Part shown: in pieces, positions 1 to 64,000 of the stretch | Layout: every line of letters starts with the position of its first letter | Numbering within the stretch: the stretch's first letter is position 1 | NCBI GenBank assembly: GCA_934254815.1 | Contig: CAKQME010000004.1 | Coordinates: 45,984 to 109,983, forward strand | From: an uncultured Clostridia bacterium | GTDB lineage: Bacteria; Bacillota; Clostridia; Christensenellales; Borkfalkiaceae | DNA length: 64,000 nt | Reading direction: 5' to 3' | Made by a program: the position numbers and the translations under genes | The notes under the pieces: model-generated | Databases searched by the model: none | Seen by the model: the letters and a program-made list of their open reading frames with translations, nothing else | Told to the model about the DNA's origin: nothing

Positions 1-492
1 GACCCTGATTGCGACCTTAAAGTGTTCTTCCCCGCGATCGAGGGCGCGAAGACCGACGCAAACGGCAATCCCGTAATAATTAACGTAGCCGATTCTACAA
101 AATGCGACTTTATGTTTATCCCGTCGGCAAGCAAGGTTAAAGATTATGCCAAAAAATTCCTTGTCTGGATTTCTAATCGCGATTGCGCGAGCGCGTATAT
201 AAGATATACCGGCGGCGGTTCGCCCTATGCGTATAACGAAGAATCGTTAGGAGATATTCCTACGTTGCTTCGCTCGGTACTCGATATGGGTAAACAGTCT
301 AACTTCAAGGTCGTCGATATTTCTACCGACAACCCGATAACGAACATCGGCAAGATTACGATGTGGCCTGCCGGCGAGCCTTATACCTCGATGGTTCTCA
401 ACAATACTTCTCCTGCGGCAACCATAAGCGCGCAATATAATTTCGTTCGTGAAAAATGGACGGAGTGGGAGAAAGCTGCGGGGCTTAAATAA
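1..492 (+). CDS. ABC transporter extracellular solute-binding protein, C-terminal part (5' end lies outside the window)
   Basis: The frame is open from nt 1 and continuous with listed ORF 22..492. It is followed 2 nt later by two MalF/MalG-type permease genes. The assignment rests mainly on operon context plus the length and composition of the tail. Confidence 0.55.
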   Translation, partial: DPDCDLKVFFPAIEGAKTDANGNPVIINVADSTKCDFMFIPSASKVKDYAKKFLVWISNRDCASAYIRYTGGGSPYAYNEESLGDIPTLLRSVLDMGKQSNFKVVDISTDNPITNIGKITMWPAGEPYTSMVLNNTSPAATISAQYNFVREKWTEWEKAAGLK

Positions 493-494
493 GT

Positions 495-1469
495 ATGACT
501 TCCGTATTCAATCAAACTAACGAAGAAATTCAGGAGTCGCTTAAAAGAGGCAGGAAAAAGCGGAAAATAAAACGGGCGATATTTATTATATCTATGATGA
601 TTATTCCCGTAATACAGTTTCTGATATTTTACGTCTATATCAACCTAAACAGTTTTCCGCTTGCATTTCAAAGCAAAAACGTCTATTTCAACAAGGTTGA
701 ATGGGTGGGCTGGCAGAACTTTCGGAAAGTATTCAGAGAGATAAAGAACAACGGCGAAACGGGGACTCTCGGCAGGGCGATATTCAACTCGATTCTGTAT
801 TTCGTGTTCAATACGCTCATAATGACTCCGCTCACCATTCTTCTGGCGTTCTTCTTCTGGAAGAAGATGCCGGGGTATAAGATTTACAGGTTTACTTTCC
901 TGTTGCCGAGCCTTATGCCGGGCGTAGTTCTGCCGATGTTGTTCAGCTTTATGCTCGACTCTTCCACGGGTGTGCTTACTCCGCTTTTTAGAGCTTTGGG
1001 CTTGGGAAAACTGGTACCCGCAAACGGCTGGCTCGGAACTTACGAGACCGCGCAGGCAATGATTATATTCTATTTGTTCTGGTCTGGTTGCGGAGTAAGC
1101 ATAATGCTTATGAGCGGAAATATAAACCGTTTGCCGACGGAAGTGTTCGAAAGCGCGAGATTAGACGGCGTAAACCTTTTTCAGGAACTCTGGTTTCTGG
1201 TAATACCTATGATATTGCCGCTCTTTTCGATAATGATAATATCGGGCGTAAATACCATACTCGGTATCTACCTGCCGCCTATGTTATTGACGAAAGGCGG
1301 ACCCGGAGGGTCGACTAAGACTATCGCGTATCTCATAATGGATTGGACGACTCAGGGCGAGGAGGGCGTTGCCGCGGCGGCGGGCTTGCTGTTCAGCTGT
1401 ATAGCGATACCGCTGGTGTTCGGGCTTAAAGCCGTTCTCGAAAAAATCACTCCGGAGGTGGAATATTGA
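495..1469 (+). CDS. Sugar ABC transporter permease (MalF/LplB-like)
   Basis: Six predicted TM helices. It has the EAA-type permease loop 'ESARLDGVNLFQELWFLVIPMILP', and its basic N-terminus followed by a TM helix is typical of LplB-type permeases. Confidence 0.85.
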   Translation: MTSVFNQTNEEIQESLKRGRKKRKIKRAIFIISMMIIPVIQFLIFYVYINLNSFPLAFQSKNVYFNKVEWVGWQNFRKVFREIKNNGETGTLGRAIFNSILYFVFNTLIMTPLTILLAFFFWKKMPGYKIYRFTFLLPSLMPGVVLPMLFSFMLDSSTGVLTPLFRALGLGKLVPANGWLGTYETAQAMIIFYLFWSGCGVSIMLMSGNINRLPTEVFESARLDGVNLFQELWFLVIPMILPLFSIMIISGVNTILGIYLPPMLLTKGGPGGSTKTIAYLIMDWTTQGEEGVAAAAGLLFSCIAIPLVFGLKAVLEKITPEVEY

Positions 1470-2389
1470 TTACCGATAAAAAGACTTTAAGAAAAGTCAG
1501 ACGGCTTGAAAATAAAATGGAAAAGCGTTCGGTAGGCGAAACGATATTTCTGTGGGTGCTTTGCGTGCTGTTCGCAATCTATACGATATCGCTGTTTTAT
1601 CCGCTCTATTGGTCGATTATCAATTCATTAAAGACAACCCGCGAATTTTTCAAATCGCCTTACGCGTTGCCGGGGCAGTATATCGACGGCGAACAGTTCC
1701 ACGTCACGCTCGAAAACTTCAAAGAGGCGTTGCAGGTAAAGGTGGGTAAGTCGAATCTGATACAGATGTTCGGCAACAGCCTTATCATAACTTTCGCCGC
1801 GCTGTTTATCGCGCTTACGGAATGTACTATGACGGGTTACGTCCTTTCAATGTATAAATTCCCCGGAAGCAAAGCGATATATAACTTTATGATTCTTATA
1901 ACGATGATACCGCTTGCGGGGTCTACTCCGTCGCTGTATAAGTTCTATTGTCAGACGGGGCTTTACGATACGCGAATAGGCGTAATACTGCTCTATACGG
2001 GCGGTTTCGGTTATCCGTTCATGTTGTTGTATAACTTCTTTTTAGGCGTGTCGTGGTCATACGGCGAGGCTGCTATGATAGACGGAGCTTCCGACTGGGG
2101 CGTGTTTTTCAGAATAATGATGCCGCAGGCTCTCGGAATGGAACTCGCTATAGGCGTAATGTCGTTTATGGGTATTTACGGCGATTATACCAACCCGTAT
2201 CTGTTTCTGAAAAGCCACCCGACGTTGTCGGTAGGTATCACTTCGCTTAGCGACAGATTGCAGGGGCAGGGCAGATATCCCGCGGCTTTCGCGGCTATGC
2301 TCGTATCGTGCGTGCCGACCTGGATATTCTATATCGTCACGAACAAAAAAATGTACGGTCTTAAAATAGACACGGGAATTAAAGGATAA
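1466..2389 (+). CDS. Sugar ABC transporter permease (MalG/LplC-like)
   Basis: EAA loop 'EAAMIDGASDWGVFFRIMMPQA' and multiple TM helices. The TTG start overlaps the upstream stop by 4 nt and is preceded by GGAGG (1455-1459). Confidence 0.85.
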   Translation: MITDKKTLRKVRRLENKMEKRSVGETIFLWVLCVLFAIYTISLFYPLYWSIINSLKTTREFFKSPYALPGQYIDGEQFHVTLENFKEALQVKVGKSNLIQMFGNSLIITFAALFIALTECTMTGYVLSMYKFPGSKAIYNFMILITMIPLAGSTPSLYKFYCQTGLYDTRIGVILLYTGGFGYPFMLLYNFFLGVSWSYGEAAMIDGASDWGVFFRIMMPQALGMELAIGVMSFMGIYGDYTNPYLFLKSHPTLSVGITSLSDRLQGQGRYPAAFAAMLVSCVPTWIFYIVTNKKMYGLKIDTGIKG

Positions 2390-2405
2390 AAATAAAAGGA
2401 AAAAG

Positions 2406-3785
2406 ATGATGAACAAATTTTTAAAAACCGGGGTCGCAGCGGTGCTTCTTGCGGCAAGTATAACGTGCGCGGCTTGCGCGGGAGGAAATTCTAAAGTGGT
2501 AAAGGGAATGCCGGATTATTCGGCGGACGAAAATGTTAAAGAGTTTATGCTGGGCGGCTATTGCGCTCCGCATAGCGGGATTTTCAATAACGGCGTAGAC
2601 GACGATTACGTTACGGAAGCCGCTTATAAACAAATGCGCGAAGCGGGGCTTGACTACATACTTACGCTTTACGACGTGTATTCTCCGAGCGACCCGTCGC
2701 AGATACTCAAACACCTCGATTACGCCGAAAAGGCGGGCGTAAAAGTGCTTGTCCGCTGGGATAGTATCGCGGGTATGGGCAGCTCTACCGTAGAAGAAAT
2801 GGAAGCGGCTTTAAAGCCTATCAAGGATCATCCCGCGTTCTGGGGTATCTTTGCGAAAGACGAACCGTCTGCGTCCTGGTTCAACGACCTCGGAAGCGCG
2901 TGCGAAGTCTATAAAAAGGTTTGCCCCGATAAATATTATTACGTCAACCTGTTCCCCAACTATGCAAACATCGAGCAGCTCGGAACGGACAATTACAGAA
3001 AATACGTCAATCTTTACTGCAATAAAGTCGATAACGGAATGATAATAGAGGATCACTATCCGTTCGGACATATTCAGGGTTCCGATAAATACGACGTAAA
3101 CTCCGCATATCTTTCAAACCTCGAAGTTATTCAGAAATACGCCAGATATTATAAGCGCGAACATTGGGAATACATTCAGGGCGAGACCTGCGGCAACGGT
3201 TTTAAAACGCCCGATTATTACGATATGCGTTTCCAGATTTATACGAGCATGTGTTACGGCGTAATCAATATGCAGTATTTCTGCTATTTCTCCCCGTTTG
3301 CTGGCATGATAGGCGAAACGGCTGCGTTTATCGACTGCGAGGGCAACCCCACCGATATCTATTACGGCGGACAGAAAATCAACGCTGAAATACATAAGTT
3401 CGATCACGTTTACCTTAACTACGTCGATAATTACGTCGGAGTTATGACCAAAATCGGCAGCAAGAACGAAAAAGGCGCGCAACCCGCGTTCGAGGGGCTG
3501 ACAGAAACAATAAGTTCGCACGAGAGAATTGCGAGTTTCGAAGCCGAACAAGACGCGATTATAGGCGCGTATAAAGACAAAGACGGTCGCGACGGATTTA
3601 TGGTCTGCAACTATACCGTACCGGCATACAGAATCAAAAATAAAGTATCTTTCAAATTTAATGATTGCGACGGCGTTATTTACTATCGCGAGGGCGAGTA
3701 TAACTTCGTCGAAGCTAAAAAAGGCGCGTTCGAGATCGAACTCGACGCAGGCGAGGGAATATTCGTTATACCCGTAAAGAGATAA
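2406..3785 (+). CDS. Lipoprotein, putative TIM-barrel (clan GH-A-like) glycoside hydrolase
   Basis: Lipobox-type signal 'LLAASITCAACAGG'. The 'GIFAKDEP' strand resembles the GH-A 'NEP' acid/base motif, and the gene sits in a glycan-utilisation operon. The family could not be assigned by eye. Confidence 0.4.
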   Translation: MMNKFLKTGVAAVLLAASITCAACAGGNSKVVKGMPDYSADENVKEFMLGGYCAPHSGIFNNGVDDDYVTEAAYKQMREAGLDYILTLYDVYSPSDPSQILKHLDYAEKAGVKVLVRWDSIAGMGSSTVEEMEAALKPIKDHPAFWGIFAKDEPSASWFNDLGSACEVYKKVCPDKYYYVNLFPNYANIEQLGTDNYRKYVNLYCNKVDNGMIIEDHYPFGHIQGSDKYDVNSAYLSNLEVIQKYARYYKREHWEYIQGETCGNGFKTPDYYDMRFQIYTSMCYGVINMQYFCYFSPFAGMIGETAAFIDCEGNPTDIYYGGQKINAEIHKFDHVYLNYVDNYVGVMTKIGSKNEKGAQPAFEGLTETISSHERIASFEAEQDAIIGAYKDKDGRDGFMVCNYTVPAYRIKNKVSFKFNDCDGVIYYREGEYNFVEAKKGAFEIELDAGEGIFVIPVKR

Positions 3786-3793
3786 GGAGATAA

Positions 3794-6142
3794 ATGATGA
3801 AAAAAATAAACGTATTGTTTGCAGGCGCGCTGGCATTGACGGTTGCGTTGGGCGTGTGTTTCGGCGGAACGACCGCCAAGAAAGCGGACGCGGCAAGCCT
3901 CAAAACCAACATCTTCAACGAGATGCTCGAAGAGGATAATTTAGAAGATAACAACAAGTGGATAACGCTTAAAAAAGACTCTGCTATCGACGTTAAAAAC
4001 ATAGGTAAAGAAAATCTGCATTATACCGCCGACGCGACGGCTAATATGATAGTTTTACAGCAGAACGAAAAAATCACTCTCGGCAAAAATCAGTACGTCG
4101 AGTATACCGTCACCTTTGAGGGAATGATTTCTGCGGCTGTTATAGATTTTGCTTTCGTCTCGGATAAACTTGCCGAAAATTCTACGCTCGATGACGTAGA
4201 CGGCGTATCGTTTTACGCCAACCCCGCATGGATGCAAGGTTGCCTTAACACTCATTCCGATATTAAATTAGGCGGCGGCTGGGGCAATACCGGCGAAGCC
4301 AATACGGTTATGGGGTTGCAGTGGGTCAACGGTAACGCGGCGTTAGGTTCGAGAAACCCCTCAAGCGGCAAATACGCGTGGAAAATTCGCGTATATGACG
4401 ACGGAACGACTTTCTATTACATTGCCGACGCGTATTCGGATAACTGGTTTATGACCGCGGTGGTCGGCTATTTGCCTGTACCTAACAGCGGTTGGGAGAA
4501 AGTCGCGGGCTTCGAACCCGTAAAAGAGGGCTATCCGACAATCAGGGTAAGAAACGCTTCCGAAATATTTATCGGGCAGGCTGAAACGGGAGTTTACGAT
4601 TATACCGAACAGATGTCCGCCGCGGGCTCGGTGGACGGTACGCTAAACGGCAACAAGATTATCGATAAAATAGATAATGCGGAAAACGCGGTATTCAAAC
4701 CCGTGACGGGCGGTATAGGTATGAAATCCGCCTTGAAAGCGATAGCTGTTGAAAACTGCGCCGCCGACGATTTGCTCGTAAAAAAGACCAAACTCAGCGC
4801 GCCCGCCAATTCGTACGCGACAAAAGTTTACGAACTCGAAAACGAACTCGTGGTTGATACTACCGGAACGGCTGAAGCGGTTATGTATATAGGTTCGTCG
4901 TCTCAGAAAGATTTCTCCGACGCGACGGCGCTCCGTTTCACTTCGAATAACGGCAGACTTACGCTTACCGTCGACGGCAAAGCTGCCGAACTCGACGCGT
5001 ATAACGGCGATAAATTCGTAATGACTATCGTCACCGACGGCAGTTGGAATAACGACGTTTACGTCGGCGGCAAAAAGGCGTTGTCTTTCGAAAAGAATAT
5101 TTCCGATAAGTATATCGCGTTCGGCACTAAAGGCGTAAACGCCGACAATAAGGCGATTATCGGCGTATGCGGCGCGGCTTATAAACGTTACGATTATCAA
5201 CAGGGTAAAGGCGGAGATTTCACCGAAACTTTTGATAACGGCAAATATAATAAAGCCAATATGGCGTTTGCATACAGAGTGGAAGATTTGCAGAACTATA
5301 TGTACGCCGATAAAGCCAACGGCAGACTAACTATAGCAAACGTCGGTTACACTGGCGTAATTTCCACAAAGCAGGCTTACGGCGATTTCGATTTCACTTT
5401 CGAAATAGCGACGCTCGACACTACTAAACTCGACGACGGTTCCGAAGCTCCTTGTAACTTTATGATAAGCTGGGGCAGAGCGGCTGCCGAGTCCGATTAC
5501 GCTTCCGGCGGTTGCGGCGCATATCTCGTATGGGGTAACGACCTTAACATTATGGGCAATAAAGACGTGACGTATGCCGAGGGTTACGGCGCGTGGTGCA
5601 ATTTCGACATGCCTACCGATAAAACGGACGAAGCGGGCAACCCGCTCGGCAGATCGAACAGTCTTTGGGATTATAACTTTTCCGAGGGCAACCTTGTGTT
5701 CAGAACGATAAAGAAAGATCATCGCGTCGAGATTTATCTGTACACGGCGGAAAGCGAAGAAAACGCTCAGTCGAGAACAAAACCCGTCTGCGTGCTTGAA
5801 AACGATTATTCTTACGGTTACGTCGGTATCTGCGGCGTTCCCACCGGTAAGCCGATGTCGATGCAACTCGATTCTTTCTCGATAAAGAATCTTGACGAAC
5901 ATAAAGCGGATAAATTGATCGTCGGTACCGACGCGGATATTACCGATCTCGACTTCACGCCCGATAATAGCGACGACGATATCAAAGACCCGTTCGAAGA
6001 TGAAAGTAAAAACAGCGGAAGCTCCGAAGAATCGAAAAACTCGTCGTCCTGTAAAGGCGGAGTCGAACTTCCCGTACTTCTCATGTGCGTATTCGGCGGC
6101 ATGACATTAACGTATGCGTTGAAACGCAGAAAAAAACAATAA
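3794..6142 (+). CDS. Cell-surface protein (782 aa) with signal peptide, lectin/ConA-like regions and a C-terminal TM anchor
   Basis: N-terminal signal peptide ending 'KKADA'. It carries a domain paralogous to two domains of the next gene ('YANPAW...GWGN...QWVNGNAALG...RVYDDGT..YY'). The Ser/Asp-rich linker is followed by 'CKGG', a TM helix and 'KRRKKQ'. RBS AAGGAG; ATG at 3794 or 3797. Confidence 0.8.
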   Translation: MMKKINVLFAGALALTVALGVCFGGTTAKKADAASLKTNIFNEMLEEDNLEDNNKWITLKKDSAIDVKNIGKENLHYTADATANMIVLQQNEKITLGKNQYVEYTVTFEGMISAAVIDFAFVSDKLAENSTLDDVDGVSFYANPAWMQGCLNTHSDIKLGGGWGNTGEANTVMGLQWVNGNAALGSRNPSSGKYAWKIRVYDDGTTFYYIADAYSDNWFMTAVVGYLPVPNSGWEKVAGFEPVKEGYPTIRVRNASEIFIGQAETGVYDYTEQMSAAGSVDGTLNGNKIIDKIDNAENAVFKPVTGGIGMKSALKAIAVENCAADDLLVKKTKLSAPANSYATKVYELENELVVDTTGTAEAVMYIGSSSQKDFSDATALRFTSNNGRLTLTVDGKAAELDAYNGDKFVMTIVTDGSWNNDVYVGGKKALSFEKNISDKYIAFGTKGVNADNKAIIGVCGAAYKRYDYQQGKGGDFTETFDNGKYNKANMAFAYRVEDLQNYMYADKANGRLTIANVGYTGVISTKQAYGDFDFTFEIATLDTTKLDDGSEAPCNFMISWGRAAAESDYASGGCGAYLVWGNDLNIMGNKDVTYAEGYGAWCNFDMPTDKTDEAGNPLGRSNSLWDYNFSEGNLVFRTIKKDHRVEIYLYTAESEENAQSRTKPVCVLENDYSYGYVGICGVPTGKPMSMQLDSFSIKNLDEHKADKLIVGTDADITDLDFTPDNSDDDIKDPFEDESKNSGSSEESKNSSSCKGGVELPVLLMCVFGGMTLTYALKRRKKQ

Positions 6143-6360
6143 ACGGTTGACGACAGGATTGTTCTGTTGAGTTAATCGACGTCGTATTGTCTTGTTTATC
6201 GCGGCAAATTTTGTCGGGAAATTGATTTGCATACCCAAAATCCCGTTTTTCGGAATATGCGGTAAAAATCGCTTCTTGTAAACCGCTCAAGACAATACGC
6301 GTCGCAAACTCTCAATAATAATCCTTTCCGATAAAAAAACATATTATTCAGGAGGAAAAA

Positions 6361-9123
6361 ATGAAAGCAAAAAGTTGGTTAAGCAGAGTTTTAACCTTTG
6401 CGGCGGTCATCGCGCTGAGCGCGTCGGTGGTCTTGGGGGTAACGGGGGTGACGAACGTAAAAGCGGACGGCGATATCGCGACGACTAAAAAGTTGTCGGT
6501 TAAAAGCAACGCGACGAGCGGAGTAACCGCCGTTCAGGCGAATACCGCGCTAACTCTCGGAGAAAAACGTTACGCCGATACTATTATCGACTTCGTAAAT
6601 ATGCCCGAAAACGCCGTTATAGACCTTGCGTATGCTCCCGTTCGCACGAGAGTCGAAAGCGAAGTTCAGGGCGCGCTTACGGAAAGCCTTACTCTGTATG
6701 CAAACCCCGCGTGGCTTCGCGCAACGCTTAATTCGGCAACCGCTAAAACTCTGACGAGCGGATGGGGAAATGCAGGCGAAGTCGGCGCAGTCACGGGTAT
6801 ACAGTGGGTAAACGGAAACTCCGCGCTGGGCGCGTCCGACGTAGCCGAAACAAAGAGCTATCGTGTAAGATACCGTATGTACGACAACGGAACTATGGTG
6901 TGTTATTTTGCAAAAACAGGCGAAGTTAATTATTTCGCAAGCGCGATAGCGGGATATGTAATTAACGGAGGAGCCTGGGTTGCGGACGACGGCATGACCG
7001 TTGCGGAAAAAGTATTCCCGACGATAAGACTCAGAGAATGCGGCGAAGCTACGATAGCTTATTATGAAACCGCAGTGTACGAATATGAAAATTGCTGTAA
7101 CGGTTCGGACTTTCTCGACGGAGAACTTGTAGAGGGAACGAAATACGTCGAAACGTTCGACGAAAACACTTCGGAACTCCGTATTATTTCGGGAACGGCT
7201 AAAGTCGTGACGGCAACGCCCGAATACAAGACGATCGAGGAACACGCCGTAAACGGCGGACTTATAGACGAAACGGCTGTAAACGGCGCGAACTTTGTTC
7301 CTAACGATTGGGGTCAGGTAGTGGCTGTATACGGAGAAAAACTCAATCTTGCCAAAGGACAGTACGCCGAAGCTACTTTCGACCTTACGGGAGTCGCAGG
7401 TACCTGGATGGAGACGAAATTCTTAGCCGATAAACCTACCGACGCCGAAACTTTCGGCTTCGAACAAGGCGACGGAATGTTAGTCGTCAACGACGGAAGA
7501 GCCAGACTGTATTCGCAGAATACGACGTCCTGGTACGACGGTTGGGGCAACCGGAGAAATACAACGGAATATAGTTGGGTAAATTACGTCAACGGCAATG
7601 CTACGCTCGGTGTTGCGGCGGGCAGCGATTCGTTCAGATACAGAGTGAGAATTTACGACGACGGCACGGCTATATATTATTTTGCCGCCGCGGGTCAGGA
7701 AAACTGGTTCGCGTACGCTTACGTCGGTTGGCAACCGGGCGGGGCGTCATGGGTTAAAGGCGGTAACGGGTTTACTCCTGTAAATTCAGGCTATTTCGCG
7801 CTCGGTTTCAGAAATACTCCCGCGCCGAAACTTACGGCGTTCACGGCGGGCGTTTATAACTATGACGCGGCTGCGGGCGATGCGGCTGGTACTCTTGCGG
7901 GCGAGCTTTATACCGAAAAATTCGGCGCGAACAGTAAACTCGAAACGGTTGTCGGTCAGGGCAAAATTTACGACCTTTCTTCTGCGTTCAGCGCGAAAGC
8001 CGACGCCGATAAAATTACCTACGTTCAGGCGGATAAAAAAATACTCATAGATAATGCTGCGGATAACGGTTACGCTTATTCGAGATTCGTTCTCCCCGTA
8101 ACAGGTAAATCGGTATTGAATATGTTTACGTTAGAGATCCCCGAACTCACGGGCGCGGCGAAAGCCGTCATATATCTCGGAGCGGACGACGCTGCGTTGG
8201 CTAACGCCGCGAAGTTGACTTTCTCGCTCGGCACCGACGGAAAAATAGTCGTGTCCGACGGAACGAATACGGCGGTAACAGAGTTAAAGACGGGCGAAAA
8301 GTTCACTCTTTCTGTCGTCGGTGATGCCGAAAACAAAATTCTTATTAACGACAAAGAAGTCGAGGGGCTTAGCCTCGGAGCCGTTGCGGGTAAATATTTC
8401 GCAATCGGCTTAAACGGAGTAACTGCAGGCGATAAGGCGAAAATCGCATATTACGGTCTGACTTGTAAGGGTTACGTCGAAATTGTTTCCGAAAGCGATT
8501 TCGCGCCCGCTATCAAACCCTATCCCGTAAAACTCGCCGCGCCCGTCGTTACGATAGACGAACAAGGCGTTGCAAGCTGGACAGCTATAGACGGCGCAAT
8601 CGGTTATAAATATGTTATCGATAAGGCTGAAGCCGTCGAAACGGATAAAACAAGCGTAACTCTCACCAAAAATCAGACTATAAAGGTTATGGCTCTCGGT
8701 AACGGCGACGATTATCTCAACGGCGATTATTCCGAAACCGCGACTTATACGATAGTTCCGAAAAAACTCGGCGCACCCGTCGTCACCATAGATGAAAACG
8801 GCGTTGCGAGCTGGAACGCGGTAGAGAACGCAAGCGGTTATAAGTATATCATAGATAACGCCGAAGCCGTTGCGACCGATAAAACCACCGTTACGCTTAC
8901 AGACGGTCAGACTATAAAGGTTATGGCTACGGGCGACGGCGAATACTTTGCCGACGGAGATTATTCCGAAGCTAAGAAATACGTCAAAGCAAGCGAGAGC
9001 AAGGATAACGGAAATTCCGATAAGAAAGGTTGTTTCGGTTCTGTAGGAAATACTTTCGGGGTCGTTTTGGCAACTCTCGCGCTCGGCGCTGTAGTTTCGG
9101 CGTTTAAGAAAAAACGCGGATAA
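6361..9123 (+). CDS. Cell-surface protein (920 aa) with two copies of the paralogous domain, two tandem Fn3-like modules and a C-terminal TM anchor
   Basis: Strong RBS (AGGAGG) and a signal peptide. It has duplicated 'GWGN..VNGN..LG...YR.R.YD.GT..YYF' domains and a 78-aa tandem repeat. The tail is 'KKGCFGS', a TM helix, then 'KKKRG'. Confidence 0.85.
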   Translation: MKAKSWLSRVLTFAAVIALSASVVLGVTGVTNVKADGDIATTKKLSVKSNATSGVTAVQANTALTLGEKRYADTIIDFVNMPENAVIDLAYAPVRTRVESEVQGALTESLTLYANPAWLRATLNSATAKTLTSGWGNAGEVGAVTGIQWVNGNSALGASDVAETKSYRVRYRMYDNGTMVCYFAKTGEVNYFASAIAGYVINGGAWVADDGMTVAEKVFPTIRLRECGEATIAYYETAVYEYENCCNGSDFLDGELVEGTKYVETFDENTSELRIISGTAKVVTATPEYKTIEEHAVNGGLIDETAVNGANFVPNDWGQVVAVYGEKLNLAKGQYAEATFDLTGVAGTWMETKFLADKPTDAETFGFEQGDGMLVVNDGRARLYSQNTTSWYDGWGNRRNTTEYSWVNYVNGNATLGVAAGSDSFRYRVRIYDDGTAIYYFAAAGQENWFAYAYVGWQPGGASWVKGGNGFTPVNSGYFALGFRNTPAPKLTAFTAGVYNYDAAAGDAAGTLAGELYTEKFGANSKLETVVGQGKIYDLSSAFSAKADADKITYVQADKKILIDNAADNGYAYSRFVLPVTGKSVLNMFTLEIPELTGAAKAVIYLGADDAALANAAKLTFSLGTDGKIVVSDGTNTAVTELKTGEKFTLSVVGDAENKILINDKEVEGLSLGAVAGKYFAIGLNGVTAGDKAKIAYYGLTCKGYVEIVSESDFAPAIKPYPVKLAAPVVTIDEQGVASWTAIDGAIGYKYVIDKAEAVETDKTSVTLTKNQTIKVMALGNGDDYLNGDYSETATYTIVPKKLGAPVVTIDENGVASWNAVENASGYKYIIDNAEAVATDKTTVTLTDGQTIKVMATGDGEYFADGDYSEAKKYVKASESKDNGNSDKKGCFGSVGNTFGVVLATLALGAVVSAFKKKRG
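8530..8997 (+). repeat. Tandem in-frame duplication, 2 x 234 nt (two Fn3-like 78-aa modules)
   Basis: 'KLAAPVVTIDEQGVASWTAIDGAIGYKYVIDKAEAVETDKTSVTL..' is repeated as 'KLGAPVVTIDENGVASWNAVENASGYKYIIDNAEAVATDKTTVTL..'. The period is 234 nt (8530 to 8764). Confidence 0.9.
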
Positions 9124-9172
9124 AAAATAAAAACGCCGCGGGCAAAAGCAAACCGCATTTTGCCGCGCGGCG
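9122..9172 (-). terminator. Rho-independent terminator of the ROK regulator gene, between convergent genes
   Basis: GC-rich imperfect hairpin cgccgcgggcaaaa / ttttgccgcgcggcg (9134-9172). Read on the minus strand it is followed by a T-tract (plus-strand A-tract 9122-9133). Confidence 0.65.
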
Positions 9173-9191
9173 AAAAAATAAAATTGTATCG

Positions 9192-10385
9192 TTACTCGTC
9201 GGTCGGTTGATCGAGCGCGGCATAAATGCCCGTCTGAACGGCGGTTTCCGCCGCCCCCAGTAAAATCGCTTTGTCACCGAGCGGCGAGAAACAACATTCG
9301 GTTGTTTTAGAGAAGATGTTTGCGTGAACGTAATCGTTCAGGGCGTTGAGATACTTGTCTCCGAGTAATCGCAGATCGCCGTTTATTATCACGGTCGAAA
9401 GGTCGAGCATTACTATGAGATTAGAAATGGCAATCGCGAGCAGTTTTGCCGAGCGGTCGGCAATATCGAGCGCGGTTTCGTCGTTATCGAGATACCGCTC
9501 TATGAAATTTTCCTTTGAAAAGTCGACGATGTTTCCGAGGTTGCTCATTTTTTCGCGTGAGCCGCTGTCAAGCGTTCTGCGAATGTATTGCATTACCATA
9601 CTACCGAGAGATATCTGAGTAATAAGCGCGCGCTCCGAAAAGTCGGTGACGGATCCGAATTCGCCCGCGTAACCGTTCTCGCCCTCGTAAATTTCGCCGT
9701 TGATGTATAACGTCGCGCCGGCGGATTCTCCTATATGGAGATACAGCGCGGAACGCGCAGAGGCGAGCGGCTCTAAAGACTTGTGACCGATAAGCGCGAC
9801 GTACATATCGTTTTTAACGTCTACGGCGCAATCGAAATTTTCGCTGAAGATTTTATACAGATTGATATGTTCGCAATCCTTGAATTTGGCGGCTATCCGG
9901 AAATAACCGGTATTTTTATCGATACGACCCGGCGTGCTTACGCATATGGCTTTAAGCGGCAAGCCCTGCAGAGTTTTGTTTTTAAGCATGCTCTTTAATA
10001 TGTCAATCGATTCGTTTACGTCGTCTATGGATAAAAGATAGCGTTCGTCGGTTTCTTTCGACAACATACGGTTGCCGTTGATATCGAAAATATCTATTTT
10101 TATTTTCGCACTCGAATAATCGACTACGGCGAATAAGCCGAACAACTCGTTAAGCGCGTAAAGCGACGGCTTTCTGCCCACTATCGTGCTTTTGTCCGAC
10201 ATGGCTTTGACTATGTTTTTTTTGCGTAAGTCCTCCATTATGTTGTACAGCGCGACGTTGCTTAATTTAAGCGCGGCGGATAGCTGCGTGCAGGACGAAT
10301 TGCCGCAATTTTTTAGTATGGAAATAACTTTTTTCTGATTATCCTTGCGGATAAGGCTCAGCCCCTGAAAAGACGATTTAGCCAT
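9192..10385 (-). CDS. ROK-family transcriptional regulator (wHTH + sugar-kinase-like domain)
   Basis: N-terminal winged-helix region 'CTQLSAALKLSNVALYNIMEDLRKKNIV'. ROK signature region 'LHIGESAGATLYINGEIYEGENGYAGEFG'. The gene is divergent from the enzyme operon. Confidence 0.85.
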   Translation of the reverse strand: MAKSSFQGLSLIRKDNQKKVISILKNCGNSSCTQLSAALKLSNVALYNIMEDLRKKNIVKAMSDKSTIVGRKPSLYALNELFGLFAVVDYSSAKIKIDIFDINGNRMLSKETDERYLLSIDDVNESIDILKSMLKNKTLQGLPLKAICVSTPGRIDKNTGYFRIAAKFKDCEHINLYKIFSENFDCAVDVKNDMYVALIGHKSLEPLASARSALYLHIGESAGATLYINGEIYEGENGYAGEFGSVTDFSERALITQISLGSMVMQYIRRTLDSGSREKMSNLGNIVDFSKENFIERYLDNDETALDIADRSAKLLAIAISNLIVMLDLSTVIINGDLRLLGDKYLNALNDYVHANIFSKTTECCFSPLGDKAILLGAAETAVQTGIYAALDQPTDE

Positions 10386-10416
10386 ATTGTCACCTTAATA
10401 TACAGTATTAAAAAAC

Positions 10417-10436
10417 ACTGTTAATTTTATAACAGT
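10417..10436. promoter_or_regulatory. Candidate operator: ACTGTTA-N6-TAACAGT palindrome in the divergent ROK/enzyme-operon promoter region
   Basis: A perfect 7-bp-arm inverted repeat, with a further ACAGT half-site at 10402-10406. It lies 32 nt upstream of the ROK gene start and 78 nt upstream of the enzyme operon. Confidence 0.4.
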
Positions 10437-10513
10437 ATAACATAAAATCAAATAAAACGAAAGTAAAACCACATAAAAAAGAAAAATAACGAAAAAGAAA
10501 CAGAGAAATCGCA

Positions 10514-12346
10514 ATGAATAACGTAATGCAGTTTGCAAGACAGGAATTAGACAGATATTTTTATAGACTTACGGGAAAATCAAACGATATCGCGCTGGAA
10601 GTAACCGAAAATTCTCCGCAGCTTTTCGACGAGCGTTTTATAATAGACGTCGAAAAAACGAGCGGAAAGATATCGGGTATAAACGAAAGGAGCGTATTGC
10701 TCGGCGTTTATCGTTTTCTGCGCGAAATCGGTTGCAGGTTTCTTTACCCAGGCGCGGACGGCGAAATTATACCGGAAATTTCCTCCGACGAAATTTCGGT
10801 ACATATCGACGTTACGCCCGCAAACAAACATCGCGGGTTGACTTTAGAGGGCGGCTGTTCGGGCGAACACGTCAGAAAGTTTATCGACTGGGGCTTTAAA
10901 AACGGCTTCAACAGTTACTTTATACAATTCCGCACGGGTTATACGTTTTTCGAAAGGTGGTACAGGCACGATTTTAACCCGTTTGCCGATAAAACGCCGT
11001 TTAACGACGAGATCGCCGCAAAGATAAACGCGGAACTCCGCGCGGAGATAAAAAAACGCGGAATGATTTTTCATGCCGTGGGACACGGCTGGACGTGCGA
11101 ACCGTTCGGTATACCCTCGCGCGGGTGGGACGAAAACGGCGAAGTCCCCGAAAAATATCGTAAATATTTCGCTCTCGTAAACGGTAAAAGGGGCTTTTAT
11201 AAGGGGATACCGCTTAACACCAATCTGTGTTATTCCGACCCGGAAGCGAGAAAAGCCGTTGTTGAAAACGTGGCGGAGTATGTCGTCGAAAATAAAGACG
11301 TAGACGTTCTGCATCTCTGGCTGGGCGATAACTACAATAATTTCTGCGAGTGCGAAGAGTGCGCGAAAAAATTGCCGTCGGAGTGGTACGTCCGATTGCT
11401 TAACGAACTCGACGAAAGACTTACGGAACTCAAATCGGACGTAAAAATAGTTTTTCTTATATATTTCGAATTGCTCTATAAGCCGCTTAAAGAAAAAATC
11501 AAAAACAAAGACAGATTTATCATGATGTTCGCGCCGATAACGCGGACTTACGACCGCTCGCTTGCGGACTTTGTAGAAGAGGCTAAGACCAAAGAAGTCA
11601 CGCCGCTTGTATTGAATAAATTCGTTCCGCCCGTCGACTGCGCCGAAAATATGCGCCACCTGTTCGACTGGAAACAGATTTTCGACGGCGATTCGTTCAT
11701 TTTCGATTATCCGCTTATGTGGGATTGTTGCAGAGAATACGGCGGAATAATTCTCGCTAAAACCATTTACAACGATATCCGCGCGCTTAAAAAACTTGGT
11801 TTAAACGGTTATGTCAGCTGTCAGTTGCAGAGAAACTTTTTCCCTACGGGCTTTCCCATGTACGTTATGGCGACGGCGTTAAGCGACGGAAAACGCTCTT
11901 ACGAAGATATAAAAAACGAGTATTTTTCGGCGGCGTTCGGTAATTGCGGCGATGAAGTTTACGATATTTTAACCGACGTATCGTCTTGGAAAATTTACGA
12001 TTATATGCGCGGAAATTTAGCCGTAGATTCCGCAGAAATGCGTGACGGTATAAGCGAAATAAAGGTAAAAATACAGGAGTATTCCGAAAAAATAGCCGAA
12101 CTTGAAAGCAGAAATAACGCGCCCGTTGTAATGCGGCATCTCGCGCTTGTCGAAAAGCTGTTCGCGATACTTGCGCGCGTCGCGGAAATAATCGAAGAAA
12201 AGACGGGAAATAACGACGCGAATAAAATTGATTTGACATTGCGCCGACTTCAGGTTACAATATTCGAGTTCGAGCCGTTCTGCGATCAACGCTTCAACGG
12301 CGGGTATTTCTATACGCATATAGAAGAAATGGCTCACAGAAAATAA
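10514..12346 (+). CDS. DUF4838-like / GH20-related putative glycoside hydrolase
   Basis: The N-terminal 'ARQELDRYFYRLTGKS' motif and the 'HLWLGDNYNNFCECEECAK' Cys cluster resemble what I recall of DUF4838 proteins in polysaccharide-utilisation loci (PULs). This was not verified by a search. Confidence 0.45.
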   Translation: MNNVMQFARQELDRYFYRLTGKSNDIALEVTENSPQLFDERFIIDVEKTSGKISGINERSVLLGVYRFLREIGCRFLYPGADGEIIPEISSDEISVHIDVTPANKHRGLTLEGGCSGEHVRKFIDWGFKNGFNSYFIQFRTGYTFFERWYRHDFNPFADKTPFNDEIAAKINAELRAEIKKRGMIFHAVGHGWTCEPFGIPSRGWDENGEVPEKYRKYFALVNGKRGFYKGIPLNTNLCYSDPEARKAVVENVAEYVVENKDVDVLHLWLGDNYNNFCECEECAKKLPSEWYVRLLNELDERLTELKSDVKIVFLIYFELLYKPLKEKIKNKDRFIMMFAPITRTYDRSLADFVEEAKTKEVTPLVLNKFVPPVDCAENMRHLFDWKQIFDGDSFIFDYPLMWDCCREYGGIILAKTIYNDIRALKKLGLNGYVSCQLQRNFFPTGFPMYVMATALSDGKRSYEDIKNEYFSAAFGNCGDEVYDILTDVSSWKIYDYMRGNLAVDSAEMRDGISEIKVKIQEYSEKIAELESRNNAPVVMRHLALVEKLFAILARVAEIIEEKTGNNDANKIDLTLRRLQVTIFEFEPFCDQRFNGGYFYTHIEEMAHRK

Positions 12347-12362
12347 CGGGAGAAACAACGCT

Positions 12363-14357
12363 ATGAAGTTTTTCGGAAACATTAAAGACGGAGCGGTTTT
12401 GCAACGCGACAAAGAAATTATTATAAACGGTTCGGCGGAAAGCAGGGCTGTATGTGTGCTGAAAGGCGTAAATTACTTTGAAGAAAGAGAAATTCTGCCC
12501 GACGAAAACGGTAAATTCAGGGCGGTTTTTCCTCCGGTAAGCGATATAAAAAATAAATTTACGCTCGGCTTATATACTCAAGACGAAAAAATCGAAATTT
12601 CGGTAAGGTTTGGCGACGTATTTCTCACGCTCGGTCAGTCGAATATGTCTTACGGGGTCGGCTGTATGTATAACCGTAAAGAGTTAATCGCAAAAGCGAA
12701 AAAGTGCGACGTTTCGTTTTTCAATATTTTCGAAGCCGAAGTAAAAGAAAACGGCGAGGTGTTGCGCCCCGCTGCCCCGCAGGACGATTTTGCAAAGAAT
12801 TGGAAATGGATTACCGCGGAAGACGAGGATTTCGGCGGGACGTCCGCGGTCGCGGTAATTACGGCTATAGAACTGTATGAAAAAACGGGCGCGCCCGTGG
12901 CTATGGTAAATACCGCTCTGGGCGGCGTCAGTATAGATACATATATGCCGCGCGACGTTGCCGATACCGACGAAAGAATAGTCGCGCACTTAAAAAAGAT
13001 AGACAAATATATTCCGAAAGACGGTCAATATAACATATACGGCGGAGCTAATTATACACAGCTCGGCGGAATTTATAACGAAAAGATACACCCGCTCAGA
13101 GATAATCGCTTCAAAGCGATAATGTGGTATCAGGGCGAAAACGCTATAAGTAATTTCGACGGAGCGGTTTATTTCGAAATCGCGCTACGCAAGATAATAG
13201 AAACTTATCAGGGCATTTTCGGCGGAGATACCTATTTTGTGGCGACAAACGTCGCGCTCGATTATTACGATTACGGCGAATACGGATATAATTATATAAA
13301 CGAAGCCGTCGACAGAGCGGTAAGGGGACAATACGCGTGTTCTTTCCCCGCTTACGACGCTTCCACCGAGTGGAAAGTAAACGACGGCGCGACTTATTAT
13401 CACCCTATTCACCCCGTAAACAAAAATTTGATTTCGCATAGATTCGCAAAGGCGATTTTATCCGAATGTTATGATAAAAAAGAGTGGATTCCGCCTTATA
13501 TAAGCGACGTCGCGATAAAAGGCGACAGGGTTTTCGCGTCGATTTTTCCTGAAAAGAAAATTAAATACAAGAAAATTTACGGCTTTACCGTGGCGGGTAA
13601 AGACGGCAAGTTCGTCGAGGCGGATTGCCGCGTTTCGGGTAATGGCAAGCTTGAAATATATTCGCCTTACGTTACCGAACCCGTAGAGATAACCTACGCG
13701 TTTTCGCCGTATAATTCGCGTTGCAATCTGATAACTTCCGACGGCGACGCGGTAAAAACTTACCGTAAGCGTTTCGAGGACGTGTCGGAAAGACCGTATC
13801 TGCCGCTTAACGCGTTCGGGGATTGTTCGGAAATGTATTTCGACGAAAAAAATTTCGGCGCGGATCTCGGCTGTATAGGTAAAGCGGAAATTTTTAAAGA
13901 CGGGCAGATTACCCGCACTCATTCGACGAAAAGAAAGATTGTCCGCGCGGGCGGCGAAAAATGCCTGAAAGTCGAATATAAACCGACGAACGACGGATAT
14001 TATTTCTTCGGCGTTTCGCCCGAAATAAATATAGCGGGTACGGACCCGCATTTCGAAAGATTCGATTATCTTTCGGTCGAGATGAAAGTCGCGGGCAACG
14101 AAGAAATAGAATTTTACGGCGCGCTTGTCAGAATTCGCGGCGGAGCAGTCAGAAGATTTATCGGTGAAGAACCCGTCGTTAAAGCGAGCGGTAATTTCAG
14201 AGTGTACAGACTTTCTTTAAAAACGTTTATGTCTCCGTCGCTGGCATGTTACCCCGCAGACGAAGAAGACAGAAAGACTATAAACTCGTTCGAGTTATAT
14301 TTCAGAAGTAAAAACAAAGGCGTTTTATATATTAAAAACATTCGTTTACACGATTAA
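12363..14357 (+). CDS. Sialate O-acetylesterase-like carbohydrate esterase (SGNH/DUF303 type)
   Basis: 'LTLGQSNMSYG' (the GQSNM nucleophile block) and 'MWYQGENA' are hallmark motifs of this family. An extra C-terminal beta-rich domain is present. Confidence 0.75.
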   Translation: MKFFGNIKDGAVLQRDKEIIINGSAESRAVCVLKGVNYFEEREILPDENGKFRAVFPPVSDIKNKFTLGLYTQDEKIEISVRFGDVFLTLGQSNMSYGVGCMYNRKELIAKAKKCDVSFFNIFEAEVKENGEVLRPAAPQDDFAKNWKWITAEDEDFGGTSAVAVITAIELYEKTGAPVAMVNTALGGVSIDTYMPRDVADTDERIVAHLKKIDKYIPKDGQYNIYGGANYTQLGGIYNEKIHPLRDNRFKAIMWYQGENAISNFDGAVYFEIALRKIIETYQGIFGGDTYFVATNVALDYYDYGEYGYNYINEAVDRAVRGQYACSFPAYDASTEWKVNDGATYYHPIHPVNKNLISHRFAKAILSECYDKKEWIPPYISDVAIKGDRVFASIFPEKKIKYKKIYGFTVAGKDGKFVEADCRVSGNGKLEIYSPYVTEPVEITYAFSPYNSRCNLITSDGDAVKTYRKRFEDVSERPYLPLNAFGDCSEMYFDEKNFGADLGCIGKAEIFKDGQITRTHSTKRKIVRAGGEKCLKVEYKPTNDGYYFFGVSPEINIAGTDPHFERFDYLSVEMKVAGNEEIEFYGALVRIRGGAVRRFIGEEPVVKASGNFRVYRLSLKTFMSPSLACYPADEEDRKTINSFELYFRSKNKGVLYIKNIRLHD

Positions 14358-14369
14358 AGGCGGATAAAT

Positions 14370-15917
14370 ATGAATACGTTAAAAGTAATGAACGTAGTAA
14401 ATTTTATAAGGGGTTGCGAACCGAGGCTTGAAATGGACCTTGTAACTCCCGTAAAAAAACAACTCGAACTGCTTAAAAAAACGGGGCTGAAATCTACGTT
14501 TCTTTTTCAGTACGACGCGCTTTTGCGAAAGGATATGACGGAACTATTCGACGGCGCGGATAAAGATAAAACCGAGATAGGCGGGTGGTTCGAACTCGTC
14601 CGCCCGCAGGTTGAAGCGTGCGGGCTTAAATGGCGCGGCAGAGCCGGGTACGACTGGGATTATTTTGCCGAAGTCGATACCCCTATGGGATACGGCAAAG
14701 AAGAAAGAATCGCGTTGGTCGACGAATTTATGTCGAAATTCAAAGCGACTTTCGGCTATTATCCGAAGAGTATGGGCGCGTGGGCTATCGACGCGTTTAC
14801 GCTTAACTATATGTACGATAAATACTCTATACAGGCATTTTGTATCTGTCGCGAACAGGTCGGAACGGACGGTTATAATTTCAGCGGCGGCTATTATGCG
14901 GGCGGTTATTACGCAAGTAAAAACAACTTGCTTTGCCCCGCGCAGACGAGAGAAAAACAGATAGACGTACCCGTTTTCAGAATGCTCGGCTCCGACGTGG
15001 TAAAACAGTATTACAGCGGACTTGACGAAAATTTCAATCCCGCCGCCTTGCAGGGCGTCGTAACGCTCGAACCCGTAGGCGACGGAAAAATCGGCGGCAG
15101 CAATCCCGAATGGGTCGATTGGTTTCTTGACGTCACTTACGGCGAAGCTCTGAATTTTGCTTACGCGCAGGCGGGGCAGGAAAACAGTTTCGGATGGGAG
15201 AGAATGAAAAGTCTCGACTATCAGTTTTCGAAAATCGCAGCCGACGCGCGCGAGGGCAGATATGAAGTTTTAACTCTTGCCGAGTGCGGAAAAGCCTTTG
15301 TGGAAAGGTTTAAAGAAACGCCCGTTACTACTACTCTTGCTCTCGGTTCGTTCGAAAACGACCGCGAGGGGTCGGTCTGGTACGAAAATAAAAATTATCG
15401 TATAAGCTATTACTACTCGAAAGAAAAATTTCTGATTCGCGACGTGTATCTTTTCGACGAAAATTATCGCGAACGCTATCTCGACAAAATACTGACTACG
15501 CACGACTACGCCTACGACAACCTGCCGTTTATCGACGGCTATCTTTTCGGCGGCGACGGTATTCAGGCTGGCTTGTATTTGTATAAAGACGGCGAAGAAA
15601 TAAAATTCGATAACCTGAAATACAGAGAAATCGACGACGAAACGGTCGAGATACTCGTTTCTGCCGATAAAGGCGAATTTTCGTTCGTATCTTCGCCCGA
15701 CGGCATTTCGGTTGCGGGCGACGGAGAGTTCGCGCTGGTCGTAAAAGCCAGGACTTATCCGTATGTGCGGAATATTTCGCAAAACGGCGTCGCTTTCGCG
15801 TTTAACGGTTTCGAGTATAAAATACGCGCGTTAAAAGGCGTATTCGCGCCGCTCGGCAACGCGTTTGCGATTAAATCCGAAAACGGTAAAATAACGCTTG
15901 ATTTTTCAAATAAATAA
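14370..15917 (+). CDS. Hypothetical carbohydrate-active protein (possibly DUF3863-like)
   Basis: Cytoplasmic (no signal peptide). 'NFIRGCEPR' near the N-terminus is reminiscent of a PUL-associated DUF. Function is inferred only from operon context. Confidence 0.3.
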   Translation: MNTLKVMNVVNFIRGCEPRLEMDLVTPVKKQLELLKKTGLKSTFLFQYDALLRKDMTELFDGADKDKTEIGGWFELVRPQVEACGLKWRGRAGYDWDYFAEVDTPMGYGKEERIALVDEFMSKFKATFGYYPKSMGAWAIDAFTLNYMYDKYSIQAFCICREQVGTDGYNFSGGYYAGGYYASKNNLLCPAQTREKQIDVPVFRMLGSDVVKQYYSGLDENFNPAALQGVVTLEPVGDGKIGGSNPEWVDWFLDVTYGEALNFAYAQAGQENSFGWERMKSLDYQFSKIAADAREGRYEVLTLAECGKAFVERFKETPVTTTLALGSFENDREGSVWYENKNYRISYYYSKEKFLIRDVYLFDENYRERYLDKILTTHDYAYDNLPFIDGYLFGGDGIQAGLYLYKDGEEIKFDNLKYREIDDETVEILVSADKGEFSFVSSPDGISVAGDGEFALVVKARTYPYVRNISQNGVAFAFNGFEYKIRALKGVFAPLGNAFAIKSENGKITLDFSNK

Positions 15918-15935
15918 AGGTATAATCATAACATT

Positions 15936-17993
15936 ATGAAGTGGATAAAATTCAATACCGAAAACGAAAATTCATTTAACGAATTTCTTGTAAAATTTCA
16001 ATACGTCGGGGGAGAGGCGAAGCTGAGAATTTCTTCCGATTTCAGATATGCGGCGTATATCAACGGCGAGTTTGCCTCCAACGGGCAGTACGCCGATTTG
16101 CCTGATTATAAAAGCGTAAACGAAGCCGATATTTCGCGTTTGCTTAAAAAAGGCGAAAACGCTTTGAAAGTAGTCGCGTGGCATTCCGGGCAGGACTTTT
16201 TCGCTTGCAGAACTATGCCCGCATGCGTCGCGTTCGAAATTACGTCGAACGGCAAAACGCTCGTCTGTTCCGACGAAAACACGTTATGCCGTACCGCAGT
16301 CGGCTATAGGGCGGGCGGAGTCGTTACTTCTCAGATAGGTTACGGTTTCGGTTACGATTTCACCGACGAGGGAGAAGAATATAAAAACGCCGAAATTGCC
16401 GACGTCGATTTCCGTTTAGTCGAAAGACCTGTTAAAGATCTCGTTATATGCGACCCGTTTAAGGCGGAAGTCGTCGCTCAGGGCGCGTTCAGATTGCCCG
16501 AAGACGTCGGCGGCTTGACGGCGGCGGGCATAATGCAACGCTCATGGCTTAAATCGCTCAGATTTTTCGAAATGACGGAACGGAACAGAACAGATTCGGC
16601 GTTATTAAACGAGAACTCGCCGCTTAACTTCAAAACGAACGACGGAGACGGTTTGTTTGTCGTCGTCGATTTAGGTCGCGAAACCGCGGGGCATCTCGAA
16701 TTTTCCGTAGAAACAGACGAAGATTGTAAAATGACGATCGGCTGGGGTGAACATCTGGTCGATTTAAGGGTAAGAACCGAAATCGACGGCAGAAATTTTG
16801 CGGCGGATTTTACTCTTAAAAAGGGCAAAAACAGATTTACCGATTATCTCAGGAGAATAGGTTGCCGTTATCTTTGCACGTTTGTCTACGCGAAAAGCGT
16901 AAAGATAGGCGAACTTACGGTAAGAGAAGCTTCGTATCCGTTCAAAAAGCCGAAAAAAGATTTCGGAGATACATTTGTTAATAAAATATACGAAGTCGGC
17001 AGAAGAACGCTCGAACTCTGCGCTCACGAACACTATGAGGATTGCCCCTGGCGCGAGCAGGCTCTTTACGGTATGGATTCGCGCAATCAGATGTTGTTCG
17101 GTTACGGAGCTTTCGAAGAGTACGAATATCCGCGCGCGGCTATTAAACTCATGGCGGAAAGTATGCGTTCCGACGGGTTGTTGCAACTTTGCTCGCCGTC
17201 TGAAACGCCCATAACGATACCGTCGTTTACGGCATACTGGCTCATCGCTATAGCCGAAAACGCCAAAGCCGATTATAACGCTGATTTCGTTGCGGAAATG
17301 CTTCCGTACGCGGAAAAATCATTGCGCGCGTTTATGGATAATACCGATAAAAACGGCGTCGGCATTTTCGTTAAAACGCCGTTCTGGAATTTCCACGAGT
17401 GGTCTCAGGACTTGTTCGGCTGGACGATTTTCAGAGAAGAAGAATTGTCCCCTATGACCGATTGTAACCTTACGATGCTTGTTCGCCTTGCGGTTAAAGG
17501 TATCGTCGAACTTATGGAAAAGCAGGGTTATGACGGCGTAGAAGCGTATAAAAAATATTACGAAACGCTATCCGATATAATTCCGTCGTTTTTCGACGAA
17601 GAGAAAAAACTTTACGCCTCGTATATAAAAGACGGCGTAAAGAGCGGTTATCACGCATATACGCAGGCTCTTGCGCTTAATTCGGGCGTGGTTGAAGATA
17701 AGAATAAGGCTTACCTTTGCGAAGTCCTTAAACACCCCGACGGTAGAGTTGTAAATCTTACGTTTGCGGCTCTTCAGTTGAAATACGACGCGTTGATCGG
17801 TTGCGGAGAAAAGCAGTTCTGTTTAGACGAAATAAAGAACGTTTTCGGAAAAATGGTGTTGAACGGAGCCACTTCGTTTTACGAGACGGAATACGGCGAA
17901 GCCGATTTCAGCGACGCGGGTAGCCTGTGTCACGGCTGGTCGTCGGTAGTGTGTTACGTTTACGATAAATATTCTGAGAGTATAGCGGAGTAA
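15936..17993 (+). CDS. GH78-like (alpha-L-rhamnosidase family, six-hairpin) glycoside hydrolase
   Basis: 'HYEDCPWREQALYGMDSRNQ', 'GATSFYETE' and 'SLCHGWSS' match the conserved blocks of the Bac_rhamnosid six-hairpin catalytic domain. Confidence 0.7.
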   Translation: MKWIKFNTENENSFNEFLVKFQYVGGEAKLRISSDFRYAAYINGEFASNGQYADLPDYKSVNEADISRLLKKGENALKVVAWHSGQDFFACRTMPACVAFEITSNGKTLVCSDENTLCRTAVGYRAGGVVTSQIGYGFGYDFTDEGEEYKNAEIADVDFRLVERPVKDLVICDPFKAEVVAQGAFRLPEDVGGLTAAGIMQRSWLKSLRFFEMTERNRTDSALLNENSPLNFKTNDGDGLFVVVDLGRETAGHLEFSVETDEDCKMTIGWGEHLVDLRVRTEIDGRNFAADFTLKKGKNRFTDYLRRIGCRYLCTFVYAKSVKIGELTVREASYPFKKPKKDFGDTFVNKIYEVGRRTLELCAHEHYEDCPWREQALYGMDSRNQMLFGYGAFEEYEYPRAAIKLMAESMRSDGLLQLCSPSETPITIPSFTAYWLIAIAENAKADYNADFVAEMLPYAEKSLRAFMDNTDKNGVGIFVKTPFWNFHEWSQDLFGWTIFREEELSPMTDCNLTMLVRLAVKGIVELMEKQGYDGVEAYKKYYETLSDIIPSFFDEEKKLYASYIKDGVKSGYHAYTQALALNSGVVEDKNKAYLCEVLKHPDGRVVNLTFAALQLKYDALIGCGEKQFCLDEIKNVFGKMVLNGATSFYETEYGEADFSDAGSLCHGWSSVVCYVYDKYSESIAE

Positions 17994-18003
17994 GATTGCC
18001 GAT

Positions 18004-18726
18004 ATGAAAATAATCGAATTATTAAAGAATAAACAAGCGGATATCAACGGCAATAAGGCGGTTACTATAGCTTTTCTCGGAGACAGCGTAACGCAGGGGT
18101 GTTTCGAATGTTATCTGACGTCTCCCGAATCGCTTGAAACGGTTTACGATTATAAAAGCGCGTATTCTACCCGAGTAAAAGAAATACTTAATTTTTTGTA
18201 TCCCGCCGTGCAGATAAACGTCATAAACGCGGGTATAAGCGGCGATTTCGCCGCGAGCGGCTTGAACAGGCTTGAAAGAGACGTTCTGGCTTACTCGCCC
18301 GATCTCGTCGTGGTGTCCTACGGCTTGAACGACAGTTGTCAGGGCGGCGGAGCAGAAGCCTACGGCAAAACGTTGGGCGAAATTTTCAAACGCGTATCGG
18401 CGGCAGGGGCGGAGTGTATATTTTTAACTCAGAATTATATGTGCGAAAAGACAAGCCCGCGACTTAACGACGATTTGTTTATACGGCTTTCGAAACAGTT
18501 TTCGAAAATACAGAACGACGGAGTTCTCGACGAGTATTTTGTCGAAGCGAAAAAGCAATGCGGAAATTACGGCGTAGCCGTATGCGACGTGAGGTCGGCT
18601 TGGGCGGCGTTGTCTGCCGGCGGAGCGGACGTGACGGAATTGCTTGCCAATAAGCTCAATCACCCCGTAAGAGAATTTCATTATTATATGGCGATAAAAC
18701 TGATAGAAACGATGTTCGGTCTTTGA
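18004..18726 (+). CDS. SGNH/GDSL-family esterase
   Basis: Block I 'AFLGDSVTQG' and block III 'YGLNDS'. Confidence 0.8.
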   Translation: MKIIELLKNKQADINGNKAVTIAFLGDSVTQGCFECYLTSPESLETVYDYKSAYSTRVKEILNFLYPAVQINVINAGISGDFAASGLNRLERDVLAYSPDLVVVSYGLNDSCQGGGAEAYGKTLGEIFKRVSAAGAECIFLTQNYMCEKTSPRLNDDLFIRLSKQFSKIQNDGVLDEYFVEAKKQCGNYGVAVCDVRSAWAALSAGGADVTELLANKLNHPVREFHYYMAIKLIETMFGL

Positions 18727-18757
18727 TTTTACTAAAAAAATAAAACGTGGTAAAAAC

Positions 18758-18786
18758 TTGATTTTGCCACGTTTTTATGTTACAAT
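18758..18786 (+). promoter_or_regulatory. Sigma-A-type promoter for the SIMPL gene
   Basis: TTGATT-N17-TACAAT with a TGn extension. It overlaps a weak hairpin (18742-18775) downstream of the GDSL gene. Confidence 0.55.
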
Positions 18787-18818
18787 GAGTCTGTAAAAAT
18801 AAATTCGGAGGTAAAATA

Positions 18819-19472
18819 ATGAAAACGATAACCGTTAAAGGAACGGGAAGAACTTCGGTTAAGCCTGACCTGATCGTGATTACGATGAGACTTGAAACCG
18901 AAGCCGAAGAATACGAAAAAACGATAGGTCTTGCCGCCGGACGTATAGACGCGCTGAATAAATCGCTTGAAGAGGTCGGTTTTGAAAAACAGACCGTAAA
19001 AACCGCCGATTTCAATATTCGCGCCGATTATCAGAGCGTAAAGGATAAAAACGGCAATTATAAAAGCGTGTTTAAAGGGTATGTGTGCAATCATACTTTG
19101 AAAATAGAATTCGATTCTGATATGAAGCGCCTGTCCGAAGCGTTGGCGGCGATTTCGGGGTGCGTTGCGAAACCTGAGTTTTCAATATCGTTTACGGTGA
19201 AAGACCCGTCGGCGGTCAGTCGCGAGCTTCTTAAGTCCGCGGCGCGGAACGCCGAAGAAAAAGCGGAAATACTCTGCGCCGCTTCGGGCGTAAAAATCGG
19301 AGGGCTTACGTCGATCGATTATAACTGGGACGAAATTTCATTGTATTCGGATACGAATTATAAACTCGAAAGCAGGTGTCTGACGGCAAATCCGGGTTTA
19401 TCGAATATCGACATCGAACCCGACGATATCAAAGCGGAAGACACAGCCACATTTGTCTGGGAAATAATTTAA
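18819..19472 (+). CDS. SIMPL/DUF541 domain protein
   Basis: 'ITVKGTGRTSVKPDLIVITMRLE' is the characteristic N-terminus of the family. RBS GGAGG. Confidence 0.75.
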   Translation: MKTITVKGTGRTSVKPDLIVITMRLETEAEEYEKTIGLAAGRIDALNKSLEEVGFEKQTVKTADFNIRADYQSVKDKNGNYKSVFKGYVCNHTLKIEFDSDMKRLSEALAAISGCVAKPEFSISFTVKDPSAVSRELLKSAARNAEEKAEILCAASGVKIGGLTSIDYNWDEISLYSDTNYKLESRCLTANPGLSNIDIEPDDIKAEDTATFVWEII

Positions 19473-19504
19473 AAAAACGAAAAAGATATATTGCTAACAT
19501 TAAA

Positions 19505-19819
19505 TCGTTGGATAACGGCGAATTTGAAAGAGTGGTAAACGAAATAAAGGCCGTTTACGGGGTTATGGCTGAAACTACGGGTACTTTATGGGAGAATACC
19601 GCCCCGACGACAAGCTGTAATCACGGTATAGCGGCTTATGCGGGGTATGCGCTCGTCCGCGCGCTTACGGACTTCATCGGTTTTGAGAACGATTGCCCCA
19701 AATTTGCGGAGAGTTTCGCCTGCAAACACGGAGAATTTTATATTCCTTGCGGAAATTCGGTTTTGTCCGTCATAATAAAAGACGGAAAAAGAGAAATAAG
19801 CTTGACGAAACAAAGGTGA
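19505..19819 (+). pseudogene. Orphan C-terminal fragment of a GH78-like six-hairpin glycosidase
   Basis: 'ETTGTLWENTAPTTSCNHGIAAYAGYALVRAL' parallels 'GATSFYETE...SLCHGWSS' in the intact GH78-like gene at 15936. No catalytic N-terminal part and no RBS are present. The listed ORF start overlaps the SIMPL gene. Confidence 0.45.
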
Positions 19820-19915
19820 TTTATGAAATTTTCCGCGAAATAACGGCTTTGCTTTACCCGCCCGACCAAACACATAGAAATTAAACTTATTGAGACGATA
19901 TTCGAAGTATAAATT

Positions 19916-20782
19916 ATGATTAAAATTAAAAACCCGATATGTAACGGGCAGGATCCGTTTATTCTGGCATATAACGGAAAGTATTATATGTACTCTCAGT
20001 CGGCGGACGATAAAGGTTTTGACGCGTTTGTCTCCGACGACATGCAGACGTGGAGCGATTGCGGCAGATGTCTTTCAGAGGACGACTGCATCGGTAAGTC
20101 CGACTTCTGGGCGCCCGAAGTGGTGGCGTATAAAGGAAAGTTTGTAATGGTGTTTTCCGCCGATATGCATTTAGGCGTCGCCGTTTCCGATTTTCCCGTC
20201 GGACCGTTCAGACAGACGGATAAAGGGTGGCTGTTCGGTACAGGAGCTATCGACGGGCATATTTTTATCGATAACGGTAAATTATATCTGTTTAACGTGC
20301 TTTGGGGCTTTACCGATAGCGGAGATAACAGAGAAGAGATATGGGGTTCGGAGTTAAACGCCGATTTTACCGTGAACGAAAAAACTCTTAAAAGGCTTAT
20401 AGTTCCCGAAACTCCGTGGGAGACGATTGAGGGAAATGTGGTCGAGGGACCTTATATATTGAAGCATAGCGGCAGATATTACATGAGTTATTCGGCAAAT
20501 AACTACACCTGTAAGGATTATTCCGTAGGTTACGCCGTTTCGGATTCTCCGCTTGGCGATTACGTTAAATACGAAAACAATCCGATACTTAAAAGCGGCG
20601 AAAAATATTGCGCGCCCGGGCATAATTCTTTTGTTACGGCTTTTGACGACAGGCTTTATTGCGTGTATCACATACATAGCGACGATAAAAACATATTGCC
20701 GCGTAAAATATGTATATCCTTGGCGGAATTTGTAACCGAAGAAAACGGAAAAGAGATATTACGGATAGAAAAACCGCTGTGA
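19916..20782 (+). CDS. Glycoside hydrolase family 43 (beta-xylosidase/arabinofuranosidase type)
   Basis: 'DPFILAYNGKYYMYS', 'FWAPEVVAYKGKFVMVFSA' and 'VEGPYILKHSGRYYMSYSAN' are classic GH43 five-bladed-propeller blocks carrying the catalytic D, D and E residues. Confidence 0.85.
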   Translation: MIKIKNPICNGQDPFILAYNGKYYMYSQSADDKGFDAFVSDDMQTWSDCGRCLSEDDCIGKSDFWAPEVVAYKGKFVMVFSADMHLGVAVSDFPVGPFRQTDKGWLFGTGAIDGHIFIDNGKLYLFNVLWGFTDSGDNREEIWGSELNADFTVNEKTLKRLIVPETPWETIEGNVVEGPYILKHSGRYYMSYSANNYTCKDYSVGYAVSDSPLGDYVKYENNPILKSGEKYCAPGHNSFVTAFDDRLYCVYHIHSDDKNILPRKICISLAEFVTEENGKEILRIEKPL

Positions 20783-20864
20783 CACCCGACGAGTTTGGGC
20801 GAAATAAATTAACTTACGGACGAAATTTATTGTCCGCAATCAGGTGGCGACGGAAGTTATAGCA

Positions 20865-20904
20865 CGAACGGTAAAATTGCGATATTTTGCCGTTCGGAAT
20901 TTTT
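20865..20904 (+). terminator. Rho-independent terminator after the GH43 gene
   Basis: 12-bp stem cgaacggtaaaa / ttttgccgttcg (one G-U pair), 8-nt loop, then gaattttt. Confidence 0.65.
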
Positions 20905-20942
20905 GATGAAAGATAAAACCCGCCGGATATTATTTTATTTCA

Positions 20943-20971
20943 TTGACAAATAAGGCGTAAGTTGTTATAAT
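20943..20971 (+). promoter_or_regulatory. Consensus sigma-A promoter
   Basis: TTGACA-N17-TATAAT with a TGn extension, 79 nt upstream of the ATG at 21050. Confidence 0.7.
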
Positions 20972-21049
20972 CTGATAAAACGGTAAGCCGATTATTATTA
21001 AAAATAATAAATTCGATAAAAACGGGCAAGATAATAGCGGAGAAAATTG

Positions 21050-21373
21050 ATGGGTAAAGTAAAATTTATTGTCGGAACGATATTGTTTGCGCTTGTGGTT
21101 ATAACCTGTTTTGCAGGGACTTATTTATTGTATTACGCTACGCATATCAAAGAGGCGGCTGAAACTATAGTCGCGATAATCGCTATACCGATAGGGCTTA
21201 TATGTTACGGCGGACAAATCGTTTTCGGCGTGGTATCCGAAATTTTATTGTGGAATAATTTCCGTAAAAACGGCTGTTGTAAAACGGCAAGTCTGGTTAT
21301 CGCGATATCGGGGCTTGTTTTATTGGCTTTCTCCGCGGGATATCTCGGCTATATTTTTATTTCCAACGCCTGA
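21050..21373 (+). CDS. Small integral membrane protein (three TM helices), function unknown
   Basis: ATG at 21050 is preceded by GGAG at 7-nt spacing; the listed ORF start at 21047 is a TTG one codon upstream. Three hydrophobic helices. Confidence 0.6.
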   Translation: MGKVKFIVGTILFALVVITCFAGTYLLYYATHIKEAAETIVAIIAIPIGLICYGGQIVFGVVSEILLWNNFRKNGCCKTASLVIAISGLVLLAFSAGYLGYIFISNA

Positions 21374-21379
21374 TTAAAG

Positions 21380-21408
21380 TTGACAAAATAAAAATAAAAT
21401 ACTATACT
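21380..21408 (+). promoter_or_regulatory. Sigma-A promoter of fucU-manA; the transcript would be (near-)leaderless
   Basis: TTGACA-N17-TATACT. The -10 element ends 9 nt before the fucU ATG, and no Shine-Dalgarno sequence lies between them. Confidence 0.6.
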
Positions 21409-21417
21409 TACGGTATT

Positions 21418-21849
21418 ATGTTGAAAAGAATATCTAAACTTGTATCACCCGAACTTATAAAAGTGCTTTGCGAAATGGGGCATGGCGACGAAATCGTAAT
21501 TGCGGACGGTAATTTCCCCGCGGCGAACTTTGGCAAACGCGTAGTCCGCGCGGACGGAATAGGCGGCCCTGAAATGCTCGACGCAATATTGTCTTTGATT
21601 CCGCTTGACGCGTATTCCGACCCCAACTTTATTTTAATGCGCCTTATGAAATGCGACGAGGGCAAAATAAACCCCGTAATCTGGGATAAATATAAAAAGA
21701 TTGCCCAAAAACGCGACAAACACGTTAATTTCGGAGATATGGAGCGTTTCGAGTTTTACGAAAGGGCTAAAAACGCTTACGCCATAGTCGCTACCGGCGA
21801 AGAAGCCGTGTACGCTAATATTATTCTTAAAAAAGGCGTAGTCATATGA
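21418..21849 (+). CDS. fucU: L-fucose mutarotase (RbsD/FucU family)
   Basis: 'MLKRISKLVSPELIKVLCEMGHGDEIVIADGNFPA' aligns from residue 1 with the E. coli FucU N-terminus as I recall it. Confidence 0.85.
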   Translation: MLKRISKLVSPELIKVLCEMGHGDEIVIADGNFPAANFGKRVVRADGIGGPEMLDAILSLIPLDAYSDPNFILMRLMKCDEGKINPVIWDKYKKIAQKRDKHVNFGDMERFEFYERAKNAYAIVATGEEAVYANIILKKGVVI

Positions 21850-22757
21850 TAAAACTTAAACCCGTACTCAAAGATTATCTTTGGGGCGGAGAAAAATTAA
21901 AAACTCTGTTCGGCAGAGAAAAAGACGGCGTTATTGCCGAAAGCTGGGAAATTTCCGTGCATAAAGACGGCGAAAGCACGTTGGCGGGAACGGATATAAC
22001 CTTTGCCGAGTACCTTAAAGATAACCCGACGGCGGTCGATACGGACGGCGGAGAATTTCCCGTACTTATAAAATATATCGACGCCGCGAAAAATCTTTCC
22101 GTGCAGGTTCATCCGAGCGACGAATACGCGCAGAAGTACGAACACGATAACGGAAAAACGGAAATGTGGTATATTATTTCCGCAGAGAAAGGCGCGGGAA
22201 TATATTGCGGCTTTAAACGAGATACGGGCAGGGAAGAATTTCTTGCTAAAGTAAAAGACGGCACGGTTGAAGAACTTCTCAACTTCATACCCGTAAAGGC
22301 GGGCGATTGTTACCTTATTAAAGCGGGAACGGTGCATGCTATCGGCGCGGGGTGCGTGATATGCGAAATACAGCAAAACAGCAACGTAACTTACCGCGTG
22401 TACGACTATAACCGCAGGGGAGCGGACGGAAAGCTCAGACCGTTGCATATAGATAAAGCCGTTGAAGTTATAAATTTCAATAAGTTTAAAGACGAAACCG
22501 ACGGCGGCGAATACAAGGCTGCCGGGTCTTCGGAAATCCGCGAACTTACGCGCTGCGAATATTTCCGTTGCCGCGAACTTAAACTGAACGGCGAATATAA
22601 GGAGAAAAACGAAACGTCGTTTGTCGCGATAGACGTTATATCGGGCAGCGGGCAAATCGACGGTGAAAAATTCGTTGCGGGCGACAGCTTTTTTATTCCT
22701 TGCGGCGAAGAATTTGTTTTAAACGGCTCAGCCGTTGCGATTATCACAACTAAATAA
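21846..22757 (+). CDS. manA: Mannose-6-phosphate isomerase, class I (cupin)
   Basis: 'LKDYLWGGEKL', 'QVHPSDEYA', 'GKTEMWYII' and 'GTVHAIGAG'. The start overlaps the fucU stop in an ATGA arrangement. Confidence 0.85.
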   Translation: MIKLKPVLKDYLWGGEKLKTLFGREKDGVIAESWEISVHKDGESTLAGTDITFAEYLKDNPTAVDTDGGEFPVLIKYIDAAKNLSVQVHPSDEYAQKYEHDNGKTEMWYIISAEKGAGIYCGFKRDTGREEFLAKVKDGTVEELLNFIPVKAGDCYLIKAGTVHAIGAGCVICEIQQNSNVTYRVYDYNRRGADGKLRPLHIDKAVEVINFNKFKDETDGGEYKAAGSSEIRELTRCEYFRCRELKLNGEYKEKNETSFVAIDVISGSGQIDGEKFVAGDSFFIPCGEEFVLNGSAVAIITTK

Positions 22758-22763
22758 AACGAG

Positions 22764-22805
22764 AGGGATATTGCCTGAAATACGGGAATATCCTTTTTAT
22801 TTTTT
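22764..22805 (+). terminator. Terminator after manA
   Basis: Hairpin ggatatt...aatatcc followed by tttttatttttt. Confidence 0.55.
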
Positions 22806-22837
22806 GTCATATTAAGCGTAAGCGAAATATCCCGCCG

Positions 22838-22888
22838 AAAAGAAAAAATAAAAGTAGAACCCCCTGCGGAATATCTGCAGGGGGTTCT
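22838..22888 (-). terminator. Terminator of the 1076-aa lipoprotein gene
   Basis: Perfect 12-bp stem agaaccccctgc / gcagggggttct with a 9-nt loop. On the minus strand it is followed by tacttttattttttctttt. Confidence 0.8.
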
Positions 22889-22908
22889 GTGTAACCGATT
22901 TAATTCGA

Positions 22909-25900
22909 TTAAGCCGCTATAGAAGCTTTTATTTGCTCTAACTTTTCAAGGTTGGTTATAGCTTTTTCGTCTTCGACTATTTCTATCAAAGAGTCTATCT
23001 TTTCGATAGCGGAAGTAAGTTCTTCGCTTGTCATAGTCGTCGCGTCGAGCGCGTTGATTGCGTCGATTACCGTTTTAGCCGCTCCCGTCTTGAAACCTCT
23101 TCCCGTAGCGATGTAATAATTTACTTTTATGCAATACTGCGAGGTTTCGGGATGATTTGCGTCTATCAAAGCCCAAGCCTTGTAGTTTTTAAGTTCTTCG
23201 CAACGTTCTGCGTAGAATTCCGAATAATCTTCGTAGAATTTAAGCATCTCGTCGACGGATTTATTGAACGAACTCCATTCTCCGAAAGCTTTATCCATTT
23301 CTTTGAGTTCGGCAAGTATCTGTTCGGCTTCGGCAATAGTTATTTCGGCGTATTTGCCTGTGATATTTTCCGCCGCCGCGTTGAGTTTGTCGATTTCGAC
23401 GTCAACGGTCGATTGTTCGCCTAAACTTTCGATTTTCGTCATTATTCCGCTTACTTTCTTTATAAGCTCGATAAGTTCTTCGACGGAAAGATTTTCGACG
23501 TCAACGTCAAGCTCGTTTATCAAGCCGTTGATTTCTTCTACGCTCGCTTTTTCGCTTTCGTATCTTGCCGCGAAGTATGCGCTTGCGGCTTCGGCATATG
23601 CGCTTACGAAATATTCTTTCTGCGCGTCGGTGAAGTTGTCGAAAGTGTAATTTTTCTTATCTTCGCTTGCCGCAAATTTGTCTACGTTTTCTTTTGCGGT
23701 TTTAGCCTGACTTTCATAAGAGGAAAGATTTTCGTAATTATAAACAAGCAACTTCTGATCTTCTGTAAGTGCTTCGTAATTTGCTTTTACGTCTGCGAAT
23801 TTCTGAGCGTTGTCGTCGGTGAGAATAACTCCGTTAAGTTCGGATATTCCGGCTCTTACCGCTGCGGCAATCTCGTCGTTTGCAAGCGCGCTTGCGAAAT
23901 CGAAGCCGAAATCGGACAATTTTTCGTTTGCTTTAAGTTCGAGCGTTATTAGCGTAGACTTGTCGTATTCTACGTTCGGGTTGTAGACATAATCCATTCC
24001 GACATTCAGTATATCGACGTTTAAGGTCAACGCGCCGTTTTCGATATCGTATTTCAGACTTGCGCCCGCCAAGGGGTTCGAAAGGTCGAGGAACATCAAT
24101 ATAAGCGCGCCCGTTTCTCCGAGTTTGTCGAATACCATATCCGGCAATTCGCTCATAAACAGAGAGTTGATTATATCGACGGTACCTTTCTGTAAAGCAA
24201 GTTCGATAATACCGTTTTCTTTGTCGTAATTGAATTCGAGCAGTTCGGGCAACATAGTCACTACGGACGATAAGTCTGCCGACGAGGTCGCGGCGAAAGT
24301 CTGCGCGCCGAAATTCATTTCGGGAAGTTCGATTTTCTTTACGAATATAGCTTTTTCATCTGTGACGAACGCGATATAGACAGCTCCGTCTTTATAGTCG
24401 ACGAGTATTTCGTCTGCCGTGTCGACAAGCGGAAGCCATTCGGGAGCGTCGGGCATCATCATAGGAACAAGACCGAGCATTTGTTTCAGCATATCGTCGA
24501 GCGTGATTTTAGCTTCGGCTTTAAACGCTTTCGCGGGGTCGGTAATCGTCGTGTCGTAAACGAACGATAAATTACAGTTTACGGTAAATGCCATTCCGCC
24601 GAACAAACTCGGACTTAACGAAAGCGTAACGTCGGTTCCGAACGCGAGTTCGGTTTCGTAATCTTCGAAGCTTTCGGGAATATTGTATAATTCGTTGGCG
24701 ATAGTTGCGGTAATGCCTAATTCCTTATCGCTTGTGCCGATAGCCGCATAAACGGCGTTTATTCTGTCGTCGGGCATATATACCTTAACGGCGCAATCGA
24801 AACTGCCTGCTTCGTCGGCGGTTATTATGCCTAAGTTGGTAAGCGCGGTGCAGATAAACGAATCGAGTTCGTCCGCAAGACCTATTATATAAGTATCTTT
24901 TTCGGTTTCGGATTCTTCAACGGTAAGAACTTCTTTGAGCTTGGAGATAATGCTCTCCGCGTCGTTGAAGTCGAGGTCGAGATCGTTTACGGCGGATACG
25001 TCCGTCGCGAACGCTAATTTCTTACCGGCAAGGTTGGCGTAGAAAGTTCCGTCGTGATAGATAACGCCGATTTTACCGTCGAGCGTACCTACCGAAAGTG
25101 TGAAGTCAAAGGCTTCGGCGGTCTTTTTCGTACCCGCTATAAGTCCGTCAAGGTCGGCTTTTCCGCTGAGTTTGAAAGGAACGCTTATATCGTTGTAATA
25201 TATGCTGCCCGTAAGCGAAACGCCGTCGCGGAAGTTAAGATTTACAAGCGAAGCGGCGATTTTGTCAAGTCCGCTCTTTTCCGTAGGTTTGTTCGGGTCT
25301 ATTTCGGACGGAGTGGAATCCATAGCCGCGTTAAACGCCGCCGTATCGGGTATTTCTAAATCGCCGTTGAAATCGGAGAACGTAACCGTATTGTTTTCGG
25401 TACAATCCATATCTCCGAGAACGGGAACGTTTACGGTGTATTTGCTCGTATATGTAGCAGAAACGGGGGTGAAGTCGTCTTTTATAACTATCGTAACCAC
25501 GGTGTTTTCGCTGAATACGGGATATCCGCCGAGTCCGCCGAATTCTTTCATCTGATAGGCGAGTTTGGCGTTGGCTTCGTTTTTGTCAAGCGCAACTTCG
25601 TATTCGTAACCGCCGTCGACTTTTTTGTAGCTTGCGGAAACGATGGTATTCTGATTATATATATGTCCCGTGAGAAGCTTGGCGGGCGTAATGCCGTAAA
25701 CCGATTCGTAAGAAGCGCGGACAACGTTTTTAATGTCCTTACCGTTTACGCGGTAAGCCACGTTGTTGTTTTTGGCGAAAGCTTCGTGTCTGAAATTTAC
25801 GAAAGCCGAATGAGACTCGGTGTCGGCGTAAAATTCGTCGCCGTGCTTTATAGCCGTAGCCGTGGTGGTCTGAGTGTACGAGACTATACCTTTTTTAGCC

Positions 25901-26139
25901 GTCGAAGTGCCTGAGGACTGAGACTTATAAGTGGTATAAGAATCGAGTTTGCCGAGCGCGGCGTATATAGCCGTGGTCGCGTCGTATTTGTCGGGCGTCT
26001 TTTTAAGACCCGTCATAACCGTGTCCTGACCGTTTACGGCAGACGGCGGCGTGACGTTCTTTTCACCGCATCCGACAAGCGAAAATGCCAAACATACGGT
26101 AAAGATAACCGCGAGTATGCTTGTCAAAGTTCTTTTCAT
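22909..26139 (-). CDS. Large lipoprotein (1076 aa), function unknown, with a helical Glu/Ala/Lys-rich C-terminal third
   Basis: Lipobox 'AFSLVGCGEK' and RBS AAAGGAG. No domain was recognised by eye. Confidence 0.8.
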   Translation of the reverse strand: MKRTLTSILAVIFTVCLAFSLVGCGEKNVTPPSAVNGQDTVMTGLKKTPDKYDATTAIYAALGKLDSYTTYKSQSSGTSTAKKGIVSYTQTTTATAIKHGDEFYADTESHSAFVNFRHEAFAKNNNVAYRVNGKDIKNVVRASYESVYGITPAKLLTGHIYNQNTIVSASYKKVDGGYEYEVALDKNEANAKLAYQMKEFGGLGGYPVFSENTVVTIVIKDDFTPVSATYTSKYTVNVPVLGDMDCTENNTVTFSDFNGDLEIPDTAAFNAAMDSTPSEIDPNKPTEKSGLDKIAASLVNLNFRDGVSLTGSIYYNDISVPFKLSGKADLDGLIAGTKKTAEAFDFTLSVGTLDGKIGVIYHDGTFYANLAGKKLAFATDVSAVNDLDLDFNDAESIISKLKEVLTVEESETEKDTYIIGLADELDSFICTALTNLGIITADEAGSFDCAVKVYMPDDRINAVYAAIGTSDKELGITATIANELYNIPESFEDYETELAFGTDVTLSLSPSLFGGMAFTVNCNLSFVYDTTITDPAKAFKAEAKITLDDMLKQMLGLVPMMMPDAPEWLPLVDTADEILVDYKDGAVYIAFVTDEKAIFVKKIELPEMNFGAQTFAATSSADLSSVVTMLPELLEFNYDKENGIIELALQKGTVDIINSLFMSELPDMVFDKLGETGALILMFLDLSNPLAGASLKYDIENGALTLNVDILNVGMDYVYNPNVEYDKSTLITLELKANEKLSDFGFDFASALANDEIAAAVRAGISELNGVILTDDNAQKFADVKANYEALTEDQKLLVYNYENLSSYESQAKTAKENVDKFAASEDKKNYTFDNFTDAQKEYFVSAYAEAASAYFAARYESEKASVEEINGLINELDVDVENLSVEELIELIKKVSGIMTKIESLGEQSTVDVEIDKLNAAAENITGKYAEITIAEAEQILAELKEMDKAFGEWSSFNKSVDEMLKFYEDYSEFYAERCEELKNYKAWALIDANHPETSQYCIKVNYYIATGRGFKTGAAKTVIDAINALDATTMTSEELTSAIEKIDSLIEIVEDEKAITNLEKLEQIKASIAA

Positions 26140-26187
26140 AAGTTCTCCTTTGCATTACGGATAGTCTTGCATCGTAACGCGTTTATA

Positions 26188-26216
26188 ATTGTAACAAGAT
26201 ATAAAAATAAAAGCAA
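26188..26216 (-). promoter_or_regulatory. Sigma-A promoter of the 1076-aa lipoprotein gene
   Basis: Minus strand: TTGCTT-N17-TACAAT with a TGn extension. The -35 element overlaps the upstream terminator. Confidence 0.55.
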
Positions 26217-26234
26217 ACGTTTTTAAGCGTTTGC
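26198..26234 (-). terminator. Terminator of the XRE-permease operon
   Basis: Minus strand: gcaaacg-cttaaaaa-cgtttgc followed by ttttattttta. Confidence 0.7.
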
Positions 26235-26327
26235 CCGTATAATCTTTTTCTACTACTCTCGAAACGGTATAGAATGGCTGTCTACCGTTGGTAGATATGC
26301 GTTAATCGCCCTATTTATCGACTTATA

Positions 26328-27428
26328 TTAAAATATCGAACATACGACGAGAAGCACTGCCAGAAAACCGAAATTTATCGCGGAAAACAGCGCGAGATAT
26401 TTACCGGTCTTTTCACCGCCGCTTTTGTAGCTGCCCAACGTTATAAGGCTTGCCAGACTCGCTATGGGCGTGCCTAAACCGCCGACGTTCACGCCCCTTA
26501 AAAGTGCGGAATAATTATTTGTAAAGCGGCACAACAGAGTTGCCGACGGAACGTTTGATATTATCTGACAGGACAGCGCGGAAACGAGAAGCGTGTTTTT
26601 GTCAAGCAACGAGCTTAAAATGTCGCTTACCGCAGGTATTCGCGACATATTTCCGCTGAAAACGAAAAACGCGCAAAAGGTCAAAAGTAAGCCGTAATTC
26701 ACTTTTTTGTACGCTTTCGGGTCTGCGATAAGTACGCCGAGCGCGGCTATCGAAATGCCTATGAAATAAGGAAAAACCCGCATTACAGATATTACGGATA
26801 CGGCGAATAACGCAAGATATAAAATCGCGCGCGGTTTGTCGAGCGTTAATATTTCGTCGTCTTTAAGCTCTGCCGTTTCGCGTTTAACCGTAAAGCAACA
26901 CGCAACTATAAGCAGAAGCGCGGCGGCGAACGGCGGAAACATTACGGTGAAAAATTCCCCGTTCGGTATGTTATAGTAAGAATATAGATATAAATTCTGC
27001 GGGTTGCCGAACGGCGTGAGCATTCCGCCTAAATTGGCGGCTACGTTCTGCATAATGAAAGTAAACGCCATTTTATCTCTGCGCCCGATTTTGGTCAGCA
27101 CGAAATATCCGAGCGGTAAAAAGGTTATAAGCGCCATATCGTTTGCCATAATCATCGACCCGAAGTAGGTTATAAACACAAGCGCGAACGTAATTGCCCG
27201 TAAATTCTTGAACCTGACTATTATTTGTCGCGCGAGTATTTCGAAAAAGCGGATATCAGACAGAGCTTCTACCACTGCGAGCGTGCCGAAAAGACAACAG
27301 AGCGTCGATAAATCGAAATACTCCGGATACTTTTCGTCGGGCGGAATAATGAACGCCGTAATGACGGCAAGCGTTATCGCTATCGACAATACGGCGTTGT
27401 TTTTTAAAAAAGTAAGTAGTTTTTTCAT
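26328..27428 (-). CDS. ArsB/NhaD-superfamily (citrate-transporter-like) anion permease
   Basis: About 10 TM helices and 'GGMLTPFGNPQNLYLY' (the GNPQN motif of this superfamily). The real start is MKKLLTFLKNN at 27428. The 164 codons upstream in the listed ORF overlap the XRE gene out of frame. Confidence 0.75.
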   Translation of the reverse strand: MKKLLTFLKNNAVLSIAITLAVITAFIIPPDEKYPEYFDLSTLCCLFGTLAVVEALSDIRFFEILARQIIVRFKNLRAITFALVFITYFGSMIMANDMALITFLPLGYFVLTKIGRRDKMAFTFIMQNVAANLGGMLTPFGNPQNLYLYSYYNIPNGEFFTVMFPPFAAALLLIVACCFTVKRETAELKDDEILTLDKPRAILYLALFAVSVISVMRVFPYFIGISIAALGVLIADPKAYKKVNYGLLLTFCAFFVFSGNMSRIPAVSDILSSLLDKNTLLVSALSCQIISNVPSATLLCRFTNNYSALLRGVNVGGLGTPIASLASLITLGSYKSGGEKTGKYLALFSAINFGFLAVLLVVCSIF

Positions 27429-28036
27429 TTTAACTTTATTATCTTGAAACTGAGCATCGTTACGAGTTCGGCAGGCAGAAGAATAAGGAATATCCAGGGG
27501 AAGAACGATCCCGAAGCCAGATAGGCTATTAAAAACGCGTCTACACACAGCGAAACGAGTAACCCCGTTATCATCCAGAAACAATGTATGCGTTTGCCCC
27601 AGAGCGAAGCGAAAACTATTCCGACTATCGCGACGAGCGGCAATGGGAATACATAACAATATAATAAATTGCGCCCTATGTTTTTGAAAATCGATTGAAG
27701 AGTGACGAAAACTATCGTCTCTAAAACGGCAATGGCAAAAACCGTGATAGCAGAAATAAGCATACGGTTTTTCTTTTTTACTTCTTTCGCATAAGACGAT
27801 TGTTCGGCGGCTATTTCGGGCTGGTCGTGTTCGGTTACGAGAAAATCGAGCGAAACCCCGAAAAGCTCGGCTATCGTCATAAGCACGGTTACGTCGGGTA
27901 TGGATTCGCCCCTTTCCCATTTCGATACCGCTTTATCCGAATAATTTATTTTTTCCGCGAGTTCTATCTGCGTCAACTTCATTTGTTTTCTTAAAGATAT
28001 TAAATTACGGGCGAAAATCACTTTTACGTCTTGCAT
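27425..28036 (-). CDS. XRE-family HTH regulator fused to a four-TM membrane domain
   Basis: HTH_3 region 'LRKQMKLTQIELAEKINYSDKAVSKWERGESIPDVTVLMTIAELFGVSLDFLV' followed by hydrophobic helices. Its stop overlaps the permease ATG (ATGA). Confidence 0.85.
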   Translation of the reverse strand: MQDVKVIFARNLISLRKQMKLTQIELAEKINYSDKAVSKWERGESIPDVTVLMTIAELFGVSLDFLVTEHDQPEIAAEQSSYAKEVKKKNRMLISAITVFAIAVLETIVFVTLQSIFKNIGRNLLYCYVFPLPLVAIVGIVFASLWGKRIHCFWMITGLLVSLCVDAFLIAYLASGSFFPWIFLILLPAELVTMLSFKIIKLK

Positions 28037-28063
28037 TACGATCTCCTAAAAACTTTTTTATAT

Positions 28064-28092
28064 ATTTTAGCATATAAGCCGTAAAAAATCAA
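28064..28092 (-). promoter_or_regulatory. Sigma-A promoter of the XRE-permease operon
   Basis: Minus strand: TTGATT-N17-TAAAAT with a TGn extension. The -10 element lies inside an AT-rich palindrome ttatat-N8-atataa. Confidence 0.55.
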
Positions 28093-28289
28093 TCGAAAAT
28101 AACGTAAAATGTCGAAAACGACAATATTTATACGCGTATCTACCGCGAGTAGAGTTCATTAAAAACGGCTCTACTTTGAGAATTTCAAGGGGATAGACGG
28201 TAAAACCCGAAGTAGGTTGTAATTTTTGCCCAAACGGTATATGCTTTTGTCAAAAGCCGATAAACGTTTTGGTCGGCGGAGGTTATGTT

Positions 28290-28985
28290 ATGATTGAAAA
28301 TACTAAAATAACCGTTTTCGGAGATTCGATAGGTAAAGGCGTTTTCACCGACGGCGGCAAGATAGAAGTACTTAAAGATAACGCCGTAAATATGTTTTCC
28401 GAGTGGTACGGCATAGAAATAGATAACCGTTCGGGATACGGGCAGTCGCTCAAACGCCTTGCGCAGAAAGGCGTTATTGATAAATATATTGCCGAAGCGG
28501 ACGGCGGCAAACGCAACGTGGCGGTACTCGAACTCGGCGGCAACGACGCCGATTTCGATTGGAAAGACGTCGCCGCGACGCCCGAAAAAGAACATTTTCC
28601 CAAAACGGGTATAGAGGAGTTTGCCGAAATTTACGCCGGAACTATAGCTAAATTAAAGGCGGCGGGTATAGAACCCGTCGTGTGTACGATAGTGCCTATC
28701 AGTTCGGAAAGATATTTCGATAACGTTATATCCAAGATTGCGGACGGCGAAAAAGTGCTTGAATATTTCAATGGAGATTTCAACACCATACACCGTCATC
28801 AGGAAATGTTCAATAACGAGATATTGAAATGCGCGTTCGGCGCGGGCGCGGGGCTTATAGATTTGCGCCGCGAATTTCTCAATACTAACGAATTCGAGAG
28901 CATGATATGCCTCGACGGAATACACCCCAACGTAAAGGGACATTCACGCATATTCGAGGTTGCGCGCGTTTATGCCGCGACGTAA
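28290..28985 (+). CDS. SGNH/GDSL-family hydrolase
   Basis: 'VFGDSIGKG', 'ELGGNDA' and 'DGIHPN' blocks. The ATG at 28290 is preferred over the listed TTG at 28269 because GGAGG (28278-28282) lies 7 nt upstream of it. Confidence 0.8.
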   Translation: MIENTKITVFGDSIGKGVFTDGGKIEVLKDNAVNMFSEWYGIEIDNRSGYGQSLKRLAQKGVIDKYIAEADGGKRNVAVLELGGNDADFDWKDVAATPEKEHFPKTGIEEFAEIYAGTIAKLKAAGIEPVVCTIVPISSERYFDNVISKIADGEKVLEYFNGDFNTIHRHQEMFNNEILKCAFGAGAGLIDLRREFLNTNEFESMICLDGIHPNVKGHSRIFEVARVYAAT

Positions 28986-29073
28986 TATTCGGGATAAAAT
29001 ATTTTACGACGGGAGTTACGCCCTGTAAGCTCAAAAATAATTAGACGTAAAAGGATAATGCTGTTATAAATAA

Positions 29074-29102
29074 TTGCTTTTCATAGCCGGATTTGCTATA
29101 AT
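29074..29102 (+). promoter_or_regulatory. Sigma-A promoter of prmA; a leaderless transcript is predicted
   Basis: TTGCTT-N17-TATAAT with a TGn extension. The -10 element ends 6 nt before the A of the prmA ATG (29109). No Shine-Dalgarno sequence is present. Confidence 0.6.
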
Positions 29103-29108
29103 TTAACT

Positions 29109-30056
29109 ATGAAATTTATCGAACTTACGGTTTCCACAACGACGGAGGCTCAGGAACTCGTCGCGGATATTATGTGGAATTATACTAACTACGGCGTTGC
29201 GATAAGCGACGTTAAAGACGTTGCCGAACTTGTAAACGAACGCCGTTCGACATGGGATTATATCGACGAAGAAGTTCTGAAAGAACTCAATCGTAACGTA
29301 ACGCTCGTAAAAGCGTACATAGCGACGGATATTGCCGATAAAACCATAGCCGAAATAGAAAAAGATCTCGAAACCCTGCGCGAGAGGTGTAAGGGTTTTA
29401 TAAACGTCGGCAGTCTGGAACTAGTAAGACGAATCGTCGACGGCGACGACTGGATAGAGATTTGGCGTAAACATTATAAACCGATGAAATTCGGCAAGGT
29501 GGTCGTCTGTCCCGCCTGGATAGATTATCTGCCGCAGCCCGACGAAGTCAAGGTCGTAATCGACAGTAATATGGCTTTCGGCACGGGCGAGCATGAAACG
29601 ACTTCAATGGTCATCGAACTGATGCAGGAATATATTCCTTACGCGAACACCGTTATAGACGTAGGCACGGGGAGCGGTATATTGGGCATCGCCGCGGCAA
29701 AACTCGGCGCAAAACGCGTGTTTATGACAGATATAGACTATGTCGCGGTAAAGACCGCTTCGCATAACTGCGAAATGAACGGCGTAAAAGATAAATGCGA
29801 AGTCTGCCTTAACAATCTGCTTACCGAAAAGAAAATCACGGGCGAGTTGCTGCTTGCCAACATTACCGCCGACGTGTTGCTTATTCTTGCCGATACCGTT
29901 ACGGAATACGTAACGACGGGTGGAGTGATGATTATGAGCGGAATTATAAAGGGGCGGGTCGACGAAGTTATCGAAAAATATTCGTCGCTGGGCTTCGAAA
30001 CGGAAAAACGCAGAGATAAAGGCGAGTGGATCGCGCTCGTTATGAGGAAGATATGA
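29109..30056 (+). CDS. prmA: Ribosomal protein L11 methyltransferase
   Basis: The N-terminus 'MKFIELTVSTTTEAQE' parallels Bacillus PrmA. Also 'FGTGEHETT' and the SAM-binding 'VIDVGTGSGILGI'. Confidence 0.9.
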   Translation: MKFIELTVSTTTEAQELVADIMWNYTNYGVAISDVKDVAELVNERRSTWDYIDEEVLKELNRNVTLVKAYIATDIADKTIAEIEKDLETLRERCKGFINVGSLELVRRIVDGDDWIEIWRKHYKPMKFGKVVVCPAWIDYLPQPDEVKVVIDSNMAFGTGEHETTSMVIELMQEYIPYANTVIDVGTGSGILGIAAAKLGAKRVFMTDIDYVAVKTASHNCEMNGVKDKCEVCLNNLLTEKKITGELLLANITADVLLILADTVTEYVTTGGVMIMSGIIKGRVDEVIEKYSSLGFETEKRRDKGEWIALVMRKI

Positions 30057-31291
30057 AAGCTGTAGTGTTTACACTGGGCTGTAAAGTCAACAGTTGCGAG
30101 AGTTCGTCGCTTTTAAACGGACTTCATTCGCTCGGTTACGAAGTGTCCGACGAACTCGGTTATGCTGACCTGTACATAATAAATACTTGCGCGGTGACTG
30201 CCGAAGCGGAGAAAAAATCCCGTCAGGCAATAGCGCGCGCCAGAAAATTCAACCCGAATTGTAAAATTATCGTTACGGGGTGCGCGTCCGAAAAAGCTCC
30301 TGCCGATTTTGCGAAAAAACAAAACGTAACGCTGGTTACGGGTACGAAATCTAAAGACAAAATACTTTCCATGCTCTCCGAAACGGGCGAAAAGCTCTAT
30401 GAAGACGACGAGTATTACGAAGAATATCTTCCAGCGAAAACAGATCGCGACAGAGCGTTTATCAAGGTTCAGGACGGTTGCGATAATTTTTGCAGTTACT
30501 GCATAATACCTTATCTGCGCGGGCGTTCGCGTTCGAGAAAGAAAGAAAACGTACTTAAAGAGATTGAATATCTGTCTCCGCTCGAAGCGGTCATAACGGG
30601 AATAAACCTTTCGGCTTACGATAAAAATGGCGACGGGCTTCAGGGGCTTATAGAAGAGCTTATACACGTTGAGTGCAGAGTGCGGTTGGGGTCGCTCGAA
30701 GTAAACGTGATAACCGGAGATTTTTTAAGGACGCTTAAAACGCTGCAAGATTTCGCCCCGCATTTTCATCTGTCGCTTCAGTCGGGCAGCAACGCGGTGC
30801 TTAAAAGTATGAACCGACATTACACCCGCGAGGAATTTTTGGAGAAATGTCGGCTTATAAGGCGGTTTTTCCCGCTTGCGGCTATTACGACGGATATAAT
30901 AGTCGGGTATTCCACCGAAACCGAAGAGGACTTTCTCGACAGTTTGTCGCTTGCGGAGGCGGCGGAGTTTGCCGATATACACTGTTTCCCCTATTCGCGG
31001 CGCGAGGGAACAGTGGGCGCGAAACTCAAAGAACTCGATCCAATCGTAAAAGACGAGCGAATGAAGAGAATCACCGACTTGAAAATGCGACTTAAAAACG
31101 CTTTTATAGAAAAAAATATCGGCTTGACGGCGGAATTTATCCCCGAAGAGACCGTTGACGGTTATTCGGCGGGGTATACGGGCAATTATATTCGTTGTTA
31201 CGTCAAAGGCGAATTAAAACGCGGAAAATACAAAGTGTCGCTGTTGTCGGCTTTCCGCGACGGCGCGCTTGCCGAAGTGACTAAAAACTGA
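30053..31291 (+). CDS. mtaB: tRNA methylthiotransferase, MtaB-type radical SAM (MiaB/RimO family)
   Basis: UPF0004 N-domain 'FTLGCKVNSCES', radical-SAM 'CDNFCSYCIIP' and a TRAM-like C-terminus. The start overlaps the prmA stop (ATGA). The prmA-mtaB neighbourhood matches that of Bacillus yqeT-yqeV. Confidence 0.8.
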   Translation: MKAVVFTLGCKVNSCESSSLLNGLHSLGYEVSDELGYADLYIINTCAVTAEAEKKSRQAIARARKFNPNCKIIVTGCASEKAPADFAKKQNVTLVTGTKSKDKILSMLSETGEKLYEDDEYYEEYLPAKTDRDRAFIKVQDGCDNFCSYCIIPYLRGRSRSRKKENVLKEIEYLSPLEAVITGINLSAYDKNGDGLQGLIEELIHVECRVRLGSLEVNVITGDFLRTLKTLQDFAPHFHLSLQSGSNAVLKSMNRHYTREEFLEKCRLIRRFFPLAAITTDIIVGYSTETEEDFLDSLSLAEAAEFADIHCFPYSRREGTVGAKLKELDPIVKDERMKRITDLKMRLKNAFIEKNIGLTAEFIPEETVDGYSAGYTGNYIRCYVKGELKRGKYKVSLLSAFRDGALAEVTKN

Positions 31292-31307
31292 AATAAGGAG
31301 TATTTAT

Positions 31308-31649
31308 ATGGAAGACTGTTTGTTCTGTAAATTCGTAAACGGGGATATACCCGTGGATAAAGTGTTCGAAAACGATGACTTTATAATAATACGCGATATC
31401 GCGCCTATGGCGAAAAATCATTTTCTCGCCATACCGAAAAAGCATTTCAAGTATCTTTCCGAAATGACGGAAGACGAAAAACGGCAATTGCTTAATATTT
31501 TCGAAACGATACCCGCGCTTAAAAGTCAGCTTAACCTTGAAAACGGGTATAGGCTCGTGATAAATCAGGGAGACGACGCCGGGCAGACCGTTCCGCATCT
31601 TCATATTCATATTTTATCGGGTCAGAAAATGGGTTGGCAGCCCGCCTGA
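31308..31649 (+). CDS. HIT-family (histidine triad) nucleotide hydrolase
   Basis: 'CLFCKF' zinc motif and 'VPHLHIHILSG' histidine triad. Confidence 0.9.
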   Translation: MEDCLFCKFVNGDIPVDKVFENDDFIIIRDIAPMAKNHFLAIPKKHFKYLSEMTEDEKRQLLNIFETIPALKSQLNLENGYRLVINQGDDAGQTVPHLHIHILSGQKMGWQPA

Positions 31650-31657
31650 TACTGTAC

Positions 31658-31693
31658 GCGACCGAGATATAAACCTCGGTCGCGTTTATTTTT
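31658..31693 (+). terminator. Rho-independent terminator after the HIT gene
   Basis: gcgaccgag / ctcggtcgc stem with an 8-nt loop, followed by gtttattttt. Confidence 0.8.
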
Positions 31694-31765
31694 GCAATCG
31701 GCATTTTATATGAATAAACCTGTAAAAAAAATTTATATTTACATTTATAAAAAGCCGTAAAACAA

Positions 31766-31794
31766 TTGACAATGTAAAGTCGAAGTGATATAAT
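31766..31794 (+). promoter_or_regulatory. Perfect consensus sigma-A promoter (P1) of the giant LRR gene
   Basis: TTGACA-N17-TATAAT, 180 nt upstream of the ATG at 31974. This implies a leader of about 170 nt. Confidence 0.75.
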
Positions 31795-31863
31795 ATTAGG
31801 CAAATAAAACGTGCGCGTTTACTTTAGCGTGATAAATTTCTATTTAACGCAAAATCTTCGTGA

Positions 31864-31902
31864 TATAAGCTGTACTTATACCTGCTATAAGCTCAGCTTA
31901 TA
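31864..31902. repeat. Left copy of the 39-nt inverted repeat (two 17-bp TATAAG-N5-CTTATA units separated by 5 bp)
   Basis: tataagctgtacttata-cctgc-tataagctcagcttata. It matches the reverse complement of 43073-43111 at 36 of 39 positions, with 30 consecutive identities (31864-31893 against 43082-43111). Confidence 0.95.
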
Positions 31903-31973
31903 GCATTATGAATAATATAAATTGTATGCATTAAAATTTTAATAATATGCAAAAATTTTTGAGGAGGTTCGAT

Positions 31974-34900
31974 ATGAACGGAAAAAACAAGTTGGTTGTT
32001 CTTCTGTTGGCGATTTTCGTCGCGATGACGGCTGCGTTCGGCGCGTCTTGTAAAGGCAAGCCGGAATCTACCGAAAACGGAATCGCTAAAAACGCAGAAT
32101 ACTATTGCGTTGCGGAAGCCGAAGAGTACGTCGTTACTTTAACGAACGCGAAAACTTATTTTTTGTCTGTCGCGGGTGAACGCAAAACCGGCGATTACAC
32201 GTTGAGCGAAAGCGGCGAGCTTAAACTTATCGTAGACGGAAACGAAGTTTCGGCAAGTATAAACGGCGACGAATTAGCCATAACTTACGGCGGTAAGTCC
32301 TATACGTTGCTTGAGAAAATCAAGAGAAGCGTTACGTTTGACAAGGGCGGGGCTACCGAAGTAAAGACGGTGACGAACGGTAAACCGGTTGAAAAACCCG
32401 CAGACCCTGCGGGTAAAGACGGTAAAGAATTTGTCGGCTGGTATGCTGCGGCGGATTACGGCGAAATATATAATTTCGCTGCACCAGTAAGAAGCGACAT
32501 CACCGTATACGCTCAATATATCGATACGGACGCGGGCGCGCGCGAGTTTACCGCTACGCTTAAAGACGGAACCGATAAAAAGATTTCCACTCATAACGGG
32601 AAAATTTACGGGCTTGAACCGCTTGCCGTCAAAGACGGAAAGGAATTCGACGGCTGGTACGTCAGCGATTTCAACGACGAAGCGAAACTCACCTATAAAT
32701 ATACCGACGAAGTTCTTAAAGAAAACGTCAACCTCTATCCCGTATGGAAAGGCGGTATTTACGGCGTAAAAGTCGCGGGCGACAATATAACCTGGAGCGC
32801 GAACAACGCCGTTGCGTTTAAAGTTACGATATCCGCTGCGGGGTTTGATAAAACTTTGCCCGTAACGAAGACGGAAGCGGAATGTAAATTTTCCGAAATG
32901 GCTGCGGGCGAATATAAAATCGTAATAACCGATAACGCGGGCGACAATAAATTCGAAGCTTATTATAACAATAAGGCTCTTGCTCGCGTATCCGATTTCA
33001 CCGTTGCCGAAAGCGGTATGCTTATATATAATCCCGTAGAGAACGCCGAAAAGTATATAATCACGGTCGATTGCGGAAATAAAAATCATAAACATACTTC
33101 GATAGATAACGGAACTTATACTTATTTCGATATTTCGGGCTGCGAAATGCAGAAAGGCGGCATAAAAGTTACGGTTAAAGCCGAAGCCGCGGGTTTAATA
33201 AGCTCCGAGGGGGTTTTCGTTTACGATAAAACGCTTGATAAAATCTCCGCGATAGATGTTAAAGACGGTAAACTCGTATGGAATGCCGTTGACAACGCTC
33301 TCGGTTACGTCTTAACGATAAACGGCGAAGAGATAAAACTCGACGCAAACGAATTTTCGTTAAAGGAATACGCCGAGGGAAAATACGATATAGAAATATA
33401 TCCCGTAAACTATAAATACAACAGCCCCGAAGCCGCAATATTGACGTATAATAAAACGCCGTTGGCGTCCCCCGCGGGGGTTGCCGTAAACGGCAACGTC
33501 CTTAAATGGAAATCGGTAGAAAACGCAACGGGATATTCCGTTAAATTGAACGGAACCGAATATACCGTTACCGCTAACGAGAAAGTTTTTGATTCCGACG
33601 ATATAAAGTCTTTCAATAAAGTTACGATTACGGCGTTTAACGAAACCGATAAGTCCGAAGAGTCCGACGTGTTCGAATTTGCCGACGATTCGCTTCGGGG
33701 GCTTAAATACGATTGCGGAAAGGTGTACTGGACTCCCGTCGTTGCGGCGGACAGCTATGCGGTGTCGGTCAACGGCGGCAAGGAAACAAACTATAATAAG
33801 GAGACGGTAAGCGCGCCGATCTCGTTTACCGAAAGCGGTAAAAACGTTATTACCGTATCTTATTATTATGGCGACGGGTCTTGCGGGGACACTCAGACCA
33901 TAACCGTTGACGTATATGAGATTAAATATATAGGTAAAAACGGACAGAGCGAGGTCGAGTATAAGGCTAAAGGCGATAAACTCGGTTTCCCTGCCGAAAA
34001 ACTTACCGTAACGGGCTTCGATATAGACGGTTGGTACGACGTACCCGACGGCGGAGCGAATAACGGCGCGAGATATCTTGCCGATAAGCTTTTAAAGTCG
34101 GGCGGAATTACGCTTTACGCCGATTTCTTGTCCAAGGCATACGACGTAACGCTTGTAAACGGCGACGAACAGACTGTCGAACAAGTTCGTTATAACGAAA
34201 CTTATACGTTAAGCGTTCCCGAAAGCGAGGACGAAAACCTTGTGTTCGGCGGTTGGTTCTTCCAGCCTAACGGAGTAGGCGATCAATATACGGATATGAG
34301 CGGCGTAAGTCTTAAAAAATGGAGCGCCGCGCATAACGAAGTTATTCTCTACGCCAATTGGTTGAGAGTATTCGAGTATACCTTAAACGGCACGAGAACG
34401 GGTTATATCGTTACCGAGGGAAAAGGTATTCCTTACGTTACGGAAGCGACGGTCAAAGATATAATGGGTACTTTGCCCGTAGTCAGCATTGACTCCCTTT
34501 CGGGCGCGGATAAACTCGAATATATTAAGATTCCCGACACCGTAAACTTCTCTGTCGGTATGAAAGAGGGCGTTGCCACAAGCGCGTTCGCGTCGTGTCA
34601 TAATCTTAAATCTATAATGATTTACGAAACGTCGGGCGTCGATAAATCGGGCTTTACTTCCGACGACGGAGCTGTTTATGTTACCGAAACCGACGGCGAT
34701 AAAACAACCAAGACGCTTGCGCTTATTCCTTACGGAAAAACGGGAACGTTTACTGTTGCATACGACGCTACCGCTTTGGCTACGGGCGCGCTTTCGGGTT
34801 CCGCATTGACAAAGGTAATAATACCCTCGTCGGTTACGGCAGTCGGAAACAACGCGTTCAAAAACTCTAAACTGCTTACCGAAGTCGAATTCCTTGCCGA

Positions 34901-37900
34901 AAAAGACGGCGAAGAAGCGAAAGAGCTTACATTCGGTCACAACGTATTTTTCGGTTGCGACGCGCTTGTAAAACTCACTCTTCCCGGCAGGCTCAAAGCA
35001 AGTTCTTGCGAGTTTGCAAGTTCTGTCAACGCAAACGCTAAACTTACGATGGGTTTCGATAAAGAAATCTTCGGTACTAACGCTTATAAAGCTACCGACG
35101 GAATTACTTCTCTTGAGAGAATAGACGTGGTCGGTAAAAAGGTCAATTATTCGTCTGTAGACGGAATACTTACCGATAAAGACGAAAAGACCGTTATATA
35201 TTGTCCCAGAGGCAGAACTGCGGACGTTACGTTGCCGAATACCGTCACCGAGATAGGAAACGCCGCGTTCAGAAATTGCGCGCTTATCGAAAACGTTTCG
35301 ATTCCCGGTACCGTCGCAACTATCCGCGAGGAAGCGTTTATGAGTTGTTCTAATCTCGCTTCGCTCGTGTTTGGCGGAGACGAGAACGACGGCGCGCTTA
35401 CGATTGAACAAGCCGCGTTTTACAGGGCGGGCAGACTTGAAAAAGTCACTTTACCCGCAAATCTTAAACGTATCGGACAGTATGCGTTTTACTCTGCGGC
35501 TTTAAGAGACGTTACCGTCGGGTGCGTCGGCGTAGACGACGGAACGCTGGAATTTGCCGACAATGCGTTCGGCAGTATTCCTATGCAGGGCTTTACTTCC
35601 GGTTTTGCGGTAACTAAACTTACTTTAGGTAAAGACACTCCGCTTATAGGTATATCTGCCGTGTTCGGGTATAAAATCGAAACGGTAGTACTCGATAAAG
35701 CTAATAAAAACTACTTTATCGATTCCGACGGGGCGTTGTACAGTGCGGATAAGACAAGACTTCTCTGCTACCCGAAAGGCGGCGCGACGGATATCGTTAT
35801 TGCCGACGGCGTTGAAGAAATCGACGCTAACGTGTTCAGAGAAAACGTAAATTTAAGAACCGTAAAAATTCCCGCTTCGCTCAAAAAGATAGGGGATAAC
35901 GCTTTCGCTCATTGCGAATTGTTGCAAAAAATAGAGTTTGCAAACGGCGATACTCCTATAACGATAGGCGACTTTGCTTTCAACGGCTGTAAGTCTCTTA
36001 TTTCCGTAGGGTTGCCGTCGGGTCTTACAAAGATAGGAGATAAGGCGTTTTATAATAACGCAAATCTTTCGTCGGTAACGTTCGGCGGAAATAAATTGAC
36101 CGAAATAGGCGAGTCTGCGTTCGCATATTGTAACGCGCTTACCGAAATAACTCTTCCGGAGGGGCTTGAAGTTATCGGTGACAGCGTATTCGTACAATGT
36201 AATTCACTCGTTACGGTTAATTTCCCCGCTTCGCTTGTAGAATTGGGCGAAAACGTATTCACTTATGTCAACGATGAGGGCTTGGCGAGATCCTGCGAGT
36301 CTCTTGCGGCGGTAAACTTCCACAAGGATAATGTGAAATACGAGTCGGTTAACGGTATAATGTACGAGAAAGTCGACGGAAAACCCAAGAATCTTATTTA
36401 TTGCCCCGTTATGTGCGGCGGTGAAGACGGCGTTGTCAAAATACCCGGTACGGTCGAAAACGTTGCCCCGAACGCGTTCTACGGCAATAAAGTCATTACC
36501 GAAGTAATATTCCTTAACGGCTCTGCCGACAGAGAGATAGCGCTCGGAGAAAAATTGTTTACCGGCGCGGATAAATTGACGAAAGTCACATTGCCGAACG
36601 GGTTGGAAACCATAGTAGATTTCTTATTGCAGGATACGGAGGTTAAAGAAATAACCGTACCGAATACCGTAAGAACAATATCCTGCAATGCATTCCTTGG
36701 AGCGAAAAAACTTGAAACGATAAATTTCGAAAGCGGAAATGAAGAATTATCTCTTACGATAGCCGACGGCATGGGTGGAAACGGTGCGTTTACGCAATGC
36801 ATAAGTCTCAAAGAAATCGAATTCCCCGAAAGAACAGTTAAAATAGGTGTTGCGGCGTTCGATATCGGCTATGGGTATACTTCTGCGCTTAAAAAGGTCA
36901 AGATACCTGCAAGCGTTACCGAAATAGGTAAATATGCTTTCCAAGGCTGCGACGCTCTCGAAACCGTAGAATTTGCGCCCGGCAGTAAACTTACGGCTAT
37001 CCCCGAATCGGCTTTCACAAACTCGAAGAATCTTAAAAATATCAATCTGCCCGAAAAACTTGTTACAATAGGTAATCAGGCGTTCCAGAATACGGGTTTA
37101 ACGGAAGTGACTCTGCCGTCTTCCGTAACGTCGATAGGAAACGCTTTCAATAACTGTAATTCTTTGAGAAAAATTACGATAGGCGACGGCGTTACGTCGA
37201 TACCTATGAGCGCGTTCCTTGACTGTAAATTCCTCAGCGAAGTCAATTTGGGTAACTCCGTAACGGCGATAGGCACATATGCTTTTAAAAATTGCGTGTC
37301 GCTTAAGGAGATTGCTCTTGGAGATAAGGTAACGACTATAGACGAACAGGCGTTCTATAATACTTCTCTTAAAAAGATAAAAATAGGCGCGGGCGTAACT
37401 TCTGTCGGAAACGAAGCGTTCAAATTCTCGAAACTTACCGAAGTCGAATTTGCCGTCGATAATGCGGGCGTCGCCGCGCTTCAGAGTATCGGTGACGAGG
37501 CGTTTGTCGGGACTGAAATAACTAAATTCGAAATTCCGGAAACGGCGAACGCGTTGACTTTGGGCGGTTCGTTGTTCAAGGGCTGCATAAGCTTAACCGA
37601 ACTTAAAATTTCGTCTAAGGTAACGTCGCTCGGTAATTCGCTTGACGGTTGCGTAACGCTCGATAACGTTACCGTTGCCGAAGAAAACGAAAATCTTAGC
37701 GTAAATAGCGGAATGCTTTGCAGTAAAGACGGGCATGTGGTGTATTGCGTATTCGGCGTTGCCGAGGGCGAATTGAGATTGCCCGACGGTATTCAGGAAA
37801 TTAAAGCCGACGCTTATAAAGGTCAGCCGAACATTACCAAAGTTATCATACCCGAAACTATCAAGACGATAGGCGCAAACGCGTTCGCAAACTGCGGAAA

Positions 37901-40900
37901 TCTCGTCGAAATCGTGTTTATCAAAAACGCGCCCTCGATTGAAAGTATAGGTAATGGCGCGTTTGAAAATTGTACGTCGCTGAAAAGCGTCAATCTTCCC
38001 GAAAGCCTCGAAGCGGTTGGCGATAAAGTGTTCAACGGCTGTTCTGCTCTCGCTACCGTATCTTTAGGCGGAGAAATAAAGACGATCGGTTCTTCCGCGT
38101 TTAAGGGTACGGCGTTAAAGTTTATAGAAATTCCCGCTTTGGTAACTTCTGTCGGTTCCGACGCTTTCGGCGGAACAAAGATCGCTTCCGTGACGATACC
38201 TGCAAACGTAACGACTATAGGAGATTCGGCGTTTGCCGGCTGTTCCGAACTCGCTTCGGTAATTTTCGCGGATAATTCGAGCCTTACTTCCGTAGGAAGC
38301 AATGCGTTTAACGGTACTGAAATTTCGGCAATAACGCTTCCGTCGACGGTTACTTCAATCAGCGCAAATATGCTTGCCGGTACTAAGATAACTTCGTTTG
38401 TCGTTCCCGAAAACGTAACGTCTATAGGAAATTATGCGTTTGATGGCATGGCTTCGCTCGAAAACATAACGATTGACGTTAAAGGTCTTAAAGAAATCGG
38501 AACGTATGCGTTCAGAAATTGTACGTCGCTTAAGAGTATTGAAATACCCGAGGGCGTTACAAAGATTAACCAGGGGGCTTTCTTCGGCTGTACTAATCTG
38601 TCGTCTGTTACGTTGCCTGAAACTTTGACTTTGTTAGGTACGTTAAGACCGAACACTTCTTCGGGTAAAAGGAATCCTGATTACGGTTCTGTATTCAGAG
38701 ATTGCAAGTCGTTGAAAAATATTGATTTGCCCGACAAAATTTCGTATATCGGACCCGATACGTTTAACGGGGCGGGGCTTGTGAGCGTAAAACTTCCCGC
38801 GTCGCTTAAATATCTTACTAACAAAAATATATTGTCGTCGAAAGCGCAGTCTCCGTTAAAGAGTAAAGCTTCGGGACAGTTTGCTAATTGCGTTGACCTT
38901 GAAACGGTAATACTTCCCGCGGGACTTCAGGCGATTGGCGCAAGCGTATTTAAAAACACGCCTAAGCTTAAAACTATGTATTATGACGGAGCAGGTTCCG
39001 CAGACGGAAACTGCTTGCCGATAAGTGCAGTTGAATTGAGTATAAGCGCGTTCGAGGGGTGTGGTTTAGAAAATATTAAAATACTCGGCGCGTTAAGCGA
39101 CAATACGAAATTCTATTTAGGGCAATGTTTTAAATATTCTTCTATAAAAAGAGTTGATTTGAGCGAGTCAAGACTCGCGTCTGTTCCGAAACTGTTATTT
39201 AAATATGCAGGTGATTTAGAAGAAGTTATTTTACCGGATTCGGTAACGGCAATAAAAAATGACGCTTTCTATGGTTGCGATAAACTTAAAAACGTAAATT
39301 TCCCATCAGGTTTAACAACTATAGAGATTAATGCGTTTAACGGTTGCTCCTTACTTGAAGAGGCTGATATTTCGAGTGTGACATCGCTTGCTTCCAGCGC
39401 GTTTGAGGGTTGTAGCAGTCTTAAAACCGTAAAACTCAGCGAATCGCTCACGGCAATACCCAATAATGCGTTTAAGGGTTGTTCGTCGCTCGAAAATATA
39501 GAGATACCCGATAACGTGACTGCGCTTGGCAGCGGATGTTTTGCTTCCTCCGGTCTTACTACTATTCGTTTATCCGCAAAGGTTACTTCTATCGGTGGAG
39601 GCGCGTTATCCGCACCGTCGCTTATAAGAATAACGGTTGATAAAGACAATGCGAAATACTCCGTTAAAAACAGTTTCCTTATTGAAGACGGAGTTAAAGT
39701 CGTTGCTTTCCCCAACGGTAAACCGTTTGTTGCCGACGAAACGCTTGTGCTTCCCGACGGCGTGACGAATATCGCTTCCGACGTTTTCGCAAATAACGTA
39801 AACGTTAAAAAGATTTCCGTTCCGTCTACGGTTGTGGAAATTTCCGACGGCGCGTTCCGCTCTTTCAAGGGGCTTGAAGAGGTGATACTTGCCGACGGCA
39901 TAAAAGTAATAGGTAATGACGCGTTCAGCGGTTGCGTTGCGCTCGATAAGATAAATCTTCCGTCGTCGCTTGTGAAAATAGGAGAAACGGCGTTTAACGG
40001 TTGCGTTTCGCTTGCGGCTATAGATTTTGCAACTACGAATCCCGAAGTTGTTTTGAGCGACGGCGCGTTCGGCGGCACAGGGCTTACGACGTTGGATTTG
40101 TCTATGCTGAATATGAAAACGATGGCGAATAATTTGTTCGCTGAATGTGAATCGCTCATCGAGGTGAAGTTACCGGAAAATCTTGAAAAATTGGGCAATA
40201 GCGCGTTTAATAGTTGCATAGCGCTTGAAAATGTTGAATTTGGCGGTAAATTAACCTATATCGACATTGCGGCGTTCAACGGTTGTTCGGCTTTGCGTTC
40301 GGTTGCGTTACCTGAAAGTTTGACGGATCTTATGCAGTCGGCGTTCCAGAATTCGGGTCTTACTTCTATAACTCTGCCGAGCGGGGTATCGGACGTTAAA
40401 AATGCAGTGTTCAGCGGTTGTAAGCAACTTGTCGAATTTAAAGCTTCGGGAGAGTTGACTAAATTATACGATAGCGCATTCAACGGTTGCTCGTCGCTTA
40501 AATCTATAACAATAGGCTCTGCTGTCGAGAGTATAGGTAAAACGGCGTTCAGCGGGTGTTCTGCGCTCGAAACGGTAACGTTCGAAAACGGCGCCAATCC
40601 GATTTTCGGAAAACAAGCGTTCGAAAATTGTACTTCGCTTAAAACGATAACGCTTCCTGCGGGTATTACCGAAATTCCCGAAAAGACGTTCAGCGGAGCA
40701 GGGTTGACTGAAATAGTTCTTCCCGATGCGGTTACGACGATAGGCGACAGAGCGTTTGAAAATTGCGCTTCGCTTACAAAGGTAACGCTTCCCGCGAAAC
40801 TTTCGGTAATTCCGAGCTATATGTTCTATGGTTCGGGTATAACGGAAATAACTCTTCCCGAGACCGTCCATACTATCGGCTCGAATGCTTTCGGCAATTG

Positions 40901-41279
40901 CGAAGCTCTTAAAACGATAACGCTTTCCGAAATGATTACGGAAATATCCGAATCGGCGTTTTCGGGTTCGGGGTTGACGGAAATAACGTTGCCCGATTCC
41001 GTAAGGACTATAAATGACTGCGCGTTTATGAATTGTAAATCGCTTGTAAACGTCACGCTCGGCAACGGATTGTGCGAAATCGGTAGAAACGCGTTCGACG
41101 GTTGTACGAAAGTTAAGTCTGTCGTTATTCCGTCGCGCGTGTATTCGCTTAAAAACGCGTTCAACGGTTGGGGCGAAGATCAGACTATAACGTTCGCTCT
41201 TAAAAAATCTCAGGCGGCTAAACTGTTCGGTACCGAATGGCTGAGCGGTTGCGAGGCAACGATAGCTTATAACGGCTGA
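31974..41279 (+). CDS. Giant BspA-type leucine-rich-repeat (LRR_5) surface lipoprotein, about 3100 aa
   Basis: RBS GAGGAGG lies 6 nt before the ATG at 31974; the listed start at 31947 lacks an RBS. Lipobox 'TAAFGASCKG'. Listeria-Bacteroides repeats are present ('..GKEFVGWY..'), as are five Fn3-like modules ('W..V..A..Y'). About 2250 aa of 'IP.SVT.IG..AF..C..L' repeats follow. Confidence 0.9.
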   Translation: MNGKNKLVVLLLAIFVAMTAAFGASCKGKPESTENGIAKNAEYYCVAEAEEYVVTLTNAKTYFLSVAGERKTGDYTLSESGELKLIVDGNEVSASINGDELAITYGGKSYTLLEKIKRSVTFDKGGATEVKTVTNGKPVEKPADPAGKDGKEFVGWYAAADYGEIYNFAAPVRSDITVYAQYIDTDAGAREFTATLKDGTDKKISTHNGKIYGLEPLAVKDGKEFDGWYVSDFNDEAKLTYKYTDEVLKENVNLYPVWKGGIYGVKVAGDNITWSANNAVAFKVTISAAGFDKTLPVTKTEAECKFSEMAAGEYKIVITDNAGDNKFEAYYNNKALARVSDFTVAESGMLIYNPVENAEKYIITVDCGNKNHKHTSIDNGTYTYFDISGCEMQKGGIKVTVKAEAAGLISSEGVFVYDKTLDKISAIDVKDGKLVWNAVDNALGYVLTINGEEIKLDANEFSLKEYAEGKYDIEIYPVNYKYNSPEAAILTYNKTPLASPAGVAVNGNVLKWKSVENATGYSVKLNGTEYTVTANEKVFDSDDIKSFNKVTITAFNETDKSEESDVFEFADDSLRGLKYDCGKVYWTPVVAADSYAVSVNGGKETNYNKETVSAPISFTESGKNVITVSYYYGDGSCGDTQTITVDVYEIKYIGKNGQSEVEYKAKGDKLGFPAEKLTVTGFDIDGWYDVPDGGANNGARYLADKLLKSGGITLYADFLSKAYDVTLVNGDEQTVEQVRYNETYTLSVPESEDENLVFGGWFFQPNGVGDQYTDMSGVSLKKWSAAHNEVILYANWLRVFEYTLNGTRTGYIVTEGKGIPYVTEATVKDIMGTLPVVSIDSLSGADKLEYIKIPDTVNFSVGMKEGVATSAFASCHNLKSIMIYETSGVDKSGFTSDDGAVYVTETDGDKTTKTLALIPYGKTGTFTVAYDATALATGALSGSALTKVIIPSSVTAVGNNAFKNSKLLTEVEFLAEKDGEEAKELTFGHNVFFGCDALVKLTLPGRLKASSCEFASSVNANAKLTMGFDKEIFGTNAYKATDGITSLERIDVVGKKVNYSSVDGILTDKDEKTVIYCPRGRTADVTLPNTVTEIGNAAFRNCALIENVSIPGTVATIREEAFMSCSNLASLVFGGDENDGALTIEQAAFYRAGRLEKVTLPANLKRIGQYAFYSAALRDVTVGCVGVDDGTLEFADNAFGSIPMQGFTSGFAVTKLTLGKDTPLIGISAVFGYKIETVVLDKANKNYFIDSDGALYSADKTRLLCYPKGGATDIVIADGVEEIDANVFRENVNLRTVKIPASLKKIGDNAFAHCELLQKIEFANGDTPITIGDFAFNGCKSLISVGLPSGLTKIGDKAFYNNANLSSVTFGGNKLTEIGESAFAYCNALTEITLPEGLEVIGDSVFVQCNSLVTVNFPASLVELGENVFTYVNDEGLARSCESLAAVNFHKDNVKYESVNGIMYEKVDGKPKNLIYCPVMCGGEDGVVKIPGTVENVAPNAFYGNKVITEVIFLNGSADREIALGEKLFTGADKLTKVTLPNGLETIVDFLLQDTEVKEITVPNTVRTISCNAFLGAKKLETINFESGNEELSLTIADGMGGNGAFTQCISLKEIEFPERTVKIGVAAFDIGYGYTSALKKVKIPASVTEIGKYAFQGCDALETVEFAPGSKLTAIPESAFTNSKNLKNINLPEKLVTIGNQAFQNTGLTEVTLPSSVTSIGNAFNNCNSLRKITIGDGVTSIPMSAFLDCKFLSEVNLGNSVTAIGTYAFKNCVSLKEIALGDKVTTIDEQAFYNTSLKKIKIGAGVTSVGNEAFKFSKLTEVEFAVDNAGVAALQSIGDEAFVGTEITKFEIPETANALTLGGSLFKGCISLTELKISSKVTSLGNSLDGCVTLDNVTVAEENENLSVNSGMLCSKDGHVVYCVFGVAEGELRLPDGIQEIKADAYKGQPNITKVIIPETIKTIGANAFANCGNLVEIVFIKNAPSIESIGNGAFENCTSLKSVNLPESLEAVGDKVFNGCSALATVSLGGEIKTIGSSAFKGTALKFIEIPALVTSVGSDAFGGTKIASVTIPANVTTIGDSAFAGCSELASVIFADNSSLTSVGSNAFNGTEISAITLPSTVTSISANMLAGTKITSFVVPENVTSIGNYAFDGMASLENITIDVKGLKEIGTYAFRNCTSLKSIEIPEGVTKINQGAFFGCTNLSSVTLPETLTLLGTLRPNTSSGKRNPDYGSVFRDCKSLKNIDLPDKISYIGPDTFNGAGLVSVKLPASLKYLTNKNILSSKAQSPLKSKASGQFANCVDLETVILPAGLQAIGASVFKNTPKLKTMYYDGAGSADGNCLPISAVELSISAFEGCGLENIKILGALSDNTKFYLGQCFKYSSIKRVDLSESRLASVPKLLFKYAGDLEEVILPDSVTAIKNDAFYGCDKLKNVNFPSGLTTIEINAFNGCSLLEEADISSVTSLASSAFEGCSSLKTVKLSESLTAIPNNAFKGCSSLENIEIPDNVTALGSGCFASSGLTTIRLSAKVTSIGGGALSAPSLIRITVDKDNAKYSVKNSFLIEDGVKVVAFPNGKPFVADETLVLPDGVTNIASDVFANNVNVKKISVPSTVVEISDGAFRSFKGLEEVILADGIKVIGNDAFSGCVALDKINLPSSLVKIGETAFNGCVSLAAIDFATTNPEVVLSDGAFGGTGLTTLDLSMLNMKTMANNLFAECESLIEVKLPENLEKLGNSAFNSCIALENVEFGGKLTYIDIAAFNGCSALRSVALPESLTDLMQSAFQNSGLTSITLPSGVSDVKNAVFSGCKQLVEFKASGELTKLYDSAFNGCSSLKSITIGSAVESIGKTAFSGCSALETVTFENGANPIFGKQAFENCTSLKTITLPAGITEIPEKTFSGAGLTEIVLPDAVTTIGDRAFENCASLTKVTLPAKLSVIPSYMFYGSGITEITLPETVHTIGSNAFGNCEALKTITLSEMITEISESAFSGSGLTEITLPDSVRTINDCAFMNCKSLVNVTLGNGLCEIGRNAFDGCTKVKSVVIPSRVYSLKNAFNGWGEDQTITFALKKSQAAKLFGTEWLSGCEATIAYNG

Positions 41280-41308
41280 TAAATAATATAAAAAATCAGC
41301 AGAAAAAG

Positions 41309-41357
41309 AAAGGTTGCGTTTCTATTCTTAAAAAGATAGGAGCGTAACCTTTTTTTG
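41309..41357 (+). terminator. Terminator/attenuator after the giant LRR gene
   Basis: 17-bp stem (three G-U pairs) aaaggttgcgtttctat / ataggagcgtaaccttt with a 10-nt loop, followed by ttttttg. Confidence 0.65.
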
Positions 41358-41497
41358 CTTTCCCCGACATGAAAACCGAATTGTATGGGGTAAAGGGCGA
41401 TGAAACTGTATTCTTGCGGTTAAAGACCGTTAAATCGGTTGCTAATATTTCGTCGATGTGCTAAAATATATGGGATATTTGTTTATAGGAGTAAAAA

Positions 41498-42829
41498 ATG
41501 TCTTCTACGGAAAACGAAATGACGCTTATTCAATTCTTCAAGGTGATAGGCAAAAGCTGGAAAAAACTTTTGGTTTACGCTTTGTCGAGTATAATTATCG
41601 CAACTGCCGTAATGTCGGTGGTAAACGTGTGTACGGATACCCGCCACGCCTCCGCCGTTATTACTTCGGGCAATGCGGAAGATAATACGCTTAATATGCT
41701 CGCTCAGGAAAAAAACGAGGTGCTGGCTTCGGCTGTCGCGGAATTGTTCGCAACCGACGCCGCAAGACAGGAAAAAATCATTTCCGCGCTTACGCCCAAT
41801 CTTACCGTTACCGCGCCTGCGGAAACAAAAGATACGAAAACCGACGCGACTTCCGTGCAATTTCTAATAGATATCGAAGAGGATAAATCTCTTGGCTTGT
41901 CGGCAAATCAATATAAGGCGTTGGCAGACGGCGTAACGAGGGGCTTTATCAAAAAGCTTTCGTCGATAGGCGAACTCGAACAACTGATCGCTTTCGATTA
42001 TAATATCGACTCTAATATCTCCGAACTGGAGTATATTCAGGTTGCTTACGACGTCACCGATATGCTTAAAAATTTAAGGGGAATAGTAAAGGCGTCGCTT
42101 TCGACTATGACCTATTATAATTCGGCTGCGGGAGATTTCAAGGGGACAAACGGGCGTTCTCTTAACGAAATAGTCGCTTCGCTCGATTCTTATATCGACG
42201 CTGCCGACAGAGTTACCGATACGATAGTGAGCTTGCGTCTGAGCAATAAAAACGCGGCGGTCTCCGCTAAAGATTATCTTAAAAACGCTTACGATATAGC
42301 CGTTATCGACGCGAAACGTTACAGCGATTTCGCCGCCGAAACCGATAAAGAACTTCAATATTATAAAGATTTGAAAATAACATTGTCCGTTACGGATAAA
42401 AACAACGTGCTTGTGCAGGATTTCGCTAAGATATATAACGAACTTACTCTGAGAAACGAAACGGCGCAGAAAAACGCCGCCGCGGCTCAGAAAATAGCTT
42501 CCGTTCTCGAATTGCGTTATAACGCATATAAAGACCTTACCCCCGATCAGCTCAAACCGTCTACCGAAACCGACGGAACTACGACAAAGCTCAAAAATCT
42601 CTACGAGGTCACTTCTTCGGTTATAGAAGAGTATAACGCGGTGGCGGCGGAGTATGAATCCAGCAGTTACGCGGCGTATTTGTCGCGCTCGACGAATGCG
42701 AAAATATATGTTTCACGCGTGTTGTCGGTAAAAATAATGCTTATAGTCGACGCTGCGCTGTTGGTTATCTCATTGATAGTCGCTTATGCTCAGACTTTTG
42801 ATAAAATGAAACGTAACGGCAGTCTGTAA
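41498..42829 (+). CDS. Wzz/polysaccharide-copolymerase-like bitopic membrane protein
   Basis: The N-terminus 'EMTLIQFFKVIGKSWKKLLVYAL' plus a TM helix resembles the Wzz/CpsC N-terminus. A long helical ectodomain and a second TM helix at the C-terminus follow. RBS AGGAG. Confidence 0.5.
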   Translation: MSSTENEMTLIQFFKVIGKSWKKLLVYALSSIIIATAVMSVVNVCTDTRHASAVITSGNAEDNTLNMLAQEKNEVLASAVAELFATDAARQEKIISALTPNLTVTAPAETKDTKTDATSVQFLIDIEEDKSLGLSANQYKALADGVTRGFIKKLSSIGELEQLIAFDYNIDSNISELEYIQVAYDVTDMLKNLRGIVKASLSTMTYYNSAAGDFKGTNGRSLNEIVASLDSYIDAADRVTDTIVSLRLSNKNAAVSAKDYLKNAYDIAVIDAKRYSDFAAETDKELQYYKDLKITLSVTDKNNVLVQDFAKIYNELTLRNETAQKNAAAAQKIASVLELRYNAYKDLTPDQLKPSTETDGTTTKLKNLYEVTSSVIEEYNAVAAEYESSSYAAYLSRSTNAKIYVSRVLSVKIMLIVDAALLVISLIVAYAQTFDKMKRNGSL

Positions 42830-42844
42830 GTTGTCGTTCAGGCG

Positions 42845-42884
42845 CGAGCCGCCCGCATTTGCGGGCGGCTCGTATTATTTTTTT
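42845..42884 (+). terminator. Strong rho-independent terminator
   Basis: 12-bp GC-rich stem cgagccgcccgc / gcgggcggctcg with a 4-nt loop, followed by tattattttttt. Confidence 0.9.
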
Positions 42885-43012
42885 ACGCGGAAATGTTGAA
42901 TATTTTTCGAATAAATTTTGCATAAATGAATAACCGTATTTTGTTTTTTATTATCGGAAGATGAAAATTTAATGGCGGAAAGCATTTTTTTTGCTTAACG
43001 TATTCAAAACTC

Positions 43013-43041
43013 TTTACATTTTCGGGCGTTTGTGGTATACT
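43013..43041 (+). promoter_or_regulatory. Sigma-A promoter (P2) of the MoxR-vWA-LRR operon
   Basis: TTTACA-N17-TATACT with a TGn extension, 159 nt upstream of the ATG at 43200. Confidence 0.65.
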
Positions 43042-43072
43042 TACAAACAATTATAACTGGGCGAGTTATAAT

Positions 43073-43111
43073 TATAAGTACAGCTTATAGCAGGTATAAG
43101 TACAGCTTATA
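43073..43111. repeat. Right copy of the 39-nt inverted repeat, preceded by a third palindrome TTATAAC-N7-GTTATAA (43051-43071)
   Basis: tataagtacagcttata-gcagg-tataagtacagcttata, which is the reverse complement of 31864-31902 at 36 of 39 positions. Confidence 0.95.
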
Positions 43112-43199
43112 CCTCGACGAAACTTAGGATAATTTTTAATAAAAAACCTTATTTTTCGTCAAGTTTCGCCCGAAAAATCTTTTTTAAAGGAGAGAAGCT

Positions 43200-44246
43200 A
43201 TGAAATCGGTAAAATTGTTCGAAAAGTATTATAAGCGCGTTGCTCGCGAAAGCATGACGAAAGCTGTTATCTGCGGCTTGATAATCGGGTTTGCGGCTAT
43301 GTTTATAACGGCAATCTTATTTTGGTTTTTCAATCCCAAGCTTTTTTGGCTTGCGTTTATCGCGCTTGCTGTAGGCGCGGGCGTTTCAGCTCCGTTATTT
43401 TATCGTTATAAATTCAAACCCACGTCGAGCGCAGTCGCAACGCGTATAGACGAGTTGGGCCTTGAAGAAAGAATGATAACCATGAACGAGCATATGGGCG
43501 ACGAATCTTATATCGCCAAAAGACAACGCGAAGACGCGGTAAAAACGCTCGGCACGATAAGTTCCGACCTTATTAAAATCGTGGTAAGTATTCCGCTTAT
43601 TATAGCCGCGTGCTTTGCGGCGACGCTCGGCGCGGGTATGACTACCGTCGGCGCGCTTGCTAATGCCGGGGTAATCGACGGAGGAAAAGATATAATCGAC
43701 GATATAACCAGAGAAGACCCGATTTACTACGATGTCGAATACGACACCCGGGGCGACGGCGAAATCGTCGGGGATATCGTTCAGAGAATCGAGAAAGGCA
43801 AAGACGCCACCGAGATTTACGCCGTAGCGGGAGACGGTTATGTGTTCTCCTGCTGGGTCATAAAAGGTCAGAAAGAAGCCGGCGAACCGTATCGTCAGGA
43901 TACCAAGATCGAAGAGGATATGAAGATAATCGCGGTGTTCGAGCCTGCCAACGGCGACGGTGAAGGCGAAGGTGAAGGCGATGGCGATGGCGAAGATCAG
44001 GGCGACAGCGAAAAGCCCGGCGACGGCGACGGGCAGGGTAACGACGGCAATAGTAACAATAACGGCGGCATAAGCCCCGGCGGTTCTTACGTCAGCAACG
44101 ATCAGGTGATAGACGGTAAACAGGACTATAAAGACCATTACGACGCCGCAAGAGAAGAAGCTACGGATAACGCTCGCGATAACGGAAATCTTACTGACGA
44201 AGACAGAGACGCGATAGACGGATATTTCAACATTATTAAAAAATAA
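43200..44246 (+). CDS. Membrane protein with a Listeria-Bacteroides-type repeat and an acidic Gly/Asp/Glu low-complexity tract
   Basis: Two N-terminal TM helices and a third hydrophobic segment. Also 'YAVAGDGYVFSCWVIKG' and 'GDGEGEGEGDGDGEDQGDSEKPGDGDGQGNDGNSNNNGG'. It is the first gene of the MoxR operon. Confidence 0.7.
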   Translation: MKSVKLFEKYYKRVARESMTKAVICGLIIGFAAMFITAILFWFFNPKLFWLAFIALAVGAGVSAPLFYRYKFKPTSSAVATRIDELGLEERMITMNEHMGDESYIAKRQREDAVKTLGTISSDLIKIVVSIPLIIAACFAATLGAGMTTVGALANAGVIDGGKDIIDDITREDPIYYDVEYDTRGDGEIVGDIVQRIEKGKDATEIYAVAGDGYVFSCWVIKGQKEAGEPYRQDTKIEEDMKIIAVFEPANGDGEGEGEGDGDGEDQGDSEKPGDGDGQGNDGNSNNNGGISPGGSYVSNDQVIDGKQDYKDHYDAAREEATDNARDNGNLTDEDRDAIDGYFNIIKK

Positions 44247-44273
44247 AAAATTTAAAATACAGAGAGTAGAAAA

Positions 44274-45272
44274 ATGATAACAGAAAAGGACATTGAACAG
44301 TTCAGCGCACAATGCAACGAGATTTTTAAACAGGTAAGCAGAGACGTTATAGGTCAGAAAGACGTAGTCGAAGGCACTATCGTAGCCATGATAGCGGGCG
44401 GTAACGTACTTCTCGAAGGCGTTCCGGGGGTCGGCAAGACAAGACTTGTAAGATCGCTCGGAAGAGTTTTCGATCTTCCGTTCTCCCGTATCCAGTTCAC
44501 GCCCGACCTTATGCCGGCGGACGTTACGGGTACTAACATTATAGTAAAGGACGAAGAGGGCAACTCGACGTTCAAATTCCAGCCCGGACCTATTTTCAGT
44601 AACATTATCTTAGCCGACGAAATCAACCGTGCGACGCCCAAAACTCAGTCCGCGTTGCTCGAAGCAATGCAGGAACATACCGTTACGGTAATGGGCGTTT
44701 CGAGAAAACTTGCAGAACCGTTCTTCGTCCTTGCGACGCAGAACCCCATAGAACAGGACGGTACTTATCCGCTTCCCGAAGCGCAGATGGACCGTTTCAT
44801 GTTTAAACTCATCGTTCCGAACCCCAGCCTCGAAGAGCTTATGCAGATAGTCGATATGACGCAGAAGACTATGGCGGAGGTCGCGGAAGCGGCTTGTAAC
44901 GGCGAACAACTTCTCAGAATGAGAGAAACGGCGAACCAGATTCCCGTAGCGGAAGAAGTTCTCCGCTATGCGATGACTTTGACTTCGGCAACCCACCCCG
45001 ACAGCGAAAACGCTTCGGAAGCTGCCAAGAAGTACGTCAGAGTCGGCGCAAGCCCGCGTGCGGGTCAGGCTCTTATTTCAGCTGCAAAGGTCGTCGCTCT
45101 GATAAAGGGCAGATTCAACGTTGCGTATTCGGATATCAACGAACTTGCTTATCCCGTTCTTCGTCACCGTCTTAAACTCAATTTCGAGGCTATCGCGGAG
45201 AGAATTTCGGCAGACGAGATCATTAAGATGATAGTCGAAGAAGTCGGCAAGACGTTTAAAGGCAAAAAGTGA
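44274..45272 (+). CDS. MoxR-family AAA+ ATPase
   Basis: Walker A 'GVPGVGKT', Walker B 'ILADEINRA', 'PKTQSALLEAMQE', and a length of 332 aa. Confidence 0.9.
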   Translation: MITEKDIEQFSAQCNEIFKQVSRDVIGQKDVVEGTIVAMIAGGNVLLEGVPGVGKTRLVRSLGRVFDLPFSRIQFTPDLMPADVTGTNIIVKDEEGNSTFKFQPGPIFSNIILADEINRATPKTQSALLEAMQEHTVTVMGVSRKLAEPFFVLATQNPIEQDGTYPLPEAQMDRFMFKLIVPNPSLEELMQIVDMTQKTMAEVAEAACNGEQLLRMRETANQIPVAEEVLRYAMTLTSATHPDSENASEAAKKYVRVGASPRAGQALISAAKVVALIKGRFNVAYSDINELAYPVLRHRLKLNFEAIAERISADEIIKMIVEEVGKTFKGKK

Positions 45273-45318
45273 TCGCTCGCGGAATTTACGCGGCGGTTTG
45301 TGACTTGGAGTTCGCAAA

Positions 45319-46221
45319 ATGAAAGTTTCGTATTTAAACGACAAATTTTTCAGTCGTCTCGAAACGCTGTCCTTAAACTTAAAATCTAATCTGGCAGGAT
45401 ATTTCGGAGGAAAGCACCTTGTTAATTCCTACGGTCAGACCGTCGAGTTCGCAGATTTCCGCGAATATCAGTTAGGCGACGATATACGTCGTATAGATTG
45501 GAACTTATACAGCCGTTTCGAAAAATTTTTCTTGAAATTATTTACCGACGAACGTCAGATGCAGATTCAGATTTTTCTCGATTGTTCTGCGTCGATGGGT
45601 AAAGACGATCCGAACAAGGCGGCATACGCGCTGGGCGCAGCCGCCGCGCTCGGATTTTTGGCTGTTCATAATATGGATAAAGTTACGTTCAATATTATGA
45701 AAGGCGAAAAGACCTCTAATCCGTTCGGTACCATAATAGGTAAAAACTCCTACTTCCGCGCTGTAAGTCAGCTCGAAGAGGTTACTTTCGACGGCGAGGC
45801 GGACATTGAAAAATGCGTCGCTTCCTGCCCCGATACAAGCGCGAATAACGGGCTTTCGGTTATCATATCGGACTTTATGACCGACAGCGACTGGAAGAAA
45901 GCCGTCGATTATCTGCGCTATAAACACAGACAAGTTCTGCTCGTTCAGGTGCTTACGCCCGACGAACTCGGCCCCGCTTACGACGGGCGCGTTACGCTTA
46001 TAGACTCCGAATCGGAGGGCGTTGACGATACGAGCAAAAATATGAGAATCAGAATAACCCGCGCCGAACAGAAAGCGTATGAGGCGGCTTTGAAAGATTT
46101 TAAGCAGGATATGCGTACATTCTGCGCAAAGCGTGACGTCGACTACGTTTCAGTAAGCACCGACCAGCCCATTGAAAAGGTTTTGTTCGGAGAGTTGTTA
46201 AAGGTTGGTGTAATCGAATGA
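45319..46221 (+). CDS. DUF58 (vWA-like) protein, MoxR partner
   Basis: 'FADFREYQLGDDIRRIDWNLYSR' is the signature DUF58 motif. A degenerate vWA 'FLDCSASM' follows. Confidence 0.85.
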   Translation: MKVSYLNDKFFSRLETLSLNLKSNLAGYFGGKHLVNSYGQTVEFADFREYQLGDDIRRIDWNLYSRFEKFFLKLFTDERQMQIQIFLDCSASMGKDDPNKAAYALGAAAALGFLAVHNMDKVTFNIMKGEKTSNPFGTIIGKNSYFRAVSQLEEVTFDGEADIEKCVASCPDTSANNGLSVIISDFMTDSDWKKAVDYLRYKHRQVLLVQVLTPDELGPAYDGRVTLIDSESEGVDDTSKNMRIRITRAEQKAYEAALKDFKQDMRTFCAKRDVDYVSVSTDQPIEKVLFGELLKVGVIE

Positions 46222-48281
46222 AGCTATTGACACCCTGGGGGCTTCTGGGGCTGATAGGCATCGCGATACTTATAATAATATATATAATCAAGCCTAACTA
46301 TCAGCAAAAGTTCATTACAAGCACATATGTGTGGAAACTGAGCCGGAAGTACAAAAAGAAAAAGCTCCCTACAAGCAGATTAAGAGACATACTTATTATA
46401 ATATGTCAGATACTTATCGTTACGATTTGCGCGATGATACTCTCGAAACCGTCGCAGATACTTAAAACGCAGACAGAAGAACCCGAAATAATCGCTATTA
46501 TCGACTCTTCGGCAAGCATGAAAGCTAAAAGCGGCGACGAAACGCGTTTTCAACGCGCGGTAAGCAGAGTGCGCGCTCTCGCCACGGAAACTTTCGCCGC
46601 AAACGGAAAAGTTTCGATAATTGTTGCGGATAACGCGCCGTATTTTCTCACTCAGAACGTAAGCGCGGATAATAAAGCGCAGGTTTTCGATTCCCTCGAT
46701 TCGCTTACCGACGCCAAATGCACTTACGGCAGAGCCGATCTCGACGGAGCGGTTAAGATGTGCGAAAAACTTATAGAGGGCAACCCCGAAACGGCGGTTT
46801 ATCTCTATACTGATACGAATTTCTATAACGTGCCGAGCGGTATTCAGCTTAAACGCAACGAAGTTATAAACAAAACCGAATGGAACGCCTCCATTCTCAA
46901 CGCTTATGCCGAAATAGTCGATAACTACTATAACGTTATCATAGAAGTGGCTTGTTACGGTCGTCCGCTCGACTTAGAGGTGAACGTAAGCGTTGCGGGC
47001 GCGAACGCGACCGACGAAGATTCCGGCGAAGACCTGGTTTTCGACCCCGTAGTCGTTTCGTGTACGGACGATTTGTCAAAACGTATAGTGTTTACTTATA
47101 ACATAAACGAAGCCGACGACGCGGAGGAAGGTACCGGCGTAGGCAGATACGACGGCGCGGAGATAATAGACCTGCGCGGTAAAATCGGGCTGACCGATCC
47201 GTCGACGGGCGACGAAACAGGTATTGTTTCGTTCGATAAAATCACAGTTACCATCAACGAAAACGATTCGCTCGTAGAAGATAACACGTTCGAAATTTAC
47301 GGCGGTAATAAAAACAAACTCAATATGTATTATTACAGCGTCGACTCGGACGGCAAGGGGTCTTTGAGTCCGTTTATAACGGGCGCGCTCACTTATGCGC
47401 AGAATAAATATGCCGATAAATGGGATATTAAATATACTCAGGTAAATACGGGCGATCCCGAAATCATAAGCGGTTACGACTATTATGTTTTCGAAAACAC
47501 TATGCCCGCCAAACTCCCCGAAGACGGTTTCGTATTTCTTGTAAACCCGTCCAAGGCTCCGTCGGGTTGCGGTTTCTCGCTCAACGGCGACGAATATCCG
47601 CTTTCTCAGACGTATCCTACCGATACGGGTTATCCGGAACTCGAATACGGCGACGACGGAGAGGGACATCCCCTTATGAGAAACGTCGACCCCACGAGAA
47701 TAACAATCAGCAAATACAGACGTTTAAGCATTAACGACGACAGCTATAAAGTGCTTATGGCTATAGACGGCTATCCCGCTCTTATATATAAGGAAACGGA
47801 AAACGCGAGAGTGGCGGTGCTTACTTTCTCGCTTAAATTTTCCGATTGGGGAATAGACGGAACGGGTTCTTTCCCGTTGTTTATGAATAACCTGTTTAAG
47901 GCGATATTCCCGTCCGCAACGGATAAATACGTCTATACCGTAGGCGAAGACGTAACGCTTCAGGGTATGGGTTCGTCGCTTTCGGTGACGAGTACCTCTA
48001 CTGCGGAGTACAGCGAATTCCCCGCGAAGATGCGCGTAAATACTCCGGGCAGCTATACGGTGTCGCAGACTTCGGCTTTCGGCAGAGAATTTTCGGACAG
48101 CTTCTTTGTAAAGATAGCTTCTTCCGAACTCAATATCTTCAGCGTACAGGAAAGCCTGGCAGACCCGTACCAGACGAGAAACGAGAACGACTTCTACAGA
48201 GATCTTCTCACATATTTCGCCGCCGCGCTTGTTGCGATACTGTTCATAGAATGGATATTGCAGTTACTGGACAATTTGTAA
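46218..48281 (+). CDS. BatA-like membrane protein: N-terminal double-TM, vWA domain, C-terminal TM
   Basis: The start overlaps the DUF58 stop (ATGA). The N-terminus 'LTPWGLLGLIGIAILIIIYII' is aerotolerance BatA_N type. MIDAS (metal-ion-dependent adhesion site) motif 'IIDSSASM'. C-terminal TM helix. Confidence 0.75.
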   Translation: MKLLTPWGLLGLIGIAILIIIYIIKPNYQQKFITSTYVWKLSRKYKKKKLPTSRLRDILIIICQILIVTICAMILSKPSQILKTQTEEPEIIAIIDSSASMKAKSGDETRFQRAVSRVRALATETFAANGKVSIIVADNAPYFLTQNVSADNKAQVFDSLDSLTDAKCTYGRADLDGAVKMCEKLIEGNPETAVYLYTDTNFYNVPSGIQLKRNEVINKTEWNASILNAYAEIVDNYYNVIIEVACYGRPLDLEVNVSVAGANATDEDSGEDLVFDPVVVSCTDDLSKRIVFTYNINEADDAEEGTGVGRYDGAEIIDLRGKIGLTDPSTGDETGIVSFDKITVTINENDSLVEDNTFEIYGGNKNKLNMYYYSVDSDGKGSLSPFITGALTYAQNKYADKWDIKYTQVNTGDPEIISGYDYYVFENTMPAKLPEDGFVFLVNPSKAPSGCGFSLNGDEYPLSQTYPTDTGYPELEYGDDGEGHPLMRNVDPTRITISKYRRLSINDDSYKVLMAIDGYPALIYKETENARVAVLTFSLKFSDWGIDGTGSFPLFMNNLFKAIFPSATDKYVYTVGEDVTLQGMGSSLSVTSTSTAEYSEFPAKMRVNTPGSYTVSQTSAFGREFSDSFFVKIASSELNIFSVQESLADPYQTRNENDFYRDLLTYFAAALVAILFIEWILQLLDNL

Positions 48282-48297
48282 GGGGAGGAGGAAATTT

Positions 48298-51195
48298 ATG
48301 CGTAGTTTATGGTTAAGTTTTTCCAACCCTTGGTTATTATTGTTGATAATACCCGCGATAGCGTTGGTGTTGCTGCCTCATTTCAGGCTTTCTAAAAAAT
48401 ACAGAAGAAACAGAAATCGTATCACGACGATAGTTCTTCAACTCATAGTTATGATTTTGTCCGTAACGGTGCTTTCGGGAATGACGGTTCATTCCGAGCA
48501 TAACAACACGGGCAATCAGGTTTTATTGCTCGTCGATATGTCGGACACCGAAGAACAGTCGGCTGAAAACAGAGACAGCTTTGTAAGAGCCGTTCTCGAC
48601 GCGGGCAAAAACGATAAATTCAACGTAGGCATAGTTACTTTCGGGTTCGATCAGCGTTACGTCGCGGAATTTTCCACCGACGCGGACAAGGTTTTCGAAG
48701 AATATATGAGAGCCGATAAACCCGATACGAGCGCGACGGATATCGCCGCGGCGCTGTCTTACGCAAAAGATTTGTTTACCGGCGACGGCACAAGTAAAAT
48801 CGTGCTTATTACCGACGGTAAAGAGACCGACGAAAACGCGCTTACGGTAATAAAAGCCGTAACGGCGAAGAACATAACGGTCGACACCGTCAACATTCCG
48901 TCATCTTTCGACGGCGACGACGTGAGAATAACGGGCATAACTTTACCCGATTATCACGTCAAGGCGGGCGACGAGTGTACGATAGACGTTCTTTTATCGT
49001 CCACCGCGCAAGCGTCTGTTTCCGTTACGCTTTACGATAACGGAAGCGAAATCGAAACGAAAGACGTAAACCTTTCGGCGGGCGCGAGAAACGTGAATTT
49101 CACTTACGCGTTCGAGGGCGAAGCGGAACTTCGCAAAATAGAAGCGAAGATAAGCGGTTCCGACGCGGTTGAACAAAATAATAGCTATACCACTTATTTC
49201 CTGCTCGAAAAATTCGATAAAGTACTTATTATCGAGCATGCCGAGGGCGAATCGGTCGAACTTGCGGAGCTTCTGACTTCGCAGGGGTATAAGCCGACGA
49301 TAGCCAACGTCCACGCGACGGGCGAAGCCAAAAATATGCCTCAGACCGTCGACGAATTGAGACAGTACGATCAGGTGGTGCTTAACAACATAGCGAACGA
49401 AGACCTTTTAAGCTCCGAAATGCCCGAGAAATTCGACGAAATGCTGTATTCCTACGTTTTCGACTACGGCGGCGGCTTGTTTACTACGGGCGGTACGGAA
49501 GACGGAACGGTCGGAGAAGATTCTACGGCGCACGCTTATAACAGATTGGACTTAAGCGGAACGTTGTTGCAATCGATGTTGCCCGTTCAGGCGATTGACT
49601 ATACTCCGCCTATCGCGGTAGTCGTTTTAATCGACCGTTCGGGTTCGATGAGCGGTATTTCCGCAGCCGGGCAGAATGCTTACTGGCACGCGATAAACGG
49701 CGCGGGCGAATGTCTTAACGCGCTTACCGAAAGAGACTATTTCGGTATTATCACTTTCAGCGACAGTCCGCAGAGAGTTCTCGATCTTACGCCCGTAACG
49801 CAGAAGAGCGTTATTTACGATACTTTGCAGAATAAAATGCCCGAACTCGGCGGCGGCACGGCATTCACGGGCGCTGTAAGAGACGCGGTTCAGATGCTCA
49901 TAGCCAACAGAAAGGTAAGCAGACGCCATATTATAATGGTTACGGACGGACAGATACTGGCAGACGAAGTAACCGCTTGCGAGGAAACTCTCGAAGGTTA
50001 TTATAATTCCGATAAAATCACGTTTTCGGCTTTGTGTATCGGTTCCGAAGCTTCCGACTCCAACAACGTCAAATTGCTTCAGAGGCTTGTCGACGCGGCG
50101 GGCGGACAGCAGAGCGGTATCCCCGGAGGAAGAAGAGTTCGTACTTACGATTCGAGCAATCTTACAAAACTCTACGGCGAAATGCGTGAAGAGTTAAACG
50201 TTAAACAGCTTAAAGAAGTAAACGCTGAGCCGTTCTATATCACTGTAGACAAAGCGACTTCGCCTATTCTTGCGGGGTTGCCTTACAGAGAAGAAGAAGT
50301 TAAAGACGAAAACGGAAATATCGTAAAGAGAAAGACTTATCAGTTAGATACTCCCGAACTCGGCGGTTTCTACGGCGTAAGGGTCAGATCCAACGATTAT
50401 CTGATACTGAAAGGCGATTACGAAGTGCCGCTGTACGCGCAGTGGAAATTCGGTAAAGGCACGGTCGGCAGCTTTATGACGGACTTGCAGTCGAGCGAAT
50501 GGTCGAGCGACTTTATGTCGTCGGATATCGGGCGGGAGCTGATAGGCAATATAATCGGCAACCTTATGCCGACGGAAAATATCCGACCCAACGAAATGCG
50601 CGTGGAGCTTTCCGAAGATAACTATATCAACCGCGTAAGCGTTTTCGCAACGCTTAAAGACGGCGAAAGGGTCGAGGGAAAAATCACGGACGTAAGTACG
50701 GAAAATACCGAAGAAATTTCGATGAACGCCGTAACGGAGGGCGGAAATCGTAACTTTTACGTCACTTCTCCGCTTGCCGAAGCGAATAACTTCGGAAGAT
50801 GTACTTTCGTGGTCAAAAAAGCGGGCGTGTACTCGATAACGCTCGTCAAAAAGGATAAAGACGGCAACGAACTCGCAACTTATACGATATATAAAGCTTT
50901 TTCGTATTCGAAAGAGTACGATCTCGCGTTACAGGCTGCCGATATCGATTACGAGGAGAATTTCTTTAAACCCGTAGCCGAAAACGGCGGCGGAGCGTAT
51001 CTCGCGGATATGAACGAAGCGCATTACGCCGTGTTCGATAATTTTGACAAGACGATAGAAAAGGTGTTCGACCCGAGATACTTGTTTATGATCATAGCGA
51101 TTATCCTGTTCGTAACGGAAATCGCCGTAAGGAAATTCAAGTTCAAGTGGCTTCACGAAATTATCCGCGAAGCTCGCGACAAGAAACAGTCTTGA
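48298..51195 (+). CDS. Membrane protein with two vWA domains flanking a GATase1-like (DUF1355-type) domain
   Basis: BatA_N-like 'FSNPWLLLLIIPAIALVLL'. First vWA 'LLLVDMSDT'. 'VLIIEH...YDQVVLNNI...GGGLFTTGG'. Second vWA 'VVLIDRSGSMSG'. C-terminal TM helix. RBS GGGGAGGAGG. Confidence 0.75.
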   Translation: MRSLWLSFSNPWLLLLIIPAIALVLLPHFRLSKKYRRNRNRITTIVLQLIVMILSVTVLSGMTVHSEHNNTGNQVLLLVDMSDTEEQSAENRDSFVRAVLDAGKNDKFNVGIVTFGFDQRYVAEFSTDADKVFEEYMRADKPDTSATDIAAALSYAKDLFTGDGTSKIVLITDGKETDENALTVIKAVTAKNITVDTVNIPSSFDGDDVRITGITLPDYHVKAGDECTIDVLLSSTAQASVSVTLYDNGSEIETKDVNLSAGARNVNFTYAFEGEAELRKIEAKISGSDAVEQNNSYTTYFLLEKFDKVLIIEHAEGESVELAELLTSQGYKPTIANVHATGEAKNMPQTVDELRQYDQVVLNNIANEDLLSSEMPEKFDEMLYSYVFDYGGGLFTTGGTEDGTVGEDSTAHAYNRLDLSGTLLQSMLPVQAIDYTPPIAVVVLIDRSGSMSGISAAGQNAYWHAINGAGECLNALTERDYFGIITFSDSPQRVLDLTPVTQKSVIYDTLQNKMPELGGGTAFTGAVRDAVQMLIANRKVSRRHIIMVTDGQILADEVTACEETLEGYYNSDKITFSALCIGSEASDSNNVKLLQRLVDAAGGQQSGIPGGRRVRTYDSSNLTKLYGEMREELNVKQLKEVNAEPFYITVDKATSPILAGLPYREEEVKDENGNIVKRKTYQLDTPELGGFYGVRVRSNDYLILKGDYEVPLYAQWKFGKGTVGSFMTDLQSSEWSSDFMSSDIGRELIGNIIGNLMPTENIRPNEMRVELSEDNYINRVSVFATLKDGERVEGKITDVSTENTEEISMNAVTEGGNRNFYVTSPLAEANNFGRCTFVVKKAGVYSITLVKKDKDGNELATYTIYKAFSYSKEYDLALQAADIDYEENFFKPVAENGGGAYLADMNEAHYAVFDNFDKTIEKVFDPRYLFMIIAIILFVTEIAVRKFKFKWLHEIIREARDKKQS

Positions 51196-51252
51196 TCGGG
51201 TTTACCGCGCGGGTAGCGTTAAAACGCATACCCGCATAATCGGAGGACTTTA

Positions 51253-54171
51253 ATGAAAAAAATCAAAAATATAATAATAGCGTTGTCTGCGGCGGTGTTT
51301 TGCCTTATGATGGCGGCGTCCTGCGGAAAGACGAAATTGTCTGCCCCGCAGGAGCTGACTATGGATTTAAACTACGTCCTCACATGGAAAACCGTAGCCG
51401 ACGCGCGAAGATACGAGATAAACGCCGTAAAAGAAGACGGAACGTCGTATCCCGCGACGGTGAACACTCCGACGTACGATATGTCAAAGCTCACCGACGG
51501 CAATTACGAAGTTACGGTAAGGGCAATCCCCGGCGACAGCGTGCACGACGTTTCCGAATGGTCCGACGTTTTCACTTTTACGAGAGATAAAGAGACGGGT
51601 TGCACTTATAAGCTTATAAACAACAATACGGCTTACGAGATCTCGCGTTGCCCCACTTCGATAACGGGCGATATGGTTATCGAAGAAATTTACAGGGGAA
51701 AACCCGTAATAAGAATAGCGCAGAACGCATTCAAGGGTTCTAAGATAGAAAATCTCGTGATAGGCAAAAATATCACTTATATAGGCGACGGCGCGTTTTA
51801 TAACAGCACAAGGCTTAAAAGCGTGGTAATACCCGACAGCGTAAATTTCATAGGCGAAAAGGTATTTCAGAACTGCCGTTCGCTCGAAACGATAAATATC
51901 CCCGAAACCATAAGCGAAATAAAAACGAATACGTTTATCAACTGTTCGTCGCTTGCGGCGATAACCATTCCCGACAGCGTGACGGCGATAGGCGACGGCG
52001 CGTTCAGGGGCTGTAAGGCGTTAAAAACTATAGTAATACCCGACAGCGTAAGAGAAATAGGCGGTTATGCTTTCGCGGATACGGTTGCGCTTACGAGCGC
52101 GACGATAGGCAAGGGCGTTAAAGTTCTCGGAGAATACGCTTTTTACAGAGCGACAGAACTTTCCGAAGTTAAGTTTGCCGCCGACGGCGACCTTACCGAA
52201 ATAGCGCGCGGCGTTTTTGCCGACGACGTGAAACTTGCCGAAATAGTTATTCCGGAGGGGGTTGAAACCATAGGCGACGGCTGCTTCTTCGGTGATAAAC
52301 TTCTCTCAAGCGTAACGCTTCCCGAAAGTTTGAAATCGATAGGCGTTACAGCATTCAACGCCAGCAAATATTATACGGATATCGTCGACGACAACGGCAA
52401 GGCGAGAGATAAAAACAAACCTTTTGTTTACGTCGGTAAATGGATAGTCGCCGCTTCGCCCGATATCGTCACCACGTTGACCGATATCAACGGCAATACG
52501 ATTAAACTTAAAGACGAAAGCGATACGATAACGCTTGTCGGCAACGATAACGTCGTCGGCATTGCGGACGGAACTTTTTCGAATTTCAGCGAGCTTGTTA
52601 ATGTTACTTTCCCCGATTCGCTCAGATACGTCGGAAACAGCGCGTTTTCGAATTGTCAAAAACTCTATAAGGTTATCGCGACAAAGATAAAAACCATAGG
52701 CGATTACGCTTTCGACGGTTGTAAAATCCTCGCTAACGTAAGATTTATAGCCACTGCTATAGGCGGAACGCAGACGAGTAATCTCGAAACTATCGGTTCT
52801 TACGCTTTCAGAAATTGTTCGGAACTTAGAAACAATACGCAGACTAACCTATTTGTACCAGATACTGTAAAAAAGATAGGTACGCGGGCGTTCTATAATT
52901 CCGGTCTTTGGACCGATACGGCTACGCATCAGCAAGGGCTTATATACGCAGGTAACTGGATAGTCGGTTATAGTTCGCTTCCAAGCGGAACGATAGTAAT
53001 AGACGAGGGCAGAAACAACCCCACCGTCGGCATAGCCGATTACGCGTTTTATCAATGCGCCGACTTGCAGGAACTCGTAAATTTAAACAGTTTAGACATC
53101 CGTTCTATCGGCAGAGGCGCGTTTTATGAATGTACCTCGCTTGTGAGCGCGAGACTTGGTAACAACATAAACGAAATTCAACCATATACGTTCTACGGCT
53201 GCGTTAATTTGACGAGAATAGAATTATCGAGAAATTTAACTACGATAGGCGAGCGCGCGTTTTACGGCTGTTCTTACGTCAGAGACCTCGATTTCAGCAG
53301 GGCGACGAAACTTGAATCGATAGGCGACCGCGCATTTTACGCCTGCAGAAGTCTGCGCAACTTAAATTTGGGTAATTCCGTAAAAATAATCGGAGATTAC
53401 GCATTCTATAATATGAACGATGACGGAGCGAGCAATACTTCGCTTAAAACGCTCGTTATACCCGATAGCGTAACGACTGTCGGAGCGAACGCTTTCGCCA
53501 ACTTAAAGGCTTTGGAAGACCTTACAATCGGCAGCGGCGTTACGTCTATAGGCGATTACGCATTCAAGAACTGCACCAAGCTTCAAACGTTGGTTATACC
53601 CGATAACGTGGTAAAACTCGGCAAGAGCGCGTTTTATAAATGTTTCGGCGTGACTACGCTCGAACTCGGTAACGGGCTTACCGATATAGGCGATTACGCG
53701 TTTTACGGAATGGATAAAATCGAATATATCGTTATACCCGAAAGCGTAGAAAATATAGGTAAATTCGCGTTCAAGGGCTGGTCGGCAATCACTTCGATAA
53801 TACTCGATAAGAATATCGAAACGATCGGCGCGCACGCGTTTTACGGCGAAAAAGCCGCCACGTTCTATTCCGACGCGGAGGGCATTATGCCGAAATGGGA
53901 ACAAACGTGGAACAGTTCGTACTCGGCGGTGATATGGAACTGCACTCTGTCGGAGGATAAGAGTTACGTCGTATCGGTCGAGATAAAAGAAAACGGAATA
54001 TCCAACCGCAAAACTAAAAACGGCATATCCGCGCCGCTTCGTAAAGGCTACGAGTTTGTCGGCTGGTCCGTAAGCGCGGGTTCCGAAGAAATAGCGTTTG
54101 CCGCCGACGAAATAGTAAACGCCGAAAACGGAGTTACGTTATACGCCGTATGGCGCGCCGTCGAAGCTTAA
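51253..54171 (+). CDS. BspA-type LRR surface lipoprotein (972 aa)
   Basis: Lipobox 'MMAASCGK', one Fn3-like module ('TWKTVADARRYEINAV'), LRR_5 repeats ('IPDSV..IG..AF..C..L') and a C-terminal Listeria-Bacteroides repeat ('GYEFVGWSV'). Confidence 0.9.
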   Translation: MKKIKNIIIALSAAVFCLMMAASCGKTKLSAPQELTMDLNYVLTWKTVADARRYEINAVKEDGTSYPATVNTPTYDMSKLTDGNYEVTVRAIPGDSVHDVSEWSDVFTFTRDKETGCTYKLINNNTAYEISRCPTSITGDMVIEEIYRGKPVIRIAQNAFKGSKIENLVIGKNITYIGDGAFYNSTRLKSVVIPDSVNFIGEKVFQNCRSLETINIPETISEIKTNTFINCSSLAAITIPDSVTAIGDGAFRGCKALKTIVIPDSVREIGGYAFADTVALTSATIGKGVKVLGEYAFYRATELSEVKFAADGDLTEIARGVFADDVKLAEIVIPEGVETIGDGCFFGDKLLSSVTLPESLKSIGVTAFNASKYYTDIVDDNGKARDKNKPFVYVGKWIVAASPDIVTTLTDINGNTIKLKDESDTITLVGNDNVVGIADGTFSNFSELVNVTFPDSLRYVGNSAFSNCQKLYKVIATKIKTIGDYAFDGCKILANVRFIATAIGGTQTSNLETIGSYAFRNCSELRNNTQTNLFVPDTVKKIGTRAFYNSGLWTDTATHQQGLIYAGNWIVGYSSLPSGTIVIDEGRNNPTVGIADYAFYQCADLQELVNLNSLDIRSIGRGAFYECTSLVSARLGNNINEIQPYTFYGCVNLTRIELSRNLTTIGERAFYGCSYVRDLDFSRATKLESIGDRAFYACRSLRNLNLGNSVKIIGDYAFYNMNDDGASNTSLKTLVIPDSVTTVGANAFANLKALEDLTIGSGVTSIGDYAFKNCTKLQTLVIPDNVVKLGKSAFYKCFGVTTLELGNGLTDIGDYAFYGMDKIEYIVIPESVENIGKFAFKGWSAITSIILDKNIETIGAHAFYGEKAATFYSDAEGIMPKWEQTWNSSYSAVIWNCTLSEDKSYVVSVEIKENGISNRKTKNGISAPLRKGYEFVGWSVSAGSEEIAFAADEIVNAENGVTLYAVWRAVEA

Positions 54172-54239
54172 TCGAATTTAAGTCGCGGCGACGTAATAAA
54201 CTGTTATAAATTTTTCTCTATAAAGGAGAGTTAAAACAT

Positions 54240-57200
54240 ATGAACAAAATCAAGAAACTATTTATCGCTCTTTTGACGGTTCTGACGGTCGCGCTCGGCG
54301 CGTTGGCTGTCGGCTGTAAAAAAGACGAAAAGTTTACGCTCTCGTTCGAGACTAACGGAGGAACGGCGATAGCAAGCGTTCAGCTCGATAAGGGAGCGGA
54401 ATACGAACTTCCCACCGCCGAAAGAACGGGATATGAGTTCGAGGGTTGGTATTTAAACGCCGAATGTACGGGTGAAAAAACCACTAAAATCACCGTAAAC
54501 GAAAACGTCACGGTTTACGCAAAATGGGGTAAACTCTTTACGCTTACGTTCGATCTGAACGGCGGCAGTATGGATAAAACCTCGGTTTACGTCAAAGCGG
54601 GCGAACTCGTAACTACGGCGGTAAGCGGTTTAACTCCGACGAAAGCCGATCATCAGTTCGGAGTATGGCAGATAGACGGTAAAGATCTTACCTCTTCTTA
54701 CGTCATGCCCGAAAAGGATATTACGCTTACGGCAAAATATAAAACGAAATACACCGTAACTCTCTGGAAAGAGGATATGAAAGGCGATTTCGTCAAAGAA
54801 GAACAGGAAGTCGTCGATTACGCTTACGCGGGTACGGTTCCGTCGAAAGACTTCGGCGGTACGGGCTTCGAACTTGACGCGAACAGAGATGGCAGCAAAC
54901 CCTTGGCTAAAATAAGCGAAACCGTAAGCGAAAATACTTTCGTATTGTATTATAAACGTTCGAACTTCATCGTAAGATTCGATACGAACTATCCCGAAAC
55001 CGCGAATAAAGAAGACGACGTTATCGAAAAGACCGTAAAATACGGTCAGGAAATCGACGTTCCGTACAATTATACCGCTAAGGGATATTATCTCGCGGGT
55101 TGGGCTAAATCGAGCCTTGCGACCGAGGTCGAATACGAAGCAGATTATATATCTTCGGTTCTCTATAACGGCAGCGCCGAAGATAAAGGACAAAATTCAA
55201 AGATTGCCCCGTTCGAAAACGCCACGCTTTACGGCGTATGGGTAAAGGGTAATGAAGATATGTTCGGCGGCGACGACTATTTGTTCATATCCGCCACCGA
55301 AGAGAACACCGTGTATCTTTCCCGCGGGGGAAAAATCTTCAAGGGATATTATACAGCCGCCGATTCCACTTTCGGTTTTGCCGACAGCACAGGCACCGAA
55401 TTTCTTGAGGGGAAAATTTTTAAAGACGGAACTTTCGCTTACGGAGATAAGTTAAGATCGAGAACATATGTCAACTACGTCAACGGCGTAGGACAAAACA
55501 GTCAGATAACGCTTACCGTCGATGATTATAACGGGGTTACCTATTACGATAAATCTAAGGACAGCGAGTCGACGGGAACTTACGTTTTCGACGCGCAGGG
55601 TTATTGCGTGGCGACTTTCACCGACGGAGAACTTGCCGGCACGGAAATGCATATAAGGCTTTCTTCCGTTACCATTTCGGGATCCTCAAAAAGCGTGTTC
55701 ATCGTCAGAAACGATTCCGAACTCGCATACGGCACGCTCTATCGCGGCGTGTATTCCGGCGGAAATATGACGTCTTATCCCGACGGATATTACAGCATAA
55801 AGCTCGACGGTTTCGGAACGGCGACGTTCTATCAGAATCCGCTTATGTTCGGAAACTACGCATATGTTTTCGATCTGGAAAAAATGATACTGACGCTTTA
55901 TACGTCCAACTCGATAGCGGGCAGATTCCGTATATATAAAGATGCGATAAAGGGCGATCAGGGTCAATACGATTACGTTTTCTATAATCCGGTGTACGAC
56001 ACGACGTTTGAAAGCGCGGATAAAACCGCAAAACTTACGCTTGACGGTTCGTTCAACGCGGTTTACGAAAAAGGAAACGAGAAAATAGAGGGTTTGTACC
56101 TTGCGAGCGATTCGCTGTTCAGCGGCGGAAAGATAATATCGCTTATTCAGAACGGAAAAACGGTCAAGAGCTTGCTTATAACGAGCAAAACCGAAACCAT
56201 ATTCGAAAACGGCGAAGAAACGACAAAGACGACCTACAGTTTCGAAGAAAAAGCGCAGGGTTACGCCGAATATTACTTCCGCGGAATCGACAGCACCTAT
56301 TACGCGCCGCTTATCGCAATAAACGATACCGCTCCGGGGCATATGACCGTTTACGGTTATACGACTTCGGGAACATACGAGAAAATATCCGAGGGTACGT
56401 TTACCGAAACCGACGGTGTATATCATTACAGCGTAGAAGCTTTCAATACAAGTTCGATATCTAAAAACGAACAAGCCGAAACGGGAGTATACCTTTACTA
56501 TCATATAGTAGACGGCGAAGAAGTCGTCTGGATGAAAGTCGTAGAAGATATTGCTAAAATCGAAGAAATCGAATTCGGTTTAGGCAAGTCGGTTATAAGC
56601 GGCGAAGTCTACGAAGCGACTTACTGGTATAGCGCTAAGAAGACGGGCGACGAAAAAGTTTCGTACGTTACGGAGTTCGCAGCCGAAAACGGCAGCGCGA
56701 GCCTGACGAGAATCGGCGGAATGATACGTTACAGCGAAGAGGGTAAAACCATTCTCGGAACGTATGAAACGTCTGCCGACGGAATAACCGCGATAACCGC
56801 TTACGACGAAAGCAACGGCTCAACCGAATCGGTATATGTTAAATTAAACGAAGAGACCAAGAAGTTCACTAAACTCGAATACGCGCCGTACACGATGTAC
56901 GCTATCGTAAAAGGCAATACCGACAGAAACGAAACGCTTAAACTGAACGGCGACGGCACTGCGGAATATACCGTAGACGGAGTTAAATACGAAGGAACCG
57001 TAACGGATACGGGCAAAAAGACCGAAAGCGGCGCGGAGATAATGAAGTTCGAATCTACCGAAAAGACGTTCGAATATCTCCACCTTTACGGCAGCAGCGA
57101 AGAATATTTCGCTAAAGAGGATAAGACGTTCAAAACCGAATACGAAGTCGACGGTATAGGAACCATAACGCTTGACGGCTTCCTGTTCAACGGCAAGTTC

Positions 57201-59447
57201 GTGGCGATGGACGGAACAGAATATAGCGGAAGAACGGCAACCCCCGAAGAGGGCGTGTTGGTAATAGCTGCGGATAACAGAACGCTTTACTTCGATATCA
57301 AGGGCGATACGTTTACTTTACGCGGAGCGGAATACGGTCGTTACGCTTACAACGATAACAATATATTCCAGGGCGTATACTTCATGTTCGACGGTTACGG
57401 ACGCTTAGAAGTTCAGAAACTCGAAAACGCGAATACTAAAGACGAAAAATTCGTCAAGAAAGGCGACGGCGTATACGAGTACGACGAAGCGAAAAAGGCT
57501 TATACGCTTAAGTACGCTGTAGACGGTAAAGCCTATGAAGTCGTAGGAATAGTCGGAGTCGTTATCAGCAACAACAGAGCGTACAGAGTGTTCTCGACGT
57601 TACATTCCGAAAACGTCAAACTCTATATCAACGATAAAGACTGGTCTATAATCGAACTCGACGCGGCGGGCAACGCCGTCAAGTACGGACCGAAAGGCGT
57701 AAAGGAAAACGGAACTTACACCATAATCACCGAAAATCTGTTGTATTTCGTAAATTCGTCGGCTACCGACGCCTGCCTGTACGCTTACGATAAAGAAGCG
57801 GGTACGGCGGTACAGCTCAACCGTAACAACGTAAGTTATTACACCAAAAACTTCGAGTCGTTCAACTTCACGCAATACGGTTTCGCGATATATAACGGAG
57901 ACGAGCGTTACTATTACGACATCACCGACGAGGACGAATATATAATTTATCGTCAACCCGAAGAGGGCGAAACTGCGCAGAACGTCAACGATTACGGCTT
58001 TATCACCGAAAATCTCGGCAAACTCGAAGTTTACAACGAAGCCGAGGGCGCGTATTATTACAGATCGTTCACATACAAAAAAGATAATAAAACCTACCAT
58101 TATAACGACGGAAACAGTCTTAAGTTCGACCGTGAAAAGAAAGACGGCGCAGACGATACGACTTACGGAATAAAGCAGGGTTCGGGAGATGACCAATACT
58201 TCATATATCTTAAATCGCTTACTTTCCAGCCGACCGGTTCCGACGAATTCGAAGTGTCGTGTACGGCTACTTTCGGCGGATATCCGACGGTAGGCGAAGA
58301 CGGTACCAAAACCTACGGAGATCTCGTTCTTTCGAACGGTTCCATAACCCGTAAAAAGCTCGATAACGGCGAATACGAAACCTATTATTCGATAATTTAC
58401 AGCGTGATAGGATATTTCCGTCTCGACCTCGATATAACTTTCCACGGCGCGTATAACGCAGACGGCACGGTTTCTCAGAACGCGGGCGAATATAAAGTGC
58501 TTTCGCTTAAGAGAGTCGTAACCGCTCCCGCTTATCAGTATCTCGATAACTATTACAGAAATTATATCAATACGGGTTCTGTCGACGGTTTCGAAAACGA
58601 TATCGGCACAATCGAATTTATATACGTTTACGACGAAAACGGCGAAGAAATCGTAAGTCAGAGATATTTCCGCGGCGAATTCGGCAAAGACAGCGGTATC
58701 GTAGATATAAACGGCAATACGTTCACCGTCGAAAACGGAACGTTCGAAGAACAGTCGAACGGATTGTTCATCGTTACGTTCAATATCCCCGAATACGAGA
58801 AGAAAGACGGCGAAGTTACCGACGGTTACACTTATAAACTCTATACCTGGATAACGCGGCACGGAGCGTTCAGAAACGGCTACGGATACAGAGTATACGC
58901 TTATACGAGAGTTCAGAGCGGACTTGTAAACGGAGCATATTCCGTCACCGTCGAAAGAGTGGTTTATACGGATCTTACAAGCGGATATACCGCAGGTTCT
59001 GTGTTGAACATTTCGCTTACTAAAGACGGAAAAGAAGTTAAAACAGATGCCAGACTTACGGGTTCCGAAGCGGCTTACCTTATAACCAGAACGCGCGACG
59101 CCGACGGTAAGATAACCGAAACCAAATATTACGCCGTAACGTTCAAAGAACAGGAAAAAGAAGTCGGATCTCAAAAGGTTATGCCTTTCGAATCGGCAAG
59201 CGTCTCCGAATTGGTAATGAAGACCTATTACGGACAGGACGGCGAATCGTATTTCGACGTAAATACCGAAAACGACGAGATAATGCTCATCTGGTATAAA
59301 GGCGAAAACGATAAAAACGGCGCGTATTACGTTCCGTCGACTACCGAAGAGCAGGAAGACGGCTCGAAGAAGATAACTACTTCCGACGGTTCCGTATTTA
59401 CCGTAAAAATTAACGGCGAAACGGCTACTATCGAAAAAAACGCTTAA
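54240..59447 (+). CDS. Large lipoprotein (1735 aa): N-terminal Listeria-Bacteroides repeats, then about 1400 aa of unassigned beta-rich modules
   Basis: Lipobox 'GALAVGCKK'. 'FTLSFETNGGT...GYEFEGWY' and 'FTLTFDLNGG...FGVWQ'. The remainder carries a recurring '(I/L)xLDGxG.A..Y' motif. Confidence 0.85.
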   Translation: MNKIKKLFIALLTVLTVALGALAVGCKKDEKFTLSFETNGGTAIASVQLDKGAEYELPTAERTGYEFEGWYLNAECTGEKTTKITVNENVTVYAKWGKLFTLTFDLNGGSMDKTSVYVKAGELVTTAVSGLTPTKADHQFGVWQIDGKDLTSSYVMPEKDITLTAKYKTKYTVTLWKEDMKGDFVKEEQEVVDYAYAGTVPSKDFGGTGFELDANRDGSKPLAKISETVSENTFVLYYKRSNFIVRFDTNYPETANKEDDVIEKTVKYGQEIDVPYNYTAKGYYLAGWAKSSLATEVEYEADYISSVLYNGSAEDKGQNSKIAPFENATLYGVWVKGNEDMFGGDDYLFISATEENTVYLSRGGKIFKGYYTAADSTFGFADSTGTEFLEGKIFKDGTFAYGDKLRSRTYVNYVNGVGQNSQITLTVDDYNGVTYYDKSKDSESTGTYVFDAQGYCVATFTDGELAGTEMHIRLSSVTISGSSKSVFIVRNDSELAYGTLYRGVYSGGNMTSYPDGYYSIKLDGFGTATFYQNPLMFGNYAYVFDLEKMILTLYTSNSIAGRFRIYKDAIKGDQGQYDYVFYNPVYDTTFESADKTAKLTLDGSFNAVYEKGNEKIEGLYLASDSLFSGGKIISLIQNGKTVKSLLITSKTETIFENGEETTKTTYSFEEKAQGYAEYYFRGIDSTYYAPLIAINDTAPGHMTVYGYTTSGTYEKISEGTFTETDGVYHYSVEAFNTSSISKNEQAETGVYLYYHIVDGEEVVWMKVVEDIAKIEEIEFGLGKSVISGEVYEATYWYSAKKTGDEKVSYVTEFAAENGSASLTRIGGMIRYSEEGKTILGTYETSADGITAITAYDESNGSTESVYVKLNEETKKFTKLEYAPYTMYAIVKGNTDRNETLKLNGDGTAEYTVDGVKYEGTVTDTGKKTESGAEIMKFESTEKTFEYLHLYGSSEEYFAKEDKTFKTEYEVDGIGTITLDGFLFNGKFVAMDGTEYSGRTATPEEGVLVIAADNRTLYFDIKGDTFTLRGAEYGRYAYNDNNIFQGVYFMFDGYGRLEVQKLENANTKDEKFVKKGDGVYEYDEAKKAYTLKYAVDGKAYEVVGIVGVVISNNRAYRVFSTLHSENVKLYINDKDWSIIELDAAGNAVKYGPKGVKENGTYTIITENLLYFVNSSATDACLYAYDKEAGTAVQLNRNNVSYYTKNFESFNFTQYGFAIYNGDERYYYDITDEDEYIIYRQPEEGETAQNVNDYGFITENLGKLEVYNEAEGAYYYRSFTYKKDNKTYHYNDGNSLKFDREKKDGADDTTYGIKQGSGDDQYFIYLKSLTFQPTGSDEFEVSCTATFGGYPTVGEDGTKTYGDLVLSNGSITRKKLDNGEYETYYSIIYSVIGYFRLDLDITFHGAYNADGTVSQNAGEYKVLSLKRVVTAPAYQYLDNYYRNYINTGSVDGFENDIGTIEFIYVYDENGEEIVSQRYFRGEFGKDSGIVDINGNTFTVENGTFEEQSNGLFIVTFNIPEYEKKDGEVTDGYTYKLYTWITRHGAFRNGYGYRVYAYTRVQSGLVNGAYSVTVERVVYTDLTSGYTAGSVLNISLTKDGKEVKTDARLTGSEAAYLITRTRDADGKITETKYYAVTFKEQEKEVGSQKVMPFESASVSELVMKTYYGQDGESYFDVNTENDEIMLIWYKGENDKNGAYYVPSTTEEQEDGSKKITTSDGSVFTVKINGETATIEKNA

Positions 59448-59462
59448 ATGCAAAGATTAAAT

Positions 59463-59494
59463 ACTTCCCCCCGAAAAGGGGGAAGTGTTTATTT
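59463..59494 (+). terminator. Rho-independent terminator ending the 16-kb MoxR-LRR operon
   Basis: 9-bp stem acttccccc / gggggaagt with a 6-nt loop and a T-rich tail gtttattt. Confidence 0.8.
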
Positions 59495-59566
59495 AAACGG
59501 CTTGCGGTTTAAAAAGTGAAAATTTAAACATAAAACGATTTTATTCGCTATACGGCTTATAATTAT

Positions 59567-59595
59567 TTTACATTTTTTAAAATTTGTTGTAGAAT
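59567..59595 (+). promoter_or_regulatory. Sigma-A promoter of the S8 peptidase gene
   Basis: TTTACA-N17-TAGAAT, 79 nt upstream of the ATG. Confidence 0.5.
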
Positions 59596-59673
59596 ATATA
59601 AAATAGAATAGTTTACTAATCGGTGGAGTTTCGCTTTTTAGACGGACGGCTATCGAACTGAATTGAGGACTTA

Positions 59674-62600
59674 ATGAAGATTAAAACATTGAAAAACAAA
59701 AGGATCGCGCTAAAGGGACTGTCGCTTTTAATGGCGGCAAGTCTCTCTTTGACGCTTTTCGCGGATAGCGGAAAGTCGGCTATATCCGGCGAGGCGAAAC
59801 AGACGCAGCTGGCGGATATAACGAAAATAGGCGCGGCGGTAGATAACGATATTACTCAGTATCTTGACGGGAACGTTGCCTATAAACTCCCCGACGGAGT
59901 AAACGACAATCAGAAAATATCCGTAATAGTAAGCATGAACGTGGACTCCGTGCTTGACGCTTACGAGTATTCCGGCAGTTCGCTCGCCGTGTCCGACTAT
60001 ATTCTGACCCGCGACGCGGCTAACGCCATAAATAAAATCGAAAAGCAGAGAAAAACTCTTCTGAGAAAATTATCCGCTTCGGGTTTAAGATATTCGGTAG
60101 GTGAAAAGTATAATACCGTTCTCAGCGGTTTCGAAATAGAAATAGCCGCCAAAGATTTTTCTACGGTCGGTAAACTTATAGGCGATTCCTCCGAATTGAT
60201 TATAGGCGACGAATACGAAAGAGCCGTAACCGAAGTCGTAACCAACGAGGTCGACGTTTACGATACGGGTATTTTCGACAGCTCTTCGCTCGAACCGCTC
60301 GGTTATCAGGGCGACGGCGTCGTCGTTGCCGTACTCGATACGGGTCTCGATTATACTCACTCGGCATTCAGCGTAAATAATTTTACTTCTAAAGACAAGA
60401 GATTTACTCTTGCCTCTGTTTCCGACAGGGTTTCGCAGACGAGAGCCGCGGCGTTCACGTCTGGTTTGACGGGCGAAGACGTATATCTCAACGAGAAAGT
60501 TCCTTACGCATACGATTACGCGGATAAAGATTCCGACGTATTACCTATAAACAGCGAACACGGCACGCACGTCGCGGGCATAATCGCGGGTAAAGACGAC
60601 ACCATAACGGGCGTTGCGCCCAATGCGCAGCTCGCTATAATGAAAGTTTTCTCCGACGCGCAACAGGGGGCTAAAACTTCCTGGATACTTGCCGCGGTAG
60701 AAGATTGCGTCGTTCTCGGCGTAGACGTTATCAATATGTCGCTCGGTTCTTCCTGCGGTTTCACGCGCGAAGTGGATAAGCAGAACGTAGAAGCGGCTTA
60801 CGATAAAGTCAAAGCGGCGGGCATTTCGCTTATAACCGCTGCGTCTAACGACTATAACGCTACCATGGGTTCCGAAAAGAACGGTAACAACGGCCGCACG
60901 ACAAACCCCGATTCGGGTACGGTAGGTTCGCCCTCCACTTACGACGCGGCTGTGTCCGTAGCGTCGGTCGACGGCGTAAAAACCCCGTATCTTTTATACG
61001 GCAACGATATAATTTACTTCAACGAATCTACCAACTCCGCTGCGAAAAAGAAAGATTTCGTCGGAGAAGTTCTTAAAATGGTTGGCGACGTCGACAGTTA
61101 CGACTTCGAATACGTCACTATCCCCGGTATAGGTCGTTCGTCCGACTACGCGCAGGATAAATCGTATTATGCGGGTAAAATCGTACTCGTAAAGCGCGGA
61201 CAGACGACTTTCGAAGACAAAATAAGGGTCGCGCTTAAAGAAAAAGGCGCGGCGGGCGTAATAATATACAATAACGTTTCGGGTACTATCTCGATGTCCG
61301 TCGGCGCGGACGTCGGTGCGGCTTGCTCCATCTCGCAGGACGAGGGCGAAAAGCTCGCGGCGCACGCAACGGGAACTATCAGAATTTCCAAGAGCCAGAA
61401 AGCCGGTCCGTTCATGTCCGACTTCTCTTCGTGGGGTCCGACTTCCGATTTGAGAATCAAACCCGAAATAACCGCTCACGGCGGCGAAATACTTTCCGCT
61501 ATTCCCGGTCAGGACTACGACAGACTTTCGGGTACTTCGATGGCTTCGCCCAACCTTGCGGGCGCAACCGCCCTTATCCGTCAGTACGTCAAGGCGGACG
61601 CAAACGCGGAACGCTTCGGGCTTGCGGGTTTCAAAAAGGAATCAACCGAATATAACATAAGAGTAACCGCTCTCGTAAATCAGCTTATGATGTCCACCGC
61701 AGATATCGTTATGAATAAGAACGGACTTCCTTATGCGGTAAGAAAACAGGGCGCGGGGCTTGTCAATCTGCTCAATTCCGTCACTTCGGCGTCGTTTATA
61801 ACGACTTACGACAGAGATACGAACGAGGCGATGGACAAATCCAAGCTCGAACTTAAAGACGATAAAGACAGAACGGGCGTTTATACCGCCACGTTCGATA
61901 TCAATAACGTTTCGGGTTCTTCCGTAACTTACGATCTTTCGACGATTATTCAGACCGAGGGCGTAAGCGAAACGTATACCAGCCACGGCGATACTGTCGT
62001 TACTCAGGAGGGTTATCTCCTTTCGGGAACGAGTTTCGAAGTTAAAAACGTAGAAAACGGTTCCAAAAACGGCACGTCGGTATCGATTGCCGCTAACTCG
62101 GTAGCAAAAGTCACGGTAGAAATACGTCTTTCTGCCGAAGACAAAGCTTATCTCGAACGCTCGTTCAAATACGGAATGTACGTCGAGGGCTTCATTCGCT
62201 TCAAGGCGACCGCGGGTACTACCGTAAATCTTAATCTTCCGCTTCTCACGTTCTACGGCGACTGGACGGAGGCTCCTATCTTCGACGAAGAGTATTACGA
62301 TACCAACGTCGACGAGGTGAACGCGGGGCTTGACGATAAAGATAAACTCATGGCGGACGCTTATGCGACGAGAGTAATCGGCGGCTTGTATTCCGATTAT
62401 ATAATGACGATGGGCGTTTATCCGTTCACGCAGAATCCGTCGGCGGGAAAAATCGCGGCTAACAAAGATAAAATAGCGATGTCTCTTCCGACGAGTCTTG
62501 ACGATGACGAGGGTTCTTCGATAACGAAAATCCGCAGCATATCGGCGGGGCTTCTGAGAAACGTCGGCACGGCGACGGTGTCTATTACCGAAGACGCGAC

Positions 62601-64000
62601 GGGCAGAGAAGTTTTCAATAAGGTTATACGCAACCAGCGCAAGTCGCTGCATAGCGGCAGTTCGATTTACGGCTCGTCGATGGATATAGAGTTCAACGCG
62701 CTCGAAAAGAACCTTAAAAACAATACGAAATATACCGTTACCGTAAAGACTTATATCGATTACGGCGACAACGCGGAGCAGAAGAACGCGAGAAACACTT
62801 TCGAATTCCCGCTCTATATAGACTTCCAGGCTCCTACCGTAACGGGCGTTACGTTCAGAAGCGAATACGATAAAACGACGAAGAAGACGAAACTCTTTGC
62901 CGACTTCGATATTTACGACAATCACTACGCTATGGCTGTTCAGGTCGGACAGATCGTAGCCGCAGAACCGGGTTCGAGATACACTTACGCAATGAACAGT
63001 TTCAGCAAGTATCTCACCCCAGTGTACTCGTCTTATAATTCGACCTCGAAAGTGTCGATAGAGATTACGGACTATGTAGAAGAGATTAAAAAATCTATGG
63101 GTCCGAAATTCGACGAAGAGGGCAATTATACTGTAGAGACCAACAACGACAGTTTCGTCGTCACTTGTTATGATTACGCGTTTAACTCCGCGTCGTATCA
63201 GATAAGGCTTCCCGACGAAATTCTCGCAATGAATTTCTCCGAAGAGGAAATCAGCCTCGATCTTAACGAAACGCTCAGAGTTTCCGAAATTCTTTCGATT
63301 TATCCGGGCGAAAGCTGGATAGAAACGCTCGATTACGAAATTGGCGACAACGATATCGCTTCTATCGTAAACGGAACGATAATCGCAAAGAAAAAAGGTA
63401 CTACGACGCTTACCGCTAAGGGAAAAGACGCCGACGGTAAACCTGTTCAGGCTCAATGCGTAATCACCGTAACGGGCGAAGACAAAGGCTATTCGATACC
63501 CTCGGTCAACAAATTCACCGTTACGGGTTACGAAACGCTCAAAGCGTATTATAACGTTTCGAGCAACGAGCGCGAAATAGGCGAAACCGGCAATAAACGC
63601 GCGTTCGGCAACGAAAAAACGCTCTCGATGTTCCCGTCGGAATCGGTTAAACTCGAATACACTCTCGATTCTTATTTCGAGGGCAGAACAAAAGTATTGT
63701 TCGAATCGGGCGACCCGAAAGTGGCGGATATCACTGCCGACGGCAAAATAACCGCTAACGAAAAAGGCGAAACGACGGTGTTCGCAACGGTTTATTTCGA
63801 CGACGAAATGACATTCTATTCCGACCAGATAAACATAACGGTAAAAGACCCGTTCACCGCGAACAGCATTTACCTTATGAATTACAGAGGTCTGGGCGGT
63901 ACGGTAGAAATTCCCGCCGACAGAGGTATAACGACTATCTACGCTTATGCGTTTTCGGGTTACGAATACGTCGATAAGGATCTTTCCGCTGGCGACGTAA
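59674..64000 (+). CDS. Secreted S8 subtilase with PA-domain insert, lactocepin/C5a-peptidase-like architecture, Big_2-like domains and the start of an LRR_5 array (3' end outside the window)
   Basis: This ORF is absent from the ORF track because it has no stop in the window. I translated it from the ATG at 59674 (in-frame TGA at 59659, GAGG RBS). Catalytic triad: 'VAVLDTGLDYTH' (about 60330), 'HGTHVAGIIAG' (about 60560) and 'SGTSMASPNLAG' (about 61530). The PA-like insert is 'YAGKIVLVKRGQTTFEDKIRVALKEKGAAGVIIYNN', and the tail reads 'VEIPADRGITTIYAYAFSG'. Confidence 0.9.
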   Translation, partial: MKIKTLKNKRIALKGLSLLMAASLSLTLFADSGKSAISGEAKQTQLADITKIGAAVDNDITQYLDGNVAYKLPDGVNDNQKISVIVSMNVDSVLDAYEYSGSSLAVSDYILTRDAANAINKIEKQRKTLLRKLSASGLRYSVGEKYNTVLSGFEIEIAAKDFSTVGKLIGDSSELIIGDEYERAVTEVVTNEVDVYDTGIFDSSSLEPLGYQGDGVVVAVLDTGLDYTHSAFSVNNFTSKDKRFTLASVSDRVSQTRAAAFTSGLTGEDVYLNEKVPYAYDYADKDSDVLPINSEHGTHVAGIIAGKDDTITGVAPNAQLAIMKVFSDAQQGAKTSWILAAVEDCVVLGVDVINMSLGSSCGFTREVDKQNVEAAYDKVKAAGISLITAASNDYNATMGSEKNGNNGRTTNPDSGTVGSPSTYDAAVSVASVDGVKTPYLLYGNDIIYFNESTNSAAKKKDFVGEVLKMVGDVDSYDFEYVTIPGIGRSSDYAQDKSYYAGKIVLVKRGQTTFEDKIRVALKEKGAAGVIIYNNVSGTISMSVGADVGAACSISQDEGEKLAAHATGTIRISKSQKAGPFMSDFSSWGPTSDLRIKPEITAHGGEILSAIPGQDYDRLSGTSMASPNLAGATALIRQYVKADANAERFGLAGFKKESTEYNIRVTALVNQLMMSTADIVMNKNGLPYAVRKQGAGLVNLLNSVTSASFITTYDRDTNEAMDKSKLELKDDKDRTGVYTATFDINNVSGSSVTYDLSTIIQTEGVSETYTSHGDTVVTQEGYLLSGTSFEVKNVENGSKNGTSVSIAANSVAKVTVEIRLSAEDKAYLERSFKYGMYVEGFIRFKATAGTTVNLNLPLLTFYGDWTEAPIFDEEYYDTNVDEVNAGLDDKDKLMADAYATRVIGGLYSDYIMTMGVYPFTQNPSAGKIAANKDKIAMSLPTSLDDDEGSSITKIRSISAGLLRNVGTATVSITEDATGREVFNKVIRNQRKSLHSGSSIYGSSMDIEFNALEKNLKNNTKYTVTVKTYIDYGDNAEQKNARNTFEFPLYIDFQAPTVTGVTFRSEYDKTTKKTKLFADFDIYDNHYAMAVQVGQIVAAEPGSRYTYAMNSFSKYLTPVYSSYNSTSKVSIEITDYVEEIKKSMGPKFDEEGNYTVETNNDSFVVTCYDYAFNSASYQIRLPDEILAMNFSEEEISLDLNETLRVSEILSIYPGESWIETLDYEIGDNDIASIVNGTIIAKKKGTTTLTAKGKDADGKPVQAQCVITVTGEDKGYSIPSVNKFTVTGYETLKAYYNVSSNEREIGETGNKRAFGNEKTLSMFPSESVKLEYTLDSYFEGRTKVLFESGDPKVADITADGKITANEKGETTVFATVYFDDEMTFYSDQINITVKDPFTANSIYLMNYRGLGGTVEIPADRGITTIYAYAFSGYEYVDKDLSAGDV

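Follow-up and report, generated by a model that had tools for sequence, protein, structure and literature searches.

The window, the whole 64,000-nt stretch of an uncultured Clostridia genome analysed here, contains two adjacent transcription units on the forward strand, each preceded by a predicted promoter and a palindromic array. The features of this region are:

31656-31685, forward strand: terminator-like hairpin (11-pair stem, then a T-run) upstream of P1, ending a unit of PrmA, MiaB-like and HIT genes (assigned by Pfam)
31766-31794, forward strand: P1, predicted sigma-A-type promoter, TTGACA-17-TATAAT with TG, 12/12
31864-31902, unstranded: left array, palindromes 31864-31880 and 31886-31902, about +63 to +101 from P1
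31974-41279, forward strand: giant surface protein of 3101 aa, BspA-type LRR_5 repeats and a Flg_new domain
41498-42829, forward strand: 443-aa protein, hydrophobic at both its N- and C-terminal ends (segments taken by eye for transmembrane helices); no family match
42844-42873, forward strand: strong terminator-like hairpin between the two transcription units, its 13-pair stem including 11 G-C pairs and followed by a T-run
43013-43041, forward strand: P2, predicted sigma-A-type promoter, TTTACA-17-TATACT with an extended -10 TG, 10/12
43051-43071, unstranded: third palindrome, TTATAAC-N7-GTTATAA, about +4 to +24 from P2
43073-43111, unstranded: right array, palindromes 43073-43089 and 43095-43111, about +25 to +63 from P2; inverted relative to the left array
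43200-59447, forward strand: downstream operon of seven genes, MoxR/Bat-type by Pfam, the first encoding a 348-aa membrane/Flg_new protein
44274-45272, forward strand: MoxR AAA+
45319-46221, forward strand: DUF58
46218-48281, forward strand: BatA-vWA
48298-51195, forward strand: vWA
51253-54171, forward strand: LRR_5 protein
54240-59447, forward strand: Flg_new protein

In the Pfam search the LRR_5 family matched the 3101-aa protein with 1268 bits over 20 stretches, and a ribosome binding site, GAGGAGG, precedes the ATG of its gene. The order of a giant LRR gene, the 348-aa protein and the MoxR/DUF58/BatA/vWA genes is kept in related gut Clostridia that bear the double site. Gene order in the downstream operon is conserved in L051, L052, L053, L057, L058 and L063. 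The 443-aa protein occurs in this species only and is absent from all six of these loci. Promoters equivalent to P1 are kept in L051, L053 and also L016, a Clostridia metagenome-assembled genome from goat colon, and equivalents of P2 were found in L051, L053 and L057.

The two arrays are reverse complements of each other at 36 of 39 positions, 30 of them consecutive, and the longest exact inverted match (30 nt) lies at 31864-31893. In a repeat search the arms extended to 31855-31902 and 43073-43120 (48 nt, 88% complementary, with 11170 nt between them), and this pair was the top inverted repeat of the window, the runner-up being 37 nt at 76%. These comparisons bear out the original prediction of a long inverted repeat, as they do its placing of each copy just downstream of a near-consensus promoter. 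The same prediction held a 30-nt match by chance to be negligible; the match is indeed real, but the naive estimate of 4^-30 overstates the case because most positions belong to a repeated, constrained half-site. Each arm comprises two exact TATAAG-N5-CTTATA units 22 bp apart, the spacing originally described, and the window has no exact units beyond the four listed above; allowing two mismatches or fewer raised the number of matches to 13, where 3.8 were expected. The four 17-mers include three that are identical, and the two palindromes of the right array are identical to each other. In effect each array consists of four half-sites of consensus G-n-TATAAG-Y-W in alternating orientation, their centres 11 bp, or one helical turn, apart, and thus all four lie on one face of the helix. 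Because the units are palindromes the two arms are also alike in direct orientation (29 of 39 positions identical); indeed, any two arrays built of four alternating half-sites with an 11-bp period will resemble each other in both orientations. The third palindrome, also foreseen in the original prediction, adjoins the right array; its arms are only partly kept in L051 and L052, and its centre, cgggyra, is kept. When the window was searched with a profile of the array, the only significant matches were the two arrays themselves (E ~1e-9; 2e-9 for the left array), the next match having E = 0.07.

The double site is present at both orthologous leaders in four further species (L051, L052, L053 and L063), and at the right leader of L057, the left leader being outside the L057 locus examined. 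Scored out of 24 specified positions, with scores of at least 18 expected 0.07 times per 64 kb, the sites reached 22 and 21 in L051, 20 and 21 in L052, 20, 18 and 19 in both L053 and L063, and 21 in L057. Scores of at least 19 were confined to these two intergenic regions of each 21-kb locus, and the lone other score of 18 came from an in-phase extra unit just upstream of the left site of L051. The position relative to the promoter is likewise conserved, right-hand sites beginning 31-33 nt past the -10 element in the window, L051, L053 and L057. A logo of 44 half-sites assigned 1.4-1.7 bits to each position of TATAA, 0.5-0.7 bits each to the G, Y, W and the G at position -2, and 0 to the dyad centre. 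Across the relatives, therefore, the half-sites are conserved while centres and spacers vary, without compensatory changes, so that symmetry is held by sequence conservation and not by compensation. The site also tolerates inversion: L053 and L057 carry the right cassette flipped in place relative to that of the window, L051 and L052, its asymmetric positions matching at 11 of 15 in the inverted orientation versus 3 of 15 in the direct one. In L053 and L063 an extra array precedes the -35 element by 67 nt and is outside the DNA transcribed from that promoter, forming a conserved island between variable flanks; the two operator-like sites thereby bracket the promoter about 180 bp apart. Sites are identical among strains with 99.4% identity. 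In the nearest relatives, L051 and L052, the half-sites are degraded, and neither leader of L058, a relative with 42% identity, carries a site; thus the element is dispensable in some lineages. The double palindrome was also sought by pattern scans of public genome, metagenome and viral contig collections. In L016 a perfect double site lies between a TTGACA-17-TATAAT promoter and a gene for a membrane-anchored surface protein, the same layout of promoter and site upstream of a gene unrelated to the cluster in the window. The other matches were in unrelated contexts, those that could be annotated being replication and helicase genes (AAA_25/DnaB-like, SNF2 helicase) and small helix-turn-helix proteins; as they share no gene with the window, they were set aside as other systems or chance.

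We consider it rather likely, from these comparisons of sequence, that a single symmetric regulator, binding DNA in a sequence-specific manner, uses the two 39-bp elements as operator arrays, and that these represent a conserved repressor operator. The original prediction had offered a shared operator array as one of its hypotheses, and it is this proposal that gains comparative support from the presence of sites at both leaders in four further species, the constant distance to the promoter, the conserved half-sites and the layout in L016. The regulator would probably be a helix-turn-helix dimer, with two dimers per array. We infer that it acts by repression. The two candidate arrays sit in what would be the transcribed leaders, just downstream of two strong predicted sigma-A promoters, P1 and P2, which would drive the giant BspA-type LRR gene and the 348-aa/MoxR/DUF58/BatA-vWA/LRR operon, respectively. 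The most plausible mechanism is a roadblock in which the bound regulator would block promoter escape or elongation; in the species represented by L053, whose promoter is preceded by a second array, looping may also occur, and by either route both units would be co-repressed.

A different use of the same sequence would be at the RNA level, in which hairpins formed by the palindromes in the transcript, or by the non-template strand of the transcription bubble, would recruit a processive antitermination or pausing factor (RfaH/ops- or LoaP-like), or set mRNA stability, for two very long units. In its favour, the sites are always downstream of a promoter, in the leaders of units of 9-16 kb; against it, L053 and L063 have the extra copy on the upstream side. 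The right leader has an unusually stable fold (z = -4.35), in which an outer helix encloses the hairpins of the two units, an observation that favours an RNA-level role and counts against an operator; the left leader, however, does not fold unusually (z = -1.5). An alignment of the right leader gave a few double-sided changes in the flanking helices, but it comprises three sequences only and is a thin basis for a fold. The unit hairpins themselves show no covariation, changes within them breaking pairs: in the two-hairpin model 82.6% of cells pair versus 81.6% after shuffling, with only 2 double-sided changes, while covariation in the unit stems was no better than in shuffles and 23 of 132 cells form no standard pair. 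Furthermore, flipping of the cassette between lineages alters the loop sequences, the strict 11-bp half-site period fits duplex DNA, Rfam returned no match at the gathering score (and only chance-level matches at E <=1), and no NusG-like gene was seen in the window. Leader hairpins are thus an unlikely explanation. Pairing of the two leaders with each other, also put forward in the original prediction, is unsupported, as the long complementarity exists in this lineage only, the cassette flips strand and the stems do not covary.

It could also be argued that the repeats are recombination sites of an invertible 11.2-kb segment, in which case flipping it once would leave the LRR gene cut off from P1 and the MoxR operon cut off from P2. 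In this genome there are indeed near-identical inverted repeats, the 30-nt perfect match bracketing the module with P1 outside and P2 inside, and a length of 30 bp comes close to the minimum that homologous recombination requires. In the relatives, however, the pair is not kept as inverted repeats, the longest exact inverted match between the leaders being 9-10 nt in L051, L052, L053 and L063, yet the sites are retained. At the level of assemblies, at least six that are independent of the window and derive from different samples (L001, L025, L026, L032, L033 and L034) share its orientation, and every relative assembly likewise shows the same single orientation of the segment. Pfam scans of the larger open reading frames of the window revealed no recombinase, in agreement with the original prediction. 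Logan contigs do break at the repeats, but the breaks show no more than contig ends lying inside them, as expected at a 30-nt repeat for an assembler that we take to use k = 31, and the breaks were discounted as evidence of inversion. Thus the inversion hypothesis, in the form originally proposed, is unsupported, and we regard phase variation at this locus as extremely improbable. The 30-nt identity is lineage-specific and is best explained by recent homogenisation of the units, since three of the four 17-mers are identical, and not by functional need. There is an equally slight chance that the operator arrays, once homogenised in this lineage into a perfect 30-bp inverted repeat, allow RecA or an unlinked recombinase to invert the 11.2-kb module at low frequency; if so, a pair of operators would have been co-opted as a phase-variation switch, and after one such event neither the giant LRR adhesin nor the MoxR/Bat-type operon would be expressed. 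Somewhat less improbable, but still very unlikely, is that the palindromes persist as relics, neutral or in decay, of an old duplication or of a small palindromic repeat (REP- or MITE-like), serving no function today and homogenised here by chance. The degraded sites of L051 and L052, the absence from L058 and the occurrence of similar 17+5+17 arrangements in unrelated phage- and plasmid-like contigs in the pattern scans speak for such a relic. REP- or MITE-like elements would be expected as many dispersed copies of variable presence; within 64 kb there are two copies, and both are at orthologous positions in relatives. The conserved distance to the -10 element, the identity of the sites between strains, the conserved upstream island of L053 and the independent occurrence in L016, with the same order of promoter, site and gene, also argue against decay.

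With regard to the protein that may bind the candidate operator, examination of the helix-turn-helix and ROK genes of the window and the ROK gene of L016 found no cognate regulator linked to the site. The only nearby helix-turn-helix gene encodes an XRE protein (27425-28036, reverse strand) that is highly conserved and has a C-terminal hydrophobic region; it was rejected, as its neighbour in other species is a GDSL lipase and neither the cluster nor the motif accompanies it there, and the profile search detected no site in the region upstream of the gene. Between the window and L016 the ROK proteins show no relationship, and they were also rejected, as were the 443-aa and 348-aa proteins, which have hydrophobic, membrane-type segments and match no DNA-binding family. 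The arrays were additionally considered as upstream activator sites of a secondary, downstream promoter, for which no convincing -35/-10 pair was found; in L053 just 18 nt separate the end of the site from the ATG. LytTR-type direct repeats were dismissed, the feature conserved across species being the dyad symmetry.

Several known systems resemble the arrays in part. Lambdoid repressor operators (lambda OR/OL; P22 c2) are also 17-18-bp palindromes side by side, about two helical turns apart, a spacing that allows cooperative dimer binding, and they too form arrays at two places kilobases apart. The P22 c2 operators read ATTTAAG-N4-CTTAAAT, which we take the half-site core described here, TnAAG/CTTnA, to resemble, although the units of the window have N5 in place of N4. 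In contrast to the phage operators, the sites here serve chromosomal surface-protein genes, lie downstream of the transcription start and not over the promoter, and have no adjacent repressor gene. ARG boxes, the targets of ArgR/AhrC, are pairs of 18-bp AT-rich palindromes 2-3 bp apart, with centres likewise about 21-22 bp apart, that a single oligomer occupies along one DNA face; their half-site, however, is TGAAT and not TATAAG, the genes here are unrelated to arginine metabolism and the position relative to the promoter differs. Operators downstream of the start are used by roadblock and looping repressors (CcpA/cre, CodY and PurR in Firmicutes; lac O1/O2/O3; gal OE/OI), and the upstream second site in L053 and L063 extends the likeness, but the motif matches that of none of these regulators and repression at the present sites is putative. 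Operators centred at +25 to +100 are rarer than those that overlap promoters, which counts against an operator reading, as do the negative result of the regulator search and the degraded or missing sites of some relatives. Invertons such as Hin/hix, the RecV switches of Clostridioides difficile (cwpV, flgB) and the Mpi-controlled promoters of Bacteroides likewise have inverted repeats that flank a control segment for surface proteins and lie between promoter and gene; they are a few hundred bp long, in contrast to 11.2 kb here, and differ in the recombinase, repeat identity and orientation data presented above. Finally, ops/RfaH and LoaP elements are also short conserved elements in the 5' leaders of very long surface-structure operons, but they are strand-specific, whereas the palindromic array is flip-tolerant and, in L053 and L063, has one copy upstream of a promoter.

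Nothing relevant to the motif or to the gene cluster emerged from searches of the literature. Four G-n-TATAAG-Y-W half-sites with an 11-bp period would constitute a previously undescribed cis-regulatory motif. The 39-mer is a concrete bait for DNA-affinity capture of the regulator, and the motif provides a search pattern for its regulon. The locus also advises caution, as long inverted repeats made of palindromic operator units can mimic the boundaries of an inverton. We know of no information on how host-facing surface proteins are controlled in these uncultured Clostridia; in the human gut, the candidate operator motif would couple expression of a giant BspA-type LRR protein with that of a MoxR/DUF58/BatA-vWA operon.

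A repeat search of the window recovered arms at 31855-31902 and 43073-43120 (48 nt, 88% complementary, 11170 nt apart), bearing out the location given in the original prediction for the repeat around the giant-adhesin module. In the 39-nt core 36 of 39 positions match in the inverted orientation, and the longest exact inverted match is the 30-nt TATAAGCTGTACTTATACCTGCTATAAGCT at 31864-31893. This is clearly the best inverted repeat of the whole 64-kb window, the second best being 37 nt at 76%. Each arm holds two exact TATAAG-N5-CTTATA units with centres 22 bp apart, and these four are the only exact matches in the 64 kb; the third palindrome that had been described, TTATAAC-N7-GTTATAA, is indeed present at 43051-43071. 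The window species derives from human-gut metagenomes (uncultured Clostridia), and its gene cluster is arranged as follows.

Features of the cluster (genes by Pfam, promoters by promoter scan)
29109-30056, + strand, PrmA
30026-31291, + strand, MiaB-like radical-SAM protein
31308-31649, + strand, HIT
31656-31685, strong terminator-like hairpin ahead of P1
31766-31794, promoter P1, TTGACA-17-TATAAT (12/12)
31864-31902, left array, after P1 and between the HIT and 3101-aa genes
31974-41279, + strand, 3101-aa BspA-type LRR_5/Flg_new protein
41498-42829, + strand, 443-aa protein, no family
42844-42873, strong terminator-like hairpin ahead of P2
43013-43041, promoter P2, TTTACA-17-TATACT, extended -10 TG
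43073-43111, right array, after P2 and between the 443-aa and 348-aa genes
43200-44246, + strand, 348-aa membrane/Flg_new protein
44274-45272, + strand, MoxR
45319-46221, + strand, DUF58
46218-48281, + strand, BatA-vWA
48298-51195, + strand, vWA
51253-54171, + strand, LRR_5 protein
54240-59447, + strand, Flg_new protein

From the promoter positions the arrays start at about +63 (left) and about +25 (right). The 443-aa gene occurs in the window species only, the 348-aa gene following immediately on the LRR gene in every relative, and by this comparison it looks like a lineage-specific insertion; its product, for which Pfam and NCBIfam offer no family, has a long central region between hydrophobic segments at the N- and C-termini (transmembrane helices by eye). 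Elsewhere in the window, the ~1.5 kb after the Flg_new gene (59447-60994) is devoid of tRNAs, Rfam matches and ORFs assignable to a family, a 37-nt imperfect inverted repeat joins 60217-60253 to 61086-61122, and a 208-nt direct repeat at 8529-8970 (76% identical, 234-nt spacing) sits in a 920-aa ORF (6361-9123) without a family match.

Pooling 44 half-sites from 11 arrays showed that the recognised unit exceeds the hexamer, reading G(-2)-n-T-A-T-A-A-G-Y-W, with 1.4-1.7 bits per position at TATAA, 0.5-0.7 bits each at G, Y, W and the -2 G, and no information at the dyad centre. The gap within a unit equals that between units (5 nt), and thus an array comprises four half-sites of alternating orientation, spaced strictly 11 bp apart, so that all look out from the same side of a B-DNA helix. 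It follows from this build that any two good arrays are necessarily alike in both orientations; compared directly, the two window arrays are identical at 29/39 positions. Because constraint acts on most of the 39 positions, the 30-nt identity is far less improbable than 4^-30. Three of the four window 17-mers are identical, non-symmetric centres included, which points to recent homogenisation of units in the window lineage; the 30-nt identity is best explained as a by-product of that process, peculiar to this lineage.

Homologues of the 348-aa protein led to related loci, all of which keep the one-strand order giant LRR, 348-aa, MoxR, DUF58, BatA-vWA, vWA, LRR_5, Flg_new. These were scanned for double sites over 24 specified positions, a score of at least 18 being expected 0.07 times per 64 kb of shuffled sequence.

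Related loci: identity to the 348-aa protein, and double sites (score)
L051: 88%; 137 (22/24), 9880 (21/24)
L052: 83%; 141 (20/24), 9878 (21/24)
L053, L054, L055: 53%; in L053, 196 (20/24), 376 (18/24), 9944 (19/24)
L063, L064: 50%; in L063, 213 (20/24), 383 (18/24), 9944 (19/24)
L057: 47%; 9923 (21/24)
L058: 42%; site absent from both leaders

Scores of at least 19 are confined to two intergenic regions per 21-kb locus, which precede the LRR gene and the 348-aa homologue respectively; the sole other score of 18, at L051 115, is an in-phase extra unit just upstream of the left site. Searching the window with a profile of the 11 arrays gives just its two sites (E about 1e-9; next E = 0.07). The right array starts 31-33 nt past the -10 hexamer in the window, L051, L053 and L057, and the left array about +40 to +63 from its promoter. 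L053 and L063 carry an additional array 67 nt upstream of the -35 hexamer, past the preceding gene's terminator, as a fully conserved island in poorly conserved flanks; the LRR promoter sits between this copy and the leader array, which are 180 bp apart, as in classic looping repression. In L057 (GCA_964327245.1) the 950 nt that separate the LRR gene from the 348-aa homologue are taken up by three copies of a 108-nt direct repeat (9274-9650, 88-97% identical) and by a 38-nt repeat.

It could be argued that the repeat makes the 11.2-kb segment invertible, or that the two leaders pair as RNA. In four relatives, however, the two leader regions share no exact inverted match beyond 9-10 nt, a length expected by chance, and whatever role the arrays play there needs no recombination-competent inverted repeat. 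Contigs of the window species from different samples, one spanning both junctions (L001), two the left (L025, L026) and three the right (L032-L034), have identical arrays, all in the window orientation, as read from consensus assemblies, which could miss a minor inverted sub-population. Pfam scans of the window's larger ORFs revealed no recombinase family. Logan contigs do end inside the repeats, but this fits what is expected at a 30-nt repeat of an assembler whose k we take to be 31, and is uninformative on inversion, which we regard as very improbable. With respect to pairing, extended complementarity between the leaders is limited to the window lineage and arises because two palindromic arrays stand in opposite orientation; with the cassette flips and promoter-upstream copy considered below, a conserved RNA-RNA interaction is unsupported.

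Four observations favour recognition of the arrays as duplex DNA. Departures from the palindromes are uncompensated: the share of cells that pair under a two-hairpin model is 82.6%, compared with 81.6% in shuffled data, and only two changes are double-sided. The cassette has flipped in place between lineages, since at 15 asymmetric positions the window right array agrees with that of L051 in direct orientation (10 versus 2 inverted) and with that of L053 when inverted (11 versus 3 direct), while L053 and L057 match one another in direct orientation; the promoter-to-array distance is constant across these flips. The extra array of L053 and L063 lies upstream of the promoter, and an 11-bp half-site period would be meaningless for hairpins. 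An RNA-level role of the leader is less likely, although the right leader folds strongly (z = -4.35, a figure that includes the palindromes themselves); the left is unremarkable (z = -1.5), and Rfam gave no match. GGGCGA at the centre of the third palindrome can pair with UCGCCC ~110 nt downstream (43112-43175 region), in a helix that would enclose both units and a third hairpin (CGACGAAA...UUUCGUC); in L051 and L052 these helices carry a few double-sided changes, in a comparison of only three sequences.

A scan of genome collections gave an independent match in a goat-colon Clostridia MAG (L016), where a perfect double site, TATAAGTTAAACTTATA-TGGGG-TATAAGCATTACTTATA, lies 43 nt beyond a 12/12 TTGACA-17-TATAAT promoter and is succeeded by an RBS and a membrane-anchored surface protein sharing a repeat domain with the window LRR protein. 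Environmental and viral contigs show the same 17+5+17 arrangement with the recurring unit TATAAGCAWTRCTTATA (L038 3843-3881, L043 8791-8829, L048 6727-6765, L050 3683-3721, L015 1224-1262; also L040, L045, L042 and L044), adjoining, where annotatable, replication genes (AAA_25/DnaB-like, SNF2 helicase) or small HTH proteins; these may be a separate phage/plasmid operator or iteron family. Proteins homologous to the 348-aa one (48-51% identity) were also seen in phage-like surroundings (L056 10001-11077, L065 650-1684, L066 736-1770), where the neighbours are a 2804-aa tape-measure protein (PhageMin_Tail) or else small ORFs together with an HNH protein and DNA polymerase III alpha.

The sole HTH gene near the cluster (27425-28036, minus strand) encodes a highly conserved XRE-type protein of 203 aa, whose C-terminal hydrophobic region weakly matches a transmembrane-domain family; an over-extended CitMHS ORF masks it in a longest-ORF listing. 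It was rejected as the regulator: homologues (about 74% identity in many gut Clostridia) lie beside a GDSL lipase gene, always divergent from it in the relatives examined, with the LRR/MoxR cluster not nearby and no motif found, and the profile scan detected no site upstream of the window gene. ROK proteins were likewise set aside, as those of the window and those beside the L016 site show no relationship. That no regulator candidate emerged from this search is what most weakens the operator reading. Nevertheless, the proposal of a shared operator is the best supported, the arrays being conserved at both leaders with promoter distance kept and orientation irrelevant. The motif is new, although its kind is familiar, and the arrays probably constitute a conserved operator through which a putative symmetric regulator, acting a short way past the two promoters, would control the giant LRR adhesin gene together with the neighbouring MoxR/Bat-type operon.

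Follow-up and report, generated by a model that had tools for sequence, protein, structure and literature searches.

The window, i.e., the whole stretch of 64,000 nucleotides from an uncultured Clostridia bacterium analyzed here, contains a compact block of genes for a MoxR ATPase, a DUF58 protein, two vWA membrane proteins, and large lipoproteins. The block and its neighbors comprise the following features:

31947-41279, + strand: giant LRR_5 lipoprotein, 3110 aa, with the lipobox FGASC, one Flg_new domain, and 20 LRR_5 stretches (Pfam, N-terminus)
41307-41354, + strand: terminator-like hairpin 3' of the giant LRR gene (sequence scan)
41498-42829, + strand: orphan protein, 443 aa, with TM segments at both ends (ORF), followed by its own terminator (42844-42873)
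43013-43041, + strand: sigma-70-type promoter-like site, TTTACA-17-TATACT, with an extended -10 TG (consensus match only)
43200-44246, + strand: acidic membrane protein, 348 aa, pI 4.46, with three TM-like segments (ORF read)
44274-45272, + strand: MoxR AAA+ ATPase, 332 aa (Pfam AAA_3, 4e-62)
45319-46221, + strand: DUF58 protein, 300 aa, without a TM segment (Pfam DUF58, 8e-33)
46218-48281, + strand: BatA-vWA membrane protein, 687 aa (Pfam BatA N-terminal domain and VWA_2)
48298-51195, + strand: double-vWA/GATase1-like membrane protein, 965 aa (Pfam, two VWA stretches and GATase1_like)
51253-54171, + strand: LRR_5 (BspA-type) lipoprotein, 972 aa (Pfam LRR_5, 3e-180, 8 stretches)
54240-59447, + strand: Flg_new orphan lipoprotein, 1735 aa (Pfam, three Flg_new domains, N-terminus only)
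59463-59486, no strand assigned: G+C-rich hairpin with a T-rich tail on either strand, terminator-like, ending the operon (consensus match)
59674-64000, + strand: giant subtilase, 5' part only (1442 aa), with S8, PA, and Ig-like domains (Pfam), running off the window

A sequence-only reading of this DNA had proposed seven close-set genes, and all seven ORFs were found on the plus strand where it had placed them. The domain search that it had called for returned AAA_3, DUF58, BatA, VWA, GATase1_like, and LRR_5 in Pfam, and its description of the module as Bat-like was borne out by these domains and by the comparisons below, as was, by database comparisons, that of the 1735-aa protein as an orphan lipoprotein. 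The lipoboxes AASC, AVGC, and GASC can be read straight from the sequence, a GGAG-type ribosome-binding site precedes each gene of the block, and the proposed ATGA overlap between the DUF58 stop and the BatA start is present and retained in 99% of loci. The same reading had correctly named an LRR protein of about 3100 aa upstream. Its seven-gene unit stands, but the conserved unit comprises eight genes, including that of the upstream giant LRR protein, and the 443-aa two-TM orphan gene between the latter and the operon had been left unmentioned.

A promoter-like site is indeed located at the proposed position (43013-43041) ahead of the first gene, although as a consensus match only. It ties with two others for the top plus strand score within 41200-59800, but of the three it alone carries the TG and it alone is placed in the gap ahead of the first gene, and a homologous counterpart, TTTACT-17-TATATT, is present in the closely related locus L003. 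Promoter-like matches (31 observed versus a shuffle expectation of 23 ± 5) are not clearly above chance, so that internal promoters are possible as judged from the sequence. The terminator claimed at 59463-59494 corresponds to the hairpin at 59463-59486 and the T-rich tail behind it; among relatives, 2 of 67 loci have a terminator-like hairpin separating the LRR gene from the Flg_new gene, compared with 30 of 68 that have one after the latter. The junctions within the block are short: the MoxR/DUF58 gap measures 46 bases in the window and 24 bases as a median of 65 loci, and the median gaps in the relatives' loci are -4 bases for DUF58/BatA, 12 bases for BatA/double-vWA, 6 bases for double-vWA/LRR (with an overlap, often of 4 bases, in 41% of loci), and 62 bases for LRR/Flg_new giant. 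The giant LRR gene usually lies about 250 bases from the operon, often with a terminator-like site in between (in 22 of 49 relatives such a site also follows this gene), and is therefore regarded as a neighbor rather than a member of the operon.

The MoxR protein has the features of the AAA_3 family, namely the domain itself (208 bits, cutoff 27), intact Walker A (GVPGVGKT) and Walker B (ILADE) motifs, and an AAA lid (AAA_lid_2, 4e-17). The DUF58 protein, presumably a cytoplasmic vWA-like adaptor, contains a conserved DCSASM motif of the MIDAS (DxSxS) type. In the BatA-vWA protein (BatA 1.6e-07, 32.1 bits versus 25.9; VWA_2 1.2e-10), an N-terminal double-TM BatA domain leads into a vWA domain, in which D96-x-S98-x-S100 is conserved, and a further TM segment lies at the C-terminus. 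The double-vWA protein is built similarly: its two vWA domains, which carry DxSxT at residue 80 and DRSGSM at residue 446, lie between a double TM at the N-terminus and a TM segment toward the C-terminus; its GATase1_like match (27.5 bits) is just above the cutoff of 27, and it ends in an invariant, predicted cytoplasmic tail, AVRKFKFKW. MIDAS-type motifs are thus conserved in all four vWA-type domains. The acidic 3-TM protein combines a conserved, predicted cytoplasmic loop (D84-ELGLEER-T) with a predicted outward Flg_new-like domain and a D/E/G-rich tail, and its family consists of 458 proteins, all hypotheticals of Clostridia, many with a Flg_new_2 match. According to the positive-inside rule and by analogy to Borrelia BB0173, for which a periplasmic orientation of the BatA-type vWA domain was determined experimentally (PMC5700661), the vWA domains of both membrane proteins probably face outward. 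Since the host is apparently single-membraned, as indicated by its Gram-positive-type lipoboxes, they would then face the cell surface and not a periplasm.

The 972-aa lipoprotein is composed of a lipobox, an FN3-like N-terminal domain, eight LRR_5 stretches, and a C-terminal Flg_new domain, and qualifies as BspA type through its LRR_5 repeats on a predicted exported protein; its partial match to the HupY/LrrG adhesin family (NCBIfam NF047961, 210 bits) is far below the cutoff of 1250. In the 1735-aa protein, the lipobox is followed by three Flg_new domains, five to six tandem β repeats of about 150 aa, and a β-structured C-terminal region of about 500 aa. Its AlphaFold2 model is all-β with a pLDDT of about 90; a search for PDB matches returned none that was informative, and the structure models gave no functional clue. 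A pattern search for a cysteine after the N-terminal signal peptide counted 66 of 77 orthologues for the LRR protein and 58 of 68 for the 1735-aa protein, and, by eye, most of the displayed sequences missed by the pattern also have such a cysteine, including all six uncounted LRR sequences displayed. The orphan family of the 1735-aa protein is closed: a comparison with 1.84 billion representatives yielded 222 relatives, almost all of which share its length and architecture, and the protein is regarded as a dedicated component of the cluster.

Linkage was surveyed in 80 genome loci from about 76 different assemblies, plus metagenome contigs, with each count based on the loci that offered enough sequence; the double-vWA protein has at least 1245 homologues and 401 genome loci, and its identity across the surveyed loci ranges from 93% down to 40%. 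Wherever the contig allows a check, the order is constant: giant LRR, acidic TM, MoxR, DUF58, BatA, double-vWA, LRR, and Flg_new giant. In 79 of 80 loci an LRR_5 gene sits directly behind the double-vWA gene, in 71 of 72 the Flg_new giant comes after the LRR gene, and in 48 of 48 a giant LRR homologue is placed directly ahead of the acidic TM gene. The order is likewise retained in those three contexts of the 1735-aa protein that diverge the most. The MoxR-vWA module is linked to giant lipoproteins, and the sequence-only reading, which would have given way had relatives lacked this linkage, withstood the neighborhood comparison. Because all relatives belong to one broad clade, the synteny is in part inherited. 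In two loci, L045 and L072, the cluster has no internal MoxR and DUF58 genes, so that the ATPase may work in trans, or the surface proteins may not need it. No publication describing this MoxR-vWA-LRR cluster was found in the literature.

The components diverge at different rates. Median identity across relatives is 86% for MoxR and 72% for DUF58, and 32 to 44% for the membrane and surface parts, all of which are full length. The pairwise-identity matrices of the BatA, double-vWA, LRR, 1735-aa, and acidic TM proteins correlate with r = 0.69 to 0.90, but against MoxR with only 0.28 to 0.56; between membrane vWA proteins and lipoproteins the values (0.82 to 0.90) are as tight as between the vWA proteins themselves. 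Four assemblies harbor two deeply diverged copies of the whole cluster, with surface parts that are 33 to 51% identical (two pairs with full-length genes) and MoxR proteins that are 86% identical (one pair, both copies complete). The lipoproteins are single-copy-type orthologues with a fixed length rather than interchangeable adhesins.

Outside the block, synteny decays immediately: in 35 of 61 loci the adjoining gene is drawn from at least 28 unrelated families. In the remaining 26 the cluster is followed by the subtilase, which is a frequent accessory neighbor. It had been described as LRR-tagged; Peptidase_S8, PA, and Ig-like domains are present, but an LRR region is absent from the visible 1442 aa and was seen only in full-length relatives (2400 to 2600 aa, with a C-terminal LRR_5 region). 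The 443-aa protein has no match in Pfam, NCBIfam, or PADLOC, and its gene is missing from every relative, the 93% relative L003 among them; it is a genome-specific insertion outside the conserved system.

The closest known relatives of the block are the Bat/MoxR-proper (MRP) modules, e.g., batI-DUF58-batA-batB-batC-batD-batE and the loci of Leptospira and Borrelia (BB0170-0176). The block and these modules share the order MoxR, DUF58, BatA-type vWA, and second membrane vWA, with DUF58 directly downstream of MoxR, a BatA-type protein with double TM and MIDAS vWA, an outward vWA domain (BB0173 by experiment [PMC5700661]; predicted here), and extracytoplasmic repeat proteins after the module. The double-vWA protein also has a weak sequence match to the Bacteroides aerotolerance-related protein 4jdu (E = 0.004). 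However, BatB has about 340 aa, whereas the second vWA protein is here a 965-aa double-vWA/GATase1-like protein; an acidic 3-TM protein stands ahead of MoxR; and the positions of BatC (TPR), BatD, and BatE (SH3/TPR) are held by the LRR_5 and Flg_new lipoproteins, no TPR, BatD, or SH3 domain being detected in any block gene with Pfam and NCBIfam. As partners, the block has three giant lipoproteins, which carry LRR_5, Flg_new, and a new β repeat.

In the PFNA cluster of Bifidobacterium (pkb2-fn3-MoxR-duf58-tgm), another gut Gram-positive, MoxR-DUF58 likewise lies in fixed order beside a large secreted adhesin-type gene, and its authors propose that MoxR helps to fold or mature the surface protein (PMC8430577). 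This cluster belongs to another phylum, encodes a Ser/Thr kinase along with a transglutaminase-like membrane protein but no BatA/vWA membrane proteins, and its adhesin is an FN3 protein instead of LRR_5/Flg_new giants; no kinase, FN3-protein, or transglutaminase domain match was obtained in the block with Pfam and NCBIfam. The PFNA cluster (PMC8430577) and the Borrelia BB0170-0176 locus (PMC5700661) are loose precedents that the sequence-only reading had not cited. BspA-type proteins (Tannerella BspA, Streptococcus HupY/LrrG) also carry LRR_5 on an exported surface-anchored protein, as predicted here, but are anchored by LPXTG or T9SS, in contrast to the predicted lipid anchor of our LRR protein, which is moreover a fixed-length orthologue inside a MoxR-vWA operon, a setting not described for BspA or HupY. 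RavA-ViaA, CbbQ-CbbO, NorQ-NorD, and BchI-BchD pair a MoxR-family ATPase with a MIDAS vWA adaptor in one compartment, a role that DUF58 with its DCSASM motif would take here; their clients are soluble or membrane enzymes, whereas the conserved candidates in the present case are limited to membrane vWA proteins and to lipoproteins across the membrane. The MoxR-vWA-β-propeller ternary conflict system (bpMoxR) was rejected as a counterpart, with a bpMoxR match of 3.6e-10 against 4e-62 for AAA_3, no β-propeller or effector, and nothing specific from PADLOC.

We propose, at about even chances of being right, that the block is a clade-specific variant of the Bat/MoxR-proper modules in uncultured gut Clostridia, with the dedicated task of assembling giant lipoproteins into a surface complex or holding them there. 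MoxR, as a hexameric AAA+ ATPase, and DUF58, as a MIDAS-bearing vWA-like adaptor, would form the cytoplasmic pair and act on the conserved cytoplasmic loops and tails of the acidic 3-TM, BatA-vWA, and double-vWA proteins, the MIDAS domains of the latter two pointing out of the cell. Three giant lipoproteins (an LRR_5 protein of about 3100 aa, an LRR_5 protein of about 970 aa, and a Flg_new/β-repeat protein of about 1700 aa) would be membrane-anchored at their N-termini and bound and organized by the vWA domains, and MoxR would use ATP hydrolysis to power assembly of the complex or a switch in its conformation. We infer the physical contact between vWA domains and lipoproteins as well as the role of ATP, and the earlier proposal that the MoxR-vWA machinery organizes, anchors, or remodels an LRR layer may be read in the same way. 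With MoxR/DUF58 inside and the vWA domains outside, any coupling would need to run by way of short loops and tails, a route for which this subfamily offers no demonstrated precedent.

MoxR-family ATPases that work with vWA partners have an established role in maturation (CbbQO, NorQD, CoxDE, and MoxR1 with RipA), and the module may instead be a transient chaperone or metal-loading pathway that aids lipoprotein folding, divalent cation loading, or post-Sec release without a stable complex. We consider this account possible, if rather unlikely: the same synteny and coupling evidence fits it, and the two loci without MoxR/DUF58 in cis would suit a catalytic helper acting in trans, but the co-divergence of vWA proteins and lipoproteins suits lasting contact better than passing contact, and the ATPase is separated from its clients by the membrane. 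That there is no functional link, and a Bat-like stress/aerotolerance module adjoins unrelated adhesin genes merely by descent or through the use of a strong upstream promoter by the latter, appears improbable. Bat operons elsewhere are tied to stress tolerance rather than adhesion, the relatives all belong to one clade, and LRR_5 and Flg_new proteins are plentiful in such genomes, many unrelated Flg_new proteins having been seen; yet the order is constant down to 40% identity while the next downstream gene changes among at least 28 unrelated families, the double-vWA and LRR genes overlap in 41% of loci, the whole block has been duplicated as a unit, and the lipoproteins are fixed-length, single-copy-type orthologues.

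A sensor or conflict system along the lines of the ternary MoxR-vWA conflict systems, with LRR proteins sensing the outside and MoxR plus the vWA proteins relaying or gating the response, is very unlikely. LRR domains are common sensors and the exposed parts evolve fast, but the weak bpMoxR match (3.6e-10) that would favor such a system is far exceeded by AAA_3 (4e-62), the block contains no β-propeller or effector domain and gave only generic AAA matches in PADLOC, and the conserved genes lack any nuclease-, toxin-, or signaling-output-like domain, the sole protease of the neighborhood being the accessory S8 subtilase. We give hardly any credence to ATP-driven surface motility or regulated adhesion, with giant LRR "legs" moved or switched from inside in loose analogy to integrin and Mycoplasma mobile Gli349. 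MoxR is extremely conserved, the combination of vWA/MIDAS domains and conserved cytoplasmic tails is in principle reminiscent of integrin I-domains, and the LRR protein has a partial NCBIfam Gli349 match; this match, however, spans only LRR-type repeats and is far under the cutoff (110 versus 1750 bits), MoxR ATPases are not known as motors, and the block has no cytoskeletal or motor partner.

The proposed variant dedicated to a giant-lipoprotein complex might be extended, tentatively and with low likelihood, to an as yet unrecognized eight-gene transmembrane surface machine that would be spread over a large clade of these Clostridia and in which the MoxR/DUF58 engine would switch the outward MIDAS domains via the cytoplasmic tails, in an integrin-like inside-out control, and thereby load, hold, or release the three giant lipoproteins. 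The clients of the MoxR chaperone family are largely unknown, and the fixed linkage described here supplies candidate partners for it. If true, the eight-gene machine would represent the first defined client set and a working model for the widespread MoxR-proper/DUF58/BatA modules.

The ORFs and Pfam domains of the window agree on an operon of seven genes, all on the + strand and exactly those that the sequence-only reading had listed, with AAA_3, DUF58, BatA, VWA, LRR_5, and, at a borderline level, GATase1_like being found. The LRR protein of about 3,100 aa that had been placed upstream corresponds to an LRR_5 protein of 3,110 aa, which together with the operon forms the block considered here. 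That reading left unmentioned an orphan gene for a 443-aa protein in the stretch that separates the giant LRR gene from the operon.

Features of the MoxR-vWA-LRR cluster and its flanks (window positions)
31947-41279: giant LRR_5 protein upstream of the operon, 3110 aa
41498-42829, + strand: orphan protein, 443 aa, TM segments at both ends (promoter-like site 41439-41467, terminator 42844-42873)
43013-43041, + strand: promoter-like site with extended -10 TG, in the gap upstream of the acidic TM gene
43200-44246, + strand: acidic membrane protein, 348 aa, pI 4.46
44274-45272, + strand: MoxR, 332 aa; Pfam AAA_3 (4e-62) with AAA_lid_2
45319-46221, + strand: DUF58 protein, 300 aa; Pfam DUF58 (8e-33)
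46218-48281, + strand: BatA-type vWA protein, 687 aa; Pfam BatA N-terminal domain and VWA_2
48298-51195, + strand: double-vWA protein, 965 aa; two Pfam VWA stretches flanking a borderline GATase1_like match
51253-54171, + strand: LRR_5 protein, 972 aa; Pfam LRR_5 (3e-180)
54240-59447, + strand: Flg_new/orphan protein, 1735 aa; three Pfam Flg_new repeats, only in the first ~250 residues
59463-59486: G+C-rich hairpin with T-rich tail, 3' of the 1735-aa gene
59674-64000, + strand: subtilase, accessory neighbour

Read directly from the sequence, a GGAG-type ribosome-binding site is present at each gene of the operon, DUF58 ends and BatA begins within the ATGA that had been claimed, and Gram-positive-type lipoprotein signals open the 3,110-aa, 972-aa, and 1,735-aa proteins. 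Inside the seven-gene operon, no + strand terminator comparable to the hairpin at 59463-59486 was found. The promoter-like site upstream of the acidic TM gene shares the best + strand score in 41200-59800 with two others, and the 31 promoter-like matches do not clearly exceed the 23 ± 5 expected from shuffling; on this sequence evidence, internal promoters may exist within the operon. Right after the -10, the operon leader (43042-43111) contains three palindromes that resemble operators, i.e., TTATAACT-N5-AGTTATAA and a pair of identical TATAAGTACAGCTTATA sites located 22 nt apart. They were rejected as a feature of the system, being degenerate in the relative with 93% identity and absent from more distant ones. 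The 443-aa protein matched nothing in Pfam, NCBIfam, or PADLOC, and its gene occupies this position only in the window genome. It was rejected as an eighth operon member because it has its own terminator and is absent from all 48 relatives whose contigs contain the junction, including the 93% relative. An Rfam search of the whole window matched nothing, and the base composition is even throughout and thus gives no hint of a recently acquired island. At a distance from the block, positions 495-22757 represent a glycan-utilization neighborhood with ABC permeases, a ROK regulator, DUF4838, GH43, FucU, mannose-6-phosphate isomerase, sialate O-acetylesterase-like and rhamnosidase-like proteins, and a GDSL esterase. 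Large proteins of 459, 782, 920, and 515 aa in the same region had no Pfam match, and a 1,076-aa protein at 22909-26139 (- strand) had no significant one.

The double-vWA protein has at least 1,245 homologues, whose names give no more than vWA protein and an origin in uncultured Clostridia. Gene tables of contigs with homologues at 93, 55, 52, and 44-45% identity revealed an identical order of giant LRR_5 protein, ~350-aa membrane protein, MoxR, DUF58, BatA, double-vWA protein, ~925-990-aa protein, and ~1650-1740-aa Flg_new protein. A scan with one genome per species yielded 401 double-vWA loci, the best 80 of which, from about 76 assemblies, were fetched. These assemblies are gut MAGs of human, rabbit, deer, goat, chicken, and reindeer; the names among the loci include "Ca. 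Neoclostridium," "Ca. Scatosoma," "Subdoligranulum sp. CAG:314," and Christensenellaceae MAGs, the named genera being Clostridia incertae sedis in NCBI. Records titled Acidiphilium, Parasutterella excrementihominis, Prevotella sp., and Anaeroplasma bactoclasticum (L010, L033, L035, and L038) hold the Clostridia-type cluster and are probably mislabelled or contaminated bins. The survey comprises the best matches of each search, with double-vWA homologues of at least 40% identity from one clade; ORFs were called in all loci and labelled by phmmer against the window proteins, and neighbors were counted only where the contig reaches far enough. The LRR gene directly follows the double-vWA gene in 79/80 loci, and the 1,735-aa orthologue directly follows the LRR gene in 71/72. 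Likewise, the double-vWA gene stands directly after BatA (72/72), BatA directly after DUF58 (65/67), and the acidic TM gene directly after the giant LRR gene (48/48). The linkage of a MoxR-vWA module to LRR lipoproteins, which the sequence-only reading had put forward and proposed to check against relatives, is hence conserved in them and withstood that check. Proteins of ~925 aa that lack a precomputed Pfam match in distant relatives proved to be homologous to the LRR protein over their full length (coverage of ~1.0, 35-39% identity), and the three homologues that diverge most from the 1,735-aa protein (28-30% identity) occupy the same gene context.

Several observations concern the coupling of these genes. 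The median gap is -4 bases for DUF58/BatA, 12 for BatA/double-vWA, and 6 for double-vWA/LRR, where 41% of the loci overlap, often by 4 bases; for LRR/1,735-aa it amounts to 62 bases. Terminator-like hairpins are found in 2/67 of the latter gaps versus 30/68 loci 3' of the 1,735-aa gene. The gene after the block is an S8 subtilase in 26/61 loci and an LRR-type gene in two, and the other 33 belong to at least 28 unrelated families. Four assemblies harbor two double-vWA loci (L024/L060, L070/L085, L034/L079, and L017/L071), with complete clusters visible for L024/L060. The paralogues show identities of 50-51% for the double-vWA protein (four pairs), 41-45% for the LRR and 33-37% for the 1,735-aa protein (two pairs), and 86% for MoxR in the only pair with both copies complete; this divergence, which approximates that of distant orthologues, points to an old duplication after which neither copy was lost. 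Across 45 complete loci, the identity matrices of the BatA, double-vWA, LRR, 1,735-aa, and acidic TM proteins correlate with r = 0.69-0.90, and those of MoxR and DUF58 correlate with each other (r = 0.79), whereas each of the two reaches only 0.28-0.64 against the exposed parts. The combination of tight junctions, synteny that ends at the block edge, duplication as a unit, and co-divergence argues for more than inherited synteny. The giant LRR gene is best regarded as a fixed neighbor rather than an operon member, since it usually lies ~250 bases from the operon and is followed by a terminator-like site in 22/49 loci.

With respect to the subtilase, the sequence-only reading had described an LRR-tagged enzyme downstream of the operon; the subtilase does begin at 59674, but an LRR is not seen within the window, and an LRR_5 tail is visible only in full-length relatives. 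These proteins comprise 2,400-2,600 aa (S8, PA, fn3_5, and C-terminal LRR_5), and the subtilase may be an accessory processing enzyme. It also occurs in the three most divergent contexts (L089, 15484-22725; L090, 15453-23246; L091, 16504-23940), where it is followed by a protein of ~530-550 aa and, in L089 and L091, then by an SBP_bac_5 gene.

In MoxR, the Walker A (GVPGVGKT) and Walker B (ILADE) motifs are intact. The median identity across relatives is 86% for MoxR and 72% for DUF58; the membrane and surface proteins reach 32-44%, yet they are collinear over their full length. Cytoplasmic vWA-type adaptors partner MoxR-family ATPases in RavA-ViaA, CbbQO, and NorQD, and DUF58, which has no TM segment and retains a MIDAS-type DCSASM motif (MIDAS being the metal-binding motif of vWA domains), would fit this role. 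BatA and the double-vWA protein are built alike: a strongly basic loop links two TM segments at the N-terminus, a large central part follows, and a further TM segment near the C-terminus precedes a basic tail, so that according to the positive-inside rule their vWA domains are predicted to face outward. Experiments have demonstrated this orientation for the Borrelia BatA-type protein BB0173 (PMC5700661). Conserved MIDAS motifs are present in BatA (DxSxS) and in the double-vWA protein (DxSxT and DRSGSM), and the AVRKFKFKW tail of the latter, which is predicted to be cytoplasmic, is invariant. The acidic protein, for which a comparison with PDB sequences gave nothing usable, has three TM segments and is most conserved in D-ELGLEER-T, a predicted cytoplasmic loop; its predicted outward part consists of a divergent Flg_new domain and a D/E/G-rich tail. 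Apart from the vWA proteins, all extracytoplasmic components of the conserved block have one or more Flg_new-type domains. These may serve the block proteins as a shared docking module, but Flg_new domains are common in bacteria of this kind.

Beyond its Flg_new repeats, the 1,735-aa protein had no match in Pfam, NCBIfam, or PDB sequences. Profile-profile comparison of alignment segments revealed five to six tandem β repeats of ~150 aa with a recurring (L/F)DG(F/Y)G motif at residues ~360-1200 (window 55300-57840), and AlphaFold2 models of residues 241-1000 and 1001-1735 predict an all-β structure with a pLDDT of ~90. Foldseek against the PDB gave only generic matches of the β-propeller and Rhs types (TM-score of ~0.1, rmsd near 30 Å), which are uninformative and do not count as evidence for either fold. 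The C-terminal half has 222 relatives among 1.84 billion representative proteins, nearly all of which are 1,630-1,860 aa long and match at the same position; judged from its relatives, the protein forms a closed family dedicated to the MoxR-vWA-LRR cluster. An antisense ORF of 617 aa (57600-59453, - strand) lies wholly within the 3' part of its gene, in a region with strong AT skew (0.26), and is most likely a shadow ORF rather than a gene.

The four genes after the acidic protein have the same order as in the Bacteroides aerotolerance (Bat) operon and MoxR-proper modules. Unlike in the Bat operon, BatC, BatD, and BatE are absent from the block, and the second vWA protein has another architecture. 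The LRR protein is of the BspA type but falls outside the HupY/LrrG equivalog of NCBIfam (210 bits versus a cutoff of 1250). Among published proposals, the one closest to a MoxR-DUF58 pair that serves a surface adhesin concerns the Bifidobacterium PFNA cluster, which encodes a kinase, an FN3 protein, and a transglutaminase but no vWA membrane proteins (PMC8430577). Our literature search found no publication tying MoxR, DUF58, or BatA to LRR_5 or Flg_new giants; what is new here is the dedicated partner set on a Bat-like module, itself of a known kind.

Overall, comparative genomics within one clade establishes a fixed, tightly coupled, and co-diverging set in which an ATPase and its adaptor are joined by three polytopic membrane proteins and by three giant proteins anchored at the N-terminus, and we are fairly confident that the genes of the block share one function. 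The conserved neighborhood thus supports the proposed linkage, from which we infer a mechanism that we consider to have an even chance of being correct as a whole: MoxR and DUF58 would bind cytoplasmic loops and tails of the membrane proteins and thereby either assemble the vWA proteins or switch their conformation; the MIDAS sites of the vWA proteins would take acidic ligands on the lipoproteins or the acidic protein, so that one surface complex is built or held. The main rival is a transient chaperone or metal-loading role that does not involve a stable complex, which seems rather unlikely. MoxR and DUF58 are missing from the cluster in two loci (L045, 6778-9987; L072, 6880-9987), where BatA directly follows the acidic TM gene and the ATPase pair is either supplied in trans or dispensable; these loci lean toward a transient role or toward supply from a second cluster.

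Pure hitch-hiking of the adhesin genes with the module is improbable in view of the evidence for more than inherited synteny. A sensor or conflict system is very improbable, given that an effector is absent and PADLOC was negative; it gave only generic AAA matches, and a defence reading was dropped. We regard a motility-type machine as highly improbable too, and a lead via the Mycoplasma gliding protein Gli349 was abandoned since the NCBIfam match was repeat level and far below the cutoff.

To our knowledge, the clients and the mechanism of MoxR-proper/DUF58/BatA modules, which occur in many bacterial phyla, have been unknown since the Bat operon was described. Here, such a module is tied to a small, fixed partner set that co-diverges with its vWA membrane proteins, which supplies specific candidates for the partners of a widespread module and turns the question of what it acts on into a testable hypothesis. 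Two new families are defined, i.e., the 1,700-aa all-β protein with a new ~150-aa repeat and the three-TM acidic protein. The cluster has a size of ~26 kb, is present in two copies in some assemblies, and occurs among uncultured gut Clostridia in at least ~400 species-level genomes (Christensenellaceae-like; "Ca. Scatosoma," "Ca. Neoclostridium," and CAG:314), and it is therefore probably a major determinant of the cell surface in an abundant uncultured gut lineage. If so, it shapes how these poorly known gut bacteria meet their host, food particles, phages, and neighbors.
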